Under the pieces are notes generated by a model. It was not told the DNA's origin. It saw nothing but the letters and a program-made list of their open reading frames with translations, and made no database searches. DNA of 64,000 bases from Gemmatimonadales bacterium. Lineage in GTDB: Bacteria; Gemmatimonadota; Gemmatimonadetes; Gemmatimonadales; GWC2-71-9. The stretch is taken from positions 26,018 through 90,017 of the forward strand of contig DASPXD010000149.1 of the NCBI GenBank assembly GCA_035637435.1. Reading direction: 5' to 3'. Positions 1-64,000 of this stretch are shown one piece after another. Position 1 is the first letter of the stretch. Every line of letters starts with the position of its first letter. Made by a program: the position numbers and the translations under genes.

Positions 1-35
1 CCACGGCGGCGACCTTTGCCGCCGTCCGCCGGCAG

Positions 36-1094
36 GTGGACTCCGCGATCGCGCTACGGTCCGAGAAGATCGGTTTCGACGCCTATCTCACGTTCGAACA
101 GGTCGAGACGGAGGTGCGCGCGAAGAACGCCGGGCTTGCCGGCGAGCTGGAGACGACGTTCGCGTGGCTGCGCACGCGCGTGGCGCGCGCCGATGACGCG
201 GAGCGCCATGCCATTCGCGAGCGGCTGCTGGCCGGACTCGAGCGCGCCGAGCGTGTCGTCGCCGACCGCCCGTCGTCGATGAGCCTGTTCGTGGCGTCGT
301 TCTTTCTGCTTGTGCGGGAGGGTTTCGAAGCCATCCTCATTGTCGCGGCACTGATGACCTTTCTCACCAAAGCGAGTGCGACGGACCGGCGCCGCGATGT
401 CGCGCGGGGAGCCTGGCTCGCGGTCGCAGCGAGTCTCCTCACCTGGGTACTGGTCGAGCTGCTGTTTCAGGTGACGCCGGGACAGCGCGAGACGATCGAA
501 GGCGGCACGATGCTGCTCGCGGCGGCGGTGCTCTTTTACGTCAGCTACTGGCTGCTGTCCAAGATCGAAGCCGCCAAGTGGACCGCGTTCGTGCACGGCA
601 AGATGCAGAGCGCCCTGTCCTCCGGTTCGGGGATGGCGTTGAGCGCCGTCGCATTCCTCGCCGTCTATCGCGAAGGATTCGAGACGATCCTCTTCTACAA
701 GGCGCTGTTCACGTCGGCGGGCCCCAGCAGCGTATCGGTCATCGGGGGAATTGCCGCCGGCTCCGTCGGGCTGGTCGCCGTTTACCTGATCATCAATCAG
801 CTGGGGCTGCGCGTGGCGATGAAGCCGTTCTTCGCCGTGACGGGCGTGATGCTGTACTACATGGCATTCGTCTTCGCGGGGAAGGGCATCGCCGAATTGC
901 AGGAAGCGCGGATCATTCCGCTGACGGTGATCGAGGCCGCGCCGCGCATTCCAGTGCTCGGCATCTACCCGACGCTCGAATCATTGCTGGTACAGGGACT
1001 GCTGCTGGCGCTGGCGCTCGTTGCCGCCGGATGGAGCCTGCGGCCCAAGTCCTCAGGACGAGGCGCGGAGCGGGACCTGCTTCGGTCGCAATGA
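36..1094 (+). CDS. FTR1/EfeU-family high-affinity iron permease; the frame stays open back to nt 3, so the true N-terminus may lie upstream of the window
   Basis: Two REGFE motifs (REGFEAILIV, REGFETILFY) and several hydrophobic helices. GTG 36 is only the first in-window start. Confidence 0.75.
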   Translation: MDSAIALRSEKIGFDAYLTFEQVETEVRAKNAGLAGELETTFAWLRTRVARADDAERHAIRERLLAGLERAERVVADRPSSMSLFVASFFLLVREGFEAILIVAALMTFLTKASATDRRRDVARGAWLAVAASLLTWVLVELLFQVTPGQRETIEGGTMLLAAAVLFYVSYWLLSKIEAAKWTAFVHGKMQSALSSGSGMALSAVAFLAVYREGFETILFYKALFTSAGPSSVSVIGGIAAGSVGLVAVYLIINQLGLRVAMKPFFAVTGVMLYYMAFVFAGKGIAELQEARIIPLTVIEAAPRIPVLGIYPTLESLLVQGLLLALALVAAGWSLRPKSSGRGAERDLLRSQ

Positions 1095-1904
1095 CTCCGG
1101 CAGCGGCTGCGGTCCCGCAGGCGCGCGCCACATGTACAGCAGAGTCCCGCCGACGAGTATCAGGAGGACGCTGGTCGCCTGGGCCAGCGTAAACGGTCCC
1201 AGAATCCGGTCGTCCTTCGCCCGCAGGAACTCCACCAGAAACCGCTCGGCACCGCCCAGCACCATGTACCAGGCAAACAACCACCCGATCGCGTGACCAT
1301 GATCGCGCTGTCGCCACAGCCACCAGAAGACGAGCAGCATCGCGATCGTTTCGTAGATCTCCGTCGGGTGAACCGCCACGAGCGACATCGGATCGGTTCC
1401 TGCCGGAAAGTGCACGCCCATCGTCTGGAGATTGGCGACGGTCGTGGGTGGCAACCCATTGGGGAATTTCATGGCCCAGGGGACGGTGCTGGGAATACCG
1501 TAGTCATCGTTTACGACGAAGCAGCCGACCCGGCCCAAGGCATAGCCGAGCGCGAGCGGCGCGGCACAGAGCTCGGCGGTGAACCGCCCCGGCACGCGCC
1601 GCCGCCAGCCGTTGAGCAAGATGCCGAGCATCGCGCCGAGGAAGCCGCCGTACCAGACGAAGCCGCCACGGCGGAACAGCGCGTCCGCTTCGCCCGTGAG
1701 AAACACGTACCACAGCTTGGCGCCGACGAGGCCGCCGATGACGCTGGCGATCACGATGTCGGCGGCGTAATCCTCGTCCAGGCCGCGCTGGCGCAGGTCG
1801 AGCTGAATCGCCCAACCGGCCATCAGAAATGCGACCATCATCATCAGCCCGTAGCCCGTCAGCTCGAGCGGTCCGAGATGCAGCACGAACGGATAGACGG
1901 TCAT
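1053..1904 (-). CDS. lgt: Phosphatidylglycerol:prolipoprotein diacylglyceryl transferase
   Basis: 283-aa polytopic membrane protein with MTVYPFVLHLGPLELTGYGLMMMVAF N-terminus and a GRVGCFVVNDDYG block. Its ATG overlaps the tsaD stop (ATGA). Confidence 0.9.
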   Translation of the reverse strand: MTVYPFVLHLGPLELTGYGLMMMVAFLMAGWAIQLDLRQRGLDEDYAADIVIASVIGGLVGAKLWYVFLTGEADALFRRGGFVWYGGFLGAMLGILLNGWRRRVPGRFTAELCAAPLALGYALGRVGCFVVNDDYGIPSTVPWAMKFPNGLPPTTVANLQTMGVHFPAGTDPMSLVAVHPTEIYETIAMLLVFWWLWRQRDHGHAIGWLFAWYMVLGGAERFLVEFLRAKDDRILGPFTLAQATSVLLILVGGTLLYMWRAPAGPQPLPESLRPKQVPLRASS

Positions 1905-2950
1905 GGGAAGGCCGTGCGTCGTGCGTCGTGCGTCGGTTGAGTCATCTCGAGTCCCGGAAGGGGGAGGTCGGCCCGCGCGTCGAGCGTCCAGTCGCTACGC
2001 TCGCCGAGCCGCAGGCGATGCCAACCGGCGCGCGCGATCATCGCGGCGTTGTCGGCGTTGAGCCGCGGGCTCGCCACGGCCACGCGCGCGACGCCCGCCC
2101 CCCCCAGGCGCTCGGCGGCGCGGGCCGACAGCGCGCGGCTGCACGCGACCCCTCCGCCCAGGACGGCGGTGGAATAGCCGGTCGCGCGCACGGCCCGCTC
2201 CAGCTTGGTGACGAGCACGTCGAGGACGGCATCCTGAAAGCCACGGGCGATATGCGCGCGATCTCTGTCCAGATCGTCCGACGCGCGCACCGCATGCAGC
2301 ACGGCGGTCTTGAGTCCGGAAAACGAGAACTCGAAACCCTCGGCGATCATGGGACGAGGGAAGCTGAAGCGGCTGGGGTCGCCTTCCTGCGCGAGGCGCT
2401 CGATCGCAGGGCCACCCGGATATCCGAGCCCGAGCAGCGTCGCGACCTTGTCGAACGCCTCACCGGCTGCGTCGTCGCGCGTTTCGCCCAACAGGCGGTA
2501 GCGGCCCCAGGCGGGGACGTCGAGCAGCAGCGTATGACCACCGGAGACCAGCAGCGCCACAAACGGCGGCGCGAGGTCACGGTCTTCGACTGCCGGCGCG
2601 AACAAGTGACCTTCCATGTGGTGCACGCCGATGAGCGCCCGATTGCCGGCATACGCGAACGATTTCGCGTAGACCACGCCGACGAGCAGCGCGCCCGCCA
2701 GTCCCGGTCCGGCGGTTACGGCCACCGCGTCGATCGCTGACGGCGCGAGGCCCGCCTCCGCCACGGCGCGATCCACCACCGCCGGGAGCGCGGCGAGGTG
2801 CGCCCGGCTCGCCAGCTCCGGTACGACGCCGCCGAAGACTTTGTGGATGTCCTGCGACAGAATGACGAGGCTCGCGAGCTCACCGCCGACCAGCACTGCG
2901 GCGGACGTCTCGTCGCACGACGTCTCGATGCCGAGGACGGCGTCAGCCAC
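1901..2950 (-). CDS. tsaD: tRNA N6-adenosine threonylcarbamoyltransferase
   Basis: LGIETSCDETSAAV N-terminal motif and GVHHMEGH metal site. The 399-aa ORF is trimmed to GTG 2950 because its Arg/Pro-rich leader overlaps the upstream gene. Confidence 0.9.
   Translation of the reverse strand: MADAVLGIETSCDETSAAVLVGGELASLVILSQDIHKVFGGVVPELASRAHLAALPAVVDRAVAEAGLAPSAIDAVAVTAGPGLAGALLVGVVYAKSFAYAGNRALIGVHHMEGHLFAPAVEDRDLAPPFVALLVSGGHTLLLDVPAWGRYRLLGETRDDAAGEAFDKVATLLGLGYPGGPAIERLAQEGDPSRFSFPRPMIAEGFEFSFSGLKTAVLHAVRASDDLDRDRAHIARGFQDAVLDVLVTKLERAVRATGYSTAVLGGGVACSRALSARAAERLGGAGVARVAVASPRLNADNAAMIARAGWHRLRLGERSDWTLDARADLPLPGLEMTQPTHDARRTAFP
1913..1933. repeat. (CGTGCGT)x3 heptamer array inside the last codons of tsaD, 9 nt upstream of the lgt start
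   Basis: Direct reading: cgtgcgt cgtgcgt cgtgcgt. The same 21-mer occurs at 4576-4596. Confidence 0.9.
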
Positions 2951-3893
2951 GACGGCGCGGGACTGGAGGCGTGGCGCGCCGCCGCAGCGTGACCGAGTCG
3001 GGTATCGCGCGGGCGGTGATGCCGCGGGGCGCGATGACGGTGATCCGCGCCACGCCGCCGCTCGATCCGGTGATGTGGGCGACCACGCGCAGCGAGTCAC
3101 GCGTCAGGGCCTGCACGCGCTCTTCAGGGCCGCGGACGGCGACGGACACGCGTGCCGGTGTGACGATGAAGCTCGTGATGGCACCGGCGCCCGTCTCGAC
3201 CGGAATCCCGCCGAACGAGCGCTCCGCGATGGTCCCCATCTCGCCGGTGACCGTTACCTGCTTGGGCGACAGCCGCACGATGCCGAGCGGCATCGTGTCG
3301 ATGGGCACGTTGCGCGTGAACCCGCCCGCTACACTCGTGATTTCCATCGGCACGGTGGTCACCGAGTCGATCGTAGCGAGACTCTTCTCCGGCCCCACGA
3401 GGCGCGCCGTCGTGGGCGTCATCGAGAGCCCACCGTGCAGAAACTGGCCCGACTCGGGCGTCACGGTCACGAGCGAGACGATGCGCACTTCTTTGCGCGC
3501 CACGCTGTCGAGCGCGAGCGTGATCTCGCTGGGGCGGACCTCCATCACACGCACGTCCGCGCCTTTCGGCAGCGCCAGCTCGACCTCCGTCGGGTCGAGG
3601 TGGATCGTGTAGGTGGATGCCGTGAGGGTGTCGGGGACCCGCCGCGTGATGTCGCCGGCGAGCGAGCGCAGCTTCAGGATCTGGCTGCCCTTGCCGGAGA
3701 TCTGGACGCGGACCTTGGGCGGCTTGTGGACCAGCGCGCGGCCCGGCGGCAGCTGGAGGTTGAGCGTGACGTCGAAGCTCGTGGTCACCGGCTGCTGCAG
3801 CTGCACCGCCACGTAGAGCATCAGCGCGAGAAACAGCGCGGCGCCTTTGATGGGCCAGTTACGGGTGATCAGCTGGAGCAGGCTAGCGCGCAT
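2943..3893 (-). CDS. YbbR-like (CdaR-type) membrane-anchored repeat protein
   Basis: N-terminal anchor (GAALFLALMLYVAVQL) followed by repeated beta-rich segments. The family resemblance was judged by eye only. Confidence 0.6.
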   Translation of the reverse strand: MRASLLQLITRNWPIKGAALFLALMLYVAVQLQQPVTTSFDVTLNLQLPPGRALVHKPPKVRVQISGKGSQILKLRSLAGDITRRVPDTLTASTYTIHLDPTEVELALPKGADVRVMEVRPSEITLALDSVARKEVRIVSLVTVTPESGQFLHGGLSMTPTTARLVGPEKSLATIDSVTTVPMEITSVAGGFTRNVPIDTMPLGIVRLSPKQVTVTGEMGTIAERSFGGIPVETGAGAITSFIVTPARVSVAVRGPEERVQALTRDSLRVVAHITGSSGGVARITVIAPRGITARAIPDSVTLRRRATPPVPRRRG

Positions 3894-4419
3894 CGAGCAG
3901 CCGGCGGATCAGGTTCTCGTTGACCGGCGCATCCCAATCGGCCGCGCCGATGACCTTCTTGACGATCACGCCGTCGCGATCGATGACGAAGCTCTCGGGG
4001 ACTCCAGTGGTCTGATAGATCTGGCGGATCGATCCGTCGCGATCGTGCAGGATCTCGAACGTCAGCCCCAGATCCTTCACGAACTTGTTCACCACGGTCG
4101 AGTCCTCTTCATCGACGCTCACCCCGACGAGCCGGAAATCGGTGCCGGCGAGCTTGCGATGCAGGTGTTCCATCGACGGCATTTCGACCTTGCAGGGTGC
4201 GCACCACGTCGCCCAGATGTTGAGTAGCACGACCTTGCCGCGATAATCCTCGATGCTCGCCGGCCGGCCCGTCGGGAGCTGCACGGCGTCGAAGTCGGGC
4301 GCCGCGGATCCCACCTCGAGCAGATTGAGCTGCGGCCGCAGCTTGATGGCGAGCGCGACGCCGAACACTGCCGTCATCACGACGCTGGCGATCAGCGTCC
4401 ATTGTTGCCGGTTCGTCAT
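3883..4419 (-). CDS. TlpA/ResA-like membrane-anchored thiol:disulfide oxidoreductase
   Basis: Signal anchor plus thioredoxin motif WATWCAPCKVEMP. Confidence 0.8.
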   Translation of the reverse strand: MTNRQQWTLIASVVMTAVFGVALAIKLRPQLNLLEVGSAAPDFDAVQLPTGRPASIEDYRGKVVLLNIWATWCAPCKVEMPSMEHLHRKLAGTDFRLVGVSVDEEDSTVVNKFVKDLGLTFEILHDRDGSIRQIYQTTGVPESFVIDRDGVIVKKVIGAADWDAPVNENLIRRLLDAR

Positions 4420-5090
4420 ACGCTCACCATGCAGCGCCGGCGCAGCTCCTGCACCTCGCGGCCGGGATCAGCGCTGCCGAACACGGCGTTGCCCGCGACG
4501 AATGTGTCGGCGCCGGCCTGATGTGCGGCTGCGATCGTCTGACGCGTAATCCCACCATCGACCTCTAGGAAAAAGCGTGCGTCGTGCGTCGTGCGTAGTA
4601 CGTGGGCGCGCTGGATCTTGTCGTTCGATCCCGGAAGGTAACTCTGTCCACCGAATCCGGGATTGACCGTCATAATCAACAACAAATCGAGATCCCGGAT
4701 CACCTCTGCGGCATGCGCGAGCGGCGTGGCGGGATTGAGCACGAGGCCCGCCATCATGCCGGCTTTCTTTACGGCATCGAGTTGCCGCTGCACGTGAATT
4801 GTGGCTTCGGGATGGAACGAGAACACGGATGCCCCCGCGGCCGCAAACGATTCGATGTAGTCCTCGGGCTCGACCACCATGAGGTGCACGTCGATCGGCT
4901 TGTCGGTCAGCTTGCGCAGCGCCTCGACCATGTTGGCGCCGAACGTGATGTTGGGGACAAAGCGCCCGTCCATGACGTCCACGTGGAGCCAGTCGGCGCC
5001 CGCTTCCAGCACTTGCTCGACCTGCTCCCGCAGACGCGCCAAATCAGCTGATAACACGCTCGGCGCGATGCGGATGCCTCCGTTGGTCAT
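4416..5090 (-). CDS. rpe: Ribulose-phosphate 3-epimerase
   Basis: IAPSVLSADLARL, HVDVMDGRFVPNITFG, MTVNPGFGGQ and EVDGGI blocks. Confidence 0.92.
   Translation of the reverse strand: MTNGGIRIAPSVLSADLARLREQVEQVLEAGADWLHVDVMDGRFVPNITFGANMVEALRKLTDKPIDVHLMVVEPEDYIESFAAAGASVFSFHPEATIHVQRQLDAVKKAGMMAGLVLNPATPLAHAAEVIRDLDLLLIMTVNPGFGGQSYLPGSNDKIQRAHVLRTTHDARFFLEVDGGITRQTIAAAHQAGADTFVAGNAVFGSADPGREVQELRRRCMVSV
4576..4596. repeat. (CGTGCGT)x3 heptamer array in-frame inside rpe
   Basis: Identical 21-mer to 1913-1933. Encodes RTTHDAR in Rpe. Confidence 0.9.
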
Positions 5091-5845
5091 TGCGGACTCC
5101 GAGCCACGATGATGTCCACCACCGTGCCGGGCGCCGCCAGCGTCCCGGCTGCGGGAGTCTGCGCCACGACCGTGCCGGGCGATGCTTCACTCGTGCGCCG
5201 CCGCGTCACGGTCCCCAGTTGCAGCCCTTCCATTTCGAGCCGCGTCCGTGCGTCCGCGGAGGCCATGCCGAGCAGATCGGGAATCGGGATCGTCGGCGCG
5301 CCGCGGCTCACGACCACCGTCAGCCCGGCGCCGGGTGCCAGCGCCGTTCCCGCCGGCGGCCGCGTCATCATCGCGAGGCCGGTGGGCGAGGCCGCCTGCA
5401 CCGACTCCACCTGACTCACCACCAATCCCGCCGACGCGATGAGCGATTGCGCGAGCCCCGCGTCGAGGTTGGCGACATCCGGCACCGGAATCTTGGATGG
5501 GCCGGCGCTCGACACCAGAGTCACCTTCGTTCCTTCAGGCGCGATGACGCCCGGCGGCGGATCCTGCCAGATCACGATCCCCGCCGGGGCGGTCGGATGG
5601 GGTTCGGCGCCGCCCTCCGCGGTCTGCAGCTTCGCCGTCTGGATTTCGCTCTGCGCTTCGGCCAGCGTCAGGCCGAGCACCCGCGGCACGACCTGGTGAC
5701 CGGGGAGAATCGCCGCGGGAAACAGCACGAGGTACGCCGTGAGATAACCAGCGACGACGGCGCCGGTACCGATGGCGACCCACTTCCAGAATCGGGGAGT
5801 GACTTTGAAACCCTCAAGCGGCTCGAAGCGGCGGCGAACGCGCAT
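5087..5845 (-). CDS. Membrane-anchored protein with three PASTA repeats and no kinase or PBP domain
   Basis: One TM helix (WVAIGTGAVVAGYLTAYLVLF) then three repeats of about 65 aa (VPRVLGLTLAEAQSEI..., VPDVANLDAGLAQSLI..., IPDLLGMASADARTRL...). Confidence 0.75.
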   Translation of the reverse strand: MRVRRRFEPLEGFKVTPRFWKWVAIGTGAVVAGYLTAYLVLFPAAILPGHQVVPRVLGLTLAEAQSEIQTAKLQTAEGGAEPHPTAPAGIVIWQDPPPGVIAPEGTKVTLVSSAGPSKIPVPDVANLDAGLAQSLIASAGLVVSQVESVQAASPTGLAMMTRPPAGTALAPGAGLTVVVSRGAPTIPIPDLLGMASADARTRLEMEGLQLGTVTRRRTSEASPGTVVAQTPAAGTLAAPGTVVDIIVARSPQ

Positions 5846-7062
5846 CAGGAAGCCCCCCCCCCCTCCCGCAACAGGCGCGCGGCGTAGGCGCCGTCGATCC
5901 CGTGGCGTTGCGGCAGCGACTGGAAGTCGCCCGCGGCCGTCAGCAGCTCGGCGGGCACCGCATCGCTGCTCGCCCTGGAGAAATCAGCATGCCGGCTCAG
6001 AAAATTCTCCACGACGCTTTCATTTTCCTCCGGCTCGAGCGAGCAGGTCGCATAGATGAGCAGCCCTCCCGGCCGCACGAGCGGCGCGGCTGCCTGGAGC
6101 AGGCGCAACTGCCGCGCCGCGGCCCGCGCAAACACCGCGGGGTGGAGACGCCAGCGTGCGTCGGGATGCCGCCGCATCGTGCCCGTCGCGCTGCACGGCG
6201 CATCGACGAGCACCGCAGCGAGGCTGTCCTCGCGAATCGGCGCCGCCTCAAGATTGGCGGCGAGGCAGCGGATCGCCACTCCCGCGCGCCGAGTCGTCTC
6301 GGCGAGCCGCGCGAGCCGCTCCAGCCGCGCGTCGCCGGCGACGATCCGCGCGCCCGCAGCCTCGAGCGCCACCGCTTTCCCACCGGGCGCGGCGCAGGCG
6401 TCGTACACCTGATCGCCTGGCGGGATCGCCGCGAAGCGAGCGACGAGCGCGTGGGCGGGATCCTGGACGATCCATCCGCCCTCGGTGAAGCCCGGAAGAT
6501 CTGGGGGACGTGGGACGGGAGACGAGGGACGGGTGGAGTGCACCTCCAAGCCGGCGCCAAACGGAGCGCGCGTCGTCTCGACCCCCCGGGCCCTAAGTTC
6601 CTGCTCCAGACGTTCCAAACTCCAGCGCACCGCTTGGAGGATCAACGGCGGTCGCATGTCGTTCCATGCGATTAAGCGTTGAGTCTCCGAGTTTCCATAC
6701 CGAGCCATCCAACGCTTGATCAGCCAATCAGGATGTGTCGCCCCGTCCCGCGTCCCCCGTCCCCCGTCCCCATGAAGGTGCCTCAGAGCTCGGTTGACAT
6801 ACCCGGTGCTTTCCTCACCGACGGTCTCCCGGGCTAGCTCGACGGAAGTGGAGACAGCCGCATGAGACGGTACTCGCGTGAGCCAACGCAATTGGTAGGC
6901 GCCGAGTCGCAGGACGTCGTGCAGGCGGGGATCGGTGCGGCCCAGGTCGAGCGCGTCATCCAGCTCGCGTTGGCGGCGCAGCACGCCGGCCGACAGCTCG
7001 TACGCGAGGCGGCGGTCGCGCTCGGCGAGACCCGTGAGATGGCGGTCGCGCGCATCGGCCAA
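5845..7062 (-). CDS. rsmB: 16S rRNA (cytosine967-C5)-methyltransferase
   Basis: SAM motif DACAAPGGK and catalytic Cys motifs DAPCSATGT and YATCSLEPEENE. Confidence 0.9.
   Translation of the reverse strand: MADARDRHLTGLAERDRRLAYELSAGVLRRQRELDDALDLGRTDPRLHDVLRLGAYQLRWLTRVPSHAAVSTSVELARETVGEESTGYVNRALRHLHGDGGRGTRDGATHPDWLIKRWMARYGNSETQRLIAWNDMRPPLILQAVRWSLERLEQELRARGVETTRAPFGAGLEVHSTRPSSPVPRPPDLPGFTEGGWIVQDPAHALVARFAAIPPGDQVYDACAAPGGKAVALEAAGARIVAGDARLERLARLAETTRRAGVAIRCLAANLEAAPIREDSLAAVLVDAPCSATGTMRRHPDARWRLHPAVFARAAARQLRLLQAAAPLVRPGGLLIYATCSLEPEENESVVENFLSRHADFSRASSDAVPAELLTAAGDFQSLPQRHGIDGAYAARLLREGGGAS
6737..6771. repeat. (CGTCCCC)x4-5 heptamer array inside rsmB (GGGGACG on the coding strand)
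   Basis: gtcgccc cgtcccg cgtcccc cgtcccc cgtcccc. Encodes GDGGRGTRDG. Confidence 0.9.
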
Positions 7063-7126
7063 GGGCGCGCCGGCTCGGACCGCGCGCAGGATCTCCAGAG
7101 CCGCTCGCCGAGCGGCAGTTGCTTCC

Positions 7127-7924
7127 TTAATCCAGCATCCCCCGGGTGGGGGACGACGGCATCGCGACCTCGCGCCGCGGCATCCGGCCGGCGAGATACG
7201 CCGCGCGGCCCGCGATCGTGGCGAGCCGCATCGCCTGCGCCATCGAGACCGGATCCTGTGCGGCGGCGATCGCGGTGTTCATCAGGATCCCGTCCACGCC
7301 TTGCTCCATCGTGACGCACGCGTCGGACGCGGTGCCCACGCCGGCATCGACGATCACCGGCACGTGCAGCCGGCGCTTGATCGTCCGTACGCTGAATGGA
7401 TTCAACAGGCCGAGCCCGCTGCCGATCGGCGAGGCGAGCGGCATCACCGCCGCACAGCCGGCATCCTCGAGCCGCAGCGCGGTCACGAGATCCTCGTTGG
7501 TGTACGCCAGCACGTTGAATCCTTCCTGCACCAGCACCTTCGCCGCCTCGAGCAGCCCCGCTACATCGGGGAGGAGCGTCTCCTCGTCGCCGATCACCTC
7601 GAGCTTCACGAAGTCGTTGAACCCCGCCTCGCGCGCCAGCCGCGCGTAGCGGATCGCGTCGGCCGCGCTGTAGCAGCCGGCGGTGTTGGCGAGCAGGAAG
7701 ATCTTCTTGGGGTCGAGGAAGTGCAGGACGCTCGATTCCTTGGAGCGGTCGAGATTCACCCGGCGCACCGCGACGGTCACGACCTCGGCGCCCGACGCGT
7801 CGATCGCGCGCACCATCGTATCCATGTCGGGATACTTCCCGGTCCCGACCATCAGGCGCGACTGGAACGTCCGCCCGCCGATTTCGAGCGGAGTATCCCG
7901 GATTGTCTCAACTGCGGTAGTCAC
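7127..7924 (-). CDS. thiG: Thiazole synthase
   Basis: 265 aa with KLEVIGDEETLLPD, MPLASPIGSGLG and VIVDAGVGTASDA blocks. GTG start. Confidence 0.92.
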   Translation of the reverse strand: MTTAVETIRDTPLEIGGRTFQSRLMVGTGKYPDMDTMVRAIDASGAEVVTVAVRRVNLDRSKESSVLHFLDPKKIFLLANTAGCYSAADAIRYARLAREAGFNDFVKLEVIGDEETLLPDVAGLLEAAKVLVQEGFNVLAYTNEDLVTALRLEDAGCAAVMPLASPIGSGLGLLNPFSVRTIKRRLHVPVIVDAGVGTASDACVTMEQGVDGILMNTAIAAAQDPVSMAQAMRLATIAGRAAYLAGRMPRREVAMPSSPTRGMLD

Positions 7925-7953
7925 CCGTCCCCCGTCCCCCTTCCCTCATCCCC
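7925..7953. repeat. (CGTCCCC)-family heptamer array filling the thiS-thiG junction
   Basis: cgtcccc cgtcccc cttccct catcccc. It abuts the thiG GTG and covers the thiS stop. Confidence 0.85.
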
Positions 7954-8146
7954 CACCTACGAAATGCACCAGCTCGATCGCGTCCCCTTCGTTGACCTTC
8001 ACGTCGCCGAGCGCGGGTCGCCGCACAATACGACGATTGTGCTCGACAACGACTGCCCGCGGATCGAGCTCGAGCGCTTTCAGCAACTCGAGCAACGTCG
8101 CGCCGTGCGTCACCTGTTTGCGCTCTCCATTGATCACAACATCCAT
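7946..8146 (-). CDS. thiS: Sulfur-carrier protein ThiS
   Basis: 66 aa ending in VHFVGGG (C-terminal Gly-Gly). Start set at internal ATG 8146 because the longer ORF leader is Arg-rich and overlaps thiE. Confidence 0.75.
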   Translation of the reverse strand: MDVVINGERKQVTHGATLLELLKALELDPRAVVVEHNRRIVRRPALGDVKVNEGDAIELVHFVGGG

Positions 8147-8748
8147 TCCCGCATCCTCCGCGCGGCTTTCTCGGGCTCGGCGTCGTCCCATAACGCCCGA
8201 ATCGCCGCGACGCCGTATGCCCCACTGGCTCGCACCTCGCGCACGCGATCGGCACTGATGCCGCCGATGGCAATCACCGCCAGCGCCTCGGCCGCGGCGA
8301 CGATCTGCTCGAGCCCCGCCAGGCCCATTGGTGTGTGGCCCGGGTGCGAGGCGGTCGCGAACACCGGCCCTACAACAAGATAGTCAGCCCCTTCCGTCCT
8401 TGCGGCTTCCGCTTCGGCCAAGTCGTGAACCGACTTGCCGATCCACCACAGCGGATTGAGCGCGCGGGCGGCGCTGACGGGCAGGCTGCCCTGACCGAGC
8501 TGGACGCCGGCCGATGGAACCGCCAGGGCGATGTCCAGGCGGTCGTTCACGAACAGGAACGATGGAAGGTTGGAAAGTTGGACTGACAAGCTGTAATGCT
8601 CGAGCCCCGTGAGCTCCCGCCCTCGGGCGTGAAACGCCAGGTCCGAGCCGCCGCCATCCGACAGGGCGCGCGCGACCGCGTCGAGGTCGGACCGCCGCGC
8701 GATACGCTCATCGGTGATCGCGTGCAGCCGCGGCAGCGCCGCTCTCAC
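8134..8748 (-). CDS. thiE: Thiamine-phosphate synthase
   Basis: LHAITDE, LFVNDRLDIAL and ADYLVVGPVFATASHPG blocks. GTG 8748 overlaps the fmt stop (GTGA). The 395-aa ORF was trimmed. Confidence 0.8.
   Translation of the reverse strand: MRAALPRLHAITDERIARRSDLDAVARALSDGGGSDLAFHARGRELTGLEHYSLSVQLSNLPSFLFVNDRLDIALAVPSAGVQLGQGSLPVSAARALNPLWWIGKSVHDLAEAEAARTEGADYLVVGPVFATASHPGHTPMGLAGLEQIVAAAEALAVIAIGGISADRVREVRASGAYGVAAIRALWDDAEPEKAARRMREWML
8556..8587. repeat. Four tandem GGAAnnTT-type octamers inside thiE
   Basis: ggaacgat ggaaggtt ggaaagtt ggactgac. Related to the tgt octamer unit. Confidence 0.7.
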
Positions 8749-9686
8749 GAGAACCTGGCGCCGGGCTGCAGGCGCGCGCCGCGCAGCCATTCCTCGGCCG
8801 GCATGCGGGCCTTCCCGGCGGGTTGCACCTCGAAGACTTCGACGGCGGCGACCCCCGTCGCGATGACGAGGGAGCCCTGGGCCGAAAGCACCTGGCCGGG
8901 CGCGCCCGCGCCGGGAAACGGAGGCTCCATGACCTTCGGGCTGAACAGCTTGATCTCCGCACCCTCCAACTCCGTCCACGCACCGGGCCGCGGATCGAGC
9001 CCGCGGATCAGGCACCCGATCGCACGCGCGTCCTTCGTCCAATCGATGCGGGCCGTCTCGCGCGTCAGCTTGGGTGCGAACGTCGCGCGGCTCTCGTTCT
9101 GCGGGACGGGTTGGGGCGGCGGATCGCTCTGCTCGAGCATCGCCAGCGTTTCGATCAGCGCCTGCGCGCCCATTTCCGCGAGATGCGCCGCCAGCTCCCC
9201 GCCCGTCACGTCGGACCCGATGCGGTGGGGGATCTGGTGCAGCACGGGCCCGGAGTCCATCCCGGCGTCCAGCTGCATGATCGTCACGCCGGTCGTTTCG
9301 TGGCCGCGGATGATGGCCCACTCGACCGGCGCCGCGCCGCGCAGGCCGGGCAGCAGGGACGGATGCACGTTCACCATGCCGCGCGGCGGCAGTGCCAGCA
9401 GCTCGGGCTTGAGAATGTGGCCGTACGCGACGACGACCCCGATGTCGGGCTTCAGGTCCCGGAGTTGTTTGAGAAATGCCGGATCGGTCGGCTTTTCCGG
9501 CTGCAGCACGAGCAGGTCTTCCGATTCGGCGGCGACCTTGACCGGCGGGGGAATCAGCTGAGATCGGGAGCGTCCCTGCGGTGCATCAGGTTGTGTGACG
9601 ACGGCGACGACGTCGAACCCTTCACCGACCAGCGCGCGCAGTGATAGTACCGCGAATTCGGGCGTACCGAAGAAGACCACGCGCAC
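8745..9686 (-). CDS. fmt: Methionyl-tRNA formyltransferase
   Basis: MRVVFFGTPEFAV N-terminus and VNVHPSLLPGLRGAAP motif. Confidence 0.93.
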   Translation of the reverse strand: MRVVFFGTPEFAVLSLRALVGEGFDVVAVVTQPDAPQGRSRSQLIPPPVKVAAESEDLLVLQPEKPTDPAFLKQLRDLKPDIGVVVAYGHILKPELLALPPRGMVNVHPSLLPGLRGAAPVEWAIIRGHETTGVTIMQLDAGMDSGPVLHQIPHRIGSDVTGGELAAHLAEMGAQALIETLAMLEQSDPPPQPVPQNESRATFAPKLTRETARIDWTKDARAIGCLIRGLDPRPGAWTELEGAEIKLFSPKVMEPPFPGAGAPGQVLSAQGSLVIATGVAAVEVFEVQPAGKARMPAEEWLRGARLQPGARFS

Positions 9687-10231
9687 TTACAGTTCACCCG
9701 CCGGCTCCGGCGTGACCTCCTTGAGATATCCCTTCTTTCCCTTGCGCGACTTCTTCCACTTCGCGACCAGGAGATTCCGCTTCACGGCGCTGAGGTGATC
9801 GAGAAACAGGATGCCGTCGAGGTGGTCGATCTCGTGCTGGATCGCGCGCGCCTTGTAGCCGTGCGCCTCCGTGCGGACCTTGCGGCCTTCCTGATCCAGC
9901 GCCTCCACGACGACCCGCGCCGATCGCGTCACATCGCCGAAAATCTCGGGGATCGAGAGACAGCCCTCTTCGGCGATCTCCTCCTCGTCGCTGCGCTCCA
10001 CGATTTGAGGATTGATCAGCACGAGCGGCGGCGGGGCCTCTGCGCCGACATCCACCACCGCCACCCGGCGGGCGACGCCGATCTGATTGGCCGCGAGGCC
10101 GACGCCCTTGGCCGCGCGCATCGTCTCGAACAGATCGTCCACCAGCCGGCGCACCGCATCGTCGACCGCGGCGACCGGCGGCGATTTTTGCCGCAGCACC
10201 GGCGAGCCCAGGACGTGCAGCGTCCGCACCG

Positions 10232-10235
<4 letters not shown>
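9687..10235 (-). CDS. def: Peptide deformylase with a Lys-rich C-terminal tail
   Basis: GVGLAANQIG, EGCLSIP and HEIDHLDG motifs. GTG 10235 overlaps the yajC stop (GTGA). The 312-aa ORF was trimmed. Confidence 0.9.
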
Positions 10236-11817
<1,582 letters not shown>

Positions 11818-11818
<1 letters not shown>

Positions 11819-12840
11819 CACATGATGAGCATGGCATCGCCATAACTATAGAACCGATATCCCTTCTGTACCGCCTCACGATACGCGGCCATCACCCGCT
11901 CGTATCCTCCGAACGCGCAGACCAGCATCAGCAGCGTGGAGCGCGGCAAATGAAAGTTCGTGATCAGATGGTTTACGACCTTGAAATCGTATGGCGGGCG
12001 AATGAAGAGACGCGTTTCGCCCGCGCCGGCGCGCACTTGACCGTGCGAGTCAGCGGCTGACTCGAGCGCTCGCACCACAGTCGTTCCCACCGCCCACACC
12101 TTTCCGCGGTTGTGGTTGATGCCGCTCGCGGCGCCCGGGGAAATCTCGTACGGCTCAGGGTGCATCGTGTGCTTATCGAGGTCGTCGGTCTCGACCGGCT
12201 TGAACGTGCCCGGTCCCACGTGGAGATCCAGCGCCGTGACCAGCGTGCGGCGCTCGTGGATCTGCGCCAACAATTCCGCCGTGAAATGCAGGCCCGCGGT
12301 CGGCGCGGCGACGCTGCCGTCGTGCGTCGCATACACGGTCTGGTAGCGCTCCCGATCGGCTTGCGTCGGAGGCCGCCGGATATACGGCGGCAGCGGTACC
12401 TCACCGTACTTCGCGAGCGTGGCTTGCCCATCCAGCGTGCCGGCGAATCGCATGCGCCGCAGCCCGCCGCCCAGCACTTCCACGATCTCCACCGCGCTGT
12501 CGTCACCGAACGTGACGCGCCGGCCAGGCTTGAGCTTGCCGCCGGGGTGCGCCATCGCGAGCCAGGTCCCGTCGGCGAGCTCGCGAACCACGAGGAACTC
12601 GGCGTCCTGTCCCCCTTCCCGCTTCCCGCGGAGTCGTGCCGGAATGACGCGCGACGTGTTGATGACGAGCAGATCGCCCGGGGGGATCAGCTCCAGCAGG
12701 TCGCGAAAGTGGAGGTGCCGCGTCGTACCCGTTGCGCGATCGAGCACGAGGAGCCGGCTCGCGGAGCGATCAGCGAGCGGATGCTGGGCGATCTGCGAGC
12801 TTGGGAGATCGTAATCGAAGTCCGATAATTGGAATTGCAT
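11818..12840 (-). CDS. queA: S-adenosylmethionine:tRNA ribosyltransferase-isomerase
   Basis: MQFQLSDFDYDLPSSQIAQHPL N-terminus and NFHLPRSTLLMLV. Start set at ATG 12840 because the 28 upstream codons of the ORF are encoded by the repeat. Confidence 0.92.
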
Positions 12841-12846
12841 GGGTGG

Positions 12847-12925
12847 AATTGCGGATTTCGGATTGTGGATTGCGGATTTGACACTCACCTCTTCAATCCG
12901 CAATCCGCAATCCCCAATCCGCAAT
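12847..12925. repeat. Second copy of the same inverted heptamer-array element, filling the queA-ruvB gap
   Basis: aattgcggatttcggattgtggattgcggatt - 16-nt loop - aatccgcaatccgcaatccccaatccgcaat. Same orientation as the copy at 11741-11818. Confidence 0.9.
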
Positions 12926-13956
12926 CAGGTTTCGAAGATACTGGCCTGTTCAGCGGATTTTGGTGGGACAAATCCAAAGTGACGGTAGGCCGCGGGCGTG
13001 GCGACGCGGCCGCGCGGCGTACGGGCGAGAAAGCCTTGCTGCATCAGGAACGGCTCGTAGACCTCCTCGAGTGTCCCCGGATCCTCACCGACCGCCGCGG
13101 CGACCGTCTGCACACCGACGGGACCGCCGTCGAACATCTCGATGATTGCCTTGAGGATGCGGGCGTCCATGTCGTCGAGCCCGAACTCGTCTACGTCGAG
13201 CCGCTTCAGCGCTTCGCCGGCCACGGCCGCGGTGATTTTGCCGCCGGCACGCACCTGCGCGTAATCGCGCACGCGTTTGAGGAGCCGGTTCGCCACACGA
13301 GGCGTGCCCCGGCTGCGGCGCGCGATCTCCGCGACGCCCGCCGCGTCGGCTGCGACGCCGAGAATGCCGGCGGAGCGGGTGATGATCTGGACGAGATCAT
13401 CGGGCGGATAGTAATGCAGCCGCTCGACCAGGCCGAAGCGCGCGCGCAGCGGCGGGGTCAGCAGACCAAACCGCGTCGTGGCGCCGATCAGCGTGAAGCG
13501 CTCCAGCTGCATCGGCAGCGTCTGGGCGTGCGGGCCGTCGGCAATGCGTACGTCGACCCGGAATTCCTCCATCGCCGGGTACAGGAACTCTTCCAGCGCC
13601 GGCCGCAGGCGGTGCACTTCATCTATAAAGAAGATGTCGCCCGCCTTGAGCGAGGTGAGCATCCCCACGAGATCGCCGGGCCGCTCGAGCACGGGACCGG
13701 AGGTGGTGCGGATGTTGACGCCCAATTCCTTGGCCATCAGCAGCGCGAGCGTCGTCTTGCCGAGGCCGGGCGGGCCGAAGAACAGCGTGTGATCGAGCGG
13801 CTCTTTGCGCTGCTTCGCCGCGTCGATCGCGATCTGCAGCGACTCCTTGACCTTGGCCTGGCCGACGAACTCGTCCAGCCGCGACGGCCGCAGCGCCGCG
13901 TCGGTCAACCGCTCGCTCTCGAGCGCCTCAGGCGTCGTGATTTCGGCGCGCGCCAT
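12925..13956 (-). CDS. ruvB: Holliday junction branch-migration ATPase RuvB
   Basis: Walker [20 protein letters not shown], and full-length RuvB-like sequence. Confidence 0.95.
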
Positions 13957-14141
13957 TATTGCTTCTTCGCCCGCGCCAGCCAGCGGACCGGCCGTTTATC
14001 CTGCTCGATCTCGTGCCGCGTATGACACTGGAGGCACACATCCTCCGCGCGCGTGGCGCCGGCGGGCACGAGCCGCCGGTTCGTGGACCCGCAACGTGTG
14101 CAGATCCATTCCGCGGTCACCTCAGCGGGGATGGCGGTCAT
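13956..14141 (-). CDS. Small zinc-ribbon protein inserted between ruvA and ruvB (function unknown)
   Basis: 61 aa with two CxxC pairs (CTRCGS...CLQCHT) and a basic tail. Its ATG overlaps the ruvA stop (ATGA), and its stop shares nt 13956 with the ruvB ATG. Confidence 0.5.
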
Positions 14142-14725
14142 CGGGTCGTGAGTATCTGCAGCGCGCGGCGCACGAGAGCCTCGGTTTCTTCGGTCCCGTT
14201 CCCGGCAAGCACCTGCCGGACGGCTCGATCAGCCTCCGCCGTTCCATAACCGAGCCGCTCCAGTGCCTTGAGCGCCGCCTCGGCGCCAACCGGGACGGCC
14301 ACGGATGGGGTCTCCGTAAACTCCTCCACTTTTTCTCCCAGCTCCAGCGCGAGGCGCTCGGCGGTCTTGCGGCCGATGCCGCTGACGGATGAAAGCAGCG
14401 CGATGTTCTTCTCGCGCAGCGCGCGCGCGCCCCGCTCGACGCCGAGCGCCGAGAGCAGGGCGATGCCGATCTTGGGACCGACACCGCTCACGCTGGTCAG
14501 CCGCTGGAAGAAACGCCGCTCCGCGTCGTCGAGAAAGCCGTACAGGGCCCAGCCGTCTTCGCGCACCACCAGCTCCGTGGAGAGCGTGATTTCGGCTCCG
14601 CTGGCGGGGAGCCGCTCCATGACGCCGAGCGGCACGACGACTTCGTACCCGACCCCGCCCGGCGTCTCGACGACGACGCGGTCGGCGGACTTGGCGGCCA
14701 GACGGCCGCGAACATGCGCAATCAT
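14138..14725 (-). CDS. ruvA: Holliday junction DNA-binding protein RuvA
   Basis: MIAHVRGRL...GVGYEV N-terminus, two HhH motifs (VSGVGPKIGIALL, VSGIGRKTAERL) and a C-terminal domain III. Confidence 0.9.
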   Translation of the reverse strand: MIAHVRGRLAAKSADRVVVETPGGVGYEVVVPLGVMERLPASGAEITLSTELVVREDGWALYGFLDDAERRFFQRLTSVSGVGPKIGIALLSALGVERGARALREKNIALLSSVSGIGRKTAERLALELGEKVEEFTETPSVAVPVGAEAALKALERLGYGTAEADRAVRQVLAGNGTEETEALVRRALQILTTR

Positions 14726-15204
14726 GAGCGCAGAATGTAGGTCAGGGCCGCCGCGACGCCGTCGGCGGCATCCGACGGTTTGGGCGCGTGCTTGAGCCGC
14801 AGCAACCGAGCCACCATCGTCGCGACTTGCGACTTCTGGGCACCCCCGGCGCCCACCACCGTCTTCTTGATCATGGCGGGTGGATACTGGGCGATCTCCA
14901 GGCCCTCTTGCTCAGCGGCCAGCAGGATGACGCCCCGTGCATGGCCGAGCACGAGGGTGGTACGCACGTTCTTATGATAGAAGGCGTCCTCCAGGGCGAG
15001 CACGGACGGCTGGTGACGCCGGATGAGCTGCGCGATTTCGTGGTGAAGCTCTGCGAGACGATGAGGCAGGGAATTGTTGCGTCCGAAGCGAAAAACACCG
15101 CATTCGATGAGTCGGCCCAACCGGGGGGTTCCATTCCCATTCCCCGTTTCGATCACGCCGTAGCCCGTGATCGCGGTGCCGGGGTCGACGCCCAGGACCC
15201 TCAC
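14722..15204 (-). CDS. ruvC: Crossover junction endodeoxyribonuclease RuvC
   Basis: MRVLGVDPGTAITGYGVIE N-terminus and C-terminal DAADGVAAAL block. Confidence 0.9.
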   Translation of the reverse strand: MRVLGVDPGTAITGYGVIETGNGNGTPRLGRLIECGVFRFGRNNSLPHRLAELHHEIAQLIRRHQPSVLALEDAFYHKNVRTTLVLGHARGVILLAAEQEGLEIAQYPPAMIKKTVVGAGGAQKSQVATMVARLLRLKHAPKPSDAADGVAAALTYILRS

Positions 15205-15205
15205 G

Positions 15206-15952
15206 TCATCCCGTCACCGCCGCCATCGCCTCGGCGTCGATGTCGAAGTTGGAAAACACCTTCGCGACGTCGTCCATCTCCTCGAGGCCCTCGACGAGCT
15301 GCAGCAGGCGCTTGGCGTCGCTGCCCTCGACTTTCACGGTGTTCTTGGGAACCAGCGCGATCTCCGCGCTCTGTACCGGCAGCTGCTTCGCCCGCAGTGC
15401 CTGATCGATCGCCTGGAGTTGGGTGGGCGGCGTCGTGATGAGGTAAATGTCGCCCTCTTTCTCCATATCCTCCGCACCGGCGTCGAGCGCGGCTTCCATC
15501 GTCGCGTCCTCGTTCGCTCTTGCGTCGACGACGATCTGCCCCTTGCGATCGAACATCCAGGCGACGGCGTTGGTGGCGGCCAGGTTGGCTCCGTGGCGCT
15601 GGAAGACGTTGCGGATCTCGGCCACGGTGCGGTTGGGATTGTCGGTGGTCGCCTGGATCAGCAGGGCGGCACCACCGGGACCGTATCCTTCATACGTGAC
15701 CTCTTCGTAGGTCACGCCTTCCAGCTCGCCGGTGCCCTTCTTGATCGCGCGGTCGATGTTGTCGGCCGGCATGTTTTCCGCTTTGGCGGCGTCGATCGCG
15801 GTGCGGAGCCGCGCGTTGCCATCTGGATCACCGCCGCCCTGCTTCGCGGCGATCGTGATTTCGCGGATAAGGCGGGTAAAGACGGCGCCCCGCTTCTGAT
15901 CGGTGACCGCCTTCTTCCGCTTGATCTGTTTCCATTTGCTATGGCCGGCCAT
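15206..15952 (-). CDS. YebC/PmpR-family transcriptional regulator
   Basis: MAGHSKWKQIKRKKA N-terminus, 248 aa. Confidence 0.92.
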   Translation of the reverse strand: MAGHSKWKQIKRKKAVTDQKRGAVFTRLIREITIAAKQGGGDPDGNARLRTAIDAAKAENMPADNIDRAIKKGTGELEGVTYEEVTYEGYGPGGAALLIQATTDNPNRTVAEIRNVFQRHGANLAATNAVAWMFDRKGQIVVDARANEDATMEAALDAGAEDMEKEGDIYLITTPPTQLQAIDQALRAKQLPVQSAEIALVPKNTVKVEGSDAKRLLQLVEGLEEMDDVAKVFSNFDIDAEAMAAVTG

Positions 15953-15955
15953 ATT

Positions 15956-15983
15956 CCGCTCCTCGCTCCCCGCTCACCGCTCC
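15956..15983. repeat. (CCGCTCC)x4 heptamer array immediately upstream of yebC (GGAGCGG on its coding strand)
   Basis: ccgctcc tcgctcc ccgctca ccgctcc. The minus strand reads GGGAGCGGTGAGCGGGGAGCGAGGAGCGGAATATG. Confidence 0.85.
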
Positions 15984-15993
15984 CAACTATAAC

Positions 15994-16023
15994 TTGACCG
16001 GCGCGCGGCGCCACAGGTAGGAT
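15994..16023 (+). promoter_or_regulatory. Candidate promoter of the lipoprotein gene (TTGACC-18 nt-TAGGAT)
   Basis: The -10-like hexamer ends 8 nt before ATG 16032. No SD. Confidence 0.35.
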
Positions 16024-16031
16024 TCCCGCCC

Positions 16032-16436
16032 ATGTCGCGCGCCACCTGTTTCATCGTCGTCTTCGCGTTGCTCGCCGCCTGCGAACGTCCGGGGGACAAC
16101 CCCGACGAGACCCGGCATCGCGCCGGCCAGGCCCTCAGCGGCACGCTCGCCTATCCGCGCTCGTCGATGGTCAGCGTCTCGGCAGGCGAGGAGGCGGCTC
16201 AGCTCGTCATGTCATCGCCCGATTCGGTGACGACCGTGGCGACGTGGTTCCTGAAGGCGCTGCCGCTGAATCACTGGGATGTGAAGCGCAACGTCAGCGA
16301 TCGCAGCGGCACCGTGACGATCTACGCGGAGCAGAACAAGCGGCCGCTGTGGCTCACATTGCGGCCGAACGTGGGTGGGCCGGGGACGACCTATACGATG
16401 ATCGGCGTGATTCCGACGGATTCCACGAAACGGTAG
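16032..16436 (+). CDS. Hypothetical lipoprotein
   Basis: Signal peptide with lipobox (VFALLAAC). No recognisable domain. Confidence 0.5.
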   Translation: MSRATCFIVVFALLAACERPGDNPDETRHRAGQALSGTLAYPRSSMVSVSAGEEAAQLVMSSPDSVTTVATWFLKALPLNHWDVKRNVSDRSGTVTIYAEQNKRPLWLTLRPNVGGPGTTYTMIGVIPTDSTKR

Positions 16437-16450
16437 GGACACGCCTACCG
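16431..16450. terminator. Short hairpin between convergent genes whose stem contains both stop codons
   Basis: cggtagg-gacacg-cctaccg (7-bp stem). TAG 16434-16436 ends the plus gene and cta 16445-16447 ends the minus gene. No T-tract. Confidence 0.25.
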
Positions 16451-17323
16451 GTCGGGGTCCAGCATATCCTCGAACCGCATCCAGCGGCGATAGAAGTACA
16501 GGTCCACGAAGCCGGTCGGACCGTTGCGGTTCTTCGCCACAATCAGCTCCGTGGCCCCCTCCACGCCGCCGCCGGGCCGATACATCTCCTCTCGGAACAC
16601 GGAAAGTATCACGTCGGCGTGTTGTTTCGGCGCGCCGAACACACCGTAGTCGTCGAGGGTCGGCCGCTGATCGTCACGCTCCGCGTGGAAGCGGGGCAAT
16701 TGCGCGACCACGAGGAGCGCCACCTCGCGCGCGAGCGCCAGCGCCTTGAGATGCCGTAACACCAGCGCCGTGTCCTCGTCCTGCGTCGTCCGCGCCTTCG
16801 GTGGCGGCACGAGCTGCAGATAGTCGACGACGACGAGCCCCACTTGGCGCAGCGGGTCGAGCCGCTCGAAGGCCGTCTCGAAATCCTCGCCCGCGAGCGG
16901 CAAGAGCGTGAGCGGCAGACCGCGCAGCCGCACCGCGGCGCCGCCGACACCGGCGCGGGTCTGGTCGCTCAGCTTGGCGGCCCGCAGCTCGTCGACCGCG
17001 ACTTTGCCCTCGATCGCGAGCGCGCGCTCCATGAGCCGCTCTTCATTCATCTCCCCCGACAGGTAGGCGACGCCTACCGATTGCTGCGCGACGCGGAGCG
17101 CGATCCCCAGCGCGAGCGCCGATTTGCCGCTGCCGATATCGCCGCCCAACAGAATCAGGTCGCGCCTGCGCAATCCGCCGCCGAGCAACTTGTCGAGCGA
17201 GCCGAATCCGGTCGGGATCGTGTCGCCGGTGATCTCGCCGGGGCGCTGCGCGTCCACCCGCTCGACGAGGTTGTCGAGCGAGGCACGTTTTTCGAAGCGG
17301 CGGGCAGGGGAAGGGGGGGCCAT
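16445..17323 (-). CDS. DnaB C-terminal-domain (RecA-fold) ATPase lacking the DnaB N-terminal domain
   Basis: GFGSLDKLLGGG...GGDIGSGKSALA (Walker A), VVVDYLQLV (Walker B), AKNRNGPTG and RFEDM tail are collinear with residues ~170-460 of DnaB. The protein is only 292 aa. Confidence 0.7.
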   Translation of the reverse strand: MAPPSPARRFEKRASLDNLVERVDAQRPGEITGDTIPTGFGSLDKLLGGGLRRRDLILLGGDIGSGKSALALGIALRVAQQSVGVAYLSGEMNEERLMERALAIEGKVAVDELRAAKLSDQTRAGVGGAAVRLRGLPLTLLPLAGEDFETAFERLDPLRQVGLVVVDYLQLVPPPKARTTQDEDTALVLRHLKALALAREVALLVVAQLPRFHAERDDQRPTLDDYGVFGAPKQHADVILSVFREEMYRPGGGVEGATELIVAKNRNGPTGFVDLYFYRRWMRFEDMLDPDR

Positions 17324-17326
17324 GGT

Positions 17327-17695
17327 CTATAAATGCAATCTGGCGCTGCGTGCTGCAACGGTGACCGCATCTGCGGCCTCGACGCCGAGCACGTCACGCG
17401 CCGGCGCGGTGAGCTGGCTGAGCACGAGCGCCGCGGCGTTGGGGGTCGCCGTCTCGAGGTGCTGCCGCGCCGCGGTGAGCGCGCGCTTGAGGGGGGCGGG
17501 GAGGGCCAGGCTGCCGAGGCGGGTCTCGATGGCCTGCAGCCGGCGGCGGTGGTTCTTCGCGCTCACGGGCGAGGGCGGCAGCAACGCCTCGGCCGCGCGC
17601 ACCATGAGCCACAGCGCGAACAGGCCTTCGCGCTGCGGCCCGCGCGCCGACTCGGCGATGAGCGTGACGAGCCGCTCCTCGGCGGGCGTGCTCAC
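17327..17695 (-). CDS. Hypothetical helical protein (122 aa)
   Basis: GTG 17695 overlaps the GT9 stop (GTGA), and its stop lies 3 nt before the DnaB-like ATG. No motif recognised. The 213-aa ORF was trimmed. Confidence 0.35.
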   Translation of the reverse strand: MSTPAEERLVTLIAESARGPQREGLFALWLMVRAAEALLPPSPVSAKNHRRRLQAIETRLGSLALPAPLKRALTAARQHLETATPNAAALVLSQLTAPARDVLGVEAADAVTVAARSARLHL

Positions 17696-18687
17696 GCGAC
17701 GAGCCGCTGTACGGCGGCAGCCACCTGATCCGGCAGGATATCCTCCAGACAGCGATGGTGGCCGAGCGGGCAGCGCTCCGTCCCCATCGCCGAGCAGGGA
17801 CGGCACGGCAGATCGCGCTCCAGGACGACGGCGCCGTTCGTGTACGGAAAGAAGCCGAACGGCTCGACGGTTGGCCCGAACAGCGCGACGACCCGGGCGC
17901 CCACGCCCGTCGCCATGTGCATCACGCCGGTGTCGCCGGACACGACGACGGACGCGCGCGCGAGGCACGCCCCGGTTTCCTGGAGCGTGAATTCTCCCGC
18001 GACGTTGACGACGCCCGCGCCAAGTCCGTTCACGAGCTCACGGTCCTCCGGCCCGCCGACGGCGACGATGCCGTAGCCGAGCTGCCGCAGCCGCTCCGTC
18101 AGGGTTTGCCAGTGGCGCAGCGGCCAGCGCTTGGTCGCATGGGCGGCACCGGGCGCAATCACGGCGAACCGCTGTTGCTCGAGCCCCCCCCCGACTGCCG
18201 GCAGCCAGTGCGTCATGTGCGCCCGCGCCGCGGGCGCGAGAAAGAACTCCGGCGGTCCACCATCCGGCGCCACGTCGAGCGCGCGGGCGGCTTCGAAGTA
18301 CCGCTCCGGAACCGGCACGTGCCTGCCGTACAGATTGATTTTGGTCGAGATCAACGCGGTGCGGGCGAGTTTGCGTTTCGAATACCCGGACCAGCGGCAC
18401 GGCACGAGCCAGCGCAGCGCGGCGCTGCGGAGACTGCCGTGCAGATCGAGCCCATGGGTGGGGCCGATCGCGCGCAGGCGGCGGGCGAGATCGGTGATCC
18501 GTTCCCCGGGCTCGAGCGCGATGACGTCCGTGAGATGGGGGTTCTCGATCACGAGCGGCGCCATCGCCCGCTTGGTGACGAAGTACAGCTCGGCTTCGGG
18601 ATGGCGGCGGTGTAGCGCGCGCACGAGGGGAGTGGTGAGGAGGACATCGCCGATGGAGCTGAACCGGACGCACAGGACTCGCAACAC
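17692..18687 (-). CDS. Glycosyltransferase family 9 (LPS heptosyltransferase-like)
   Basis: RFSSIGDVLLTTPLVRAL N-terminus and SGDTGVMHMATGVGARVVALFGPT motif. Confidence 0.85.
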   Translation of the reverse strand: MLRVLCVRFSSIGDVLLTTPLVRALHRRHPEAELYFVTKRAMAPLVIENPHLTDVIALEPGERITDLARRLRAIGPTHGLDLHGSLRSAALRWLVPCRWSGYSKRKLARTALISTKINLYGRHVPVPERYFEAARALDVAPDGGPPEFFLAPAARAHMTHWLPAVGGGLEQQRFAVIAPGAAHATKRWPLRHWQTLTERLRQLGYGIVAVGGPEDRELVNGLGAGVVNVAGEFTLQETGACLARASVVVSGDTGVMHMATGVGARVVALFGPTVEPFGFFPYTNGAVVLERDLPCRPCSAMGTERCPLGHHRCLEDILPDQVAAAVQRLVA

Positions 18688-18707
18688 GCGGCCAATGTAG
18701 TCGCGCG

Positions 18708-18736
18708 TTGCCCGGCTTCGCCAGCGGGACTAGCTT
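18708..18736 (+). promoter_or_regulatory. Candidate promoter of the PorX-like gene (TTGCCC-17 nt-TAGCTT)
   Basis: The -10-like hexamer ends 10 nt before ATG 18747. No SD. Confidence 0.3.
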
Positions 18737-18746
18737 GTCTCGAAAG

Positions 18747-20318
18747 ATGCCGCGACCGAAAAGCATTCTCTGGGTTGACGACGAAGTCGACGGGCTCGCC
18801 GCGCACCGCCGCTTTCTGGAGGAGCAGGGATTTGCGGTGGCGCAGGCGGCGCACGGCGACGACGCGCTCGCCATGCTGCGGCGCCAGCCCTACAGCGTCG
18901 TGCTGCTCGACGAGCAGATGCCCGGCCGCCGCGGCCTGGAGCTGATCCCCGAGATCCGTGCCATCGACCCCGCCATGGCCGTCGTGATGGTCACGCAGAG
19001 CGAGGACGACGGGCTGCTGCGCGACGCGATCGGCATCGAGATCGACGATTACCTCGTGAAGCCGGTGCATCCGCGCCAGGTGCTGTCGGTCGTCACGCGC
19101 CTGCTCGAAGGCGACCGCATCCGCCAACAGCGGCTGGCGCGCGACTTCGTCACGCGCTTTCGCGAGCTCGAGGGCCGCCGCGGCGCAAACCTCGCGTGGC
19201 GCGAATGGAGCGAGCTGGTCGCCGAGCTGGCACGCTGGGAGGTGCGGCTCGCCGCCGGCGACGAGCCCGGACTCTCCGAAGCGCTGCGCAATCTGAAGGA
19301 GAGCTTACGGAAGGACTTCCAGGGTTTCATCACCAGGAACTACCCGCGCTGGCTCGCCGATCCCGAGCGCGACCGGCCGCCGCTGTCGGTGGACGTGGGC
19401 GCGGAGTTTCTCGTGCCCGCGCTGAAGCGCACCGGCCGGGTCGTGTTTATCGTGATCGACTGCCTGCGGCTCGATCAGTGGGAGGTGCTGCGCGATTTGA
19501 TCACGCCGCTCTTCGACCTGGAGGAATCCCACTACTACAGCATTTTGCCGACCGCGACGCCGTTTTCACGCAACGCGATCTTCAGCGGCCTGTTTCCGAT
19601 GGAAATCGCGGCGCGGCATCCGGAGTGGTGGGGCGCGCCGACCGACGACGAGAGTCTCAACGCGCACGAGGCGGAGCTGCTGACCGAGCAGCTGCGCGAG
19701 CTGGTGGGCGAAGACGTCCCCGTGCGCTACGAGAAGCTGTTCACCGCCGCCGACGGCACGGATCTGCTGCGGCGCCTGCCGGCGCACCTGGCGCAGCCCG
19801 GCGTGACCGCGCTCGTCTTCAACTTCATCGATCAGCTGACGCACGGCCGCTCCGAAAACGCGATCCTCTACGAAGTCGCGCGCGACGCCGATGCGCTGCG
19901 CGGCCTCACCCGGACGTGGTTCGAGCGCTCGCCCGTGCTCGCGGCACTCGAAGAGGCGGAGCGGCGCAACGTCCCCGTGCTGCTGACCACCGATCACGGC
20001 TCGATCCACTGCGAGACGCCGGCGACGGTGTTCGCCAAGCGCGACGCGACCGCCAACCTGCGCTACAAGTTCGGTGAAGACCTCCGGTCCGAGGACCCCG
20101 AGGCCGCGATCATGGTCGAAGACCTGAAGGCCTTTGGGCTGCCGGCGAAAGGCCTCGGCGTGCGGCTGCTGCTGGCGACGGGCGACCGCTTCTTCGTGTA
20201 TCCGACCAAGCTGCGCGAATACCAGGCGCGCTATCGCGGCGCCTTCCTGCACGGCGGGGCGACGCCGGAGGAAATGATTTTGCCCGTCGCGTTGCTCACG
20301 CCGCGCCGATCGCGCTGA
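18747..20318 (+). CDS. PorX-like response regulator: CheY receiver fused to a PglZ (alkaline-phosphatase superfamily) domain
   Basis: Receiver motifs ILWVDDE, VLLDEQMPG and DDYLVKP. PglZ-type motifs VFIVIDCLRLDQW and LLTTDHGS. Start set at ATG 18747. Confidence 0.8.
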   Translation: MPRPKSILWVDDEVDGLAAHRRFLEEQGFAVAQAAHGDDALAMLRRQPYSVVLLDEQMPGRRGLELIPEIRAIDPAMAVVMVTQSEDDGLLRDAIGIEIDDYLVKPVHPRQVLSVVTRLLEGDRIRQQRLARDFVTRFRELEGRRGANLAWREWSELVAELARWEVRLAAGDEPGLSEALRNLKESLRKDFQGFITRNYPRWLADPERDRPPLSVDVGAEFLVPALKRTGRVVFIVIDCLRLDQWEVLRDLITPLFDLEESHYYSILPTATPFSRNAIFSGLFPMEIAARHPEWWGAPTDDESLNAHEAELLTEQLRELVGEDVPVRYEKLFTAADGTDLLRRLPAHLAQPGVTALVFNFIDQLTHGRSENAILYEVARDADALRGLTRTWFERSPVLAALEEAERRNVPVLLTTDHGSIHCETPATVFAKRDATANLRYKFGEDLRSEDPEAAIMVEDLKAFGLPAKGLGVRLLLATGDRFFVYPTKLREYQARYRGAFLHGGATPEEMILPVALLTPRRSR

Positions 20319-22120
20319 TGGGCCGCGGCGCTCGACTGCTGTCGCTGCTGCGGCCCTACACCTCGCTGTTTGCCGCCACGATCGGGGCGACGGTGGTGTC
20401 GTCGGTGCTCGACGGCTTCACGTTCGTGCTGCTGATCCCGTTCCTGCGCACGCTGTTCGGCAACGCCGCGCTGCCCGCCGAGGGCGGCTCGCACGTCGAG
20501 ACCGTGCTCAACAAGATCGCCGGGCCGTTTCTGCAGGCGGGCACGCCGGACATCGCGCTGCGCAACGTCGTCGTCGTGCTGCTCGTCGCGCTGCTCCTGA
20601 AGAACCTGACGCAGTACCTCTCCGCCCTCGGCAGCGTGTCGATTCAGGAAGGCGTCGTCCGCGACCTGCGCATTCGGCTGTTCCAGCACCTCCAGACGCT
20701 GCCGCTCGGCTATTTCCAGCGCACCCGCGGCGGCCAGATCATCGCCCGCATCATCAGCGACACCGATCAGGTCAAGACGGCGGTGAGCGCGGCGCTGGCG
20801 TCGCTGCTGCAGAACGTCGTGGTCATCATCGTCTACGTCGTCATCCTGTTCGGCCTGTCGGTGCGGCTGGCGCTACTGTCGCTGCTGCTCGCGCCGGTCC
20901 TGCTGTTGATCATCCGCCCGATGATCAACCGCCTGCGGCGCCGCTCGCGCGAGCTGGCCGCCGAGCGCGGCGAAGTCACCAGTCACGTCGGCGAGATGAT
21001 CGCGTCGGCGAAGCTGGTGCGGGCGTACGTGGCGGAGGCGTTCGAGCTCGGGCGCTTCCGCGAGCTGGCCGAGCGCTACCGCAAGCGCGTGCTGCGCGCG
21101 CAGCGCTATTCGAGCCTCACGAGTCCCGTCAGCGAAGTGTTCGGCGGCGTCATGATCGTGCTGATCCTCGTCGTGGGGACGCGGCTCGCGCTCGGCACCG
21201 CCGCGACCCTCGACCCGGCGGTGTTGATCACGTTCCTCGCGGTGAGCCTGCGGCTGATGTCGCCGATCAAGTCGGTGTCGAATTATCCGGCGATCATGGC
21301 GTCCGCGGCCGCATCGGCCGAGCGCGTGTTCGAAGTGCTCGACCTGCCGTCGGCCGAAGGCGACAAGCCGGGGGAGACCACGGCGGAGTTCAACGAGCGG
21401 ATCGAGTTCCGCGGCGTGTCGTTCGAGTACGAGGCGTCGGAAGCGGTGCTGCGCGACGTGGATCTCGAGGTGGAGCGCGGGCAGGTCGTGGCGATCGTCG
21501 GCCCGTCAGGCGCCGGCAAGACGACGCTGGTCGATCTCCTGCCGCGGTTCTATGAGCCGACACGCGGCGAGATCGTGATGGACGGAGTACCGCTGACGAG
21601 CTATACCCGCACCTCGCTGCGGCGCTTGATGGGCATCGTGTCGCAGGAAACCGTCTTGCTGAACGACACCGTGCTCGCGAACATCGCCTACGGCCTGAAG
21701 GACGTGCCGCTGGATCAGGTGCGCGCCGCGGCGCGCGCGGCCAATGCCGACGAATTCATCATGCGGCTGCCCGAGACCTACAACACGCTGCTGGGCGAGC
21801 GGGGCACACGGCTGAGCGGCGGCCAGCGCCAGCGGATTGCGATCGCCCGCGCGCTGCTGCGCGATCCCCCGATCCTGATTCTCGACGAAGCGACCAGTGC
21901 GCTGGACACCGAATCGGAGCGGCTGGTGCAGGAGGCGATCGACCGCCTGATGGCGCACCGCACCGTGTTCGTCATCGCGCATCGTCTTGCGACCGTGCAG
22001 CACGCCGACTTCATCGTCGTGCTGGCGGAAGGGCGCATCGTGGAGCGGGGCAGTCACGACCATCTGCTCGCCGCCGACGGCCTGTATCGGCGCCTGTACA
22101 ACCTTCAGTTCCGGACCTGA
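20318..22120 (+). CDS. MsbA-like ABC exporter (fused permease and ATPase)
   Basis: Six TM helices plus GPSGAGKTT, LSGGQRQRIAIARA and ILILDEATSALD. Its ATG overlaps the upstream stop (ATGA-type). Confidence 0.85.
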   Translation: MGRGARLLSLLRPYTSLFAATIGATVVSSVLDGFTFVLLIPFLRTLFGNAALPAEGGSHVETVLNKIAGPFLQAGTPDIALRNVVVVLLVALLLKNLTQYLSALGSVSIQEGVVRDLRIRLFQHLQTLPLGYFQRTRGGQIIARIISDTDQVKTAVSAALASLLQNVVVIIVYVVILFGLSVRLALLSLLLAPVLLLIIRPMINRLRRRSRELAAERGEVTSHVGEMIASAKLVRAYVAEAFELGRFRELAERYRKRVLRAQRYSSLTSPVSEVFGGVMIVLILVVGTRLALGTAATLDPAVLITFLAVSLRLMSPIKSVSNYPAIMASAAASAERVFEVLDLPSAEGDKPGETTAEFNERIEFRGVSFEYEASEAVLRDVDLEVERGQVVAIVGPSGAGKTTLVDLLPRFYEPTRGEIVMDGVPLTSYTRTSLRRLMGIVSQETVLLNDTVLANIAYGLKDVPLDQVRAAARAANADEFIMRLPETYNTLLGERGTRLSGGQRQRIAIARALLRDPPILILDEATSALDTESERLVQEAIDRLMAHRTVFVIAHRLATVQHADFIVVLAEGRIVERGSHDHLLAADGLYRRLYNLQFRT

Positions 22121-22121
22121 C

Positions 22122-22988
22122 ATGCTTTCGGGCTTCACCCTCGTTCGCAACGCCGTCAAAATCGACTTCCCCATCGTCCCCGCGATTCGCTCGGTGCTCG
22201 AGGTGTGCGATGAAGTCGTCGTCAACGTCGGGCAATCGGAAGACGACACGCGCGACCTCGTGGCCGCGATCGACGACCCGCGCGTCCGCATTCTCGACAC
22301 GGTGTGGGACTTCAGCAAAGGCAATCGGATGATCTCCAGCGAAACGCAGCGCGCGATGGAGGCGTGCCGCGGCACCTGGGGCATCTACATCCAGGCGGAC
22401 GAAGTCCTGCACGAGCGTGGCGCGCGCCTGCTCAAGGAGAACGTCGCCGCATGGGACAAGGAGAGCCACGTCGAAGGCCTGTTGGTGAAATATCTCCATT
22501 TCTACGGTGGGTTCGACTGCATCGCGACGAACCGGCGCTGGTATCGGCGGGAAGTGCGTTGCGTGCGCCTCGGCAGGGATATTCGTGCCTTTCAGGGCGC
22601 GCAAGGCTTTCGCGTCGGACCGGGTCATCGGAAAATTCGCGCGCGCCCCACCGATGCGGAGATGTTCCATTATGGCTGGGCGCGACCGGCCGCGGCGATC
22701 CGGCAAAAGCGCGAGATCTCGCGGACGATTTATCCCTGGGCCAAGCAGCGGCTCGAGCAGGAGCTGAAAGGCGCGGGTCACCTCGATTGGATCCCGCTCC
22801 TGAAGCCGTTCACGGGCACGCATCCCCGCGCGGCCGCGGAATGGATTCGCGAGCGCGCCCACGACCCCGAGCGAGTGGTCGGCCCTCGCGACCTCAAGCT
22901 CAGCCATATCCGTCTCTACATCTCCGACTGGATCGAGCGGCTGACGGGCGCGCGAGTCTTCGAGTTTCGCAATTACAAAGTCGTGTAG
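22122..22988 (+). CDS. Putative glycosyltransferase (GT2-like); family uncertain
   Basis: Starts 1 nt after the msbA-like stop. N-terminus FTLVRNAVKIDFPIVPAIRSVLEVCDEVVVNVGQSEDDT resembles GT-A-fold proteins. The call rests on context. Confidence 0.45.
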   Translation: MLSGFTLVRNAVKIDFPIVPAIRSVLEVCDEVVVNVGQSEDDTRDLVAAIDDPRVRILDTVWDFSKGNRMISSETQRAMEACRGTWGIYIQADEVLHERGARLLKENVAAWDKESHVEGLLVKYLHFYGGFDCIATNRRWYRREVRCVRLGRDIRAFQGAQGFRVGPGHRKIRARPTDAEMFHYGWARPAAAIRQKREISRTIYPWAKQRLEQELKGAGHLDWIPLLKPFTGTHPRAAAEWIRERAHDPERVVGPRDLKLSHIRLYISDWIERLTGARVFEFRNYKVV

Positions 22989-24415
22989 ACGGCGGCGTTG
23001 CGGGCCTTGTTGTGGCGCGGGTTGATGGCGTGGGCGAGCCGGTCCGCGAGACTCGGGGTGATGACCGTCAGCAACGTCAGTCGCTTGTGCAACGTGCTTT
23101 CCAAAAACACGCGATCCGCATCCGCTGAGTCGCTGTACAACACCACGTAATTGATTGCCAACCCGGTGACCGGCACCGAATCCCGTTGTTGCAGCACCAG
23201 CAGCGCCGGTTTCGGTCGCCCCAGATAGTAGTCGGGCACACGAAACGTCTGGTTGTACTGCGCAATGAGGACACCCGTCGCGTCGTGCCGCCGGTACACG
23301 TACAGCAACGGCGCGACGCGGTCCCGCTTGGTGAAACTGAACGTCAGCACGATCAGCAACGCGGCGTTCACGATCCAGAAGTACCACCACATGCCGCGAT
23401 ACGCCCGGCGAACCGTGATCCGCGCCGCCAGCCAGGGAAGGCCGGCGACGATGAGGATGAAGAGGATCGGCAGAATCGGCAGCAGAAACCGTTCCTGCTT
23501 GTTCGCGATCACGCTATGGCTCACGAAAAACGCGAGCGTCGGGATGCCGAGCAGGGACAGCTGCCGCGCGCTCCCCCCGCCCCCCCCCTTGACCGCTGCC
23601 GCGAGCAACAGGATCGATACCGGAGGGATGAAGGCCGCGAGCAGCGTGAGGATGTAGTGCCACGGCGGGGCGCTGGGAAATCCGTCGGACTCCACGGCCA
23701 TGCGTTGCGGATGCAGCATGGCTCCGAGCCGGTGGATGAACGAGTACCCCCACTGATCGTTGACCACCGCATTGCTGAACCCCTGCAGCACGATCACGCA
23801 CGCAAGGCCGCCCAGGAACGCGAGCTTCGCGTTGCTTGCCGCGGGGCGGAACAGGGCCAGTACGACGAATGCGGCGGCAAAGGCTATCAAGGGAAAGCGC
23901 AGGATCAGGGCGGTTCCGAGAGCCGCACCGGCCAATGCGCCCCAGACGGCTGCCGGCTGATGGCCGTCTTCCGTGCGTTGCCACCACCAGCACGCCGCCA
24001 GGAGCGGCACCTGGCAGACCGACTCCTCGAGCTGATGCACCGCGGTCACCGGCATCGCGAAGAACGCCGCCGCAAGGAGGCCGCCGAGCAACGCGCTGTC
24101 CTTGCCGAGCGAGCGCTCCAGAATGCGGTACACGAAGTAGACGGCGAGCAGCGAATACGCGGCCTGGATGAGGCGCACCAGCAGCATCTCGTGGCCGGGA
24201 TCGTGAATCCCGATGTTGCGACCCAACGCCATGATGGCGCCGATGACCCCCGGAAACAGCACCGATCGCGCGTAGGTCGTCGCCACTCCCGTACCGCTGG
24301 CGATCTGATCGGCCGCGTTGACGACCACGTGATGGTCGTCGGTGGCGAGGTAGCCCTGGCTGAATACGGCGGCGAGCAGGCGCAGCAGCGCCGCGACGAT
24401 GAGGACGCGCTGCAG
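22973..24415 (-). CDS. GT-C-fold polytopic membrane glycosyl/mannosyltransferase (Alg9/PMT-like); probable non-canonical CTG start
   Basis: At least 10 hydrophobic helices. The first canonical start is GTG 24328, but the frame is open upstream and encodes a TM helix plus an acidic loop (LQRVLIVAALLRLLAAVFSQGYLATDDHH). Confidence 0.6.
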   Translation of the reverse strand: MQRVLIVAALLRLLAAVFSQGYLATDDHHVVVNAADQIASGTGVATTYARSVLFPGVIGAIMALGRNIGIHDPGHEMLLVRLIQAAYSLLAVYFVYRILERSLGKDSALLGGLLAAAFFAMPVTAVHQLEESVCQVPLLAACWWWQRTEDGHQPAAVWGALAGAALGTALILRFPLIAFAAAFVVLALFRPAASNAKLAFLGGLACVIVLQGFSNAVVNDQWGYSFIHRLGAMLHPQRMAVESDGFPSAPPWHYILTLLAAFIPPVSILLLAAAVKGGGGGSARQLSLLGIPTLAFFVSHSVIANKQERFLLPILPILFILIVAGLPWLAARITVRRAYRGMWWYFWIVNAALLIVLTFSFTKRDRVAPLLYVYRRHDATGVLIAQYNQTFRVPDYYLGRPKPALLVLQQRDSVPVTGLAINYVVLYSDSADADRVFLESTLHKRLTLLTVITPSLADRLAHAINPRHNKARNAAVYTTL

Positions 24416-24423
24416 CGGGCGGT

Positions 24424-25341
24424 CTATTTCAGCTCGCCCTTCTGCAGCATCTGCTGGTACATGCGCACGTAGGCTTCCGCCATCACCAGGTGCGTGAAGT
24501 GCCGCTCGGCGCGCTCACGGCACGCCCGTGGATCGAGCGTCGTCACCTTCTCCGCCGCGGTGATCAGCTCGTCGAGCGTGTCGCGCAGCACGCCCACCGC
24601 CGGCGTCACGATTTCGGGGAGCGCGCCGCGCCGCGTCCCGAGCACGGGAGTGCCCGAGAACAGCGCCTCGATGGTCGGCAACCCGAACGGCTCGTCCCAC
24701 TGCGCCGGCATCCACAGACAGCGGGCGCGGGCGAGCAGCACCGCTTTGCGCCTGCCGCCGACCTCGCCGACGTACTTGATCCCGCCCGTGAAGGTGGGCC
24801 GCCAGCCGCCGGCGATGATCAGCCGGCGCCCCGTGCGCTTCGCGGCGTCGACCGCCCACTGGTAACCGCGGTCGCTGTGCAGTTTTCCGAGAAACAGGTC
24901 CCACTGCTCTTTACGGCCGCGGAAGATGTATTCGGCGGGGTCGAGCCCGTTGTACACGAAGATCGTGCTGCCGTGTCGTTTGGCGTGGTCGCGGGAAAGA
25001 AAGATCGTGTTCGGGGGGAGGGGCGTGTCGGGCTTCCAGTTGCCGTGCAGCGTTTGCACGAAGGGAAGATCCTTGGGCCCCTTCTTCATGGGAAAATGCG
25101 CGTGCAGGATGTCGGCGCCGTCGGGGATGAAACGGTTGAGATCGACGCCGGAGTCCTTGAGCAGCCGCGGCGCGACGTCCACGATCCTCGTCGCCTCGCG
25201 CAGTTTCGTCCCCGGTTGCGCGAGAATCGTGACGCGATGACCGAGTGCCGCGAGCCCGCGCACCAGCGCGACGACGACGCGCTGCGGTCCGCCATAACCT
25301 TCGACCGGGAGCCGGTGATGGGACGCGACTACGACGTGCAT
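24424..25341 (-). CDS. Glycosyltransferase family 4
   Basis: MHVVVASHH...GGPQRVV N-terminus and EPFGLPTIEALFSGTPVLGTRRGALPEIV (EX7E region). Confidence 0.8.
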   Translation of the reverse strand: MHVVVASHHRLPVEGYGGPQRVVVALVRGLAALGHRVTILAQPGTKLREATRIVDVAPRLLKDSGVDLNRFIPDGADILHAHFPMKKGPKDLPFVQTLHGNWKPDTPLPPNTIFLSRDHAKRHGSTIFVYNGLDPAEYIFRGRKEQWDLFLGKLHSDRGYQWAVDAAKRTGRRLIIAGGWRPTFTGGIKYVGEVGGRRKAVLLARARCLWMPAQWDEPFGLPTIEALFSGTPVLGTRRGALPEIVTPAVGVLRDTLDELITAAEKVTTLDPRACRERAERHFTHLVMAEAYVRMYQQMLQKGELK

Positions 25342-25387
25342 CGAGGTCCCAGTATAACTAGCTTCGGGACATGATTCATCATCATCG

Positions 25388-26530
25388 ATGAGCATTCTTC
25401 TCGTCAACGACCATCTGTCAGGTGGGATCGGGCGCTACGTCCGGGGTCTGTACTCCGAGCTGCGGACTTTGTATGCGGCGCGCCACTCCGTCCATCTCTT
25501 GCTGCAGAACGTGCCGCGGCACGCCGACGCCACAGCGTGGAGCAATGGGAATGCAAACGACATCACGATGCAGCGCCGCCCGTGGTGGGAAAAGCAGTCG
25601 GGCTACGGGACGCTGTACCAGCTCGCCTCCCGCTACTATTACCCGCAGCGTATCCCGCGCGGGTACGCGCTCTACCACGTGACGAGCCAGATGATGGGGC
25701 ACAGCGTGCGGCACGTGGGACCGGCCGTCGTGACCGTTCACGACCTTGTCGCGCTCCGCTATCCGGGCAACCACCCGTGGATCTCCACCCAGATTCGGAA
25801 GCGTCACATTGCCGCGCTGCAGCGCGCCGCCGCCATTGTTTTCCCATCGGAGTTCTCCCGCCAGGATTTCTTGACGCGCTTCCCCTACCCGGCTCAGCAC
25901 ACATTCGTGACTCCGTGGGGGACGGGCGATCCGTTCCGGCCCGCGAACCGGTCGAACGCTCGCGCAGCGCTCGGCGTGTTCCCGGACCGGCCGCTCCTGC
26001 TCCATGTGGGGAGTGAGGAGCCGCGAAAGAACGTGGAAACACTGCTCCGCGCACTTCCCCTCGTTGCCGCCCGGGTCCCGGAGGTGCTGCTGATCCGCGT
26101 GGGGGGGCGGAGCCACCGCGCCGGCCGGCTCATCAGGCGCATGAGGCTGGAGCGCCACGTCCGCTACGAGCATGACGTCTCCGACGCGAGGTTGGCGCTG
26201 TGGTACGCGGCGGCCGACGCGCTGGTGTTCCCCTCACTGCTCGAAGGGTTCGGGCTGCCGTTGCTCGAGGCACTGCGCTGCGGGTGCCCGGTGATCGCCG
26301 CCAACACGAGCTCGATCCCTGAGGTCACGGGCGACGCGGCCGCGCTCGTGGACGATCCGTTGGATCCAGGCGAACTGGCCGCGGCGATCGTGCGGGTGCT
26401 GGAGGATAGTGAATGGCGCGATCAGCTCCGCCAGCGCGCGCTGTCTCGCGCGGCGGGATTCAGCTGGCGACTGGCGGCGGAGCGGACGGCCGCAGTGTAC
26501 GAGCACGTCCTTGGCATGTCTGCTTCGTGA
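25388..26530 (+). CDS. Glycosyltransferase family 4
   Basis: PSLLEGFGLPLLEALRCGCPVIAANTSSIPEV motif. Confidence 0.8.
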   Translation: MSILLVNDHLSGGIGRYVRGLYSELRTLYAARHSVHLLLQNVPRHADATAWSNGNANDITMQRRPWWEKQSGYGTLYQLASRYYYPQRIPRGYALYHVTSQMMGHSVRHVGPAVVTVHDLVALRYPGNHPWISTQIRKRHIAALQRAAAIVFPSEFSRQDFLTRFPYPAQHTFVTPWGTGDPFRPANRSNARAALGVFPDRPLLLHVGSEEPRKNVETLLRALPLVAARVPEVLLIRVGGRSHRAGRLIRRMRLERHVRYEHDVSDARLALWYAAADALVFPSLLEGFGLPLLEALRCGCPVIAANTSSIPEVTGDAAALVDDPLDPGELAAAIVRVLEDSEWRDQLRQRALSRAAGFSWRLAAERTAAVYEHVLGMSAS

Positions 26531-27243
26531 GGGCCATCATCACTGCCGCGGGACGGGGAAGCCGGCTCGCGAGCTCCTCCGACGACACTCCGAAGACTCT
26601 GCTGCGGTTCGGGAGCGGGACCATTCTCTCCGGCATTATGCAGAACTTCGCCGCGGCGGGGATCTCTGAATTCATCGTGATCGTCGGATTCCGGGGGGAG
26701 GCGATCGTCGAGTACCTCACCGCCAACGGTAACCTCGGTTACGCGGTCAGCGTAGTCAGGAATCCGGAATGGCAGCGAGGCAACGGGATTTCAGTGCACC
26801 TGGCGGGTACGGTGCTAGACCCGGACGAGGAGATTCTGCTGTCCATGTCGGACCACCTCGTCTCTCCCGCGGCGCTGCGGGCGATGATCGACGCGCCGGC
26901 CGGCCGCAATCAACTGCTCGTCGATCCACGCATCGAGCTGGTACACGACCTGGAGGACGCCACCAAGGTCTGGGTCGATGCGGGCCGGATCACCCGGATC
27001 GGGAAGGAGCTGGCTGACTTCAACGCCGTCGACTGCGGTATTTTCCGGCTCACCCGCCGGTATTTCGACGCGATGGGGCGGCAGATCGGCCGGGGCCGTG
27101 ACAGCATCACCGAGGGGGTGCGGGAGCTCATCGCCGCGGACGACTTCGAGGCGGTGCCGATCCCGGCATCCAGCCATTGGATCGACATCGATACGCCGGC
27201 TGCCTATGAACATGCGCAGTCCAACCGCGCTCGGTACGGATGA
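26527..27243 (+). CDS. Alcohol/sugar-phosphate cytidylyltransferase-like nucleotidyltransferase (LicC/IPCT-like)
   Basis: IITAAGRGSRL signature, DTPKTLL, and WIDIDTPAAYEHA C-terminus. GTG 26527 overlaps the upstream stop (GTGA). Confidence 0.7.
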   Translation: MRAIITAAGRGSRLASSSDDTPKTLLRFGSGTILSGIMQNFAAAGISEFIVIVGFRGEAIVEYLTANGNLGYAVSVVRNPEWQRGNGISVHLAGTVLDPDEEILLSMSDHLVSPAALRAMIDAPAGRNQLLVDPRIELVHDLEDATKVWVDAGRITRIGKELADFNAVDCGIFRLTRRYFDAMGRQIGRGRDSITEGVRELIAADDFEAVPIPASSHWIDIDTPAAYEHAQSNRARYG

Positions 27244-28352
27244 CCCAGCGCCCCCCCCGCCGACGAGTGCTGTTCAAAATCGGATTCGTCTACCACAAAG
27301 CTGCGTTCGACCCGGTGATCGAGCTGTTTCAAGGCGACGACCGCTACGACGTCTTCTTCGCGTTGGATGAGGAACGCGTGCGGCGGTTCTTCGTCAACTT
27401 CCGCTATCGGCCGCCGATCGTGGATGAGTGGATCCGCCAGGGCTACCGTTTCACGGATGAGAAGCGCGGCTTCGATGTCGTGATCGCGGGCGACACGGTC
27501 CGCGCTGAGGCGTATGGCCGAACCCTCCTCTGCTTCCTCAACCATGGCACGGGGATCAAGAATATTCTGTATCGCAACCTCGCCAGGAATCTCGACACCC
27601 GCTACCAGATCTTCGTCGAAGGCCGGTACCGCGTGGAGCGGATCGAACAGTCCGGTTTTCAGGGGAGGAGCGAGGTGCACTTGATCGGGCTGCCCAAGCT
27701 GGACTGGTACTTCCAGGGCCGATACCGCGCCGGCGCGGAGCTGCTGCGGCGCTGGGGCCTCGATCCGAACCGGCCAACCGTGCTGTTTGCGCCAACGTAC
27801 AAGCCCACCTGCATGTACGATGTGAAAGACGCGATCTTCGAGGCGACCCGGGACCGCTACAACCTGATCGTCAAGCTCCATCACTACAGCTGGATGGGAA
27901 AGTACGCCCCGCACCGGCAGCACCGGATCTTCGAGCGGCGGGTCAAAAAGTACCCGCACAGCGTGCTGCTGCCGCCCAGCGAGTACAACATCGTGCCATA
28001 CATGGCGGCTGTGGACACGCTGGTCAGTGAAGCCTCCAGCACGGTCTTCGACTTCCTGGCCCTCGGCAAGACCGGCATCGTCTACGACCTCCCCTGCGAC
28101 GACCTGGTTCACAGCGACGGCCAACCACTACTCACCGAGGACAACCGCGAGTTCTTGAAGGGCGCGTTCGTGCACGTGGATTCGCCCGACCGCCTCGGTG
28201 AGGCGATCGAGCAGGCGCTGCACCCTACGCCTGCCATGCGGGCAGCCGCTGACGAGCAACGGGCTTACTACTTCCACGGGCTGGACGGCCGCGCCAGCCA
28301 GCGTCTCAAGGACAAGATCGAGGAATTGCTCGCGGGGGAACGCTCCCATTAA
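27240..28352 (+). CDS. CDP-glycerol/ribitol glycerophosphotransferase family (TagB/TagF-like)
   Basis: VLFAPTYKPT, LIVKLHHYSW and DTLVSEASSTVFDFLALGKTGIVYD blocks. Its ATG overlaps the upstream stop (ATGA). Confidence 0.7.
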   Translation: MTQRPPRRRVLFKIGFVYHKAAFDPVIELFQGDDRYDVFFALDEERVRRFFVNFRYRPPIVDEWIRQGYRFTDEKRGFDVVIAGDTVRAEAYGRTLLCFLNHGTGIKNILYRNLARNLDTRYQIFVEGRYRVERIEQSGFQGRSEVHLIGLPKLDWYFQGRYRAGAELLRRWGLDPNRPTVLFAPTYKPTCMYDVKDAIFEATRDRYNLIVKLHHYSWMGKYAPHRQHRIFERRVKKYPHSVLLPPSEYNIVPYMAAVDTLVSEASSTVFDFLALGKTGIVYDLPCDDLVHSDGQPLLTEDNREFLKGAFVHVDSPDRLGEAIEQALHPTPAMRAAADEQRAYYFHGLDGRASQRLKDKIEELLAGERSH

Positions 28353-28375
28353 CATTGGGAGGGTGCAGCGTCCTC

Positions 28376-29557
28376 GTGGCTAAGACCTTCCTGCTGACCG
28401 GCGAATTCCCGCCGATGCAGACCGGCATCGCCCGGATGATGGGCGAGCTCACGCGCCGTTACCCGCGGGGCGAGCTGCTCGTCTCGACGGGCCAGCATCG
28501 CGACTCCCAGGACTCGGACGTCCGCTTCAGCGGCGCGGTGGTCGATCGCTTACCGGTGCCGAGCAAGGCGCTGCGCAATCTTGCCGGTCTGCTGTTCTGG
28601 TCGCGGCGCGTCGCGTCGCTCGCGCGGCAGCACAAGCCGCACTTCGCATGGTGCGATTCGATCCGCCCCTGCACCTATCCGGCGAAATGGATGCACGAGC
28701 GCGTCGGCACGAAGTACGGTGTCTTCGTGCACGGCGGCGACCTGCTCAAGGAGCTGCACGCGATCCATCACTCGCGCTTCGCGCGCAAAACGGCGAAGGC
28801 GCTGCTGGGATCCGCGGTCGCCGTGGTGGCCAACAGCCAGTGGACGCGTGAGCAGGCACAGAAGGTGCTGCGCGAGCTGGGCCTCGATCCCCTGGCCGAG
28901 AGTGTGCGCCTCGTTCCCCTCGGCACCGACCCCGAACAGTTTCGTCCGGGGATCGACACCCACGCCGTCCGCACGCGCTATCACCTCAATGGGCAGGCGT
29001 CGTGGGTGCTCACGGTCGCGCGGCTCGAGGCGTACAAGGGCGTGGACATGGCATTGCGTGCCGTGGCGCAGTGCCGGCACGATGGCCTCGACGTGAACTA
29101 CCTGATCGTCGGCAGTGGCAAGCAGCGCAAGGAATATCAGCGACTCGCCGAGGAGCTGAAGATCGCCGATCATGTGCGCTTCGTCGGCAACGTGCCCGAG
29201 GCGGAGCTACCGGCCGTGTTCAACATCGCGAGCGCCTACATCGGCGTGTCGCGCCGCGCCGACGGCTCGCGCGTCGAAGGATTCGGCGTGGCGTTGGCGG
29301 AAGCGAGCGCCAGCGGCCTGCCGGTGATCGCGGGTCAATCGGGCGGGCTGGCTGAAGCGGTCCATGACGGCGAGACGGGGCTCGTGGTGAATCCCGACGA
29401 CCCGGAGGCGGTCGCGACGGCGCTCAAACGCCTGCTCGGCGACCAGCTGCTGGCGCGGCGGCTCGGGCAGGCGGGCCGCAAGTCCATCGAGACTTACTAC
29501 AATTGGGACCGTGTCATCCGCGACCTGCGGGACATCGAATCACAGGTCTCGTCGTAG
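28376..29557 (+). CDS. Glycosyltransferase family 4
   Basis: KTFLLTGEFPPMQTGIA N-terminus and VEGFGVALAEASASGLPVIAGQSGGLAEAV. The start could be TTG 28355 or GTG 28376. Confidence 0.8.
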   Translation: MAKTFLLTGEFPPMQTGIARMMGELTRRYPRGELLVSTGQHRDSQDSDVRFSGAVVDRLPVPSKALRNLAGLLFWSRRVASLARQHKPHFAWCDSIRPCTYPAKWMHERVGTKYGVFVHGGDLLKELHAIHHSRFARKTAKALLGSAVAVVANSQWTREQAQKVLRELGLDPLAESVRLVPLGTDPEQFRPGIDTHAVRTRYHLNGQASWVLTVARLEAYKGVDMALRAVAQCRHDGLDVNYLIVGSGKQRKEYQRLAEELKIADHVRFVGNVPEAELPAVFNIASAYIGVSRRADGSRVEGFGVALAEASASGLPVIAGQSGGLAEAVHDGETGLVVNPDDPEAVATALKRLLGDQLLARRLGQAGRKSIETYYNWDRVIRDLRDIESQVSS

Positions 29558-29568
29558 CACCCACCGAA

Positions 29569-30651
29569 TCAGCCTGATTTCCGCATTTCCTTTGCTTGGT
29601 CCGCAGGTCGTGCGATGATCGCGTACGTCGGGCAGTGGCGGATGTAGCCGCCGTCCATCGGCGACCACTCTTGATCCGGCTGCGTCACGACCGCCTTCCG
29701 CTCCGAGTCGAGCACGAACATCCCCTGCGGCCCATGCACCAGACACGTGCCGCACCCGATGCAGCGCTCGCGCTCCACGCGCACCAGCACGCGCCGCTTG
29801 GGATAGATGCCGACCTCACCCGGCTCCGGCCAATCATCGGCGCGGTCGAGCGCTGCCGCGGTCGCGCGATATCCCTCTTCGACCTCTTCGCGCAGGTGAT
29901 CGAACGAGAACATCGTGACGTGCTCGACGCGCGGCTGGATATAGTAGACCGGCGGCGTCGTCCAGGTGCGCACGCGCTGCTCGAGCAGCGTCGTCATCAG
30001 GATCTCGGTCGCGCGCGCGAACACGCCCGCGAAGCCTTCATCCTGCGCGTCGGCCGTGAGCACGCTCGACGCCGAGACGTCCACCGCCACGATCAGCTCG
30101 GGGCCGAGCGCGCGCGCTGCGTCGAAGGGGACGTTGGAGACCACGGCGCCGTCCACATAGAACCGGCCGCCGATCTCGTGCGGCGGGAAGTATCCCGGCA
30201 GGGCACAGGACGCGAACACCGCGTCGGCGACCCGGATGTCGTCGAGCCCCGGCAGGCCCCAGAACACCTGCATCCCCGAGTTCAGGTCCACGGTGTTGAC
30301 GACGACGGGCGGGTCGAGCTGTTGGAAGCTGAGGTCGCCGCAGGTGCGCTGGATGAGGTGCTCGAGCGGCTCGCGCCGGAACAGGGCGGGCGAGCGCATG
30401 CGCTTGAACGCCATGTCGGCATGCGCGACCGCGAACACCTCTTTGCGCTTGAGGCTGAGCGCGATCTCGCGCAGCTTGGCGATGCCCATCCCGCCGGCCC
30501 AGGCGGCGCCGACGAGCGCGCCGACGCTCGACCCGATGATGCGGGTCGGCCGGTGGCCGCGCTCGAGCAACGCCTGGAGCACGCCCACGTGGGCGAGCCC
30601 CTTGATCCCGCCCCCGCCCAGCACGAGGGTGAACGGTGTGTCTCGCTTCAC
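29569..30651 (-). CDS. Patatin-like phospholipase fused to a C-terminal single-cluster ferredoxin domain
   Basis: GGGGIKG oxyanion motif, GSSVGA serine lipase motif and DGAVVSN Asp motif. C-terminus has CIGCGTCLVHGP...IRHCPTYAI. The start could be GTG 30651 or ATG 30708. Confidence 0.8.
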   Translation of the reverse strand: MKRDTPFTLVLGGGGIKGLAHVGVLQALLERGHRPTRIIGSSVGALVGAAWAGGMGIAKLREIALSLKRKEVFAVAHADMAFKRMRSPALFRREPLEHLIQRTCGDLSFQQLDPPVVVNTVDLNSGMQVFWGLPGLDDIRVADAVFASCALPGYFPPHEIGGRFYVDGAVVSNVPFDAARALGPELIVAVDVSASSVLTADAQDEGFAGVFARATEILMTTLLEQRVRTWTTPPVYYIQPRVEHVTMFSFDHLREEVEEGYRATAAALDRADDWPEPGEVGIYPKRRVLVRVERERCIGCGTCLVHGPQGMFVLDSERKAVVTQPDQEWSPMDGGYIRHCPTYAIIARPADQAKEMRKSG

Positions 30652-30706
30652 ATCAGTATCCCATTGCCCGCGGGGTGAAGTCCCGAGTAACGTAGTCGGG
30701 ACCCCC

Positions 30707-31552
30707 ATGGCGGCGCCACTGTTTTGGACACGACTCGCGCACGATCGCTGGGCCCGCTTCGGCCTGGGTCTCGTCGCACTCCTCGCGCTGCTGGCGATGC
30801 TCGCCCCGTGGCTCGCTCCCGGTGATCCATTCCGAGGTGACCTCTCTGCAAGTTTGCGTCCACCCTCCGGCGCGTTTCTGCTGGGCAGCGACGCCCAGGG
30901 GCGCGATGTGCTGTCGCGCGTGCTCTACGGCGCCCGCCTGTCGCTCGCCGTCGGCTTGATCAGCCAGAGCATCGCCCTGGCGCTCGGCGTGACGTTAGGA
31001 CTCGTGTCCGGTTACTACGGCCGCTGGATGGACGGCCTGATCATGCGGGTCGCCGACGTGACGCTCGCATTTCCGTCGCTGCTGCTGCTGATCGCCATCG
31101 CCGCGGCGGTGAAGCCGTCGCTGCCCGTCGTGTTCGTCGTCATCGGTATCGTCGGCTGGGCCGGTATGGCGCGCATCGTCCGCGGCCAGGTCCTGCTGAC
31201 GCGCGGTCTCGAGTACGTGCAGGCGGCCCGCGCTCTGGGCGCGTCAGACGCCCGGATCATCGCGCGGCATCTGCTGCCCAACGTGATCGCGCCCGTGATA
31301 GTTGCGGGGACGCTCGGCATCGGCGGCGCGATCATGGCCGAAGCGGCGCTGTCGTTCATCGGCCTCGGCGCGCAACCGCCGACCCCGTCGTGGGGCGCGA
31401 TGGTCGCCGACGGACGCGATTTGCTGCGTGTCGCGCCGTGGGTCTCGATCGCTCCGGGCGTGGCGATCGGCCTCGCGGTGCTGGGACTCAATCTGCTGGG
31501 CGACGGATTGCGGGACGCGCTCGACGTCAGAAGCATGGGTCGCGCGGCATGA
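30707..31552 (+). CDS. DppC/OppC-type ABC transporter permease (orphan)
   Basis: N-terminal dimerisation region (RFGLGLVALLALLAMLAPWLAPGDPF) and EAA-type loop (YVQAARALGASDARIIARHLLPN). The 438-aa ORF was trimmed to ATG 30707. Confidence 0.8.
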   Translation: MAAPLFWTRLAHDRWARFGLGLVALLALLAMLAPWLAPGDPFRGDLSASLRPPSGAFLLGSDAQGRDVLSRVLYGARLSLAVGLISQSIALALGVTLGLVSGYYGRWMDGLIMRVADVTLAFPSLLLLIAIAAAVKPSLPVVFVVIGIVGWAGMARIVRGQVLLTRGLEYVQAARALGASDARIIARHLLPNVIAPVIVAGTLGIGGAIMAEAALSFIGLGAQPPTPSWGAMVADGRDLLRVAPWVSIAPGVAIGLAVLGLNLLGDGLRDALDVRSMGRAA

Positions 31553-32736
31553 CCGAGATCGCCTACCACCCGACCCACGTCCGCGCGCTACGCGAGACCT
31601 TCAAGGCGCTGCGCACGTCGGAATTCCCGTGGACGGCGGATACGACCTATCTCAACAATGCCTCCATCGGCCCCATACCGGAGCGGACCCGGCGCGCGCT
31701 CGATGAGTTCACGGCGAAACGTACCGCGCCGCACCTGTTGCCCGACCGCGAGCTGTTCGCCGGCCTTGCCGCCGCGCGACTCGGGCTAGCCCAACTGATC
31801 AATGCCGACCCGTCGGAGATCGCCCTCGCCACCAACACCGGTTTCGGATTGCACCTCGCCGCGCGCGCGTTGCCGCTCAAGGTGGGTGACGTCGTGCTGC
31901 TGTCGGACAAGGAGTTCCCCGCCAACGTCTATCCCTGGCTGCTGCTGCGCGATCAGGGGATCACGGTCGAGATGGCACGCTGCACGCCGCAGGGATGGCC
32001 GGACGAGGAGCATCTGCTAGAGCGGCTGCGCGACCCCAAAGTGCGCGTGCTCGCGGTCTCGTTCGTGCAGTTCTCCAGCGGCTATCGCGCCGATCTGAAA
32101 AAACTGGGCGCCGCCTGCCGCGCCAACGGGACGTACCTGGTGGTGGACGGCATTCAGGGCGTCGGCAATTCGGTGCTCGACGTGCAGGAGACGCCGGTCG
32201 ATATCCTGGCGTGCGGCGGGCAGAAATGGCTGCTGTCGCCGTGGGGATCGGGATTCGTGTACGTGCGCAAGGAGCTGGTCGCGAAACTCGAGCCGACGAT
32301 CACCGGTTGGATGGCCTTTGAGGGCACGGACGATTTCTCGCGACTCACCGAGTACAATCCCACGTTCCGTTCTGATGCCCGCCGCTTCGAAATGATCACC
32401 CTGCCGTATCAGGACTTCGTGGGCATGACGCAGTCGCTGGCGCTGCTGCTCGAGATGGGCGTGCGCGACATCGCTGAGGTGACGCGCGCGACGCACGAGC
32501 CGATCGTGAAGTGGGCGCAGGAGAACGGCGTGCGGATCACATCGCCCACCGAGAACGGCCACCGCTCCGCGATCCTCTGCGTGGCGCCGGCGAAGCCGGT
32601 GGAGGCGTATCACGGCATGAAGCGCGCGCGCGTCGTATGCAGCCTGCGCGAGGGCGCGATCCGGCTCTCGCCGCACTGCTACAACACGGTGGAGGAGATG
32701 GAGAAGGTGATCGAGGTGCTGGACGATCTGATGTAG
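31549..32736 (+). CDS. Class V aminotransferase-fold PLP enzyme (cysteine desulfurase/lyase-like)
   Basis: YLNNASIGP N-terminus and PLP-lysine region ACGGQKWLLSPWGSGFVYV. Its ATG overlaps the upstream stop (ATGA). Confidence 0.75.
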   Translation: MTEIAYHPTHVRALRETFKALRTSEFPWTADTTYLNNASIGPIPERTRRALDEFTAKRTAPHLLPDRELFAGLAAARLGLAQLINADPSEIALATNTGFGLHLAARALPLKVGDVVLLSDKEFPANVYPWLLLRDQGITVEMARCTPQGWPDEEHLLERLRDPKVRVLAVSFVQFSSGYRADLKKLGAACRANGTYLVVDGIQGVGNSVLDVQETPVDILACGGQKWLLSPWGSGFVYVRKELVAKLEPTITGWMAFEGTDDFSRLTEYNPTFRSDARRFEMITLPYQDFVGMTQSLALLLEMGVRDIAEVTRATHEPIVKWAQENGVRITSPTENGHRSAILCVAPAKPVEAYHGMKRARVVCSLREGAIRLSPHCYNTVEEMEKVIEVLDDLM

Positions 32737-32752
32737 GGCGGTGGCAAGTCCT

Positions 32753-34012
32753 TCACGCGCGTCTCAGCAGCGCGTACTCCTTCTTCCCTTTGCGCAGCAG
32801 GAGATTGCGGCCGCCGATCCAGTCCCCCGACGCGATGGTTCGGCCGGCGTCATCGACGCGCTGCTGATTGACGTAGATGCCCCCCTGCTCGATGCTGCGG
32901 CGCGCTTCACTCTTCGACTTGGCGAGACCGGCGCGCGCCACGAGATCGACCAGCGCCACGCCGTCCGATTCCCCTTCGACGGCGATCGTGGGGATCTCGC
33001 CGGCCAGAATCTCGAACACCTGCGGGTGGACCTCCGGCTGCTCTTCACCGAACAGAATCGCGGACGCGGCTTGCACGCCCGAGAGCACTTCCGCGCCGTG
33101 CACCAGCGCCGTCACGGCAGCCGCGAGCGCCCGTTGCGCCGGGCGCTGGGCGGGACTCCGGGCCTGTTGCGCCACAAGGCTCGTGATCTCCGGCTCGGGA
33201 AGATGCGTGAACAGTTTCAGGTATCTCTCGACGTCGCGATCGTCCGTATTGATCCAGGACTGATAGAACTTGTACGGCGACGTGAGCTGGGGGTCGAGAT
33301 AGATCGCTCCCTCTTCCGTCTTGCCGAACTTTTTCCCCGAGGCCATCGTCACCAGCGGAGCGACCAGTCCGTGTGCCTCCGCGTTCTCGATGCGCCGGAT
33401 CAAATCCACGCCCGCCGTGATGTTCCCCCACTGGTCGCTGCCGCCGACCTGGAGCGTGCACTTGCGCTCGCGAAACAGGTGCAGGAAGTCGTAGGCCTGG
33501 AGCAGCATGTAGCTGAACTCGGTGAACGACAGCCCCGAATCGAGTCGCGCCTTCACCGACTCCTTCTGCAGCATGACGTTCACCGTGAAGTGCTTGCCGA
33601 CGTCGCGCAGGAAATCGATCACGCGCTGCTCGATCAGCCACTTGGCGTTGTCCAGCAGCAGCGCGGCCGTGGGACCGGCGCCGAATTCCAGAAACCGCGC
33701 GGCCTGGTCGCGCATGCGATGCACGTTCTCGCGGATTTCTTCCTTGGAGAGCAGCGGGCGCTCGCCCGGCTTCCCCGAGGGATCGCCGATCAAGCCGGTC
33801 CCGCCGCCCATCAGCACGATCGGCCGATGGCCGCCGCGTTGCAGATTGGCGAGCAGCATCAGCGGCATGAGATTGCCGAGCTGCAGCGAGGGTGCCGTCG
33901 GGTCGAAGCCGCAGTAGGCGGTGACCGGGCCTTTCGCGAAATGCGCGGCCAGCGCGGGCGTGGCCTGCTGCACGAAGCCTCGCCATTCCAGTGCCTGCAA
34001 GACGTCGGTCAT
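32753..34012 (-). CDS. tyrS: Tyrosine--tRNA ligase
   Basis: Class I synthetase with KFGKT (KMSKS-type) motif and a C-terminal S4-like domain (EARRSIEQGGIYVNQQRV). Confidence 0.93.
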   Translation of the reverse strand: MTDVLQALEWRGFVQQATPALAAHFAKGPVTAYCGFDPTAPSLQLGNLMPLMLLANLQRGGHRPIVLMGGGTGLIGDPSGKPGERPLLSKEEIRENVHRMRDQAARFLEFGAGPTAALLLDNAKWLIEQRVIDFLRDVGKHFTVNVMLQKESVKARLDSGLSFTEFSYMLLQAYDFLHLFRERKCTLQVGGSDQWGNITAGVDLIRRIENAEAHGLVAPLVTMASGKKFGKTEEGAIYLDPQLTSPYKFYQSWINTDDRDVERYLKLFTHLPEPEITSLVAQQARSPAQRPAQRALAAAVTALVHGAEVLSGVQAASAILFGEEQPEVHPQVFEILAGEIPTIAVEGESDGVALVDLVARAGLAKSKSEARRSIEQGGIYVNQQRVDDAGRTIASGDWIGGRNLLLRKGKKEYALLRRA

Positions 34013-34043
34013 GGCGGCGAATCTACGGCTTAACTAGGTTTTA

Positions 34044-36215
34044 GTGCAGATGGCATCATCGACGCCCCCCTCAGCACCGCGCCGCCCCTTCTTCATCCGC
34101 TGGTGGTACGTTCCCGTCCAGCGGCGGCGGGTGATCATCGCCACCGTGCTCGCCCTGCTGTACGGCGGCGGGCTGGCCTACGGCTCGTGGACGCGCGTCT
34201 GCGCCGGCGACCGCTGCCCCAGCATCATGCGCATCGATCCGGGACAGCGGCCGCAGCTCCAGACCTCCAAGGTGTATGCGGCCGATGGCCGCCTGATCAC
34301 CGAGTTGGGGATCGAGCGCCGCACCGTCGTTCCGCTCGACCAGATCCCCGTCCACGTGCGCCAGGCATTCCTGGCCACGGAAGACAAGCGCTTCTACCGC
34401 CACCACGGGATCGACTTCGTGCGGCTGCCCGGAGCGATGCTCAAAGGCTTCCGCGGCTTCTCCACGATCACCCAGCAGCTCGCCCGGAACGTCTTCAAGG
34501 ACAAGATCACCCGCGAACGCTCGCTCGGCCGGAAGCTGCGGGAAGCCCGTGTCGCGCTGGAGTTGGAGCGCAATTTCCCGAAGGACACGATTCTCCAGCT
34601 GTACCTGAATCAGATCAGCCTCGGCCCCAACGTGGCGGGCGTCGAAGCGGCGTCGCAGGTCTACTTTGGCAAGTCGGTGCGCGATATCAATGTCGCCGAA
34701 GCGGCGACACTCGCCGCTCTTCCCAAAGCCCCGGGGACCTACAATCCCCGCACGCATCCCGACAACGCGATCTGGCGCCGCAACGTCGTGCTCACGCTGA
34801 TGCGCAATCAGGGATTCCTGACCCCTGAGGATGCGGAATTCTGGAAAGCGTATCCGCTGGTGTTGACCACGCGCCGCACCAGCTACGGCGACGTGGCGCC
34901 GTATTTCGTCGAATGGCTGCGCTCGGCGTTCCTCGAGCCGCGCTTCGGCCGCGATCTCTACGAGAAGGGCCTGCGCATCTACACCACGCTCGATCTCGAC
35001 ATGCAGGAGGCCGCGGAGCAGGCCCTCCAGTCGCAGCTCAACGAGATCGAATCGGGCGTGTACTCCAACGGCAAGTTCGAGGGCACGTCGTATCGCGACT
35101 ACCTCGAGCAGGGTCGCAGCACGCCCGACGACCAGGGTCCGTTCGCGCCCTATCTGCAGGGCGCGTTGCTCGCGATCGACGCCAAGACCGGCAACATCCT
35201 CGCGATGGTCGGTGGCCGGGACTTCGTCGACTCGAAGTGGAACCGCGTCACGCAGTCGGCGCGGCCGCCGGGCTCCACGTTCAAGCCGTTCGTGTATTCG
35301 GCCGCGATCCGCGCCGGGCATCCCGTCACCGAGATGCTGGACGACACGCCGCTCAATCCGCCCGTCATCCAGCTCGACAGCTCGCTGTGGCAGCCGAAGG
35401 ACTATGACGACACGACGCTGGGCCTCATCCCGATGCGCCAGTCGCTGTACCTGTCACGCAACCTGTCGACGATCAAGCTCGGCATGGCGCTGGGCGAGCA
35501 AACGGTGATCGGTGAAGCGCGCCGCTACGGCATCACGACCCCGCTGCCGCCCTATCCCTCGATCCACATCGGCGCCCGCGAGACCAAGCCGATCGAGCTT
35601 ATCGCGGCGTACACGTCGTTCGCGAATAACGGGACGCGCGTCGAGCCAATCGGCATCCAGCGCATCGAGGACCGCCAGGGCAACATCCTCTACCAGTCCA
35701 CGATCAAGCGCGAGCAGGTGCTCGACCCCGAGCACAACTGGCTGATGCTCGACATGATGCGCGATGTGATGCGCTGCCAGCCCGGCACCGGCCCGCACCG
35801 CTGCGGCACGGCCGCCGGCGCGGTCGGGGGCCTGCGCGTCCCGATGGCGGGCAAGACCGGCACGACGGACGACTACACCGACGCCTGGTTCGTGGGCTTC
35901 ACGCCCGAGATCGTGACGGGCATCTGGATCGGCTACGATTTGCAGCGGCGCATCATGAACAACGCCGGCGGCGGCCGCATCGTCGCGCCCGCCTGGACGA
36001 AGTTCATGCGCGACGTGTACGAGCGACGCCCGGCCCCCGGAGACTGGGCGCGGCCCGACGATCTCGTGACGCGCGAGGTCGACTGGTCGAACGGATTCCT
36101 CGCCACGCCGTTCTGCCCGCTCGAGGTACGGCGCTGGGAGTGGTTCTATCCGGGCACGGAGCCTACGCAGGTGTGCCAGGTGCACTCACCGTTCGGCGTC
36201 GGCGTCACGCCGTAG
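34044..36215 (+). CDS. Class A penicillin-binding protein (PBP1A: glycosyltransferase plus transpeptidase)
   Basis: GT51 motifs EDKRFYRHHGID and RKLREA. Transpeptidase motifs STFKP and KTGTT. Confidence 0.9.
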   Translation: MQMASSTPPSAPRRPFFIRWWYVPVQRRRVIIATVLALLYGGGLAYGSWTRVCAGDRCPSIMRIDPGQRPQLQTSKVYAADGRLITELGIERRTVVPLDQIPVHVRQAFLATEDKRFYRHHGIDFVRLPGAMLKGFRGFSTITQQLARNVFKDKITRERSLGRKLREARVALELERNFPKDTILQLYLNQISLGPNVAGVEAASQVYFGKSVRDINVAEAATLAALPKAPGTYNPRTHPDNAIWRRNVVLTLMRNQGFLTPEDAEFWKAYPLVLTTRRTSYGDVAPYFVEWLRSAFLEPRFGRDLYEKGLRIYTTLDLDMQEAAEQALQSQLNEIESGVYSNGKFEGTSYRDYLEQGRSTPDDQGPFAPYLQGALLAIDAKTGNILAMVGGRDFVDSKWNRVTQSARPPGSTFKPFVYSAAIRAGHPVTEMLDDTPLNPPVIQLDSSLWQPKDYDDTTLGLIPMRQSLYLSRNLSTIKLGMALGEQTVIGEARRYGITTPLPPYPSIHIGARETKPIELIAAYTSFANNGTRVEPIGIQRIEDRQGNILYQSTIKREQVLDPEHNWLMLDMMRDVMRCQPGTGPHRCGTAAGAVGGLRVPMAGKTGTTDDYTDAWFVGFTPEIVTGIWIGYDLQRRIMNNAGGGRIVAPAWTKFMRDVYERRPAPGDWARPDDLVTREVDWSNGFLATPFCPLEVRRWEWFYPGTEPTQVCQVHSPFGVGVTP

Positions 36216-36217
36216 GC

Positions 36218-37423
36218 TTGCTTCGCATCCGGGCTGGCCGGGTCCATCCCGTCACGGCGCCGTCCTTCGAGGACGGCGCCGTTCTTATTGACCGCGCGGG
36301 ACGGATCGCCGCGCTCGGGCCGGACGCGAGCGTGCCGCAGCCTGCCGCTGCGCAGGCACTGCATTTCCCCGACGCGGAGCTGATGCCCGGCCTCGTCAAT
36401 TGCCATACGCATCTCGAGCTCACGCAGCTGGGCGGCGGCAGGCGGCACGACGAGTCCGAATTCCTCACCTGGATCAGTCGGATCCGCGAGCTGAAGGAGG
36501 CGACCAGCGCGGAGGCGTTTTACGAGGCGGCGGTGGCGGGCGTGCGCGATTGCTGGACGCGCGGCGTCACCTGCATCGCGGAAACCGGCAGCACCGGTGC
36601 GGTGATGCGCGCGCTCCACGACCTCGGCGGTCGAGGGATCGTTTACCAGGAAGTCTTTGGCCCGGACCCCGCGCAGTGCGCCGCGAGCATGCACGAGCTC
36701 GAGAAGGCGGTCTTGCGACTGCGCCGTCTTGCAACTGCGCAATTGTCAGTTGGGGTTTCACCTCATGCACCGTACACCGTGAGCGCGCCACTCTACGATG
36801 CCGTGGCCGCGTTCGCTCGCAACGAAGGGTTGCCGATCGCTGTGCATGCCGCCGAATCACAAGAGGAGACGCTATTGGTGCGCGATGGTGCCGGACCGTT
36901 CGCCGCCGCATTGCGTGCGCGCGGAATCGTCATCGAGGCACGGAATTGCTCGCCGGTCGCGTATCTCCTGCAACGGGGCATCCTGCGCCCTGGCACGTTG
37001 TGCATTCATTGCGTGCAGGTCGATCAGGCCGACATCGAGCTGTTGCGCGTGACGCGGGCGGCGGTGGCGCATTGTCCCCGCTCCAACGCGGCGCATCGCC
37101 ATGGCCGGCTGCCGCTCGCATGGATTCGCGAGGCTGGCGTGCCGGTGGGCCTGGGCACCGACTCTGTGGTGAGCGTCGGCGAGTTGGATCTGTGGGCGGA
37201 GGCAGAAGCTGCCGCGCTTACCGGGGATGCGGCGCTGCGGATGCTTACAGTAGAAGGGGCGCGCGCGCTCGGCTGGGAACGTGAGATCGGTTCGCTGGAA
37301 GTCGGGAAAGCCGCAGATCTGGCGGTGTTTTCCCCTACCGTCCCTTACCGTCCTTTACCGTCCCTTACCGTCGTTCTTACAGTAGTCAGCGGCCGCATCG
37401 TGCATCAGATTTCCGCCCCATGA
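36218..37423 (+). CDS. Amidohydrolase-superfamily deaminase/chlorohydrolase-like enzyme
   Basis: LVNCHTHLEL metal motif, AVHAAES, and GTDSVVS. TTG 36218 lies just after the PBP stop. The C-terminal region carries a 10-nt repeat array. Confidence 0.7.
   Translation: MLRIRAGRVHPVTAPSFEDGAVLIDRAGRIAALGPDASVPQPAAAQALHFPDAELMPGLVNCHTHLELTQLGGGRRHDESEFLTWISRIRELKEATSAEAFYEAAVAGVRDCWTRGVTCIAETGSTGAVMRALHDLGGRGIVYQEVFGPDPAQCAASMHELEKAVLRLRRLATAQLSVGVSPHAPYTVSAPLYDAVAAFARNEGLPIAVHAAESQEETLLVRDGAGPFAAALRARGIVIEARNCSPVAYLLQRGILRPGTLCIHCVQVDQADIELLRVTRAAVAHCPRSNAAHRHGRLPLAWIREAGVPVGLGTDSVVSVGELDLWAEAEAAALTGDAALRMLTVEGARALGWEREIGSLEVGKAADLAVFSPTVPYRPLPSLTVVLTVVSGRIVHQISAP
37331..37380. repeat. Four to five tandem 10-mers (TCCCTTACCG) inside the amidohydrolase gene
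   Basis: tcccctaccg tcccttaccg tcctttaccg tcccttaccg tcgttcttac. Encodes PTVPYRPLPSLTVVLT. Confidence 0.9.
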
Positions 37424-37884
37424 AAACGCAGCGTCACGCGGCCATCCTGCGGATCGTGCGGCAGGAAACAGTGGGCAGCCAGGAGCAGCTGCGCGAGCGA
37501 CTCAAGGCCGAGGGCTACAACGTGACGCAGGCGACGCTGTCGCGCGACATCCGCGAGCTGGGTCTCGCCAAGGTCGCCGCGCCCGACGGCGGCTCGCACT
37601 ACGCGGCCGGAGCCGAGGGCGCCCCCGGGGGGGGCGTGCGGCCGCATCTGGAGCAGCTCCTTCCCACCATGCTCGTTTCCGCCGAAGGCGTCGGCCCGTT
37701 GCTCGTCCTCAAGACGACGACGGGAGCGGCGCAGGCGCTGGCTCTGGCATTGGACGGCGCCGGGTGGAGCGAGATCATCGGCACTATCGCCGGTGACGAT
37801 GCCATCCTGGTCATCACTCGCAGCGAGCGAGGCCGCCGCGCGGTGCAGGTGCGGCTGCAGGAGCTCGCAGGACTCCCCGCATGA
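37420..37884 (+). CDS. argR: Arginine repressor
   Basis: Winged-helix N-terminus (QEQLRERLKAEGYNVTQATLSRDIRELGL) and C-terminal oligomerisation domain (GTIAGDDAILVI). Confidence 0.88.
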   Translation: MKTQRHAAILRIVRQETVGSQEQLRERLKAEGYNVTQATLSRDIRELGLAKVAAPDGGSHYAAGAEGAPGGGVRPHLEQLLPTMLVSAEGVGPLLVLKTTTGAAQALALALDGAGWSEIIGTIAGDDAILVITRSERGRRAVQVRLQELAGLPA

Positions 37885-38570
37885 GAGCTCTCGTTGCTCT
37901 CGTAGCGCTGTTGCTCATCGCGAACGTCGGTAGCGCGCAATCTCCAAACACACTGAGCGATGGCGAAAAGGCCTCCGGCTGGCGGCTGCTGTTCGACGGG
38001 AAAACGACGGCCGGGTGGAGGAATTACGGGAAGAAGGAGATCTCCGACGGATGGGTGGTGCAGGATGGGGCGCTCACGCGCGTGGGCGCGGGCGGCGACA
38101 TCATCACGAGCGACGAATTCAAGAACTTCGAGCTGTCGATCGATTGGAAGATCGAGCCGGGCGGGAACAGCGGCATCTTCTATCGCGCCGCCGAAGATAC
38201 GGAAGAGATTTACTGGAACGCGGTGGAGATGCAGGTGCTCGACGACGCGCAGCACCCGGACGGCCAGTCACCCGTGACGTCGGCGGGTGCAGCCTACGAT
38301 CTTTATCCGGCGCCCCGGGGGCACGTACATCCGGGTGGTGAATGGAACACGGCGCGGCTGATCGTGAACGGCAATCACGTCGAGCACTGGCTCAACGGCT
38401 TCAAGCTGCTGGAGTACGAGCTCGGCAGCCGCGATTGGGATTCGAAGGTGGCGGGAAGCAAGTTCAAGCCACATCCCCGCTTCGGGAAAAACTCGCAGGG
38501 CCACATCGGCCTGCAGGACCACGGCAACGTCGTGGCCTACCGCAACATCAAGATTCGGGTGCTGCCATGA
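37881..38570 (+). CDS. DUF1080 (3-keto-disaccharide hydrolase-like) secreted protein
   Basis: Signal peptide, GWVVQDGAL, NSGIFYR, EMQVLDD, and GLQDHGNVVAYRNIKIRVL C-terminus. Confidence 0.75.
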   Translation: MRALVALVALLLIANVGSAQSPNTLSDGEKASGWRLLFDGKTTAGWRNYGKKEISDGWVVQDGALTRVGAGGDIITSDEFKNFELSIDWKIEPGGNSGIFYRAAEDTEEIYWNAVEMQVLDDAQHPDGQSPVTSAGAAYDLYPAPRGHVHPGGEWNTARLIVNGNHVEHWLNGFKLLEYELGSRDWDSKVAGSKFKPHPRFGKNSQGHIGLQDHGNVVAYRNIKIRVLP

Positions 38571-39916
38571 GCAGGAAACGCTCTCTCATCTCGCGGCGTC
38601 GCTTCGTCGGCGACGTCGCCACCGGTCTGACGTTCACGATCGTGCCGCCGCACGTGCTCGGGGCGCGCGGGCACAATCGTCTCGCGCCGAGCGACAAGCT
38701 CAGCATCGCCTGCATCGGCGTGGGCGGGATGGGCGCGAATGACGTGCGCGGCGTGGGCAAGACCGAGAACATCTACGCGCTGTGCGACGTGGACGACCGC
38801 CAGGCCGCCGGTTCGGTCGCCGCGTTTCCGCTGGCGAAACGGTTCAAGGATTTCCGGGTGCTGCTCGACAAAGAAGGAAAGAACATCGACGCCGTCACCG
38901 TCTCGACGCCCGATCACACGCACACGGTCGCCGGCATGATGGCGATGAAGCTCGGCAAGCACACGCGTATTCAAAAGCCCCTGGCGCGGACGTTATGGGA
39001 AGTGAAGCAACTCGAGGAGGCCGCGACGAAGTACAAAGTCGCGACGCAGATGGGCAACCAGGGCCACGCCGAGGAGGGCACGCGGCAGATCCGCGAATGG
39101 GTGGAGGCCGGCGCGATCGGCACGGTCCGCGAGATCCAGCTGTGGACCAACCGGCCGATCTGGCCGCAGGCGATCGAGCGGCCGCTCGATGAGGTCTACA
39201 CGCCGCAGTGGCTCGATTGGGATTTATGGCTCGGCCCCGCGCCGCAGCGGCCCTACCATCCCGCGTATGCGCCGTTCAAGTGGCGCGGCTGGTGGGATTT
39301 CGGCACCGGCGCGCTCGGCGACATCGCGTGTCACTCCATGGACGCCTCGTTTTGGACACTGGATCTCGGCTATCCCTCACGCATCGAGGCGGAGTCGACC
39401 AAGCTATTCAGCGAGACCGCACCCGCATGCTCGCGCATCACGTACGCATTTCCCGCGAAGGGCAACCGGCCGGCGGTCACCGTCGTGTGGCGCGACGGCA
39501 GCCTGTATCCGCCGCGTCCCAAAGAGATCACCGATCCGCTCGCGTGGCCGTTCGACACCAGCGGCCAGCTGTGGATCGGCGATGCAGGTAAGCTGGTCGC
39601 GGGGATCTATGGCGAGAGCCCGCGCCTGCTCGATGAGGCGAAGCAGGCGGAAATCACCGCGCATCCGCCGGCGCAGAAGTATCCGCGCACCGAGGGCGTC
39701 TACGCCGAGTGGATCGCCGCCTGCAAAGGTGGGACACCGGCTGGGTCGAACATTCCCGCCCACTCAGGGCCGCTCACCGAGATGGTGCTGCTCGGCAATT
39801 TGGCGGTGCGGACGGCGCAGCCGATCGACGTGAATCCGCTAACGGGTGCGGTGCTCACGCAGGGGATTCCGGAGGAGTACACGAAGCCGCGGTATCGGGC
39901 CGGTTGGATGTGGTAG
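38567..39916 (+). CDS. TAT-exported Gfo/Idh/MocA-family oxidoreductase
   Basis: Twin-arginine signal SRRRFVG and Rossmann motif IACIGVGGMGANDV. Its ATG overlaps the upstream stop (ATGA). Confidence 0.8.
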   Translation: MSRKRSLISRRRFVGDVATGLTFTIVPPHVLGARGHNRLAPSDKLSIACIGVGGMGANDVRGVGKTENIYALCDVDDRQAAGSVAAFPLAKRFKDFRVLLDKEGKNIDAVTVSTPDHTHTVAGMMAMKLGKHTRIQKPLARTLWEVKQLEEAATKYKVATQMGNQGHAEEGTRQIREWVEAGAIGTVREIQLWTNRPIWPQAIERPLDEVYTPQWLDWDLWLGPAPQRPYHPAYAPFKWRGWWDFGTGALGDIACHSMDASFWTLDLGYPSRIEAESTKLFSETAPACSRITYAFPAKGNRPAVTVVWRDGSLYPPRPKEITDPLAWPFDTSGQLWIGDAGKLVAGIYGESPRLLDEAKQAEITAHPPAQKYPRTEGVYAEWIAACKGGTPAGSNIPAHSGPLTEMVLLGNLAVRTAQPIDVNPLTGAVLTQGIPEEYTKPRYRAGWMW

Positions 39917-40030
39917 AAAAAGCAGGTCCTTCGCTTCGCTCAGGATGACACCTCTGCCTCTCTTTTTTTTAAGAAGGCAGGAGATCGAGGTTGTCATCCT
40001 GACCGCCGCAGGCGCGAAGGACCTGTTTTT
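39917..40030. repeat. 114-nt nested palindrome (three stems) that also looks like a bidirectional intrinsic terminator
   Basis: Outer stem caggtccttcgc / gcgaaggacctg (12 bp), middle stem caggatgaca / tgtcatcctg (10 bp), inner stem ctgcct / aggcag. Flanked by A5 on the left and T5 on the right. Confidence 0.8.
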
Positions 40031-40036
40031 CAGGTC

Positions 40037-40066
40037 TTGCGGACCGAAGCCGGTGTAGTGTATTTT
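40037..40066 (+). promoter_or_regulatory. Candidate sigma-70-type promoter of argG (TTGCGG-18 nt-TATTTT) overlapping the ARG box
   Basis: The -10-like hexamer ends 11 nt before the ATG and there is no SD-like sequence, which implies a very short or absent leader. Confidence 0.35.
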
Positions 40067-40073
40067 TATACAC
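40058..40073 (+). promoter_or_regulatory. Candidate ARG box (ArgR operator) 5 nt upstream of the argG ATG
   Basis: GTGTAT-TTTT-ATACAC has perfect 6-bp inverted arms around an AT core, similar to TGAAT-wwww-ATTCA. argR is encoded 2.2 kb upstream. Confidence 0.55.
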
Positions 40074-40077
40074 CAAT

Positions 40078-41317
<1,240 letters not shown>

Positions 41318-41334
<17 letters not shown>

Positions 41335-42730
41335 CACGCCCCTCCCTCCGCATCACATGTGGGGTGGGCGCTTCGTTCTGGGACCGAGCGAAGCGCTCGA
41401 CGCGTTAAACCGCAGCCTCCCCGTCGATCATCGTCTCTGGCCGCAGGACGTCGCCGCCAGCAAGGCGTGGGTACACGCCCTGTGCCGCGCCGGTGTGCTG
41501 ACCACCGCCGAAGAATCTCAGCTCCTCGAAGGCCTCGACCGCGTCGCCGACAAGCTCGCTGACGGCGCCGCCGCCGGCGCTCCCGATGAAGACGTGCACA
41601 CGCTGGTCGAGCGGCTGCTCTACGCGGAAATCGGTGCGGTGGCGGGGAAGCTGCACACCGGCCGCTCGCGCAACGACCAGGTCGCCACGGACCTGCGACT
41701 CTGGACCATCGATGCTATCGACGAGCTCGACGCCGCCGTCGCCGCCCTCGGCCGCACGCTCGTCGCCAAAGCCAAGGACGGGATGGACGCGATCCTTCCC
41801 GGCTACACCCACGGCCAGCGCGCCCAACCGGTGCGTTGGGCGTACGTGCTGCTGGCGCACGCGTGGCCGCTCGTCCGCGACCGCCAGCGCCTCGCGGATG
41901 CGCGCCGCCGCACGGCCGAGATGCCGCTCGGCTCGGGCGCGCTGGCGGGCTCCGGCTTTCCCGTCGATCGCGTCCTGCTGAAAGAGGCGCTCGGCTTCCG
42001 TGCCGTCTCCGCGAACGCGCTCGACGCGACCGGCGATCGCGACTTCGTCGCCGAGATCCTCTTCGCCATCGCGCTGGTTGGCACGCACTTGTCGCGTCTC
42101 GGTTCGGAGCTCATCACCTACGCGAGCGGCGAATTCGGATTCGTCTCGCTCGCCGACAGTTTCAGTACCGGGTCGAGCCTGATGCCGCAGAAACGCAATC
42201 CGGACGTGTTCGAGCTGGCGCGTGGCAAGGCCGGACGCATGCTGGGCGACTGCGTGGCGCTGCTCACGGTGTTGAAGGGCATTCCGGCCGGCTATCAGAA
42301 AGACCTGCAGGAAGACAAGGCGCTGCTGTTCGACGCGTGCGACACGCTGGCGACGGTGTTGCCCGCCGTGACGGGCGCGATCGACACGCTTACCGTGAAC
42401 GCGGAGCGGATGGCGGCGGCGCTCGATCCGGCGATGCGCGCCACCGATCTCGCCGACTTACTCGTCGAAGCAGGTGTGCCGTTCCGCGAAAGTCACGGAT
42501 TGATCGGCAGATTGGTCCGCGCCGCCGAACAGGCGGGTGTGTCGCTCGACAAGGTGCCCGCCAAAGTGGCGGCAGCGATTCATCCCGCGCTGGGACCGGC
42601 GCTGGGGCAGCTCGGCACCTGGGAGCAAAGCGTGGAAAGCCGTGCCACGCCTGGAGGTGCCTCGCGTGCCTCAGTCGAGTCGCAAATAGACGAGTTACGA
42701 CGCGCGTTTCAGCCAGCAGCGAGCTCGTAA
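41318..42730 (+). CDS. argH: Argininosuccinate lyase
   Basis: WGGRF N-terminus and GSSLMPQKRNPD signature. The start could be ATG 41318 (17-nt overlap with argG) or ATG 41357. Confidence 0.93.
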
Positions 42731-42774
42731 ATCCCTCACTTGCTGTAAGTTGCTGGTCGGTATTAGCATATCGC

Positions 42775-43323
42775 ATGCGTTGCCTAGCCCTCAATGCCTC
42801 GTTCGAGCCGCTGACCATGGTGCCGGTGCGCCGGGCGCTGCGGCTGGTCATTGATGGGAAGGCCGAGGTCGTCGAGGCGGAAGGCACGCCGGTCCATTCC
42901 GAGCGAATGGCGGTGCCACGCCCGGCTGTCATCCGACTCGTCCGCTTCGTCCACGTCCCCCGCCGCTTCCGTCGCCAAGTCACCAACACGTTCCTGTTTG
43001 CGCGCGACAACTACCGCTGCCAGTTCTGCGGCCGCTCGCAGCAGGAGCTGCGGCAGCGCGAGTGCTTGACGCGCGACCATCTCGTCCCGTTGTCCCGCGG
43101 CGGCACGAACGCCTGGACCAACGTCCTGACGGCGTGCTCGAGCTGCAACACCCGCAAGGGCAACCTGCTGCCCGAGGAAGTGGGCATGCACCCGCTGCGC
43201 TCGCCGCACGAGCCGCACTTCGTGCATCTCTCGTGGGCGGTGCGCCGGCTCACGCGGACGCAGGCGAAGTACATCCGGCTCTTCTACGGAGCGGATGTGC
43301 TGGCGACGCTCGAGGCGTTGTAA
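42775..43323 (+). CDS. HNH endonuclease (stand-alone, McrA-like fold)
   Basis: CQFCG...DHLVPLSRGG...N...CSSCNTRKGN HNH/zinc motif. The 495-aa ORF was trimmed to ATG 42775. Confidence 0.8.
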   Translation: MRCLALNASFEPLTMVPVRRALRLVIDGKAEVVEAEGTPVHSERMAVPRPAVIRLVRFVHVPRRFRRQVTNTFLFARDNYRCQFCGRSQQELRQRECLTRDHLVPLSRGGTNAWTNVLTACSSCNTRKGNLLPEEVGMHPLRSPHEPHFVHLSWAVRRLTRTQAKYIRLFYGADVLATLEAL

Positions 43324-43724
43324 TGGCCAGGATGCCCTGGGTGGTGGCGGGCGCCGGCGCAGCCGCGTTGGTGGGGGTTGTTTTTCTCACGAGGCCGGCC
43401 GGCGGCTCGACCCAGCATCCCACGCCGCGGCCCGGCATCACGGCCGCGAAGGTCCTCGCCGATCCGGCAATCCCACGCAACCCCGGTGCGCTCGAGGCGT
43501 ACGCGGCCGCGCGCACCATCGCTGCCACGCTCGATGGCGTCTACTGCCATTGCGATTGCTCGAAGCACTCCGGCCACCGCTCGCTGCTCACCTGCTACGA
43601 GTCAACGCACGCGGCCTATTGCGACATCTGCATGGGTGAGGCGATGCTGGCGAGCGGCATGGCGGGGCAGGGGAAATCGCTGACGGAAATCCGCGCCGCT
43701 ATCGACCGTCAATTCGGATCGTAG
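43323..43724 (+). CDS. Membrane-anchored Cys-rich protein (CYCXC / PCYCGC-like motif)
   Basis: TM anchor then YCHCDCSKHSGHRSLLTCYESTHAAYCDIC. Its ATG shares one nt with the HNH stop (TAATG). Confidence 0.6.
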   Translation: MARMPWVVAGAGAAALVGVVFLTRPAGGSTQHPTPRPGITAAKVLADPAIPRNPGALEAYAAARTIAATLDGVYCHCDCSKHSGHRSLLTCYESTHAAYCDICMGEAMLASGMAGQGKSLTEIRAAIDRQFGS

Positions 43725-44319
43725 GACTCCGCGCCTCGAGCCGCTGACGCGGCAGCCCCGCGAGGCGGACCAGCACCCGCTGCGCCCCCCGCGCCAACGC
43801 TTCGCCGAGATTTCCCTCGCCTGACACGGCAGGTCCCACCTGTCCCGAGAGCCAGCGCGACAATTCCTGCAGATCGGTGTCGTTGAGCGTCGTCACCTCG
43901 AGCCGCGCGACGAAGTAATAGCGGCCGGACCCGCTGCTCGGCCGCAAGGTCACGGTGTAGGAAATGTCCAGCGCCGCCGCCAGGTCATCCGGTGTCGCAT
44001 AGCGGCTCACGTTCCCTCCCTGACGGATCAGCACGAAGTCGTCGGCCAGCGGATCGTTGCGCGCGACGCCGTCCCACGAGACCTCGCGGATGAACTGATC
44101 GAACCAGGACGTGCGCACCTTCCACAGCTCGAGCCGGTAGTGCAGCCGCAGCGGAAAGCCCGAGCGCATCAGCCCCACGAATTTGCCGTCGGCCAGGAGC
44201 CCCGTGCTGCGCACGCGCGGGACGTCGTTTTGCAGCGTGACCGTCAGCGTGGGAGACTGCGCGACGCCCACCTGTGGCGTGAGGGCCAGGGCGATGGCCA
44301 CCCACCAACGAAGGCGCAC
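43699..44319 (-). CDS. Periplasmic protein, DUF4390-like
   Basis: Signal peptide (WWVAIALALTPQVGVAQ). The G-FPLRLHYRLELWKVRTSWFDQFI...L pattern is as I recall for DUF4390 proteins linked to NtrY/NtrX. GTG 44319 lies 1 nt after the OMP stop. Confidence 0.5.
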   Translation of the reverse strand: MRLRWWVAIALALTPQVGVAQSPTLTVTLQNDVPRVRSTGLLADGKFVGLMRSGFPLRLHYRLELWKVRTSWFDQFIREVSWDGVARNDPLADDFVLIRQGGNVSRYATPDDLAAALDISYTVTLRPSSGSGRYYFVARLEVTTLNDTDLQELSRWLSGQVGPAVSGEGNLGEALARGAQRVLVRLAGLPRQRLEARSPTIRIDGR

Positions 44320-44320
44320 T

Positions 44321-46065
44321 CTAGAACCGGTGATCGAGCCGGACCGTGAAGCGCAGCCGTTCGCCGGTTGTGACCGCCTTGGCGATGTAGACTCCGAATC
44401 CTCCCCAGTCGACGCCCAGTCCCGCGTCCACGAGCCAACTCGAGAACCCGGGGATTCTGCCGGACGGCACGTGGCCTGGTTGATTACCAACCAGCCAGCC
44501 CTGGCCCGCATCCGCGAACACCACGACGTCCAGTCCTTCCAGCCAGAAGAACGATCCCGCGCCCTCGTCGCGCTCCGGTTTGTCGTCCTTCCACGGGTTG
44601 TAGCTCCAGTTGAGCTTCACGTGGCCGCGATACTCCGTCTGGAACGCGATGACGCGGTCGCACGCCGCGACCCGTGCGGCGGCGAACGCGGGGTCGGTGA
44701 AGGCGGTGTTGCACGAGCTGGCGCGGAACGGATGGCCGGGCATCGGGTCGGGACCGCCGAGCGACAGACGGCGCTGCAGCGGCAGCGGATCGCCGCCCGC
44801 CCAGCCGCCGGCGATCAGCCGCAGGTTCACGCGTCCCGACGGGCTGATGCGGGCGTAATGCCGGAGGTCGAAGAACATCCGGCCGAAGCCGTACGACCCA
44901 TCGGTCGGAATCGAATCGCGGATGCTCGCCGGTACGCCGCTGTGGGGGACGACGTCTTTACTGCCCGAATGCTCGAACGTCGTGCGTACCAGCCATCCCG
45001 AGGAGGGCTCATCGGGATCGTTGCGCGTGTCGAGCGCGGCGCCCAGAGCGAGCGTCGTGAAGTGCCCTTCGTCGATCGGCGGGTTCGGGCGCCACGGCTC
45101 GGAATTGCGGAACACCGTCCAGGGATCCTGCGTGCCGACGCCCGTCTGCCATTCACGACGCAGCTCGAGCGACAGCGCGATCTGGCGTTCCGGTTGCGCG
45201 AACACCCGCGCCGCCCATCCCTTGTTCAGGTAGTAGTCGCGGTAATCGCGGCCGAAGATAAACGCGCTCCACCCGATCTCGGCATCATGCAGTCCCCAGT
45301 CTTCGACGGGTGAGACGACGTCGAATGCGCGCAGGCCGAACCCCACCGGGCGCACGTCGCCGGCGCGCAGTTCGCTGCGGAACATGTAGCCGAGGTCGCT
45401 GCGCTTGTCGGAGAGATCGCCGGCCGACCGAAACACGCCCAGCGCATCGACGCGCAGCCGGAAGTTCTGCTCGAGCTTCCAGTCGACCAGCGGCCCGAAG
45501 ACGACCGGCAGCCCCTCGATGCGATTGAACGTTCCCCCCGTGGCGATCGTCAGGGACGAGCGCGAGTCGGCGGTACCCCAGGAGACGTGCGCGCCCGGAT
45601 TCCACAGCCGGCGCCGCAGGTTGGGGGCGTAGACGATCTCGTCCCCTTCCTTATGCAGGCGGTAGAGCAGGGGCTCGCGATACTGCCGCACCTCCCCGCC
45701 GATCCGCGCTTTGGCCGTGTCGTTGACCGTGCCGCCGACGACGATGACGTCGCCGGTCACTTCGGCCCCGCCCCCCTGATCGAACAGCAGATCGCCGTTG
45801 ATCACGACGAGCGTGCCCTGGACCCGGCCCGCGACGAGCACCGGCCCGTTGCGGACCGCCACGTTGCCGCGCCACTCGTTGCCACGCGGCAGCCGGGTCC
45901 GGCCGACGAGGCGGGTCGTGCCGGCGGCGTTGTAGAACCGGATGACTTCCTCGGACACGACGCGCGGCAGCGCCCGCGCCTCGAGCGTGGCGCTCGAGCT
46001 GTCGGGATGGATGACGATCGTGGTGTCCTGTAGGGCGGGAGCGGCCAGCGCTAACAGTAGTGTGA

Positions 46066-46069
<4 letters not shown>
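44321..46069 (-). CDS. Outer-membrane beta-barrel protein (Omp85/surface-antigen-like) with an N-terminal bactofilin-like beta-helix segment
   Basis: Signal-like N-terminus and a repetitive G.V.V.G segment (GNVAVRNGPVLVAGRVQGTLVVINGDLLF...GDVIVVGGTV). About 400 aa of alternating beta pattern follow, with an LSLGGPDPMPGHPF motif and a terminal aromatic (RLDHRF). Confidence 0.6.
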
Positions 46070-47456
<1,387 letters not shown>

Positions 47457-47460
<4 letters not shown>

Positions 47461-48683
47461 TGGGGGGACGGGGGAAGGGGGACGGGGGAAGGGGGGAAGA
47501 CGATCGCAAACGTCGCTCCACCCCCCGGGGTCTCGCTTACGCTGATCGTGCCGCGATGGGCTTCGAGCGTGACGCGCACCAGCGCGAGGCCGAGGCCGGT
47601 GCCGTCGTCCTTCGTCGTGAAGTACGGCTCGAAGATGCGCTGGCGCAGATCGGCGGGGATGCCGGGGCCGTGGTCGGCGATCGTCACCGCCAGCCCGGCG
47701 CCGTCCCCGGTGACCATCACGTCGATCGCGCCGCGGCCGTTCATCGCCTCGGCGGCGTTGCGATAAAGATTCGCAAACGCGCCCCGCAGCGGCTCGTAAT
47801 GTCCCAACAGCGTGCGCGGTCCGCCGTTCGCCGTGACCCGGACGGCGACGTCGCTCGGCACTCCCGTGCGTCCCAGCTCTTCCAGCAGCTCGACGAGATC
47901 GACCTCGCTCTGCGGCCCCTCGGGCAGGCGACCAAACTCCGAGAACTCCTTGGCGAGGCGCTCCAGGCGGTCGGTTTCCGCCGCCATCACTTGCACCGCA
48001 ATGTCCTTCCGTCCTTCCGTCATTCCATCGTTCCGTCGCAGTTGGGCAACCGCGATCCGCATCGATGTCAATGGATTCTTGATTTCATGCGCCACGCGTC
48101 GGGCGACTTCGCGGAACGCGCGCAGCCGCTCGGCTTCCAGCTCGCGCTCGCGCGCGGCGGCGAGCGCCGCAGCCAGCTCGCGCAATGCCTGGCGCAGCGC
48201 CTCGAATTCGGGTGCACCGCGGCTGAGCGGCGCCCCCCGGAGAGGGAGCGGCTCGTGCCGCCGGATCAGCTGCGTCCAGCCGACCATCTCGTCGATCGGA
48301 CGCGAGAGCTGCCGTGACAAATGGCCGGCGAGATTCACCGCCGCATAGAGGACCGCGGCGCCGAACAGCACGATGACCAACGCGAAGCCGGCCGTGTAGT
48401 AGCGCAGGAACGTTTCGGCCCGGCGCGCGAAGCTCACCGATGCCGAGACTTCGTCGAGGTGATTGCGCAGCAACGCGCGCTCGCGAACGGTGAGATGCAG
48501 CGTGTCCACGCCCTCGAGCAGCGTGCGGGCGGTGATGGCGACGCGCTCCGTCGCGGCGCGGGCGCCTGCCGCCGGTAGGAGCCGGCGTACCGACAGGACC
48601 CACCCCGCGACGGCGACCACCGTCGGGACCGCGGTCATGACGACGAGGATGACGAAGATTCGCCGCCGGAAGGGAAGCGCCAT
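47457..48683 (-). CDS. Sensor histidine kinase (two TM helices, HAMP, HisKA, HATPase; NtrY-like)
   Basis: H-box AHEIKNPLTS, N-box YRNAAEA, and G-boxes DHGPGI and GTGLGLALV. Confidence 0.85.
47462..47499. repeat. (GGGGACG GGGGAAG)x2+ heptamer array at the kinase/response-regulator junction
   Basis: ggggacg ggggaag ggggacg ggggaag gggggaag on the plus strand. Its complement encodes the kinase tail PPSPVPLPPSPH. Confidence 0.9.
48003..48034. repeat. Four tandem octamers (GTCCTTCC-type) inside the kinase HisKA region
   Basis: gtccttcc gtccttcc gtcattcc atcgttcc. Encodes NDGMTEGRKD. Confidence 0.8.
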
Positions 48684-48766
48684 ATCCGGCCGAATCTAGG
48701 GAATTGGGCTGGCTGTGACAATTCGACACGGCCAAAAGACCGTACGACGCACGATCAGGAGCTCAC

Positions 48767-49186
48767 GTGAAATCTCACACGCACTACCTCTGGTTCAACA
48801 CGAAGCGGCGTCAGGAGATCATCGACATTACGGAGGACGTGGTGAGGGAGGTGGAGGTGAGCGAGGTGCGGGAAGGCCTTGTCCTGGTTAGCGCCATGCA
48901 CATCTCCGCGTCCGTGTTCGTGAACGACCACGAGTCGGGACTGTGGGAAGACATTCTGAAGTGGCTGGAAGGGACGATCGCGCCCTGGGATCCCCAGCGG
49001 TATCGGCACAACGAGACGGGCGAGGACAATGCGGCGGCACACCTGCGCAGCCTCACCATCGGCCATGAGGTCATCGTGCCGATTACTGCCGGCAAGCTGG
49101 ATTTCGGGCCGTGGCAGCGCGTGTTTTATGGCGAGTGGGACGGGCAGCGCAAGAAACGCGTGATCATTAAGGTACTAGGCGATTAG
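48767..49186 (+). CDS. YjbQ/UPF0047-family (secondary thiamine-phosphate synthase) protein
   Basis: 139 aa, with [17 protein letters not shown] and [18 protein letters not shown] blocks. Confidence 0.8.
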
Positions 49187-49200
49187 GAGGTTCTTCCCGC

Positions 49201-49806
49201 ATGATCGCACCGCGCCCTGTGGTCCTCGAGGGACACGGCATTCGACTCGAGCCATTGACCGAGGAGCACAGCGACGCGCTCGCCGTGGCGGCAGGTGACG
49301 GCCGGCTGTGGGAGCTGTGGTTCGTCGCGGTGCCGCCGCCCGACGGCATGCGGGCCTACGTCGCCGACGCGCTGACAGGCCAGCGCGACGGCCACATGCT
49401 CCCCTGGGTCGTGCGCGACGTGTCGAGCGGAACAATCATGGGATCGACGCGCTACCACGATATCGCGCCGGCGATCGAACGCGTCGAAATCGGGCATACC
49501 TGGTACGGGCAAAGCCGGCAGCGCACTCACGTCAACACGACATGCAAGCTGCTGCTCTTGACTCACGCGTTTGAGAAACTCGGTTGCAAGGTCGTGGGGC
49601 TCAGGACGGACAACTTCAACTTTCGGTCGCAGCGGGCGATCGAAGCGCTGGGCGCCAAGAAAGACGGCGTGATTCGTCACTTCGGAACGCGCCGCGACGG
49701 CACCGTCCGTGATGTCGTGATGTACAGCATTCTGGCGACGGAATGGCGGGATGTGAAACGCTATCTCGAGCTGCGATTGCGCCGGCACCAACCAGAGGGT
49801 CAATGA
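49201..49806 (+). CDS. GNAT-family N-acetyltransferase (RimJ/RimL-like)
   Basis: LRLEPLTEEH N-terminus and acetyl-CoA region RSQRAIEALGAKKDGVIR. AGGAGG lies 9 nt upstream. Confidence 0.75.
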   Translation: MIAPRPVVLEGHGIRLEPLTEEHSDALAVAAGDGRLWELWFVAVPPPDGMRAYVADALTGQRDGHMLPWVVRDVSSGTIMGSTRYHDIAPAIERVEIGHTWYGQSRQRTHVNTTCKLLLLTHAFEKLGCKVVGLRTDNFNFRSQRAIEALGAKKDGVIRHFGTRRDGTVRDVVMYSILATEWRDVKRYLELRLRRHQPEGQ

Positions 49807-50180
49807 TTCGCCATCCGGCGTTTGCCGCTGTGTTGCTCGCGGCCGCGTGCAAGGCGACACAGCCCACGCCCCCCGATTACGTCGTGTCCTACAACCTGAC
49901 AGGAGCACCGCAGATCAGCTGCGATTCTGTGAAGTACAAGGACGCGGCAGGCACCGTCATCAAGGTCACCAGTCCCACGCTGCCGTGGTCGGTTGCTTAC
50001 GCTGCACCCGCCGGCACCTTCGTGGCGGGTACGGCATGGATGGCCGCGACGGGGAGTGCGCAGGCGGCAAAACTGAAAGTGACGTGGACCATTTCGGGCG
50101 TCAGCACGGCGAGCGACAGCAGCTTCGGCACCAGCACGGCAGCGGGGAAATTCACGCTGACCGTGGCTCACCAGTTGTAG
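49803..50180 (+). CDS. Hypothetical lipoprotein
   Basis: Lipobox AVLLAAAC. Its ATG overlaps the upstream stop (ATGA). Confidence 0.45.
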   Translation: MIRHPAFAAVLLAAACKATQPTPPDYVVSYNLTGAPQISCDSVKYKDAAGTVIKVTSPTLPWSVAYAAPAGTFVAGTAWMAATGSAQAAKLKVTWTISGVSTASDSSFGTSTAAGKFTLTVAHQL

Positions 50181-50200
50181 CGAACGACGTACATTAGGGC

Positions 50201-50650
50201 GTGCTTCGTACCGCCCTCGTCCTCGTATTCATCGGCACCGCACTTCCCGCCGCCGGCGCCGCGCAGCGCGCCTTCCTCGGCGCCGGCATCGTGCTCGGCG
50301 ATTTTTCATCGGAGCCCGATTTCGATCTCCATATCGACAGCCCGCCATGGCACGCGACACGCGCGGAGCTCACGCTGGCGTGGAGCGACCAGAGCGCCAA
50401 GCCGACCATCATCACCGAGGCGGAACGCTCGCTCATCGACACCAAGGCGCTCGCGGTCGACGTAGGAGCGGGGCTGTTGTGGTTCGACGCCAACGAGTAC
50501 CGGCCCTTTCCCGCCATCATCAGCACGATCGTCGTGCCACTGCCGATTCCGCGCACCGCGCTCGTCGCGATCCCCGATGTCCAGCCGTTTCAGGATTTCG
50601 AGTGGGCACTCGTCCTCAAGGTGAGCCTCACGCTCTGGTCCCGACGCTAG
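50201..50650 (+). CDS. Hypothetical secreted protein
   Basis: Signal peptide (LVLVFIGTALPAAGAAQ). No motif recognised. Confidence 0.35.
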   Translation: MLRTALVLVFIGTALPAAGAAQRAFLGAGIVLGDFSSEPDFDLHIDSPPWHATRAELTLAWSDQSAKPTIITEAERSLIDTKALAVDVGAGLLWFDANEYRPFPAIISTIVVPLPIPRTALVAIPDVQPFQDFEWALVLKVSLTLWSRR

Positions 50651-50653
50651 CCG

Positions 50654-52015
50654 ATGGACCGCCGGTTCGGCCTGGTGCACGCGACGGCGCTCAACATGAC
50701 GAACATGATCGGCATCGGGCCGTTCATCACGATCCCGCTGCTGATGTCCGCCCTCGGCGGCCCGCAGGCCATGCTTGGCTGGCTGGTCGCGCTGATCATC
50801 GTGCTGTGCGACGGCATGGTGTGGAGCGAGCTGGGCGCGGCGCTGCCGGGATCGGGCGGCTCATTCGGCTATCTGCGCCACGGCTACGGCGCCGACACGG
50901 TCGGGCGGCTGATGGGCTTTCTGTTCGTGTGGCAATTCGTGCTGAGCGGGCCGCTCGAGATCGCGTCCGGATACATCGGGTTCTCGCAGTACCTCGGCTA
51001 CATCTGGAAAGGGATCACGCCGCGCCAGACGATGCTCGTCGTGACGATCATCGGGGTGGTGAACGTGGCGCTGCTCTACCGGCGCATCAAATCCATCGCG
51101 ACGATCACACTGACCCTCTGGATCGGGACAATTCTCACCGTCATTGTCGTCATCCTGACGGGCGCGGGGCATTTCGACTCGCGCCTCGCCTTTGCCTTTC
51201 CGCCGGGCGCGTTCAACTTCTCGCTCGGCTTTTTCATCGGCCTCGGCGCCGCCGCGCGGATCGGGGTCTATGACTACCTCGGCTACTACGACGTCTGCTA
51301 CATCGGCGACGAAGTCGAGAATCCGGGCCGGGTGATCCCGCGGTCGATTCTGTTGAGCACCGTGGCGGTGGCGCTGATCTACATCGCCGTCAACTTCTCG
51401 ATCATCGGCGTCGTGCCGTGGCGGGACTTCGTTCCCGCGGCGGCGCACCCGCAGTCGAACTTCGTCGTCTCGATTTTCATGGAACGGATCTACGGCCCGC
51501 GCATCGCCGCCGTATTCACGGCGATGATTCTGTGGACCGCGTTCGGCTCGGTGTTCGCGCTGCTCCTCGGCTACTCGCGCGTGCCGTACGCCGCCGCCAA
51601 GGACGGCTACTTCTTCAAGGTGTTCGCCCGGCTGCACCCGACTCAAGGGTTTCCGTACGTCTCGCTCCTCGTGCTGGGCGTCCTGTCGGTCGTGGCCGGC
51701 TTCGCATCGCTGGGCACGGTCATCGATGCGCTGATTACCACGCGCATTCTCGTGCAGTTCATGGGCCAGATCGGCGCGGTCACCCTGCTGCGGCGGCGCG
51801 CGCCCGACATGCCGCGGCCTTATCGGATGTGGCTGTATCCGCTGCCGAGCCTGGTTGCGCTGCTCGGATGGATCTTCATCTTTGCTACGACGCCGCCCGT
51901 TGTCATTGCCTTCGGGCTCGGCGCGCTGCTGCTGGGTGTCGCGTGCTTCGGCGTGTGGTCGTGGAAGGGGAGAACATGGCCGTTCGTAGCTACTGCAGCG
52001 CCGCGTTTATCCTAG
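50654..52015 (+). CDS. APC-superfamily amino-acid permease
   Basis: About 12 TM helices and an NMIGIGPFITIPL N-terminal motif. Confidence 0.8.
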   Translation: MDRRFGLVHATALNMTNMIGIGPFITIPLLMSALGGPQAMLGWLVALIIVLCDGMVWSELGAALPGSGGSFGYLRHGYGADTVGRLMGFLFVWQFVLSGPLEIASGYIGFSQYLGYIWKGITPRQTMLVVTIIGVVNVALLYRRIKSIATITLTLWIGTILTVIVVILTGAGHFDSRLAFAFPPGAFNFSLGFFIGLGAAARIGVYDYLGYYDVCYIGDEVENPGRVIPRSILLSTVAVALIYIAVNFSIIGVVPWRDFVPAAAHPQSNFVVSIFMERIYGPRIAAVFTAMILWTAFGSVFALLLGYSRVPYAAAKDGYFFKVFARLHPTQGFPYVSLLVLGVLSVVAGFASLGTVIDALITTRILVQFMGQIGAVTLLRRRAPDMPRPYRMWLYPLPSLVALLGWIFIFATTPPVVIAFGLGALLLGVACFGVWSWKGRTWPFVATAAPRLS

Positions 52016-52341
52016 CCGCCTGCGCCGCCTGTCATCGGCCGACCGAGATGGCAGGCATGTACGTCGTGCAGGACGGCATGGGCTCGCTGTTCGCCTGTGA
52101 CGACCCCAAGAAGGTCGTGACCGTGCAGGATACGGCGCTCGCCGCGCGCTATCGCGCGCTCGCGGCGGGTCCCACCCAGCCGCTCTACGTCCGCGTCCGC
52201 GGCGTCGCGGGTCACGAAGGCAGCATTTACGGTGGCAGGCGTTACTTCTTCGTTCAGCAGATACTCGAGATCCGCGCGCGCAAGCGTGGCGAGTGCCCGC
52301 GCGTCGCGCAGCCGGCCTCACAGATGCTGGCTCCATCATGA
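51976..52341 (+). CDS. Hypothetical lipoprotein
   Basis: Lipobox AFILAACAAC. Its ATG lies inside the last 40 nt of the permease gene. Confidence 0.4.
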   Translation: MAVRSYCSAAFILAACAACHRPTEMAGMYVVQDGMGSLFACDDPKKVVTVQDTALAARYRALAAGPTQPLYVRVRGVAGHEGSIYGGRRYFFVQQILEIRARKRGECPRVAQPASQMLAPS

Positions 52342-52350
52342 GAGGGGTCC

Positions 52351-53088
52351 ATGATTCGCGATCTGAACCGGCGTGAGTTCCTGCTGACGACTGCCGCGCT
52401 CGCCGCGGCCACGCGCCTGCCGGCACAAGCACCTGCGGGGGGGCGGGGGGGGGCCGCGAAGGGAAGCGTCATTCTCTTTCAGGGCGACTCGATCACCGAC
52501 TGCGGCCGCAACCGCGAGTCCGCCGACCCGAACGCGGCGGGCGCGCTCGGCACCGGGTATCCGCTGCTCATTACCGCGGCCGTGCTGGCGGCGCACGCCG
52601 CGCGGGGTTTCAAGTTCTACAATCGCGGGATCAGCGGGAACAAGGTGCCCGACTTGCAACAGCGCTGGACGACGGATGCCATCGACCTCAAGCCCGACGT
52701 GCTGAGCATTCTGATCGGGGTCAACGATTTCTGGCATAAGCTCGACCATGGATACAACGGCACGGTGCAGGACTACGAGCAACAATACGGCGCGCTGCTC
52801 CAGACCACGCGCGACGCCCTGCCGCACGTGCATCTCATCGTGCTCGAGCCGTTCGTGCTGCGCACGGGTGCCGTCGATGCGCGCTGGTTCCCGGAATTCG
52901 ATCAGCGTCGCGCCGCGGCGGCGCGTGTCGCCGTGCGCGCCCGCGCGACGTTCGTTCCCTTGCAGGCGATCTTCAATCAGCGGACCCGGACGGCACCACC
53001 CGAGTACTGGGCGGCGGACGGCGTGCACCCGACGCCGGCGGGGCACGCGGTCATTGCCGAACAATGGCGTCGAGCAGCGAATCTCTAG
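52351..53088 (+). CDS. TAT-exported SGNH/GDSL hydrolase (esterase)
   Basis: Twin-arginine signal NRREFLL, block I GDSITD, block III GINDF, and block V DGVHPT. Confidence 0.75.
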   Translation: MIRDLNRREFLLTTAALAAATRLPAQAPAGGRGGAAKGSVILFQGDSITDCGRNRESADPNAAGALGTGYPLLITAAVLAAHAARGFKFYNRGISGNKVPDLQQRWTTDAIDLKPDVLSILIGVNDFWHKLDHGYNGTVQDYEQQYGALLQTTRDALPHVHLIVLEPFVLRTGAVDARWFPEFDQRRAAAARVAVRARATFVPLQAIFNQRTRTAPPEYWAADGVHPTPAGHAVIAEQWRRAANL

Positions 53089-53969
53089 TCGGCCGCGCGC
53101 GAGCCGCGCTGCTGATCGGCGCGGCCTTCGCGTGCGCATCGGGCACACCCACCGTCCCGCCGCCCGTCCCCCCCCCGCCGCCGCCTCCGTCTCCCCCTCC
53201 CAACCCGTGGACGCTGGTTTGGAGCGACGAATTCTCGGGCCCGGCGGGCACAGGTATCGACACGACTAGGTGGCGCTACGACACGGCCGACGGCTGCTCG
53301 CAGGGCAACTGCGGGTGGGGCAACAGCGAGAAGGAGTATTACCGCTCGGCGTCCGAGAACATCGCCCTGAACGGCGACGGACAGCTGGCGATCGTCGCGC
53401 GCACCGCGCCCCCCCCGGCTGGTTTAACGTGTTACTACGGAGCTTGTCGCTATACCTCGGCGAAGATCACGACGCGTGGCAAGGTCTCGGTCCTCCCGGG
53501 GCGCGTCGAGGCACGCATCAAGCTCGCCGCCGGGCAGGGACTCTGGCCGGCGTTCTGGATGCTCGGCGACAACATCGGGACGGTTGGCTGGCCGACCTCT
53601 GGCGAGCTCGACATCATGGAAAACCGTGGCAGCCAGTCGAGCATGACGAGCTCGGCCGTGCACGGCCCCGGCTACTCCGGCAACACGCCGTTCGCGCACC
53701 CCACCACGACCACCGCGACCGATTTCCACGTGTACGCCGTCGAGTGGGATGCCCAGTCGATCCGCTACTACGTGGACGGCCGGCTGCACTACGGCGTGTC
53801 GCGTGCCGCCGTCATGACGTACGGCATGTGGGTCTTCGACCAGACGTTCTTCATAATCCTCAATCAGGCGGTGGGCGGCCACTTCGACGGCGATCCGCAG
53901 TCGGACGCGATCTTCCCAGCAACGATGCTGGTCGACTATGTGCGCGTGTATCGATCCTCGGTGAGATGA
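53064..53969 (+). CDS. Glycoside hydrolase family 16 (beta-glucanase/laminarinase-like) lipoprotein
   Basis: Lipobox, Pro-rich linker, catalytic motif GELDIME, and WPAFWML. Confidence 0.85.
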   Translation: MASSSESLVGRARAALLIGAAFACASGTPTVPPPVPPPPPPPSPPPNPWTLVWSDEFSGPAGTGIDTTRWRYDTADGCSQGNCGWGNSEKEYYRSASENIALNGDGQLAIVARTAPPPAGLTCYYGACRYTSAKITTRGKVSVLPGRVEARIKLAAGQGLWPAFWMLGDNIGTVGWPTSGELDIMENRGSQSSMTSSAVHGPGYSGNTPFAHPTTTTATDFHVYAVEWDAQSIRYYVDGRLHYGVSRAAVMTYGMWVFDQTFFIILNQAVGGHFDGDPQSDAIFPATMLVDYVRVYRSSVR

Positions 53970-54000
53970 CGGCCGGACGGCCGGACGGCCCGACGGCCTG
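53969..54000. repeat. Four tandem octamers (ACGGCCnG) starting at the GH16 stop codon
   Basis: acggccgg acggccgg acggcccg acggcctg. Confidence 0.85.
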
Positions 54001-54023
54001 TGTTGATCGTCTTATGATATCGC

Positions 54024-54052
54024 TCGCCGAGACGTTCGGCGACGCGTATTTT
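54024..54052 (+). terminator. Candidate intrinsic terminator downstream of the GH16 gene
   Basis: Stem tcgccga / tcggcga (7 bp, 5-nt loop) followed by cgcgTATTTT. Confidence 0.4.
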
Positions 54053-54059
54053 AGCCAGT

Positions 54060-54908
54060 ATGAAACGACGCGACTTTATTCACACCATGGGCGCCGCAGC
54101 GGCGGGTGGAGTATTTGCCCGCGCGCCCTTCGGCGCTGCGAAGAAGCTGGATCACATCGGGCTCGAGACCTATGCGGTGCGTCACGCGATGGCACAGGAT
54201 CCCGACCGCACGCTCGCGGCGGTGCGCGCCATCGGCTACACCGACGTCGAGCTGCTCTGGTCGTTCAATCTGTTCGGCCGCACCCCCGCGCAAGTCGCCG
54301 CCACGCTCAAGAACGAAGGGCTGCGCGCGCCGTCGGCGCACATGTCGGCCGATACGATTTTCGTCGGTTGGGAGCGCAGCCTCGAAACGGCGAAGCTGCT
54401 CGGCCACCAGTATCTCTTCGTCCCTGATTTCGAAGACTGGACGAAGCAAACGCTCGACGACTGGCGCGAGTGGGCCGATCGCTTCAACGCCGCCGGCGCG
54501 GTCGCGCGGCGCGCCGGGATCTGGCTGGGGTTCCACAACGAGGCGTACCACCAAAAGCCGATCGACGGCCAGATCCCCTTCGATGTCTTCATCAACCGGC
54601 TCGATCCCTCCGTCACTCGGCTGCAGCTCGACGTCGGCAACATGCTGATCGGGGGCGGCGACCCCATGGGGTATCTCCAGAAGTATCCGGATCGCTTCTG
54701 GCTCTTCCATCTGAAAGACGCAGTGGCCGATCGCTCGCACGACACCGGCCTTGGCAAGGGCATGTTCGACTTCAAGCGCTTCCTGGCGGCGGTGCCGCAG
54801 CTCGAACAGAAGCCGGCCTACGTGGAGCAGGAATCGGCCAAAGACTCGGGCGGGGATCTGGCAGATGCCCGCGCGAACTTTGAATACCTGCACGCGCTGG
54901 AGTTCTGA
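54060..54908 (+). CDS. TAT-exported xylose-isomerase-like TIM-barrel protein (sugar phosphate isomerase/epimerase family)
   Basis: Twin-arginine signal KRRDFIH. Length of about 280 aa and pattern (GFHNE..., FHLKD) typical of the AP_endonuc_2 fold. Confidence 0.75.
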
Positions 54909-54916
54909 GACGGCGG

Positions 54917-55816
54917 ATGGTGCTCTTCCTGGTTGCCCTCGTCGCGCAGGACACCACCACCCGCAGCGTTCTGAAAACGGTCGACATCTCGACCGATAAA
55001 ATCGAAACCGTCTACAGCGCCGACCGGCGTTTCGAAGCCCCCAACTGGTCCCGTGACGGTCGCTACTTCCTGATCAACAGCGAGGGGCGGCTGTATCGCC
55101 TCAGCGCCGGAGCGCGTCAGCTCGCCGAGCTCCCGGTTGACCTCGCCACGCCGCGCATCAACAACGATCACGGCATCTCGCCCGATGGGAAATCACTCGT
55201 GATCAGCAACGAGCCCACGGAAGACTGGCACAGCTCGAGCGTCTACGTCCTCCCGATCGGCGGTGGCACGCCGAAACGGATCACGACGAAGGCGCCGAGC
55301 TTCTGGCATGGATGGTCACCGGACGGCAAGACGTTGGCGTTCGTCGGCCGCCGCGATGAGGAGTTCGACATTTACACGATCCCCGTGGACGGCGGCGACG
55401 AACGGCGCATCACGACGTGCAAAGGGCTCGACGACGGACCGGACTATTCTCCCGACGGCGCCTTCATCTACTACAACTCCTTCTGCAGCGGCCGCATGCA
55501 GATCTGGCGCATGCGGCCGGACGGCAGCCAGCCTGAGCAGCTGACCAACGACGCGTACGCGAACTGGTTTCCCCATCCGTCGCCTGACGGACGCTGGCTG
55601 GTGTTCCTCTCGTTCATCGAAGATCAGGGACAGGATCATCCGTTCGGCCGACAAGTGAAACTGCGGCTGATGGATCTGCGCGATCGCTCGGCGCGCGATC
55701 TGACGCCCGAATTCTTCGGGGGGCAGGGAACGATCAACGTTCCAAGTTGGTCTCCGGACAGCCGGCGCGTAGCGTTCGTCTCCTACGAACGGCATGTTAC
55801 TACCCACGATCATTAA
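54917..55816 (+). CDS. TolB-like beta-propeller (PD40 repeat) protein
   Basis: Repeated SPDG motifs ([40 protein letters not shown]). Confidence 0.7.
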
Positions 55817-55825
55817 GGAACGCGC

Positions 55826-57619
55826 ATGACTCTGATCCGCTTCAAAGCTTCCCAAGAACAGGACGTCGACCTACGCCGTACCTACGATGCCGTCGTCGTA
55901 GGCTCCGGCGCGGCGGGCGGCATGGCTGCCCATGTCCTCACAGCGCAGGGGATGAAGGTGCTGCTGCTCGAAGCGGGGAAGAAGATCCCGATCGAGCAGG
56001 AGCTCAGGTCGATGGAGTGGCCCTATGACCATCCGCGCCGCGGAGAAGCGCCGCCCGGCGATCATGCCATCCGTTACAACGAATACACGGTGCGGCAGCC
56101 CCCCTACGCAAAAGGTTCGGCGTTCAAGCACGTGTTCTCGTACGTGGGCGGCTGGGGTGGATCGGACTACGTCAAGAACATTCTGGTGGACGAGAAAGAC
56201 CACCCGTACACGGGTACGCGCTACGCCTGGGTGCGCGCGCGACTCTTGGGTGGCAAGACGAACATCTGGGGCCGCCTCGCGCTCCGCCTCTCTGACTACG
56301 ACTTCAAGGGCAAGACGCACGACGGCTATGGGGAAGACTGGCCGATCTCCTACGCCGATCTCGAGCCGTACTACGACAAGGTGGACCTGTACCTCGGCAT
56401 CTCCGGCCACAAGGAGAACCTGCCGCATCTCCCCGACAGCTTGTTCCAACGCCCCAACAAGCTGACCGCCGCCGAGGTGAAGCTGCGCCAGAGTCTCAAG
56501 CAAATGGGGCGGACGCTGACGCCGTATCGCGCCGGCGTCACGACGGACGGTGTGAAAAACAAGTACCGCAGCAAGTGCTTCGGGCGCGGCGCGTGCGGCC
56601 GGCGCCCCGGTGGCTGCGACATCCACGCCGCATTCGATTCGCCGACCGGGCTGATCTACCCCGCGATGGACACCGGCAACCTCACGCTGCGCACCAATGC
56701 GATCGCGCATGAGGTGCTGGTGGACCCGAAGACCGGCAAGGCGCGTGGGATTTCGTTCGTCGATGCGCAGAATCACAAGACCTACGAGGCGAAAGCTCGT
56801 GTGGTCATCCTCGCGGCGTCGACACTGGAGAGTGCCAGGTTGTTGTTGTTGTCGAAATCGCGCCAATACCCGAACGGCATCGGCAACTCGAGCGGGCACG
56901 TGGGTCACAACTTCTGCGAACACGTGATGGGGCCGGGCGTGACTGGGCTGGTCAAGGAGCTTGTGGGCGGCGCTGAGCCGACGCTGGACGACGGCAAACC
57001 CGGCGGCTTCTACGTGGCGCGGTTCCGTAATCTCGGGGACAAGCAGCCCGGCTTCATCCGCGGCTACGGGTTCGAGGGCGGATCCGGCTTCTCGATCTTC
57101 CCCGACAGCGCGTGGAATACGCCGGGGTTCGGCGGCCAGTTCAAGAAGTCGGTCCGCGATCACGCCGCCGCCTTCATCAGTCTGGGCGGCTTCGGTGAGG
57201 TGCTCGCGCGCTACGAGAACTACGTGGACTTAGATCCCGCGGTGAAGGATGCCTGGGGAATTCCGGTGCTGCGTTTCCATTATCAGTTCGGCGACAACGA
57301 GAAGAAGATGTGCGAGGACATGGCGAACGCCGGCAAGGAAATGTTGGAGGCCGCAGGCATCGAAGTGATCGGTGTCGACAAGAATATTCTCACCGAAGGA
57401 TGGTCCATCCACGAGCTGGGCACGGCGCGGATGGGCAATGATCCCAAGACGTCGGTCCTGAACCAGTTCCAGCAGTCGCACGACGTCAAGAATCTGTTCG
57501 TGGTGGACGGCTCGAGTCACGTGAGCGCGTCCTGCCAGAATCCGACGTGGACGATCATGGCGCTCGCCTGGCGGTCGTGCGAGCACCTGGCGGACGAATT
57601 CAAGCGGGGGAACGTATGA
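55826..57619 (+). CDS. GMC-family FAD oxidoreductase (gluconate 2-dehydrogenase flavoprotein-like large subunit)
   Basis: FAD motif DAVVVGSGAAGG and a C-terminal GMC block (HELGTARMG...VVDGS). No signal peptide of its own. Confidence 0.88.
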   Translation: MTLIRFKASQEQDVDLRRTYDAVVVGSGAAGGMAAHVLTAQGMKVLLLEAGKKIPIEQELRSMEWPYDHPRRGEAPPGDHAIRYNEYTVRQPPYAKGSAFKHVFSYVGGWGGSDYVKNILVDEKDHPYTGTRYAWVRARLLGGKTNIWGRLALRLSDYDFKGKTHDGYGEDWPISYADLEPYYDKVDLYLGISGHKENLPHLPDSLFQRPNKLTAAEVKLRQSLKQMGRTLTPYRAGVTTDGVKNKYRSKCFGRGACGRRPGGCDIHAAFDSPTGLIYPAMDTGNLTLRTNAIAHEVLVDPKTGKARGISFVDAQNHKTYEAKARVVILAASTLESARLLLLSKSRQYPNGIGNSSGHVGHNFCEHVMGPGVTGLVKELVGGAEPTLDDGKPGGFYVARFRNLGDKQPGFIRGYGFEGGSGFSIFPDSAWNTPGFGGQFKKSVRDHAAAFISLGGFGEVLARYENYVDLDPAVKDAWGIPVLRFHYQFGDNEKKMCEDMANAGKEMLEAAGIEVIGVDKNILTEGWSIHELGTARMGNDPKTSVLNQFQQSHDVKNLFVVDGSSHVSASCQNPTWTIMALAWRSCEHLADEFKRGNV

Positions 57620-58137
57620 CGATCTCGCGTCGCGACATGATTCAGGCGACAGCGGCGGCCATGGCGCTGCCGGCGCTGGCCAAGGTCCAAAGCCCCAGCC
57701 CCCAGCCCCTGTTCTTCACGCCAGCGGAATTCGCGCTGGTGGACGAGATGAGCGACATGATCATACCGACCGACGCGCAGTCGGGCGGCGCGCGCGCCGC
57801 GGGCTGCGCCGCGTATATCGACGCGCGACTCGCCGAGGCGTTCGAGAAGGACGAGCCGCAGCGCTGGCGCGCGGGGATCCAGGCGGCGGAAGCGCTGTCG
57901 CAGGAGATGCACGCCACGACATTCATGGCGTCGACGCCCGAGCAGAGGCTGGCGCTGCTCACGCGCATCGCCGCCGCCGAAAACGATCCCAAGACCGATG
58001 CCGAGAAATTCTTCCGCCAGATCAAGAGTGCGACGATCCGGGCGTATTACACCTCGAAGACCGGCATCCACGACGACCAGCGGTACAAAGGCAACGTGAT
58101 TCAGCCGGGGGAGTACGCGGGCTACGATGCCACATGA
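57616..58137 (+). CDS. Gluconate 2-dehydrogenase subunit 3-family small subunit with TAT signal
   Basis: Twin-arginine signal SRRDMIQATAAAMALPALA. Its ATG overlaps the GMC stop (ATGA). Confidence 0.7.
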   Translation: MTISRRDMIQATAAAMALPALAKVQSPSPQPLFFTPAEFALVDEMSDMIIPTDAQSGGARAAGCAAYIDARLAEAFEKDEPQRWRAGIQAAEALSQEMHATTFMASTPEQRLALLTRIAAAENDPKTDAEKFFRQIKSATIRAYYTSKTGIHDDQRYKGNVIQPGEYAGYDAT

Positions 58138-58684
58138 GGCAACCGAGCTCGACACGCCACGGCTCACCCTGATCGCGTCCACGGCCGAGCAACTGCTCGC
58201 GCTGATCGAGCATCCGGAGCAATTCGAGGACGTCGCCGCCCTGACCCCCGCGGATGGACTGCGGGGGTTTTACGTATCGGGCGAGGTGTCGCCCCGCTGG
58301 CTCGCGGCGCTGCGCAGCTCGGCCGGGGGCACCAACCCCTGGAGCCACGGCTTCTGGGTGGTCGAGAAGAGCACGGGCGAGATCGTCGGGGCTGCCGGGT
58401 TCAAAGGCGGTCCCGATGCGGAGGGCATGGTGGAGATCGCCTACGGCATCGTGCCGTCTCGCGAGCGTCGGGGATACGCTACCGAAGCGGCGCGCGCGTT
58501 GATTCACTTCGCCGCAAACGACGCACGCGTGCGACTGATCCGCGCGCACACGCTCCCCGAGTCCAACGCGTCGACCCGCGTGCTGCAGAAATGCGGTTTC
58601 GTGCAGATCGGTGAGGTCACGGACCCCGAGGATGGACCGGTCTGGCGGTGGGAACGGAGCCCGCAGCATATTGGGACGCCATGA
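58127..58684 (+). CDS. GNAT-family N-acetyltransferase
   Basis: PRLTL N-terminus and RRGYATEAARALIHFA...ASTRVLQKCGF acetyl-CoA region. Confidence 0.7.
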   Translation: MPHEATELDTPRLTLIASTAEQLLALIEHPEQFEDVAALTPADGLRGFYVSGEVSPRWLAALRSSAGGTNPWSHGFWVVEKSTGEIVGAAGFKGGPDAEGMVEIAYGIVPSRERRGYATEAARALIHFAANDARVRLIRAHTLPESNASTRVLQKCGFVQIGEVTDPEDGPVWRWERSPQHIGTP

Positions 58685-59016
58685 GAGAGACCGTCATGAA
58701 CGGCACGGGGCACGCGGTGTTCGTTCCCGGTGAATGGCGCTCGCTTGCCGCGTGTCTCGGCCTGTCGCCCCGCGAGTGCGGCATCGTGCGCGCCGTATTC
58801 GACGGCAATTCGGAGAAGGACGCCGCCGCACGCCTCGGCCTGTCGCCGCACACCGTCCACACCTACCTCTGGCGCATCTACCGCAAGCTGCGCGTGCAGA
58901 GCCGCGAGGAGCTGCTCGTGCGTGTCTTTGCCGAATTCCGCGCCCTCCCCCCACTCAAACGCGCCGGCAACGGCGGAAACCGGAATCGCCAGGAGTCGCG
59001 CCGCCGCTCGATGTAG
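58681..59016 (+). CDS. LuxR/GerE-type HTH regulator (small)
   Basis: LSPRECGIVRAVFDGNSEKDAAARLGLSPHTVHTYLWRIYRKL. Its ATG overlaps the upstream stop (ATGA). Confidence 0.6.
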   Translation: MRETVMNGTGHAVFVPGEWRSLAACLGLSPRECGIVRAVFDGNSEKDAAARLGLSPHTVHTYLWRIYRKLRVQSREELLVRVFAEFRALPPLKRAGNGGNRNRQESRRRSM

Positions 59017-59122
59017 GCTGATCAGGTGACCCGGAGTAGGCGTCTTGTCGTTCTTCCCTGTAGGGACATGTTACGCCTTCGTTGCACGTTCGAGACCGTT
59101 GTGCCAACGGGGGCTGCCGTCT

Positions 59123-60022
59123 ATGCATCTACCACGAGCGATCGCCATCGCCGGCTGGGTGACGTTCACCAGCGCGTCGCTCGTGTCTGCCCAAACCGCT
59201 ACGCCTAGAACTGCCGCAGTTTCCCTGATCATCCGCACCGACGACATCGGCATGAGCCACAGCGTCAACATGGCGATGCAGAAACTCGTGTCGACCGGCA
59301 TGCCGGTTTCGGTGTCGGTGTTGTTCGTCTGCCCGTGGTATCAGGAAGCCGTGGAGATTCTGAAACAACATCCCACCGTCGCCGTCGGCATCCATCTGGC
59401 GTTGAATTCGGAGTGGAAGAACTATCGCTGGGGTCCCGTCACCGGGAGTGCAGCCGTTCCGTCGCTGGTCGATGCGAACGGCTTTTTCTTTCCCTCCTCC
59501 GAAGCGCTGCACCAGCACAACCCCAGCGTGGCCGAAGTCGAAAAGGAGCTGCGCGCACAGATCGACCGCGCGCTCCGCTCCGGTGTGAAGATCGATTACG
59601 TCGATTTTCACATGGGCACGGTGACGCGCTATCCGGAATTCCGCGAAGTCGCCGAGCGCCTCGCGAAGGAATACGGGCTCGGGATGTCGGGCTATTTCGG
59701 GGAGGCGATGGACGCGCCGCAGTATGCCGCGGCGCCGGACAAGAAGGCAGACAGTCTGGTCGCGTTCATCAGTCGGTTGAACCCCGGCCTGAACGCGGTG
59801 GTGACGCACGTCGGCATTGATGACGCGGAGCTGGGGGCGCTGCTCGACATGAACACCGACGAGCCGCTCGCCGACATGAGCAAGAACCGTCAGGGTGAGC
59901 TGACGGCGTTGACGTCGCAGCGGTTCAGCGCGGCCCTCAAGGGGCGCAACGTAGTCCTGCTGACGTATCGAGACGTGATTGCCCGGGAAGGTTTGCAGTC
60001 CATGCGGAGACCCGTGGAATGA
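59123..60022 (+). CDS. ChbG/YdjC-family carbohydrate deacetylase, secreted
   Basis: Signal peptide then IIRTDDIGMSHSVN and VGIHLAL motifs. Start set at ATG 59123. Confidence 0.7.
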   Translation: MHLPRAIAIAGWVTFTSASLVSAQTATPRTAAVSLIIRTDDIGMSHSVNMAMQKLVSTGMPVSVSVLFVCPWYQEAVEILKQHPTVAVGIHLALNSEWKNYRWGPVTGSAAVPSLVDANGFFFPSSEALHQHNPSVAEVEKELRAQIDRALRSGVKIDYVDFHMGTVTRYPEFREVAERLAKEYGLGMSGYFGEAMDAPQYAAAPDKKADSLVAFISRLNPGLNAVVTHVGIDDAELGALLDMNTDEPLADMSKNRQGELTALTSQRFSAALKGRNVVLLTYRDVIAREGLQSMRRPVE

Positions 60023-60039
60023 AGGAGGCGGAGGGCTTC

Positions 60040-63000
60040 ATGGAAAAGAAAATCATTCGTGCTTTCGCGGCATTTGGTTTGGGGCTCGTGTTCGCGGCGA
60101 CGCTGTGCGGCACGGCCCTGGCGCAGGAGGCGCAAGTCTCCGGCACCGTCACCTCATCTACCGGCGAGCGGCTCCCCGGCGTCACGGTGCAGGTGCGTGG
60201 GTCGACGACCACCACCACCACCGATGCGCAGGGGCGCTATAGCATCGCGGCGCCCAACGACGGCGTGCTGCTGTTCGCGCTGATCGGCTACAGGGGGGCG
60301 GCGCGGACGATCGGGGGCCGGAACAACATCGACGTCGTGATCGAATCGGCCATCGCGGTCCTGGACCCGGTCATCGTGACGGGCTATACCGCCCAGCGGC
60401 GCGCCGACATTACCGGCGCCGTGGGCAGCGTGAACGTCGAGGCCGCGGAGCAGCAGACGTCGACCAGCGTGCTCCAGCGCCTCGATGGCCGCGTACCCGG
60501 TGTCACCGTCGAGAACAGCGGCTCGCCCGGTTCGCGCACTACCGTGCGCATCCGGGGCGTGAGCTCGTTCCAGAACAATGATCCGCTGTACATCGTGGAC
60601 GGCACCCCGGTGCAGGACACGTACCTGAACTGGCTGAATCCAAACGAAATCGGGTCCATCCAGGTCCTGAAGGACGCCTCGGCGGCGTCGATTTACGGCT
60701 CGCGCGCGAGTAACGGCGTGGTCATCATCGAGACCAAGAAGGGCCGGCCCGGACAGCGATCGGTCACGTTGGACGTCAGAACCGGCATCGCCACGCCCTA
60801 CCGCGGCATGGATGACATTCTCGAGCTGAACTCGCTCAACTACTTCCAGGTCGTGAAGGCGGCATATCGGAACGCCGGACTCGGTGTCCCCAGGAACATC
60901 TACGGCAACGACTCCCTCGGGAACAATCCGAGCGTTCCGCCCTACATCTGGCCGAACGACTGCGGACCGGCCGGCGCGAACGCGGTGTGCACGAACGTGA
61001 ACGAGGGCACCTATAAGTACCCGGATAACCTCATCATGCCGGGCAGCGCCGGGACGAACTGGTGGAAGTCGGTCTTCGGCTCCGGCCAGTTCCGCGACGC
61101 GAACCTGGCGCTCTCGGGCGGCAGCGACGACAACGCCTACCACGTGTCGTTCAACTTCCTGGATCAGGAAGGCACCGCGGCATTCAACCGCCTGCAGCGC
61201 GGCGGCGTGCGCGTCAACACCACGTTCAACGTGGGGCGGACGCAGATCGGCGAGAACGTGTCGGTGTCGCGCGAGCAGCACTACGGCGGACTGGACGACG
61301 ATGCCATCGGCGAAAACAACATCATCGGCAAGAACATCATGCAGCAGCCGGTGGTCCCGGTGCACGACGTCGCCGGCTACTTCGCCTCCGGCAAGGCGGT
61401 GGGGCTGAGCAACTTGACGAACCCGCTCAAGATCGCCGACGCCGGCAAGAACGACCGGGCCACCAATGACAGGATCTTCGGGAACGTCTTCGCAGGGTAT
61501 GATGCGACCCGTGCCCTGTCGCTGAAGACCCGGTTCGGCTTCAACCTGGGCCAGGGGTCCTTCCACGGATACAACGCGACCACGCCGGAGAACTCGGAAG
61601 TCACGGACGTGAACGGGATCAATGAGAACTACAACCTGTTCACCGAGTGGACGTGGAGCAACACGCTGAACTGGACGCGGACGGTGAGCCAGCACAACCT
61701 GGCGGTGCTGCTTGGCCAGGAGGCGAGCAGGAACACCAACCGCTTCGAGGCCGGCAGCTGCGCGAAGCTGCTCAACACGAGCGTCGATTCGCGCTACATC
61801 CAGGATGCGCTCTGCGATCCGACCACCAAGAACGTCACGAGCAACGGCGGGCGGTCCGCCCTGTTGTCGCTCTTCGGCAAGGCCGACTACAACTACGGCG
61901 AACGCTACTATCTGAGCTTCACGGTGCGGCGCGACGGGTCGTCGCGCTTCGCGACCGAAAACCGCTGGGGCACGTTTCCGGCGGTCGGCGCAGGCTGGCG
62001 GCTCTCCCGGGAATCGTTCTTCCCGAAAGGCACCTTCTCGAACGCGATGCTGCGGTTCGGATATGGCGTGACGGGGAACCAGCAGATTCCGTCGGGACGG
62101 ATCGTCAGCCAGTTCGGCGGCGACCGCGGCGACACGTTCTACGACATCGGCGGCACGAGCACGACCATCCGGCCGGGCTTCAAGCAGACCGCCATCGGGA
62201 ACACGCACCTCAAGTGGGAAGAGCAGCGCTCCGCCAACATCGGGCTGGACCTCGAGTTCCTGCAAGGGCGCGGGACCTTCAGCGCCGACTTCTATCGCCG
62301 CAACACGAACAACCTGTTGTTCGACCCGCGCACGCCTGCGACCGCCAGCTCCGCGTCGCCGCCGATCATCAACATCGGGAAGATGCGCAACACCGGCATA
62401 GACTTCTCGGTCGGCTATCACAACACGATCGGGACGGGGACGCTGTGGAGCGTCACGTTCAACGGCAGCCACTACCGCAACAAGATCCTCCAGATCGACG
62501 ACCTGGGGACGCAATCGTTCACCGGGCCGGTCACGCTCCGGGAGCAGAACCCGGTGATCAACATGATCGGCAGTCCGATCGGGGCGTTTTACGGTCTGCT
62601 CGCCGACGGGTACTACCGTGACTCCTTGGACGCGGCGCCGTTCTGGGCCGACGGGGCGCGCCCCGGCCGGATCAAGTTCAGGGATCTCAACGGGGACGGC
62701 ACGATCAGCGGTGAAGACCGCACGATCATCGGCAGCCCGCATCCCGACTTCATCGGCGGGCTCGATCTCGCCGTGCGTCGTGGCGCGTGGGAGGTCAGTG
62801 CCACGGTGTTCGCCACCCACGGCAACAAGATCTTCAACGCGCAGAAGTACTGGTACGTGTTCCGTTACTTCGATACCAACGTGCGGTCGGACCTCCTCGC
62901 CAATTCGGTCGTGCTGAGTGGGCCGTGCGCGCCTGGCGCAGGCAACAGCTACCCCTGCCCGGGCGTGGTGACGAATCCGGACGCCAAGTACCCGCGCATC

Positions 63001-63312
63001 GATGTGAGCGACGTGTTCAGCCGCCAGTTCTCGAGCTACTGGGTCGAGGACGGCTCGTACGTGCGGCTCCGGACGTTGCAGGTCAGCTACAACCTGCCGC
63101 CGGCGATTGTCCGCTGGATTCCGGCCGCGCGCGTGTATTTGCAGGCCGAGAATCTGTTCACGATCACGGGGTACTCAGGGCTCGATCCCGCGCTGCCGAC
63201 CTGGAGCACGTTCGGCGCGGCTGGGGACACCCGCGATCAGTTCCGCGGGGTGGACGAGGGCTCATACCCCACGAATCGCACGATCACGATCGGGATTACG
63301 ACCACATTCTAG
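60040..63312 (+). CDS. SusC/RagA-family TonB-dependent outer-membrane transporter
   Basis: Signal peptide, carboxypeptidase-regulatory-like domain (VSGTVTSSTGERLPGVTVQV), plug (NNDPLYIVDGTPV), a barrel of about 800 aa, and terminal TTTF. Confidence 0.9.
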   Translation: MEKKIIRAFAAFGLGLVFAATLCGTALAQEAQVSGTVTSSTGERLPGVTVQVRGSTTTTTTDAQGRYSIAAPNDGVLLFALIGYRGAARTIGGRNNIDVVIESAIAVLDPVIVTGYTAQRRADITGAVGSVNVEAAEQQTSTSVLQRLDGRVPGVTVENSGSPGSRTTVRIRGVSSFQNNDPLYIVDGTPVQDTYLNWLNPNEIGSIQVLKDASAASIYGSRASNGVVIIETKKGRPGQRSVTLDVRTGIATPYRGMDDILELNSLNYFQVVKAAYRNAGLGVPRNIYGNDSLGNNPSVPPYIWPNDCGPAGANAVCTNVNEGTYKYPDNLIMPGSAGTNWWKSVFGSGQFRDANLALSGGSDDNAYHVSFNFLDQEGTAAFNRLQRGGVRVNTTFNVGRTQIGENVSVSREQHYGGLDDDAIGENNIIGKNIMQQPVVPVHDVAGYFASGKAVGLSNLTNPLKIADAGKNDRATNDRIFGNVFAGYDATRALSLKTRFGFNLGQGSFHGYNATTPENSEVTDVNGINENYNLFTEWTWSNTLNWTRTVSQHNLAVLLGQEASRNTNRFEAGSCAKLLNTSVDSRYIQDALCDPTTKNVTSNGGRSALLSLFGKADYNYGERYYLSFTVRRDGSSRFATENRWGTFPAVGAGWRLSRESFFPKGTFSNAMLRFGYGVTGNQQIPSGRIVSQFGGDRGDTFYDIGGTSTTIRPGFKQTAIGNTHLKWEEQRSANIGLDLEFLQGRGTFSADFYRRNTNNLLFDPRTPATASSASPPIINIGKMRNTGIDFSVGYHNTIGTGTLWSVTFNGSHYRNKILQIDDLGTQSFTGPVTLREQNPVINMIGSPIGAFYGLLADGYYRDSLDAAPFWADGARPGRIKFRDLNGDGTISGEDRTIIGSPHPDFIGGLDLAVRRGAWEVSATVFATHGNKIFNAQKYWYVFRYFDTNVRSDLLANSVVLSGPCAPGAGNSYPCPGVVTNPDAKYPRIDVSDVFSRQFSSYWVEDGSYVRLRTLQVSYNLPPAIVRWIPAARVYLQAENLFTITGYSGLDPALPTWSTFGAAGDTRDQFRGVDEGSYPTNRTITIGITTTF

Positions 63313-63358
63313 CGACCACGTGCTAGCGACTCGTCTTTATTCAGGGGACGGACCGACG

Positions 63359-64000
63359 ATGACTATGAGAAAATGGAATCGACTGCTGTACGGGATCGCC
63401 GGAGCGCTGGTGGCCGCCGGGGTCGCGTACGCCTGCAACAACTTTCTGGATCAGCCCCCACAGGGGACTGTCGAGCAAGTGTCGCTGGAGACCAAAGCCG
63501 GCGTCGAGGGCTCGCTGATCGCCGCGTATCGCTCGCTCGATTGCAGCAGCAGCTCCGCCGGTTCGTGGGGGTGCGCCGCGAGCAACTGGGTTTGGGGCAG
63601 CATCCCCAGCGGCGACGCCCACAAGGGCTCGAACGCCGGCGACCAACAGCCCATCAACGATATCGAGATCTACGCGTGGAACGTGGGCGAGGCCGAGGGC
63701 TACCTGAATCAGAAATGGTCCCAGGTCTACGAGGGCGTGTACCGCGCGAATGCGACGATCCGTCTGCTGAATCTCGTCGTTGCGGCGAAACCCTTGGAGA
63801 TCGCCGTCGCCGACCAGAACGGCATTCGGGGTGAGGCGCTGTTCTTGCGGGCGCACTACCACTTCGAAGCCTACCGGATGTGGGCACACGTTCCTTACTA
63901 CACGGAAGCGGACTCAACGCCGGTCACGGACGGCGGCTACCGCAAGGCGAACGATCTGCCGCTCACGCAGATCATCAATAACATCATTGCGGACCTCAAT
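63359..64000 (+). CDS. SusD/RagB-family nutrient-binding lipoprotein (3-prime partial, runs off the window)
   Basis: Absent from the ORF track because it has no stop. My manual translation gives MTMRKWNRLLYGIAGALVAAGVAYAC (lipobox) ... GEALFLRAHYHFEAYRMWAHVPYY, which is typical of SusD. Confidence 0.8.
   Translation, partial: MTMRKWNRLLYGIAGALVAAGVAYACNNFLDQPPQGTVEQVSLETKAGVEGSLIAAYRSLDCSSSSAGSWGCAASNWVWGSIPSGDAHKGSNAGDQQPINDIEIYAWNVGEAEGYLNQKWSQVYEGVYRANATIRLLNLVVAAKPLEIAVADQNGIRGEALFLRAHYHFEAYRMWAHVPYYTEADSTPVTDGGYRKANDLPLTQIINNIIADLN

Follow-up and report, generated by a model that had tools for sequence, protein, structure and literature searches.

Lineage-wide short tandem arrays with co-varying inverted partners in a soil Gemmatimonadales genome

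The stretch of DNA analyzed (64,000 nt, referred to as the window) belongs to a soil Gemmatimonadales genome and has a coding fraction of 96.2%, in line with the initial annotation, which had described at least 13 short tandem arrays in almost the absence of noncoding DNA. Every array position in that list was recovered by TRF and direct reading. The list was nevertheless incomplete, since arrays at 6503 to 6533 (the complement of 6741 to 6771) and 12610 to 12629 had been overlooked, and the corrected count is 18 arrays at 14 sites. These are located at stop-start junctions, in C-terminal tails, in one 5' leader, and in protein loops. Eleven of the 18 are in frame within open reading frames (ORFs) and are spread over eight genes, whereas seven had been reported to keep the frame; similarly, there are four inverted pairs rather than three, and they are the four top inverted repeats of the whole window. 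The features, with their means of detection, are as follows.

1913 to 1935, minus strand: array in the C-terminal tail of tsaD, ACGCACG x3.3 in sense (CGTGCGT forward); TRF
4576 to 4596, minus strand: in-frame array in rpe, amino acids 166 to 172, ACGCACG x3 in sense (CGTGCGT x3.0 forward); TRF
6503 to 6533, minus strand: rsmB arm B, in frame, amino acids 177 to 187, CCCGTCC-type x4 in sense; inverted-repeat search
6741 to 6771, minus strand: rsmB arm A, in frame, amino acids 98 to 108, GGGGACG x4.4 in sense (CCCCGTC forward); TRF
7920 to 7954, minus strand: thiS-thiG array, GGGGGAC/GGGAAGG x5 in sense (GTCCCCC x5 forward); TRF
8563 to 8582, minus strand: in-frame array in thiE, amino acids 56 to 63, TGGAAAGT x2.5 forward, TTCCAACN x2.5-3 in sense; TRF
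11150 to 11207, minus strand: in-frame hairpin in tgt, amino acids 179 to 196, TTGGAANG x3 / 4-8 nt loop / ATTCCAAC x3 in sense; TRF, fold
11742 to 11819, minus strand: queA-tgt intergenic hairpin, located after the queA stop and before the tgt start, ATTGCGG x4.6 / 15-nt loop / CCGCAAT x4.6; TRF, fold
12610 to 12629, minus strand: in-frame array in queA, GGGAAGC/GGGAAGG x2.9 in sense; TRF
12848 to 12926, minus strand: ruvB-queA intergenic hairpin, located after the ruvB stop and before the queA start (ATG at 12840), ATTGCGG arms; TRF, fold
15956 to 15984, minus strand: array in the yebC 5' leader, immediately upstream of the start, GGGAGCG x4.1 in sense (CCGCTCC forward); TRF
37331 to 37372, plus strand: C-terminal array of an amidohydrolase gene, 48 to 89 nt upstream of argR, TCCCTTACCG x4.2; TRF
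47462 to 47498, minus strand: array in the tail of a histidine kinase, CCCCCGT/CCCCCTT x4.7 in sense (GGGGGAC/GGGGGAA forward); TRF
48003 to 48037, minus strand: in-frame array in the HisKA-domain loop of the kinase, GTCCTTCC x4.4 forward, GGAAGGAC in sense; TRF
48736 to 48756, plus strand: degenerate remnant of ACGACGCACG in the intergenic region between the divergent kinase and yjbQ genes; direct reading
53968 to 53998, plus strand: array that begins at the stop codon of a GH16 glucanase gene, GACGGCCG x3.9; TRF

The shuffle check on density that had been proposed spoke for a genuine excess. The window contained 13 strong arrays (2.9 copies or more, TRF score of 40 or higher, and period not divisible by 3), as compared to 0.18 ± 0.48 expected, with a maximum of 2, in 100 dinucleotide shuffles. 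Relatives had 1 to 3 arrays per 10 kb, and 80 unrelated tgt loci had 0.3. When the count was restricted to runs of at least three identical copies, 618 kb of clade DNA yielded 15 for period 7, 4 for period 8, and 6 for period 6, as opposed to 0 to 0.2 in shuffles. The length distribution had its mode at 28 to 35 nt and a sharp cutoff beyond, without a decaying tail, and the arms, of ~30 nt, were uniform in length across phyla. The description of one shared architecture built from many different units was borne out.

Among more than 50 syntenic relatives, arrays recur at the same sites but with changing unit sequences. Empty sites were clean, with ATGA, TGATG, or TTGA overlaps in relatives at 82 to 89% DNA identity. 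Among the orthologues, the tgt hairpin is an insertion and the tsaD array is missing in some relatives; the rpe array, with degenerate units, was present in 5/5 relatives and causes zero net length change with respect to the family profile. The tsaD array precedes the lgt start, which overlaps tsaD (ATGA at 1901 to 1904), by 9 to 31 nt; relatives L082, L085, and L166 lack the array, and its unit is ACGCACC in L084, ACGCCGC in L167, and ACGCACG in L168. The thiS-thiG array runs across the thiS stop, occupies the whole spacer, and echoes the GG(A/G)TGAC at which stop and start ancestrally overlapped; this junction is an ATGA overlap without an array in L082, L085, and L167, and it carries TAAGAGAC x3 in L166 and GGGGCTRA in L084. 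At the thiE site, position and length were unchanged across four unit types, the others being TTCCGTCN (L085), GGCCGYCN (L084), and GTCSGACN (L167). The queA array is 18 nt longer in L084, the added units being of the GGGGACG type. Units of the yebC array include a Shine-Dalgarno-like GGAG, and copy numbers range from 0 in L082 (a single GGAG) over 2 to 3 in L085 and 4 in L166 to 6 in L084.

Arrays were found at the amidohydrolase-tail site in 8/8 relatives, differing in unit and even in period, which was 10 nt (GGGCGGCGAA, GGGCGGTAGA) or 8 nt (CGGACGGC, GGGCGGTT). The kinase-tail array stops at the overlapping start of an NtrC-type regulator and prolongs a local TTCCC(G/T)CC; in every relative with an NtrC identity of 75 to 82%, the junction is an ATGA overlap alone, and at least seven different arrays occur among closer relatives. 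The HisKA loop showed an 8-nt periodicity at constant length in 27 relatives, with a unit identity of 0.71 at period 8 and of 0.24 to 0.33 at periods 6, 7, 9, and 10; units of one genome were 0.71 identical, and units of different genomes were 0.67 identical at matching positions and 0.66 at nonmatching ones. The partial copy that had been noted near 48741 amounts to just ~2.3 degenerate units next to a conserved palindrome, GTGACAATTCGACAC (48715 to 48729), although relatives have full arrays or hairpins of ATTGCGG, AATGCGG, AACGCGG, CGTGCGG, or CGTGCGT at that site. For the GH16 glucanase array, no orthologous flank was found among the loci compared. In-ORF arrays were always in frame (more than 40 assemblies). 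Two strains that are 99.85% identical and differ by 31 SNPs in 21 kb showed no length polymorphism: none of 11 arrays carried an indel, and the rate is therefore low.

Both junction hairpins have ATTGCGG arms but unlike loops. The queA-tgt hairpin (arms at 11742 to 11773 and 11788 to 11819, forward ATTGCGG/AATCCGC) folds at -46.5 kcal/mol (z of -5.5), and the ruvB-queA hairpin (arms at 12848 to 12878 and 12894 to 12926) at -46.8 kcal/mol (z of -6.1). At the queA-tgt junction, L082, L085, and L166 have TGATG without an insert, whereas hairpins of matching size are built of CTATCGG in L084 and of ACGYGGA in L169; the ruvB-queA junction is empty in L082, L085, L166, and L167, and in L084 it contains a hairpin made of GTGCGGC whose loop is homologous. 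The tgt hairpin (TGTTGGAA x3.2 at 11150 to 11176, inverted partner at 11181 to 11207; -28.7 kcal/mol, z of -4.3) is an insertion with respect to 68/120 homologues (~90% identity) and to solved TGT structures, and in other genomes this codon holds different hairpins. Around a YGCGG core, the units found at hairpin sites make up a series in steps of 1 to 2 substitutions. Among 11 hairpins, sense-strand folds were not more stable than antisense folds.

The strongest feature, overlooked in the initial annotation, is that paired arrays co-vary, including a pair split within rsmB. Its arms A and B are 30 nt long, 90% complementary, and separated by 208 nt of conserved host coding sequence; their position and length are fixed while the units change. 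In the stem, 82.6% of the cells were paired, as compared to 65.9% in shuffles (0/500 as high) and 34 to 49% when partners were slid, and 14/27 pairs contained double changes. Heptamers deduced from the arm peptides were complementary (0 to 1 mismatch) in 28/36 homologues against a 12% null, and two more complementary unit types were confirmed at the DNA level. Complementarity is thus preserved through at least seven unit families, and the encoded amino acids are not conserved. By our tally, the non-Watson-Crick cells comprise ~11 G·U and ~9 A·C. One allele, in L319, is noncomplementary. Within the ATAGCCG arm, the single unit in which TAG would fall in frame has TAC instead in L084 and L085.

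The unit vocabulary is limited, in that 95 arrays fall into only 39 unit classes and ~12% of array pairs at nonorthologous sites have one unit in common, within and between genomes. In IMG/VR contigs whose GC contents differ widely, ATTGCGG arrays were 10 to 60 times more common than scrambled controls (68 loci versus 1 and 5), and some phage-like contigs contained 13 to 19 arrays in 10 to 13 kb. The small number of classes and the ATTGCGG excess count against plain slippage; a restricted clade-wide vocabulary together with ATTGCGG in many phage-like contigs implies copying or constraint beyond plain local slippage. An ATTGCGG hairpin recurs at two sites that are unrelated, across three genomes and with identical arm microvariants, and the queA-tgt hairpin of L084 and the rsmB arms of L084 and L085 have a common unit and a CGGGTAA inner boundary. 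The ATTTCGG variant, in turn, is frequent in all contexts, so that common microvariants may be convergent.

We consider slippage and arm-to-arm template switching at the DNA level, with a reading-frame filter, to be the most likely mechanism, at a probability of about one-half. Replication slippage on a local seed would make and rehomogenize arrays, template switching on the folded-back or opposite strand would supply the inverted partner, and quasi-palindrome-type conversion would hold the two arms matched afterwards. Acting together, these processes would cause the units of one array, and paired arms, to evolve in concert, with position fixed and sequence drifting. In a 96%-coding genome, selection would serve as a filter only, and arrays would survive at sites tolerating insertion, namely, the stop-start of formerly overlapping genes, C-terminal tails, the 5' leader, surface loops, and domain linkers, and inside ORFs where lengths keep the frame and unit variants lack in-frame stops. 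As enzymatic events, slippage and template switching are what we infer from these patterns. We counted shuffle enrichment, period preference, clean empty sites, concerted change, and arm covariation in favor of this mechanism; growth of the yebC array from a single GGAG-containing seed and the local motifs at thiS/thiG and the kinase tail in favor of local origin; sense/antisense fold parity and near-equal G·U and A·C in the rsmB stem as a DNA-level signature; and TAC in place of in-frame TAG in favor of the frame filter. Counted against it were the length mode with its sharp cutoff, the low rate, and a near-perfect periodicity across deep divergence that could equally signal selection. One-unit slippage shifts the frame, and homogenization within ORFs therefore needs three-unit steps or conversion. 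Classic quasi-palindrome events span less than 208 nt, which is a difficulty for conversion between the rsmB arms.

Imperfect stems of ~30 bp might instead be kept as selected nucleic acid structures, with compensatory selection behind the covariation, an alternative that we consider less likely; candidate roles are RNase III-type double-stranded RNA sites, differential stability in the 15-kb string of overlapping genes, translational uncoupling, and single-stranded DNA structure. The rsmB complementarity maintained without amino acid conservation is consistent with it, as are the uniform arm length, the stability of the stems (-46 to -56 kcal/mol, z of about -5 to -6), the equal size of hairpins with different units at the same two junctions (window, L084, and L169; 82 to 85 nt, four units per arm), and a regulatory role proposed elsewhere for start codon-proximal heptamer arrays (PMC4679880; bioRxiv 10.1101/2022.06.06.494920). 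However, no G·U advantage was seen on the sense strand, neither a T-tract terminator signature nor an Rfam match was found, many arrays are unpaired and unstructured, the L319 allele is noncomplementary, and close relatives have compact overlaps without junction hairpins, which are thus dispensable. It appears unlikely that the arrays are non-autonomous mobile DNA, namely, solo or inverted-pair cassettes resembling REPINs or Rickettsia palindromic elements that a trans-acting enzyme spreads or overwrites and phages swap among genomes. The shared vocabulary, the recurrent ATTGCGG hairpin, the CGGGTAA boundary, the IMG/VR loci and array-rich phage-like contigs, and one tgt insertion type shared by lineages that are not nearest neighbors by Tgt backbone argue for copying. 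Against it, loops of same-arm hairpins are unrelated everywhere, unlike those of replicating REPIN or MITE copies; no target site duplication was visible at the compared sites; the window lacks genes for a transposase, RAYT, or reverse transcriptase; the rsmB arms enclose host sequence and stay put; microvariant sharing may be convergent; and some arrays clearly derive from local seeds. The preference in the initial annotation for a generating process or structure over one mobile element therefore holds as regards clean empty sites, unrelated loops, and local seeds, but the shared vocabulary implies some copying or constraint.

Hypermutable contingency loci that switch genes via copy number would fit the variation from 0 to 6 units upstream of yebC and the several arrays just 5' of start codons, but this reading is highly improbable considering the indel-free arrays of the two near-identical strains, the housekeeping nature of the genes affected, the invariable frame, and the shortness of the arrays (3 to 5 units). 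Artifact, chance, or protein-level selection for repeats has a negligible probability. Although the sequences are metagenome assemblies and high GC inflates low-complexity matches, the same arrays are present in an independent NCBI assembly (L081, 99.85% identical), identical or near-identical Tgt proteins (100% by BLASTP, P0002 to P0004) come from ENA, JGI, and NCBI, orthologous sites carry arrays in dozens of assemblies, and shuffles yield far fewer arrays; the periodicity is 7 to 8 nt rather than 3, 6, or 9 nt, and the peptide sequences lack conservation. This reading was ruled out by the shuffles, the L081 assembly, and the orthologous arrays.

The resemblance to STRRs that had been proposed is a fair one. 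In 1990, Mazel et al. reportedly described STRR heptamers of heterocystous cyanobacteria as several families per genome, dispersed, and transcribed with operons. The arrays share the tandem heptamers, the several unit families per genome, and the dispersal but differ in unit sequences and phylum, and STRRs are mostly intergenic and often longer. Mycobacterial MIRUs, according to what Supply et al. are said to have found in 1997, are tandem repeats between operon genes that respect overlapping stop/start codons. They are alike in being operon-junction repeats compatible with such overlaps, but their units of 40 to 100 bp contain small ORFs and are neither heptamers nor hairpins. Rickettsia palindromic elements, reported in 2000 by Ogata et al., are said to be hairpin-forming DNA in frame in housekeeping genes. 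These elements and REPINs are families of 100 to 150 bp with the whole sequence conserved and spread by (presumed) transposition, in contrast to the tandem-heptamer arms, unrelated loops, clean empty sites, and absence of a RAYT from the window observed here. The REPIN, a doublet in inverted orientation whose arms are conserved (Bertels and Rainey 2011, PMC3116915), resembles the paired arrays in this respect.

The initial annotation knew of no equivalent in high-GC FCB-type genomes, but long simple sequence repeats (SSRs) and Xanthomonas GGGAATC arrays are already described in high-GC genomes, as far as PMC4692102 and PMC4679880 recount. According to these accounts of Mrázek 2007, long SSRs of 5 to 11 nt, most commonly heptamers, are typical of large high-GC genomes of nonpathogens, and polymerase slippage was proposed as their cause. 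The likeness to the long SSRs of Mrázek, Guo and Shah (2007, PNAS), as recounted there, extends to lengths beyond chance, dominant heptamers, high-GC free-living hosts, and patchy distribution. In those same accounts, long SSRs whose units are not multiples of 3 are mainly outside coding regions, whereas 11/18 arrays here are in frame in genes. To our knowledge, work on long SSRs has not described inverted pairs, arm covariation, or unit turnover at fixed sites and has not covered Gemmatimonadota. The G-rich heptamers GGGAATC of Xanthomonas and GGGGAYT of Nostoc, typically ~4 units, include inverted pairs in Xanthomonas, where close relatives vary widely in length and sequence at the same intergenic sites (Rehm et al. 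2015, PMC4692102, which also mentions the cyanobacterial STRR heptanucleotides). Arrays of ~4 heptamers, some inverted pairs, and a G-quadruplex motif in the GGGGACG family are shared features; one dominant unit per genome and noncoding placement there contrast with numerous unit families that mostly lack G-quadruplex potential and with many in-ORF arrays here. TAACTGA repeats occur in 2 to 6 copies just upstream of starts in Beggiatoaceae, cyanobacteria, and Bacteroidetes, thus spanning distant phyla although no transfer mechanism is known (MacGregor 2015, PMC4679880). Their start-proximal placement is similar, and their cross-phylum recurrence resembles that of ATTGCGG in IMG/VR; they differ in consisting of a single unit, for which hairpin pairs are not reported and which is kept out of ORFs because it has stop codons in all frames.

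Taken together, enrichment, period preference, placement, presence/absence, unit turnover, arm covariation, and lack of sense-strand bias are demonstrated. The arrays, of 7- to 8-nt units (occasionally 9 to 10 nt) and ~20 to 35 nt in length, form a lineage-wide repeat population of the kind called "long simple sequence repeats" or STRRs. This class of arrays is already known but unexplained; what is new here is its phylum, Gemmatimonadota, along with arm covariation and other features.

The arrays reported in the initial annotation were all recovered at their coordinates, both by TRF and by direct reading of the window, and two that had been overlooked were added. To be counted, an array had to contain at least 2.9 copies, reach a TRF score of 40, and have a period not divisible by 3. 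On this basis, the window contained 13 arrays, a density well above that of 100 dinucleotide-preserving shuffles (0.18 ± 0.48, maximum 2). Shuffling codons within genes left ~4.7 arrays, namely the intergenic ones that this shuffle does not touch, which indicates that about eight arrays are located inside genes, where essentially none is expected. In total, 18 arrays were found at 14 sites. Eleven of them are in frame inside ORFs, namely in the tsaD tail, rpe, rsmB (two), thiE, tgt (two arms), queA, the C-terminal part of the amidohydrolase gene, and the loop and the tail of the histidine kinase. The other seven are in five short spacers, namely thiS/thiG, queA/tgt (two arms), ruvB/queA (two arms), the yebC leader, and the 3' end of the GH16 glucanase gene. 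According to our own gene model, which starts queA too early, 375 of the 537 array bases are in coding sequence. Arrays that are discussed individually are the following:

6503-6533, - strand: rsmB arm B, complementary to arm A (overlooked earlier)
6741-6771, - strand: rsmB arm A, GGGGACG in the sense orientation
12610-12629: additional array (overlooked earlier)
47462-47498: array in the histidine-kinase tail
48003-48037: array in the histidine-kinase loop

A degenerate 9-nt array, GCGAGCCGC x5.3, is also present inside rsmB (6302-6352, - strand). The dominant period of the arrays is 7 nt, as illustrated by the perfect runs in clade DNA.

Perfect runs (at least three identical copies) in 618 kb of clade DNA and in shuffles
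Period 6 nt: 6 runs; shuffles, 0.2
Period 7 nt: 15 runs; shuffles, 0.0
Period 8 nt: 4 runs; shuffles, 0.0
Period 9 nt: 3 runs; shuffles, 0.0
Period 10 nt: 2 runs; shuffles, 0.0

Across the clade, array density was 1-3 per 10 kb with periods 7 and 8 dominant, compared with 0.30 per 10 kb in 80 unrelated tgt loci. Array length had its mode at 28-35 nt and fell sharply beyond, in the clade and in viral loci alike.

The window has a GC content of 64-70%, and the codon-usage gene model comprised 66 genes and 96.2% coding sequence, with 4-nt overlaps between 17 neighboring same-strand gene pairs. NCBIfam and Pfam identified the array-associated genes as tsaD, lgt, rpe, rsmB, thiG, thiS, thiE, tgt, queA, ruvB, yebC, an amidohydrolase gene, argR, and the genes of a histidine kinase and an NtrC-type regulator. 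On the - strand (1053-15952), about 20 housekeeping genes, the first of which is yebC (15952) and the last lgt (1053), are arranged in a single co-directional series, mostly with 4-nt overlaps, so that any stem within it would be part of a very long polycistronic transcript. Most of the noncoding DNA in the array region consists of arrays, and the 81-nt and 84-nt spacers on either side of queA are made up of the hairpins. According to the NCBIfam alignment and to the gene call for the near-identical strain L081, queA starts at ATG 12840, and the ruvB-queA hairpin is thus wholly intergenic. The longest stretches without a called gene (30652-31548, 897 nt, and 52016-52350, 335 nt) gave no tRNA and no Rfam match and may be missed genes or regulatory regions. 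A stand-alone HNH endonuclease gene (182 aa; PF14279, PF01844), at 42775-43323 on the + strand between argH and the gene of a PCYCGC-motif protein, is the sole nuclease-like or mobile-looking gene of the window; no transposase, reverse transcriptase, or RAYT is encoded in these 64 kb. Close homologues are annotated as Gemmatimonadales and originate from soil Gemmatimonadales MAGs, and the nearest species representatives in the genome collection, with only 61% and 54% Tgt identity, have loci without arrays.

The same arrays were found in L081, an independent NCBI MAG contig (GCA_009772095.1, WNFX01000078.1) that is 99.85% identical to the window over 21 kb, which excludes an assembly artifact. 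The two sequences differ by 31 SNPs and no indel, and the copy-number polymorphism that the initial annotation had proposed to look for was not seen at any of the 11 arrays compared. Three of the 31 SNPs are inside arrays, which represent 2% of the bases, a mild excess only (P = 0.023). Classical phase-variable contingency repeats are ruled out by the lack of indels between these strains, and the arrays within ORFs were in frame in every assembly.

Apart from L081, protein searches and contig look-ups retrieved eight syntenic tgt-region loci (L082 to L085 and L166 to L169), of which L082 to L085 share 82-89% DNA identity with the window, and a metagenome scan provided 80 loci (97% to 58% identity) for the kinase/regulator comparison. 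At the junctions where the window has arrays, several relatives show nothing but the stop/start overlap (TGATG, TTGA or ATGA), and others have an array of the same size built from a different unit.

Array units and empty sites at four gene junctions
queA/tgt: ATTGCGG (window), CTATCGG (L084), ACGYGGA (L169); empty in L082, L085, L166
ruvB/queA: ATTGCGG (window), GTGCGGC (L084); empty in L082, L085, L166, L167
thiS/thiG: GGGGGAC (window, L168), TAAGAGAC (L166), GGGGCTRA (L084); empty in L082, L085, L167
Kinase/regulator: at least seven different arrays among relatives of at least 86% identity; empty in every relative at 75-82% identity

The ruvB/queA hairpins of the window and L084 have recognizably homologous loops and different arms. 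Among 120 tgt homologues (~90% identity), all length variation occurs at one point, which corresponds to a variable surface segment in solved TGT structures. This site is without insert in 68 of the 120, and the rest add 2, 4, 7, 14, 17, 18, or at least 24 residues. The inserts (12-72 nt) are unrelated in sequence between genomes, and at the DNA level the larger ones are hairpins of different 8-nt units; the window hairpin adds 42 nt (14 aa) to the insert-free 376-aa form and keeps the frame. The NJ tree of the 120 Tgt proteins, with distances of 0.03-0.08, had too little resolution for gain and loss counts and is probably confounded by recombination. In L168 (Tgt ~91% identical), no rsmB is called between thiG and the PASTA gene (7959-8051) and tblastn found none in the locus, so that rsmB appears to be dispensable in the clade; its queA-tgt spacer measures 316 nt and contains an additional ORF of 93 aa in the opposite orientation (3068-3349).

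The arrays in rpe, thiE, the kinase loop, the amidohydrolase tail, and rsmB were never absent in the relatives examined and had near-constant length but different units. Those of thiE, for example, include TTCCAACN, TTCCGTCN, GGCCGYCN, and GTCSGACN, and those of the amidohydrolase tail measure 10 nt or 8 nt, depending on the genome. For 24 distinct kinase-loop sequences, mean unit identity was 0.71 at period 8, compared with 0.24-0.33 at periods 6, 7, 9, and 10. Between genomes, identity was 0.67 for units at the same position and 0.66 for units at different positions; positional identity is erased. In four genomes, the number of GGGAGCR units in the yebC leader is 0, 2-3, 4, and 6, with a single GGAG as the starting point, and the thiS/thiG array consists of repeats of the ancestral GG(A/G)TGAC overlap. 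These are visible cases of array growth from local sequence. An extra insertion containing CCCTAAAGGAC was observed in or beside the 8-nt kinase-loop array of three loci (L105:301-311, L113:6300-6310, L114:2292-2302); this sequence occurs nowhere else among loci L001-L165 and once in the window with one mismatch (46025-46035). Its presence at this single kinase-loop site led us to reject it as a tiny dispersed element. Adjoining the array hot spot, between the divergently oriented genes of the histidine kinase and yjbQ, is a conserved palindrome, GTGACAATTCGACAC (opposite strand, GTGTCGAATTGTCAC; 48715-48729), which is also present in L099, L113, L115, L121, L123, and L145 and looks like a candidate operator or activator-binding site of the kinase/NtrC-type operon.

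The four best inverted repeats of the whole 64 kb are four array pairs.

Inverted array pairs, with predicted stem energies
ruvB/queA: 31 nt, 90% complementary; stem -46.8 kcal/mol, z -6.1
rsmB: 30 nt, 90% complementary; arms 208 nt apart
queA/tgt: 31 nt, 84% complementary; stem -46.5 kcal/mol, z -5.5
tgt, internal: 27 nt, 81% complementary; stem -28.7 kcal/mol, z -4.3

In the predicted fold of the rsmB segment, a domain of ~205 nt is enclosed by the two arrays (-148 kcal/mol, z -5.4), and arrays without a partner were unstructured in predicted folds. A scan for consensus promoters and terminators (GC-rich stem, short loop, T-tract) revealed 10 terminator-like sites in 1-17000, none of which is an array hairpin; the hairpins have loops of 15-16 nt and no T-run after them, and intrinsic terminators were therefore rejected. 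Rfam 15 gave no match at or above the gathering score in the window, and a tRNA scan found nothing. Applying by eye only the criterion used for heptamers by Rehm (2015), namely at least four G3+ tracts with loops of 1-7 nt, we noted predicted G-quadruplex motifs at 6741-6771, 7920-7954, 47462-47498, and 6503-6533; the motif is absent from the ACGCACG, ATTGCGG, and TTCCAAC families.

The rsmB arrays occupy the same codons in all genomes, and the peptides that they encode are not conserved. Nevertheless, arm B is the complement of arm A genome by genome, with one exception.

Units of the two rsmB arms
Window: arm A GGGGACG, arm B CGTCCCC
L082: arm A GGGAGCA, arm B TGCTCCC
L084 and L085: arm A CGGCTAT, arm B ATAGCCG
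L166: arm A GGGAAAC, arm B GTTTCCC
L167: arm A GGAGCCG, arm B CGGCTCC
L318: unit GGTGYCN, arms complementary, duplex -63 kcal/mol
L320: unit GGGTATT, arms complementary

RNAalifold found this stem unguided. In the stem alignment, 82.6% of the cells were paired, compared with 65.9% in shuffles (0 of 500 reached the observed value), and sliding the partners by 1-3 columns reduced this to 34-49%. Both sides had changed in 14 of 27 pairs, and the covariation score was 0.49, compared with 0.20 in shuffles. For further homologues, the heptamer was inferred from the peptide of each arm; the arms were reverse-complementary (at most 1 mismatch) in 28 of 36 proteins, which included 21 arm-type combinations, compared with 12% for mismatched arm types. 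The exception is L319, a 2.4-kb Logan contig (allele 132-1454) with a GGGAAAC-type arm A and an ATAGCCG-type arm B, which arose either by natural recombination within the 208-nt segment between the arms or by chimeric assembly of short reads. Coding constraint has left its mark on these arrays: in the ATAGCCG arm of L084 and L085, the lone unit with a potential in-frame TAG reads TAC.

The 95 clade arrays of period 7 or 8 fall into only 39 unit classes, compared with 1,172 possible classes for heptamers alone. About 12% of array pairs at nonorthologous sites have a common unit (at most 1 mismatch). The values within (11.4%) and between (12.2%) genomes do not differ (Fisher's P = 1), and genome-specific unit homogenization was thus rejected in favor of a clade-wide vocabulary. 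Stop-codon avoidance is too weak a cause for this small vocabulary, since 74% of random heptamers of the same GC content contain no stop in any of the six frames. Units at hairpin sites form a series 1-2 substitutions apart with the core YGCGG (ATTGCGG, AATGCGG, AACGCGG, CGTGCGG, GATGCGG, and CGTGCGT), a pattern consistent with units that change gradually and in concert. The ATTGCGG hairpin was observed at two sites that are unrelated to each other, the queA flanks of the window and the kinase upstream region of L113 and L121, with almost identical arms and unrelated loops. Exact scans of IMG/VR were made with 3.4-copy arrays and one position free.

IMG/VR loci per array unit
ATTGCGG: 68 loci, GC 0.39-0.71, mostly distinct contexts
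GGGAGCA: 53 loci, the majority at a single orthologous phage site
GGGGACG: 9 loci
ACGCACG: 7 loci
CGGCTAT: 5 loci
TGGACTG (scrambled control): 5 loci
GTAGTCG (scrambled control): 1 locus

The GGGAGCA count was rejected as independent evidence, since it mostly reflects one site in related phages. Heptamer arrays are abundant in the contigs with ATTGCGG (4.2 arrays per 10 kb), and 191 of the 266 arrays of these contigs have period 7. Two of them, the phage-like contigs L193 (12.7 kb) and L219 (10.2 kb), have 19 and 13 arrays, respectively, with 7-nt and 9-nt units of several families, in nearly every gap between ORFs and many as inverted pairs; they are suited to the study of array architecture in a small genome. 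The same design was observed in low-GC Bacteroidales MAGs, with a heptamer x4-5, a loop, and the complement x4-5 (L069:659-760, 4206-4290, and 4936-5020; L070:1170-1235), and in a Pontiellaceae locus, with near-identical AACCAAT arrays ~2.3 kb apart, one of them just downstream of tgt (L074:8844-8874 and 11152-11182). High GC is thus no prerequisite for the architecture.

Bacterial tandem repeats of heptamers have been on record since 1990 as STRR, specific consensus units that are restricted to heterocystous cyanobacteria. The likeness to STRR noted in the initial annotation, tandem heptanucleotides dispersed over many loci, stands, but the units (ACGCACG, ATTGCGG, GGGGACG, GGGAGCG, etc.) and the Gemmatimonadales host differ. 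REP/REPIN differ in that the four ATTGCGG hairpins, like those of viral loci, have common arms around unrelated loops and are not near-identical whole elements; within the 64-kb window, no cognate RAYT (a Y1 transposase) is encoded. The tgt hairpin and the rsmB arms resemble the frame-preserving palindromic inserts of Rickettsia, but there is no conserved 100- to 150-bp family here. A closer precedent, which the initial annotation had overlooked, as it had the covariation of paired arrays, are long SSRs, which according to later accounts (Mrázek 2007, via PMC4692102 and PMC4679880) are 5- to 11-nt tandem units longer than composition predicts; heptanucleotides were shown in 2007 to be the most abundant, the hosts are high-GC nonpathogens, and units that are not a multiple of 3 are mainly outside coding regions. 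The window arrays likewise exceed chance, are heptamer dominated, and come from a high-GC soil lineage; their frequent location inside ORFs (11 of 18) departs from what these accounts describe as a tendency, not a definition. The window arrays thus belong to the heptamer-dominated long-SSR/STRR kind. Our literature search found no description of heptamer arrays in Gemmatimonadota, of in-frame heptamer arrays in housekeeping genes, of a split inverted array pair within one gene, of wholesale arm covariation of paired arrays, or of the ATTGCGG array sequence.

The initial annotation had proposed a generating process or a selected structure, a view that proved mostly correct, and both parts were retained as candidates. 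The best-supported account, to which we assign a probability of about 0.5, is a DNA-level, self-homogenizing repeat system. Slippage would make and renew the arrays, fold-back or cross-strand template switching would make the inverted partner and keep the arms matched, and purifying selection in a gap-free genome would spare only in-frame copies at tolerant points. Such a system would explain why arrays are enriched, start from local seeds, persist at their sites, and change units in concert, why empty sites are clean, and why arms covary without G·U bias, as well as the details of frame and stop codons. It offers no reason for the 7-nt preference, the ceiling of ~30-35 nt, the small vocabulary, the recurrence of ATTGCGG, or the homogenization of nontriplet units in ORFs, and two rivals therefore remain. 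Selection of the stems, for RNA processing or stability or as DNA structure, is a somewhat unlikely alternative. If an mRNA stem were selected, mismatches should favor G·U on the sense strand. In 11 hairpins, a small sample, the sense fold was not more stable than the antisense fold (e.g., -46.5/-38.1, -46.8/-46.9, -23.8/-26.9, and -56.3/-63.4), and selection of the sense-strand RNA was rejected; by our own tally, the non-Watson-Crick cells of the rsmB stem comprise ~11 G·U and ~9 A·C. Complementarity is thus Watson-Crick on both strands, which, for this small sample, points to the DNA level. That the arrays are copied or converted elements exchanged with phages, as the 68 ATTGCGG loci in IMG/VR might suggest, appears quite improbable; the loops of these hairpins are unrelated.

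Beyond a self-homogenizing repeat system, we consider it unlikely, but of consequence, that the array stems represent a distinct and widespread class of self-perpetuating DNA hairpin. Its two ~30-nt arms of tandem 7-mers would be kept complementary by a dedicated or structure-guided DNA-level copy-and-convert process, it would be able to sit in frame in essential-pathway genes and to bracket a whole protein domain (rsmB), and its unit vocabulary (e.g., ATTGCGG) would be exchanged among several bacterial phyla and phages. If true, this would represent a novel type of genetic element or of mutational system rather than passive microsatellites. The lineage is a natural experiment, with dozens of syntenic genomes in which the same sites are empty, filled, or differently filled, and covarying pairs inside a coding region allow protein selection to be separated from nucleic-acid constraints. 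It thus makes testable whether a DNA-level homogenizing mechanism or a selected structure is at work, and why the units are 7 nt and the arrays ~30 nt long. In practical terms, the arrays make up most of the intergenic DNA of an otherwise gap-free genome, and conserved enzymes (Tgt, RsmB, ThiE, TsaD, and a histidine kinase) acquire variable peptides from them; the arrays will also upset gene calling, the choice of start codons, and the typing of strains in MAGs of Gemmatimonadota.
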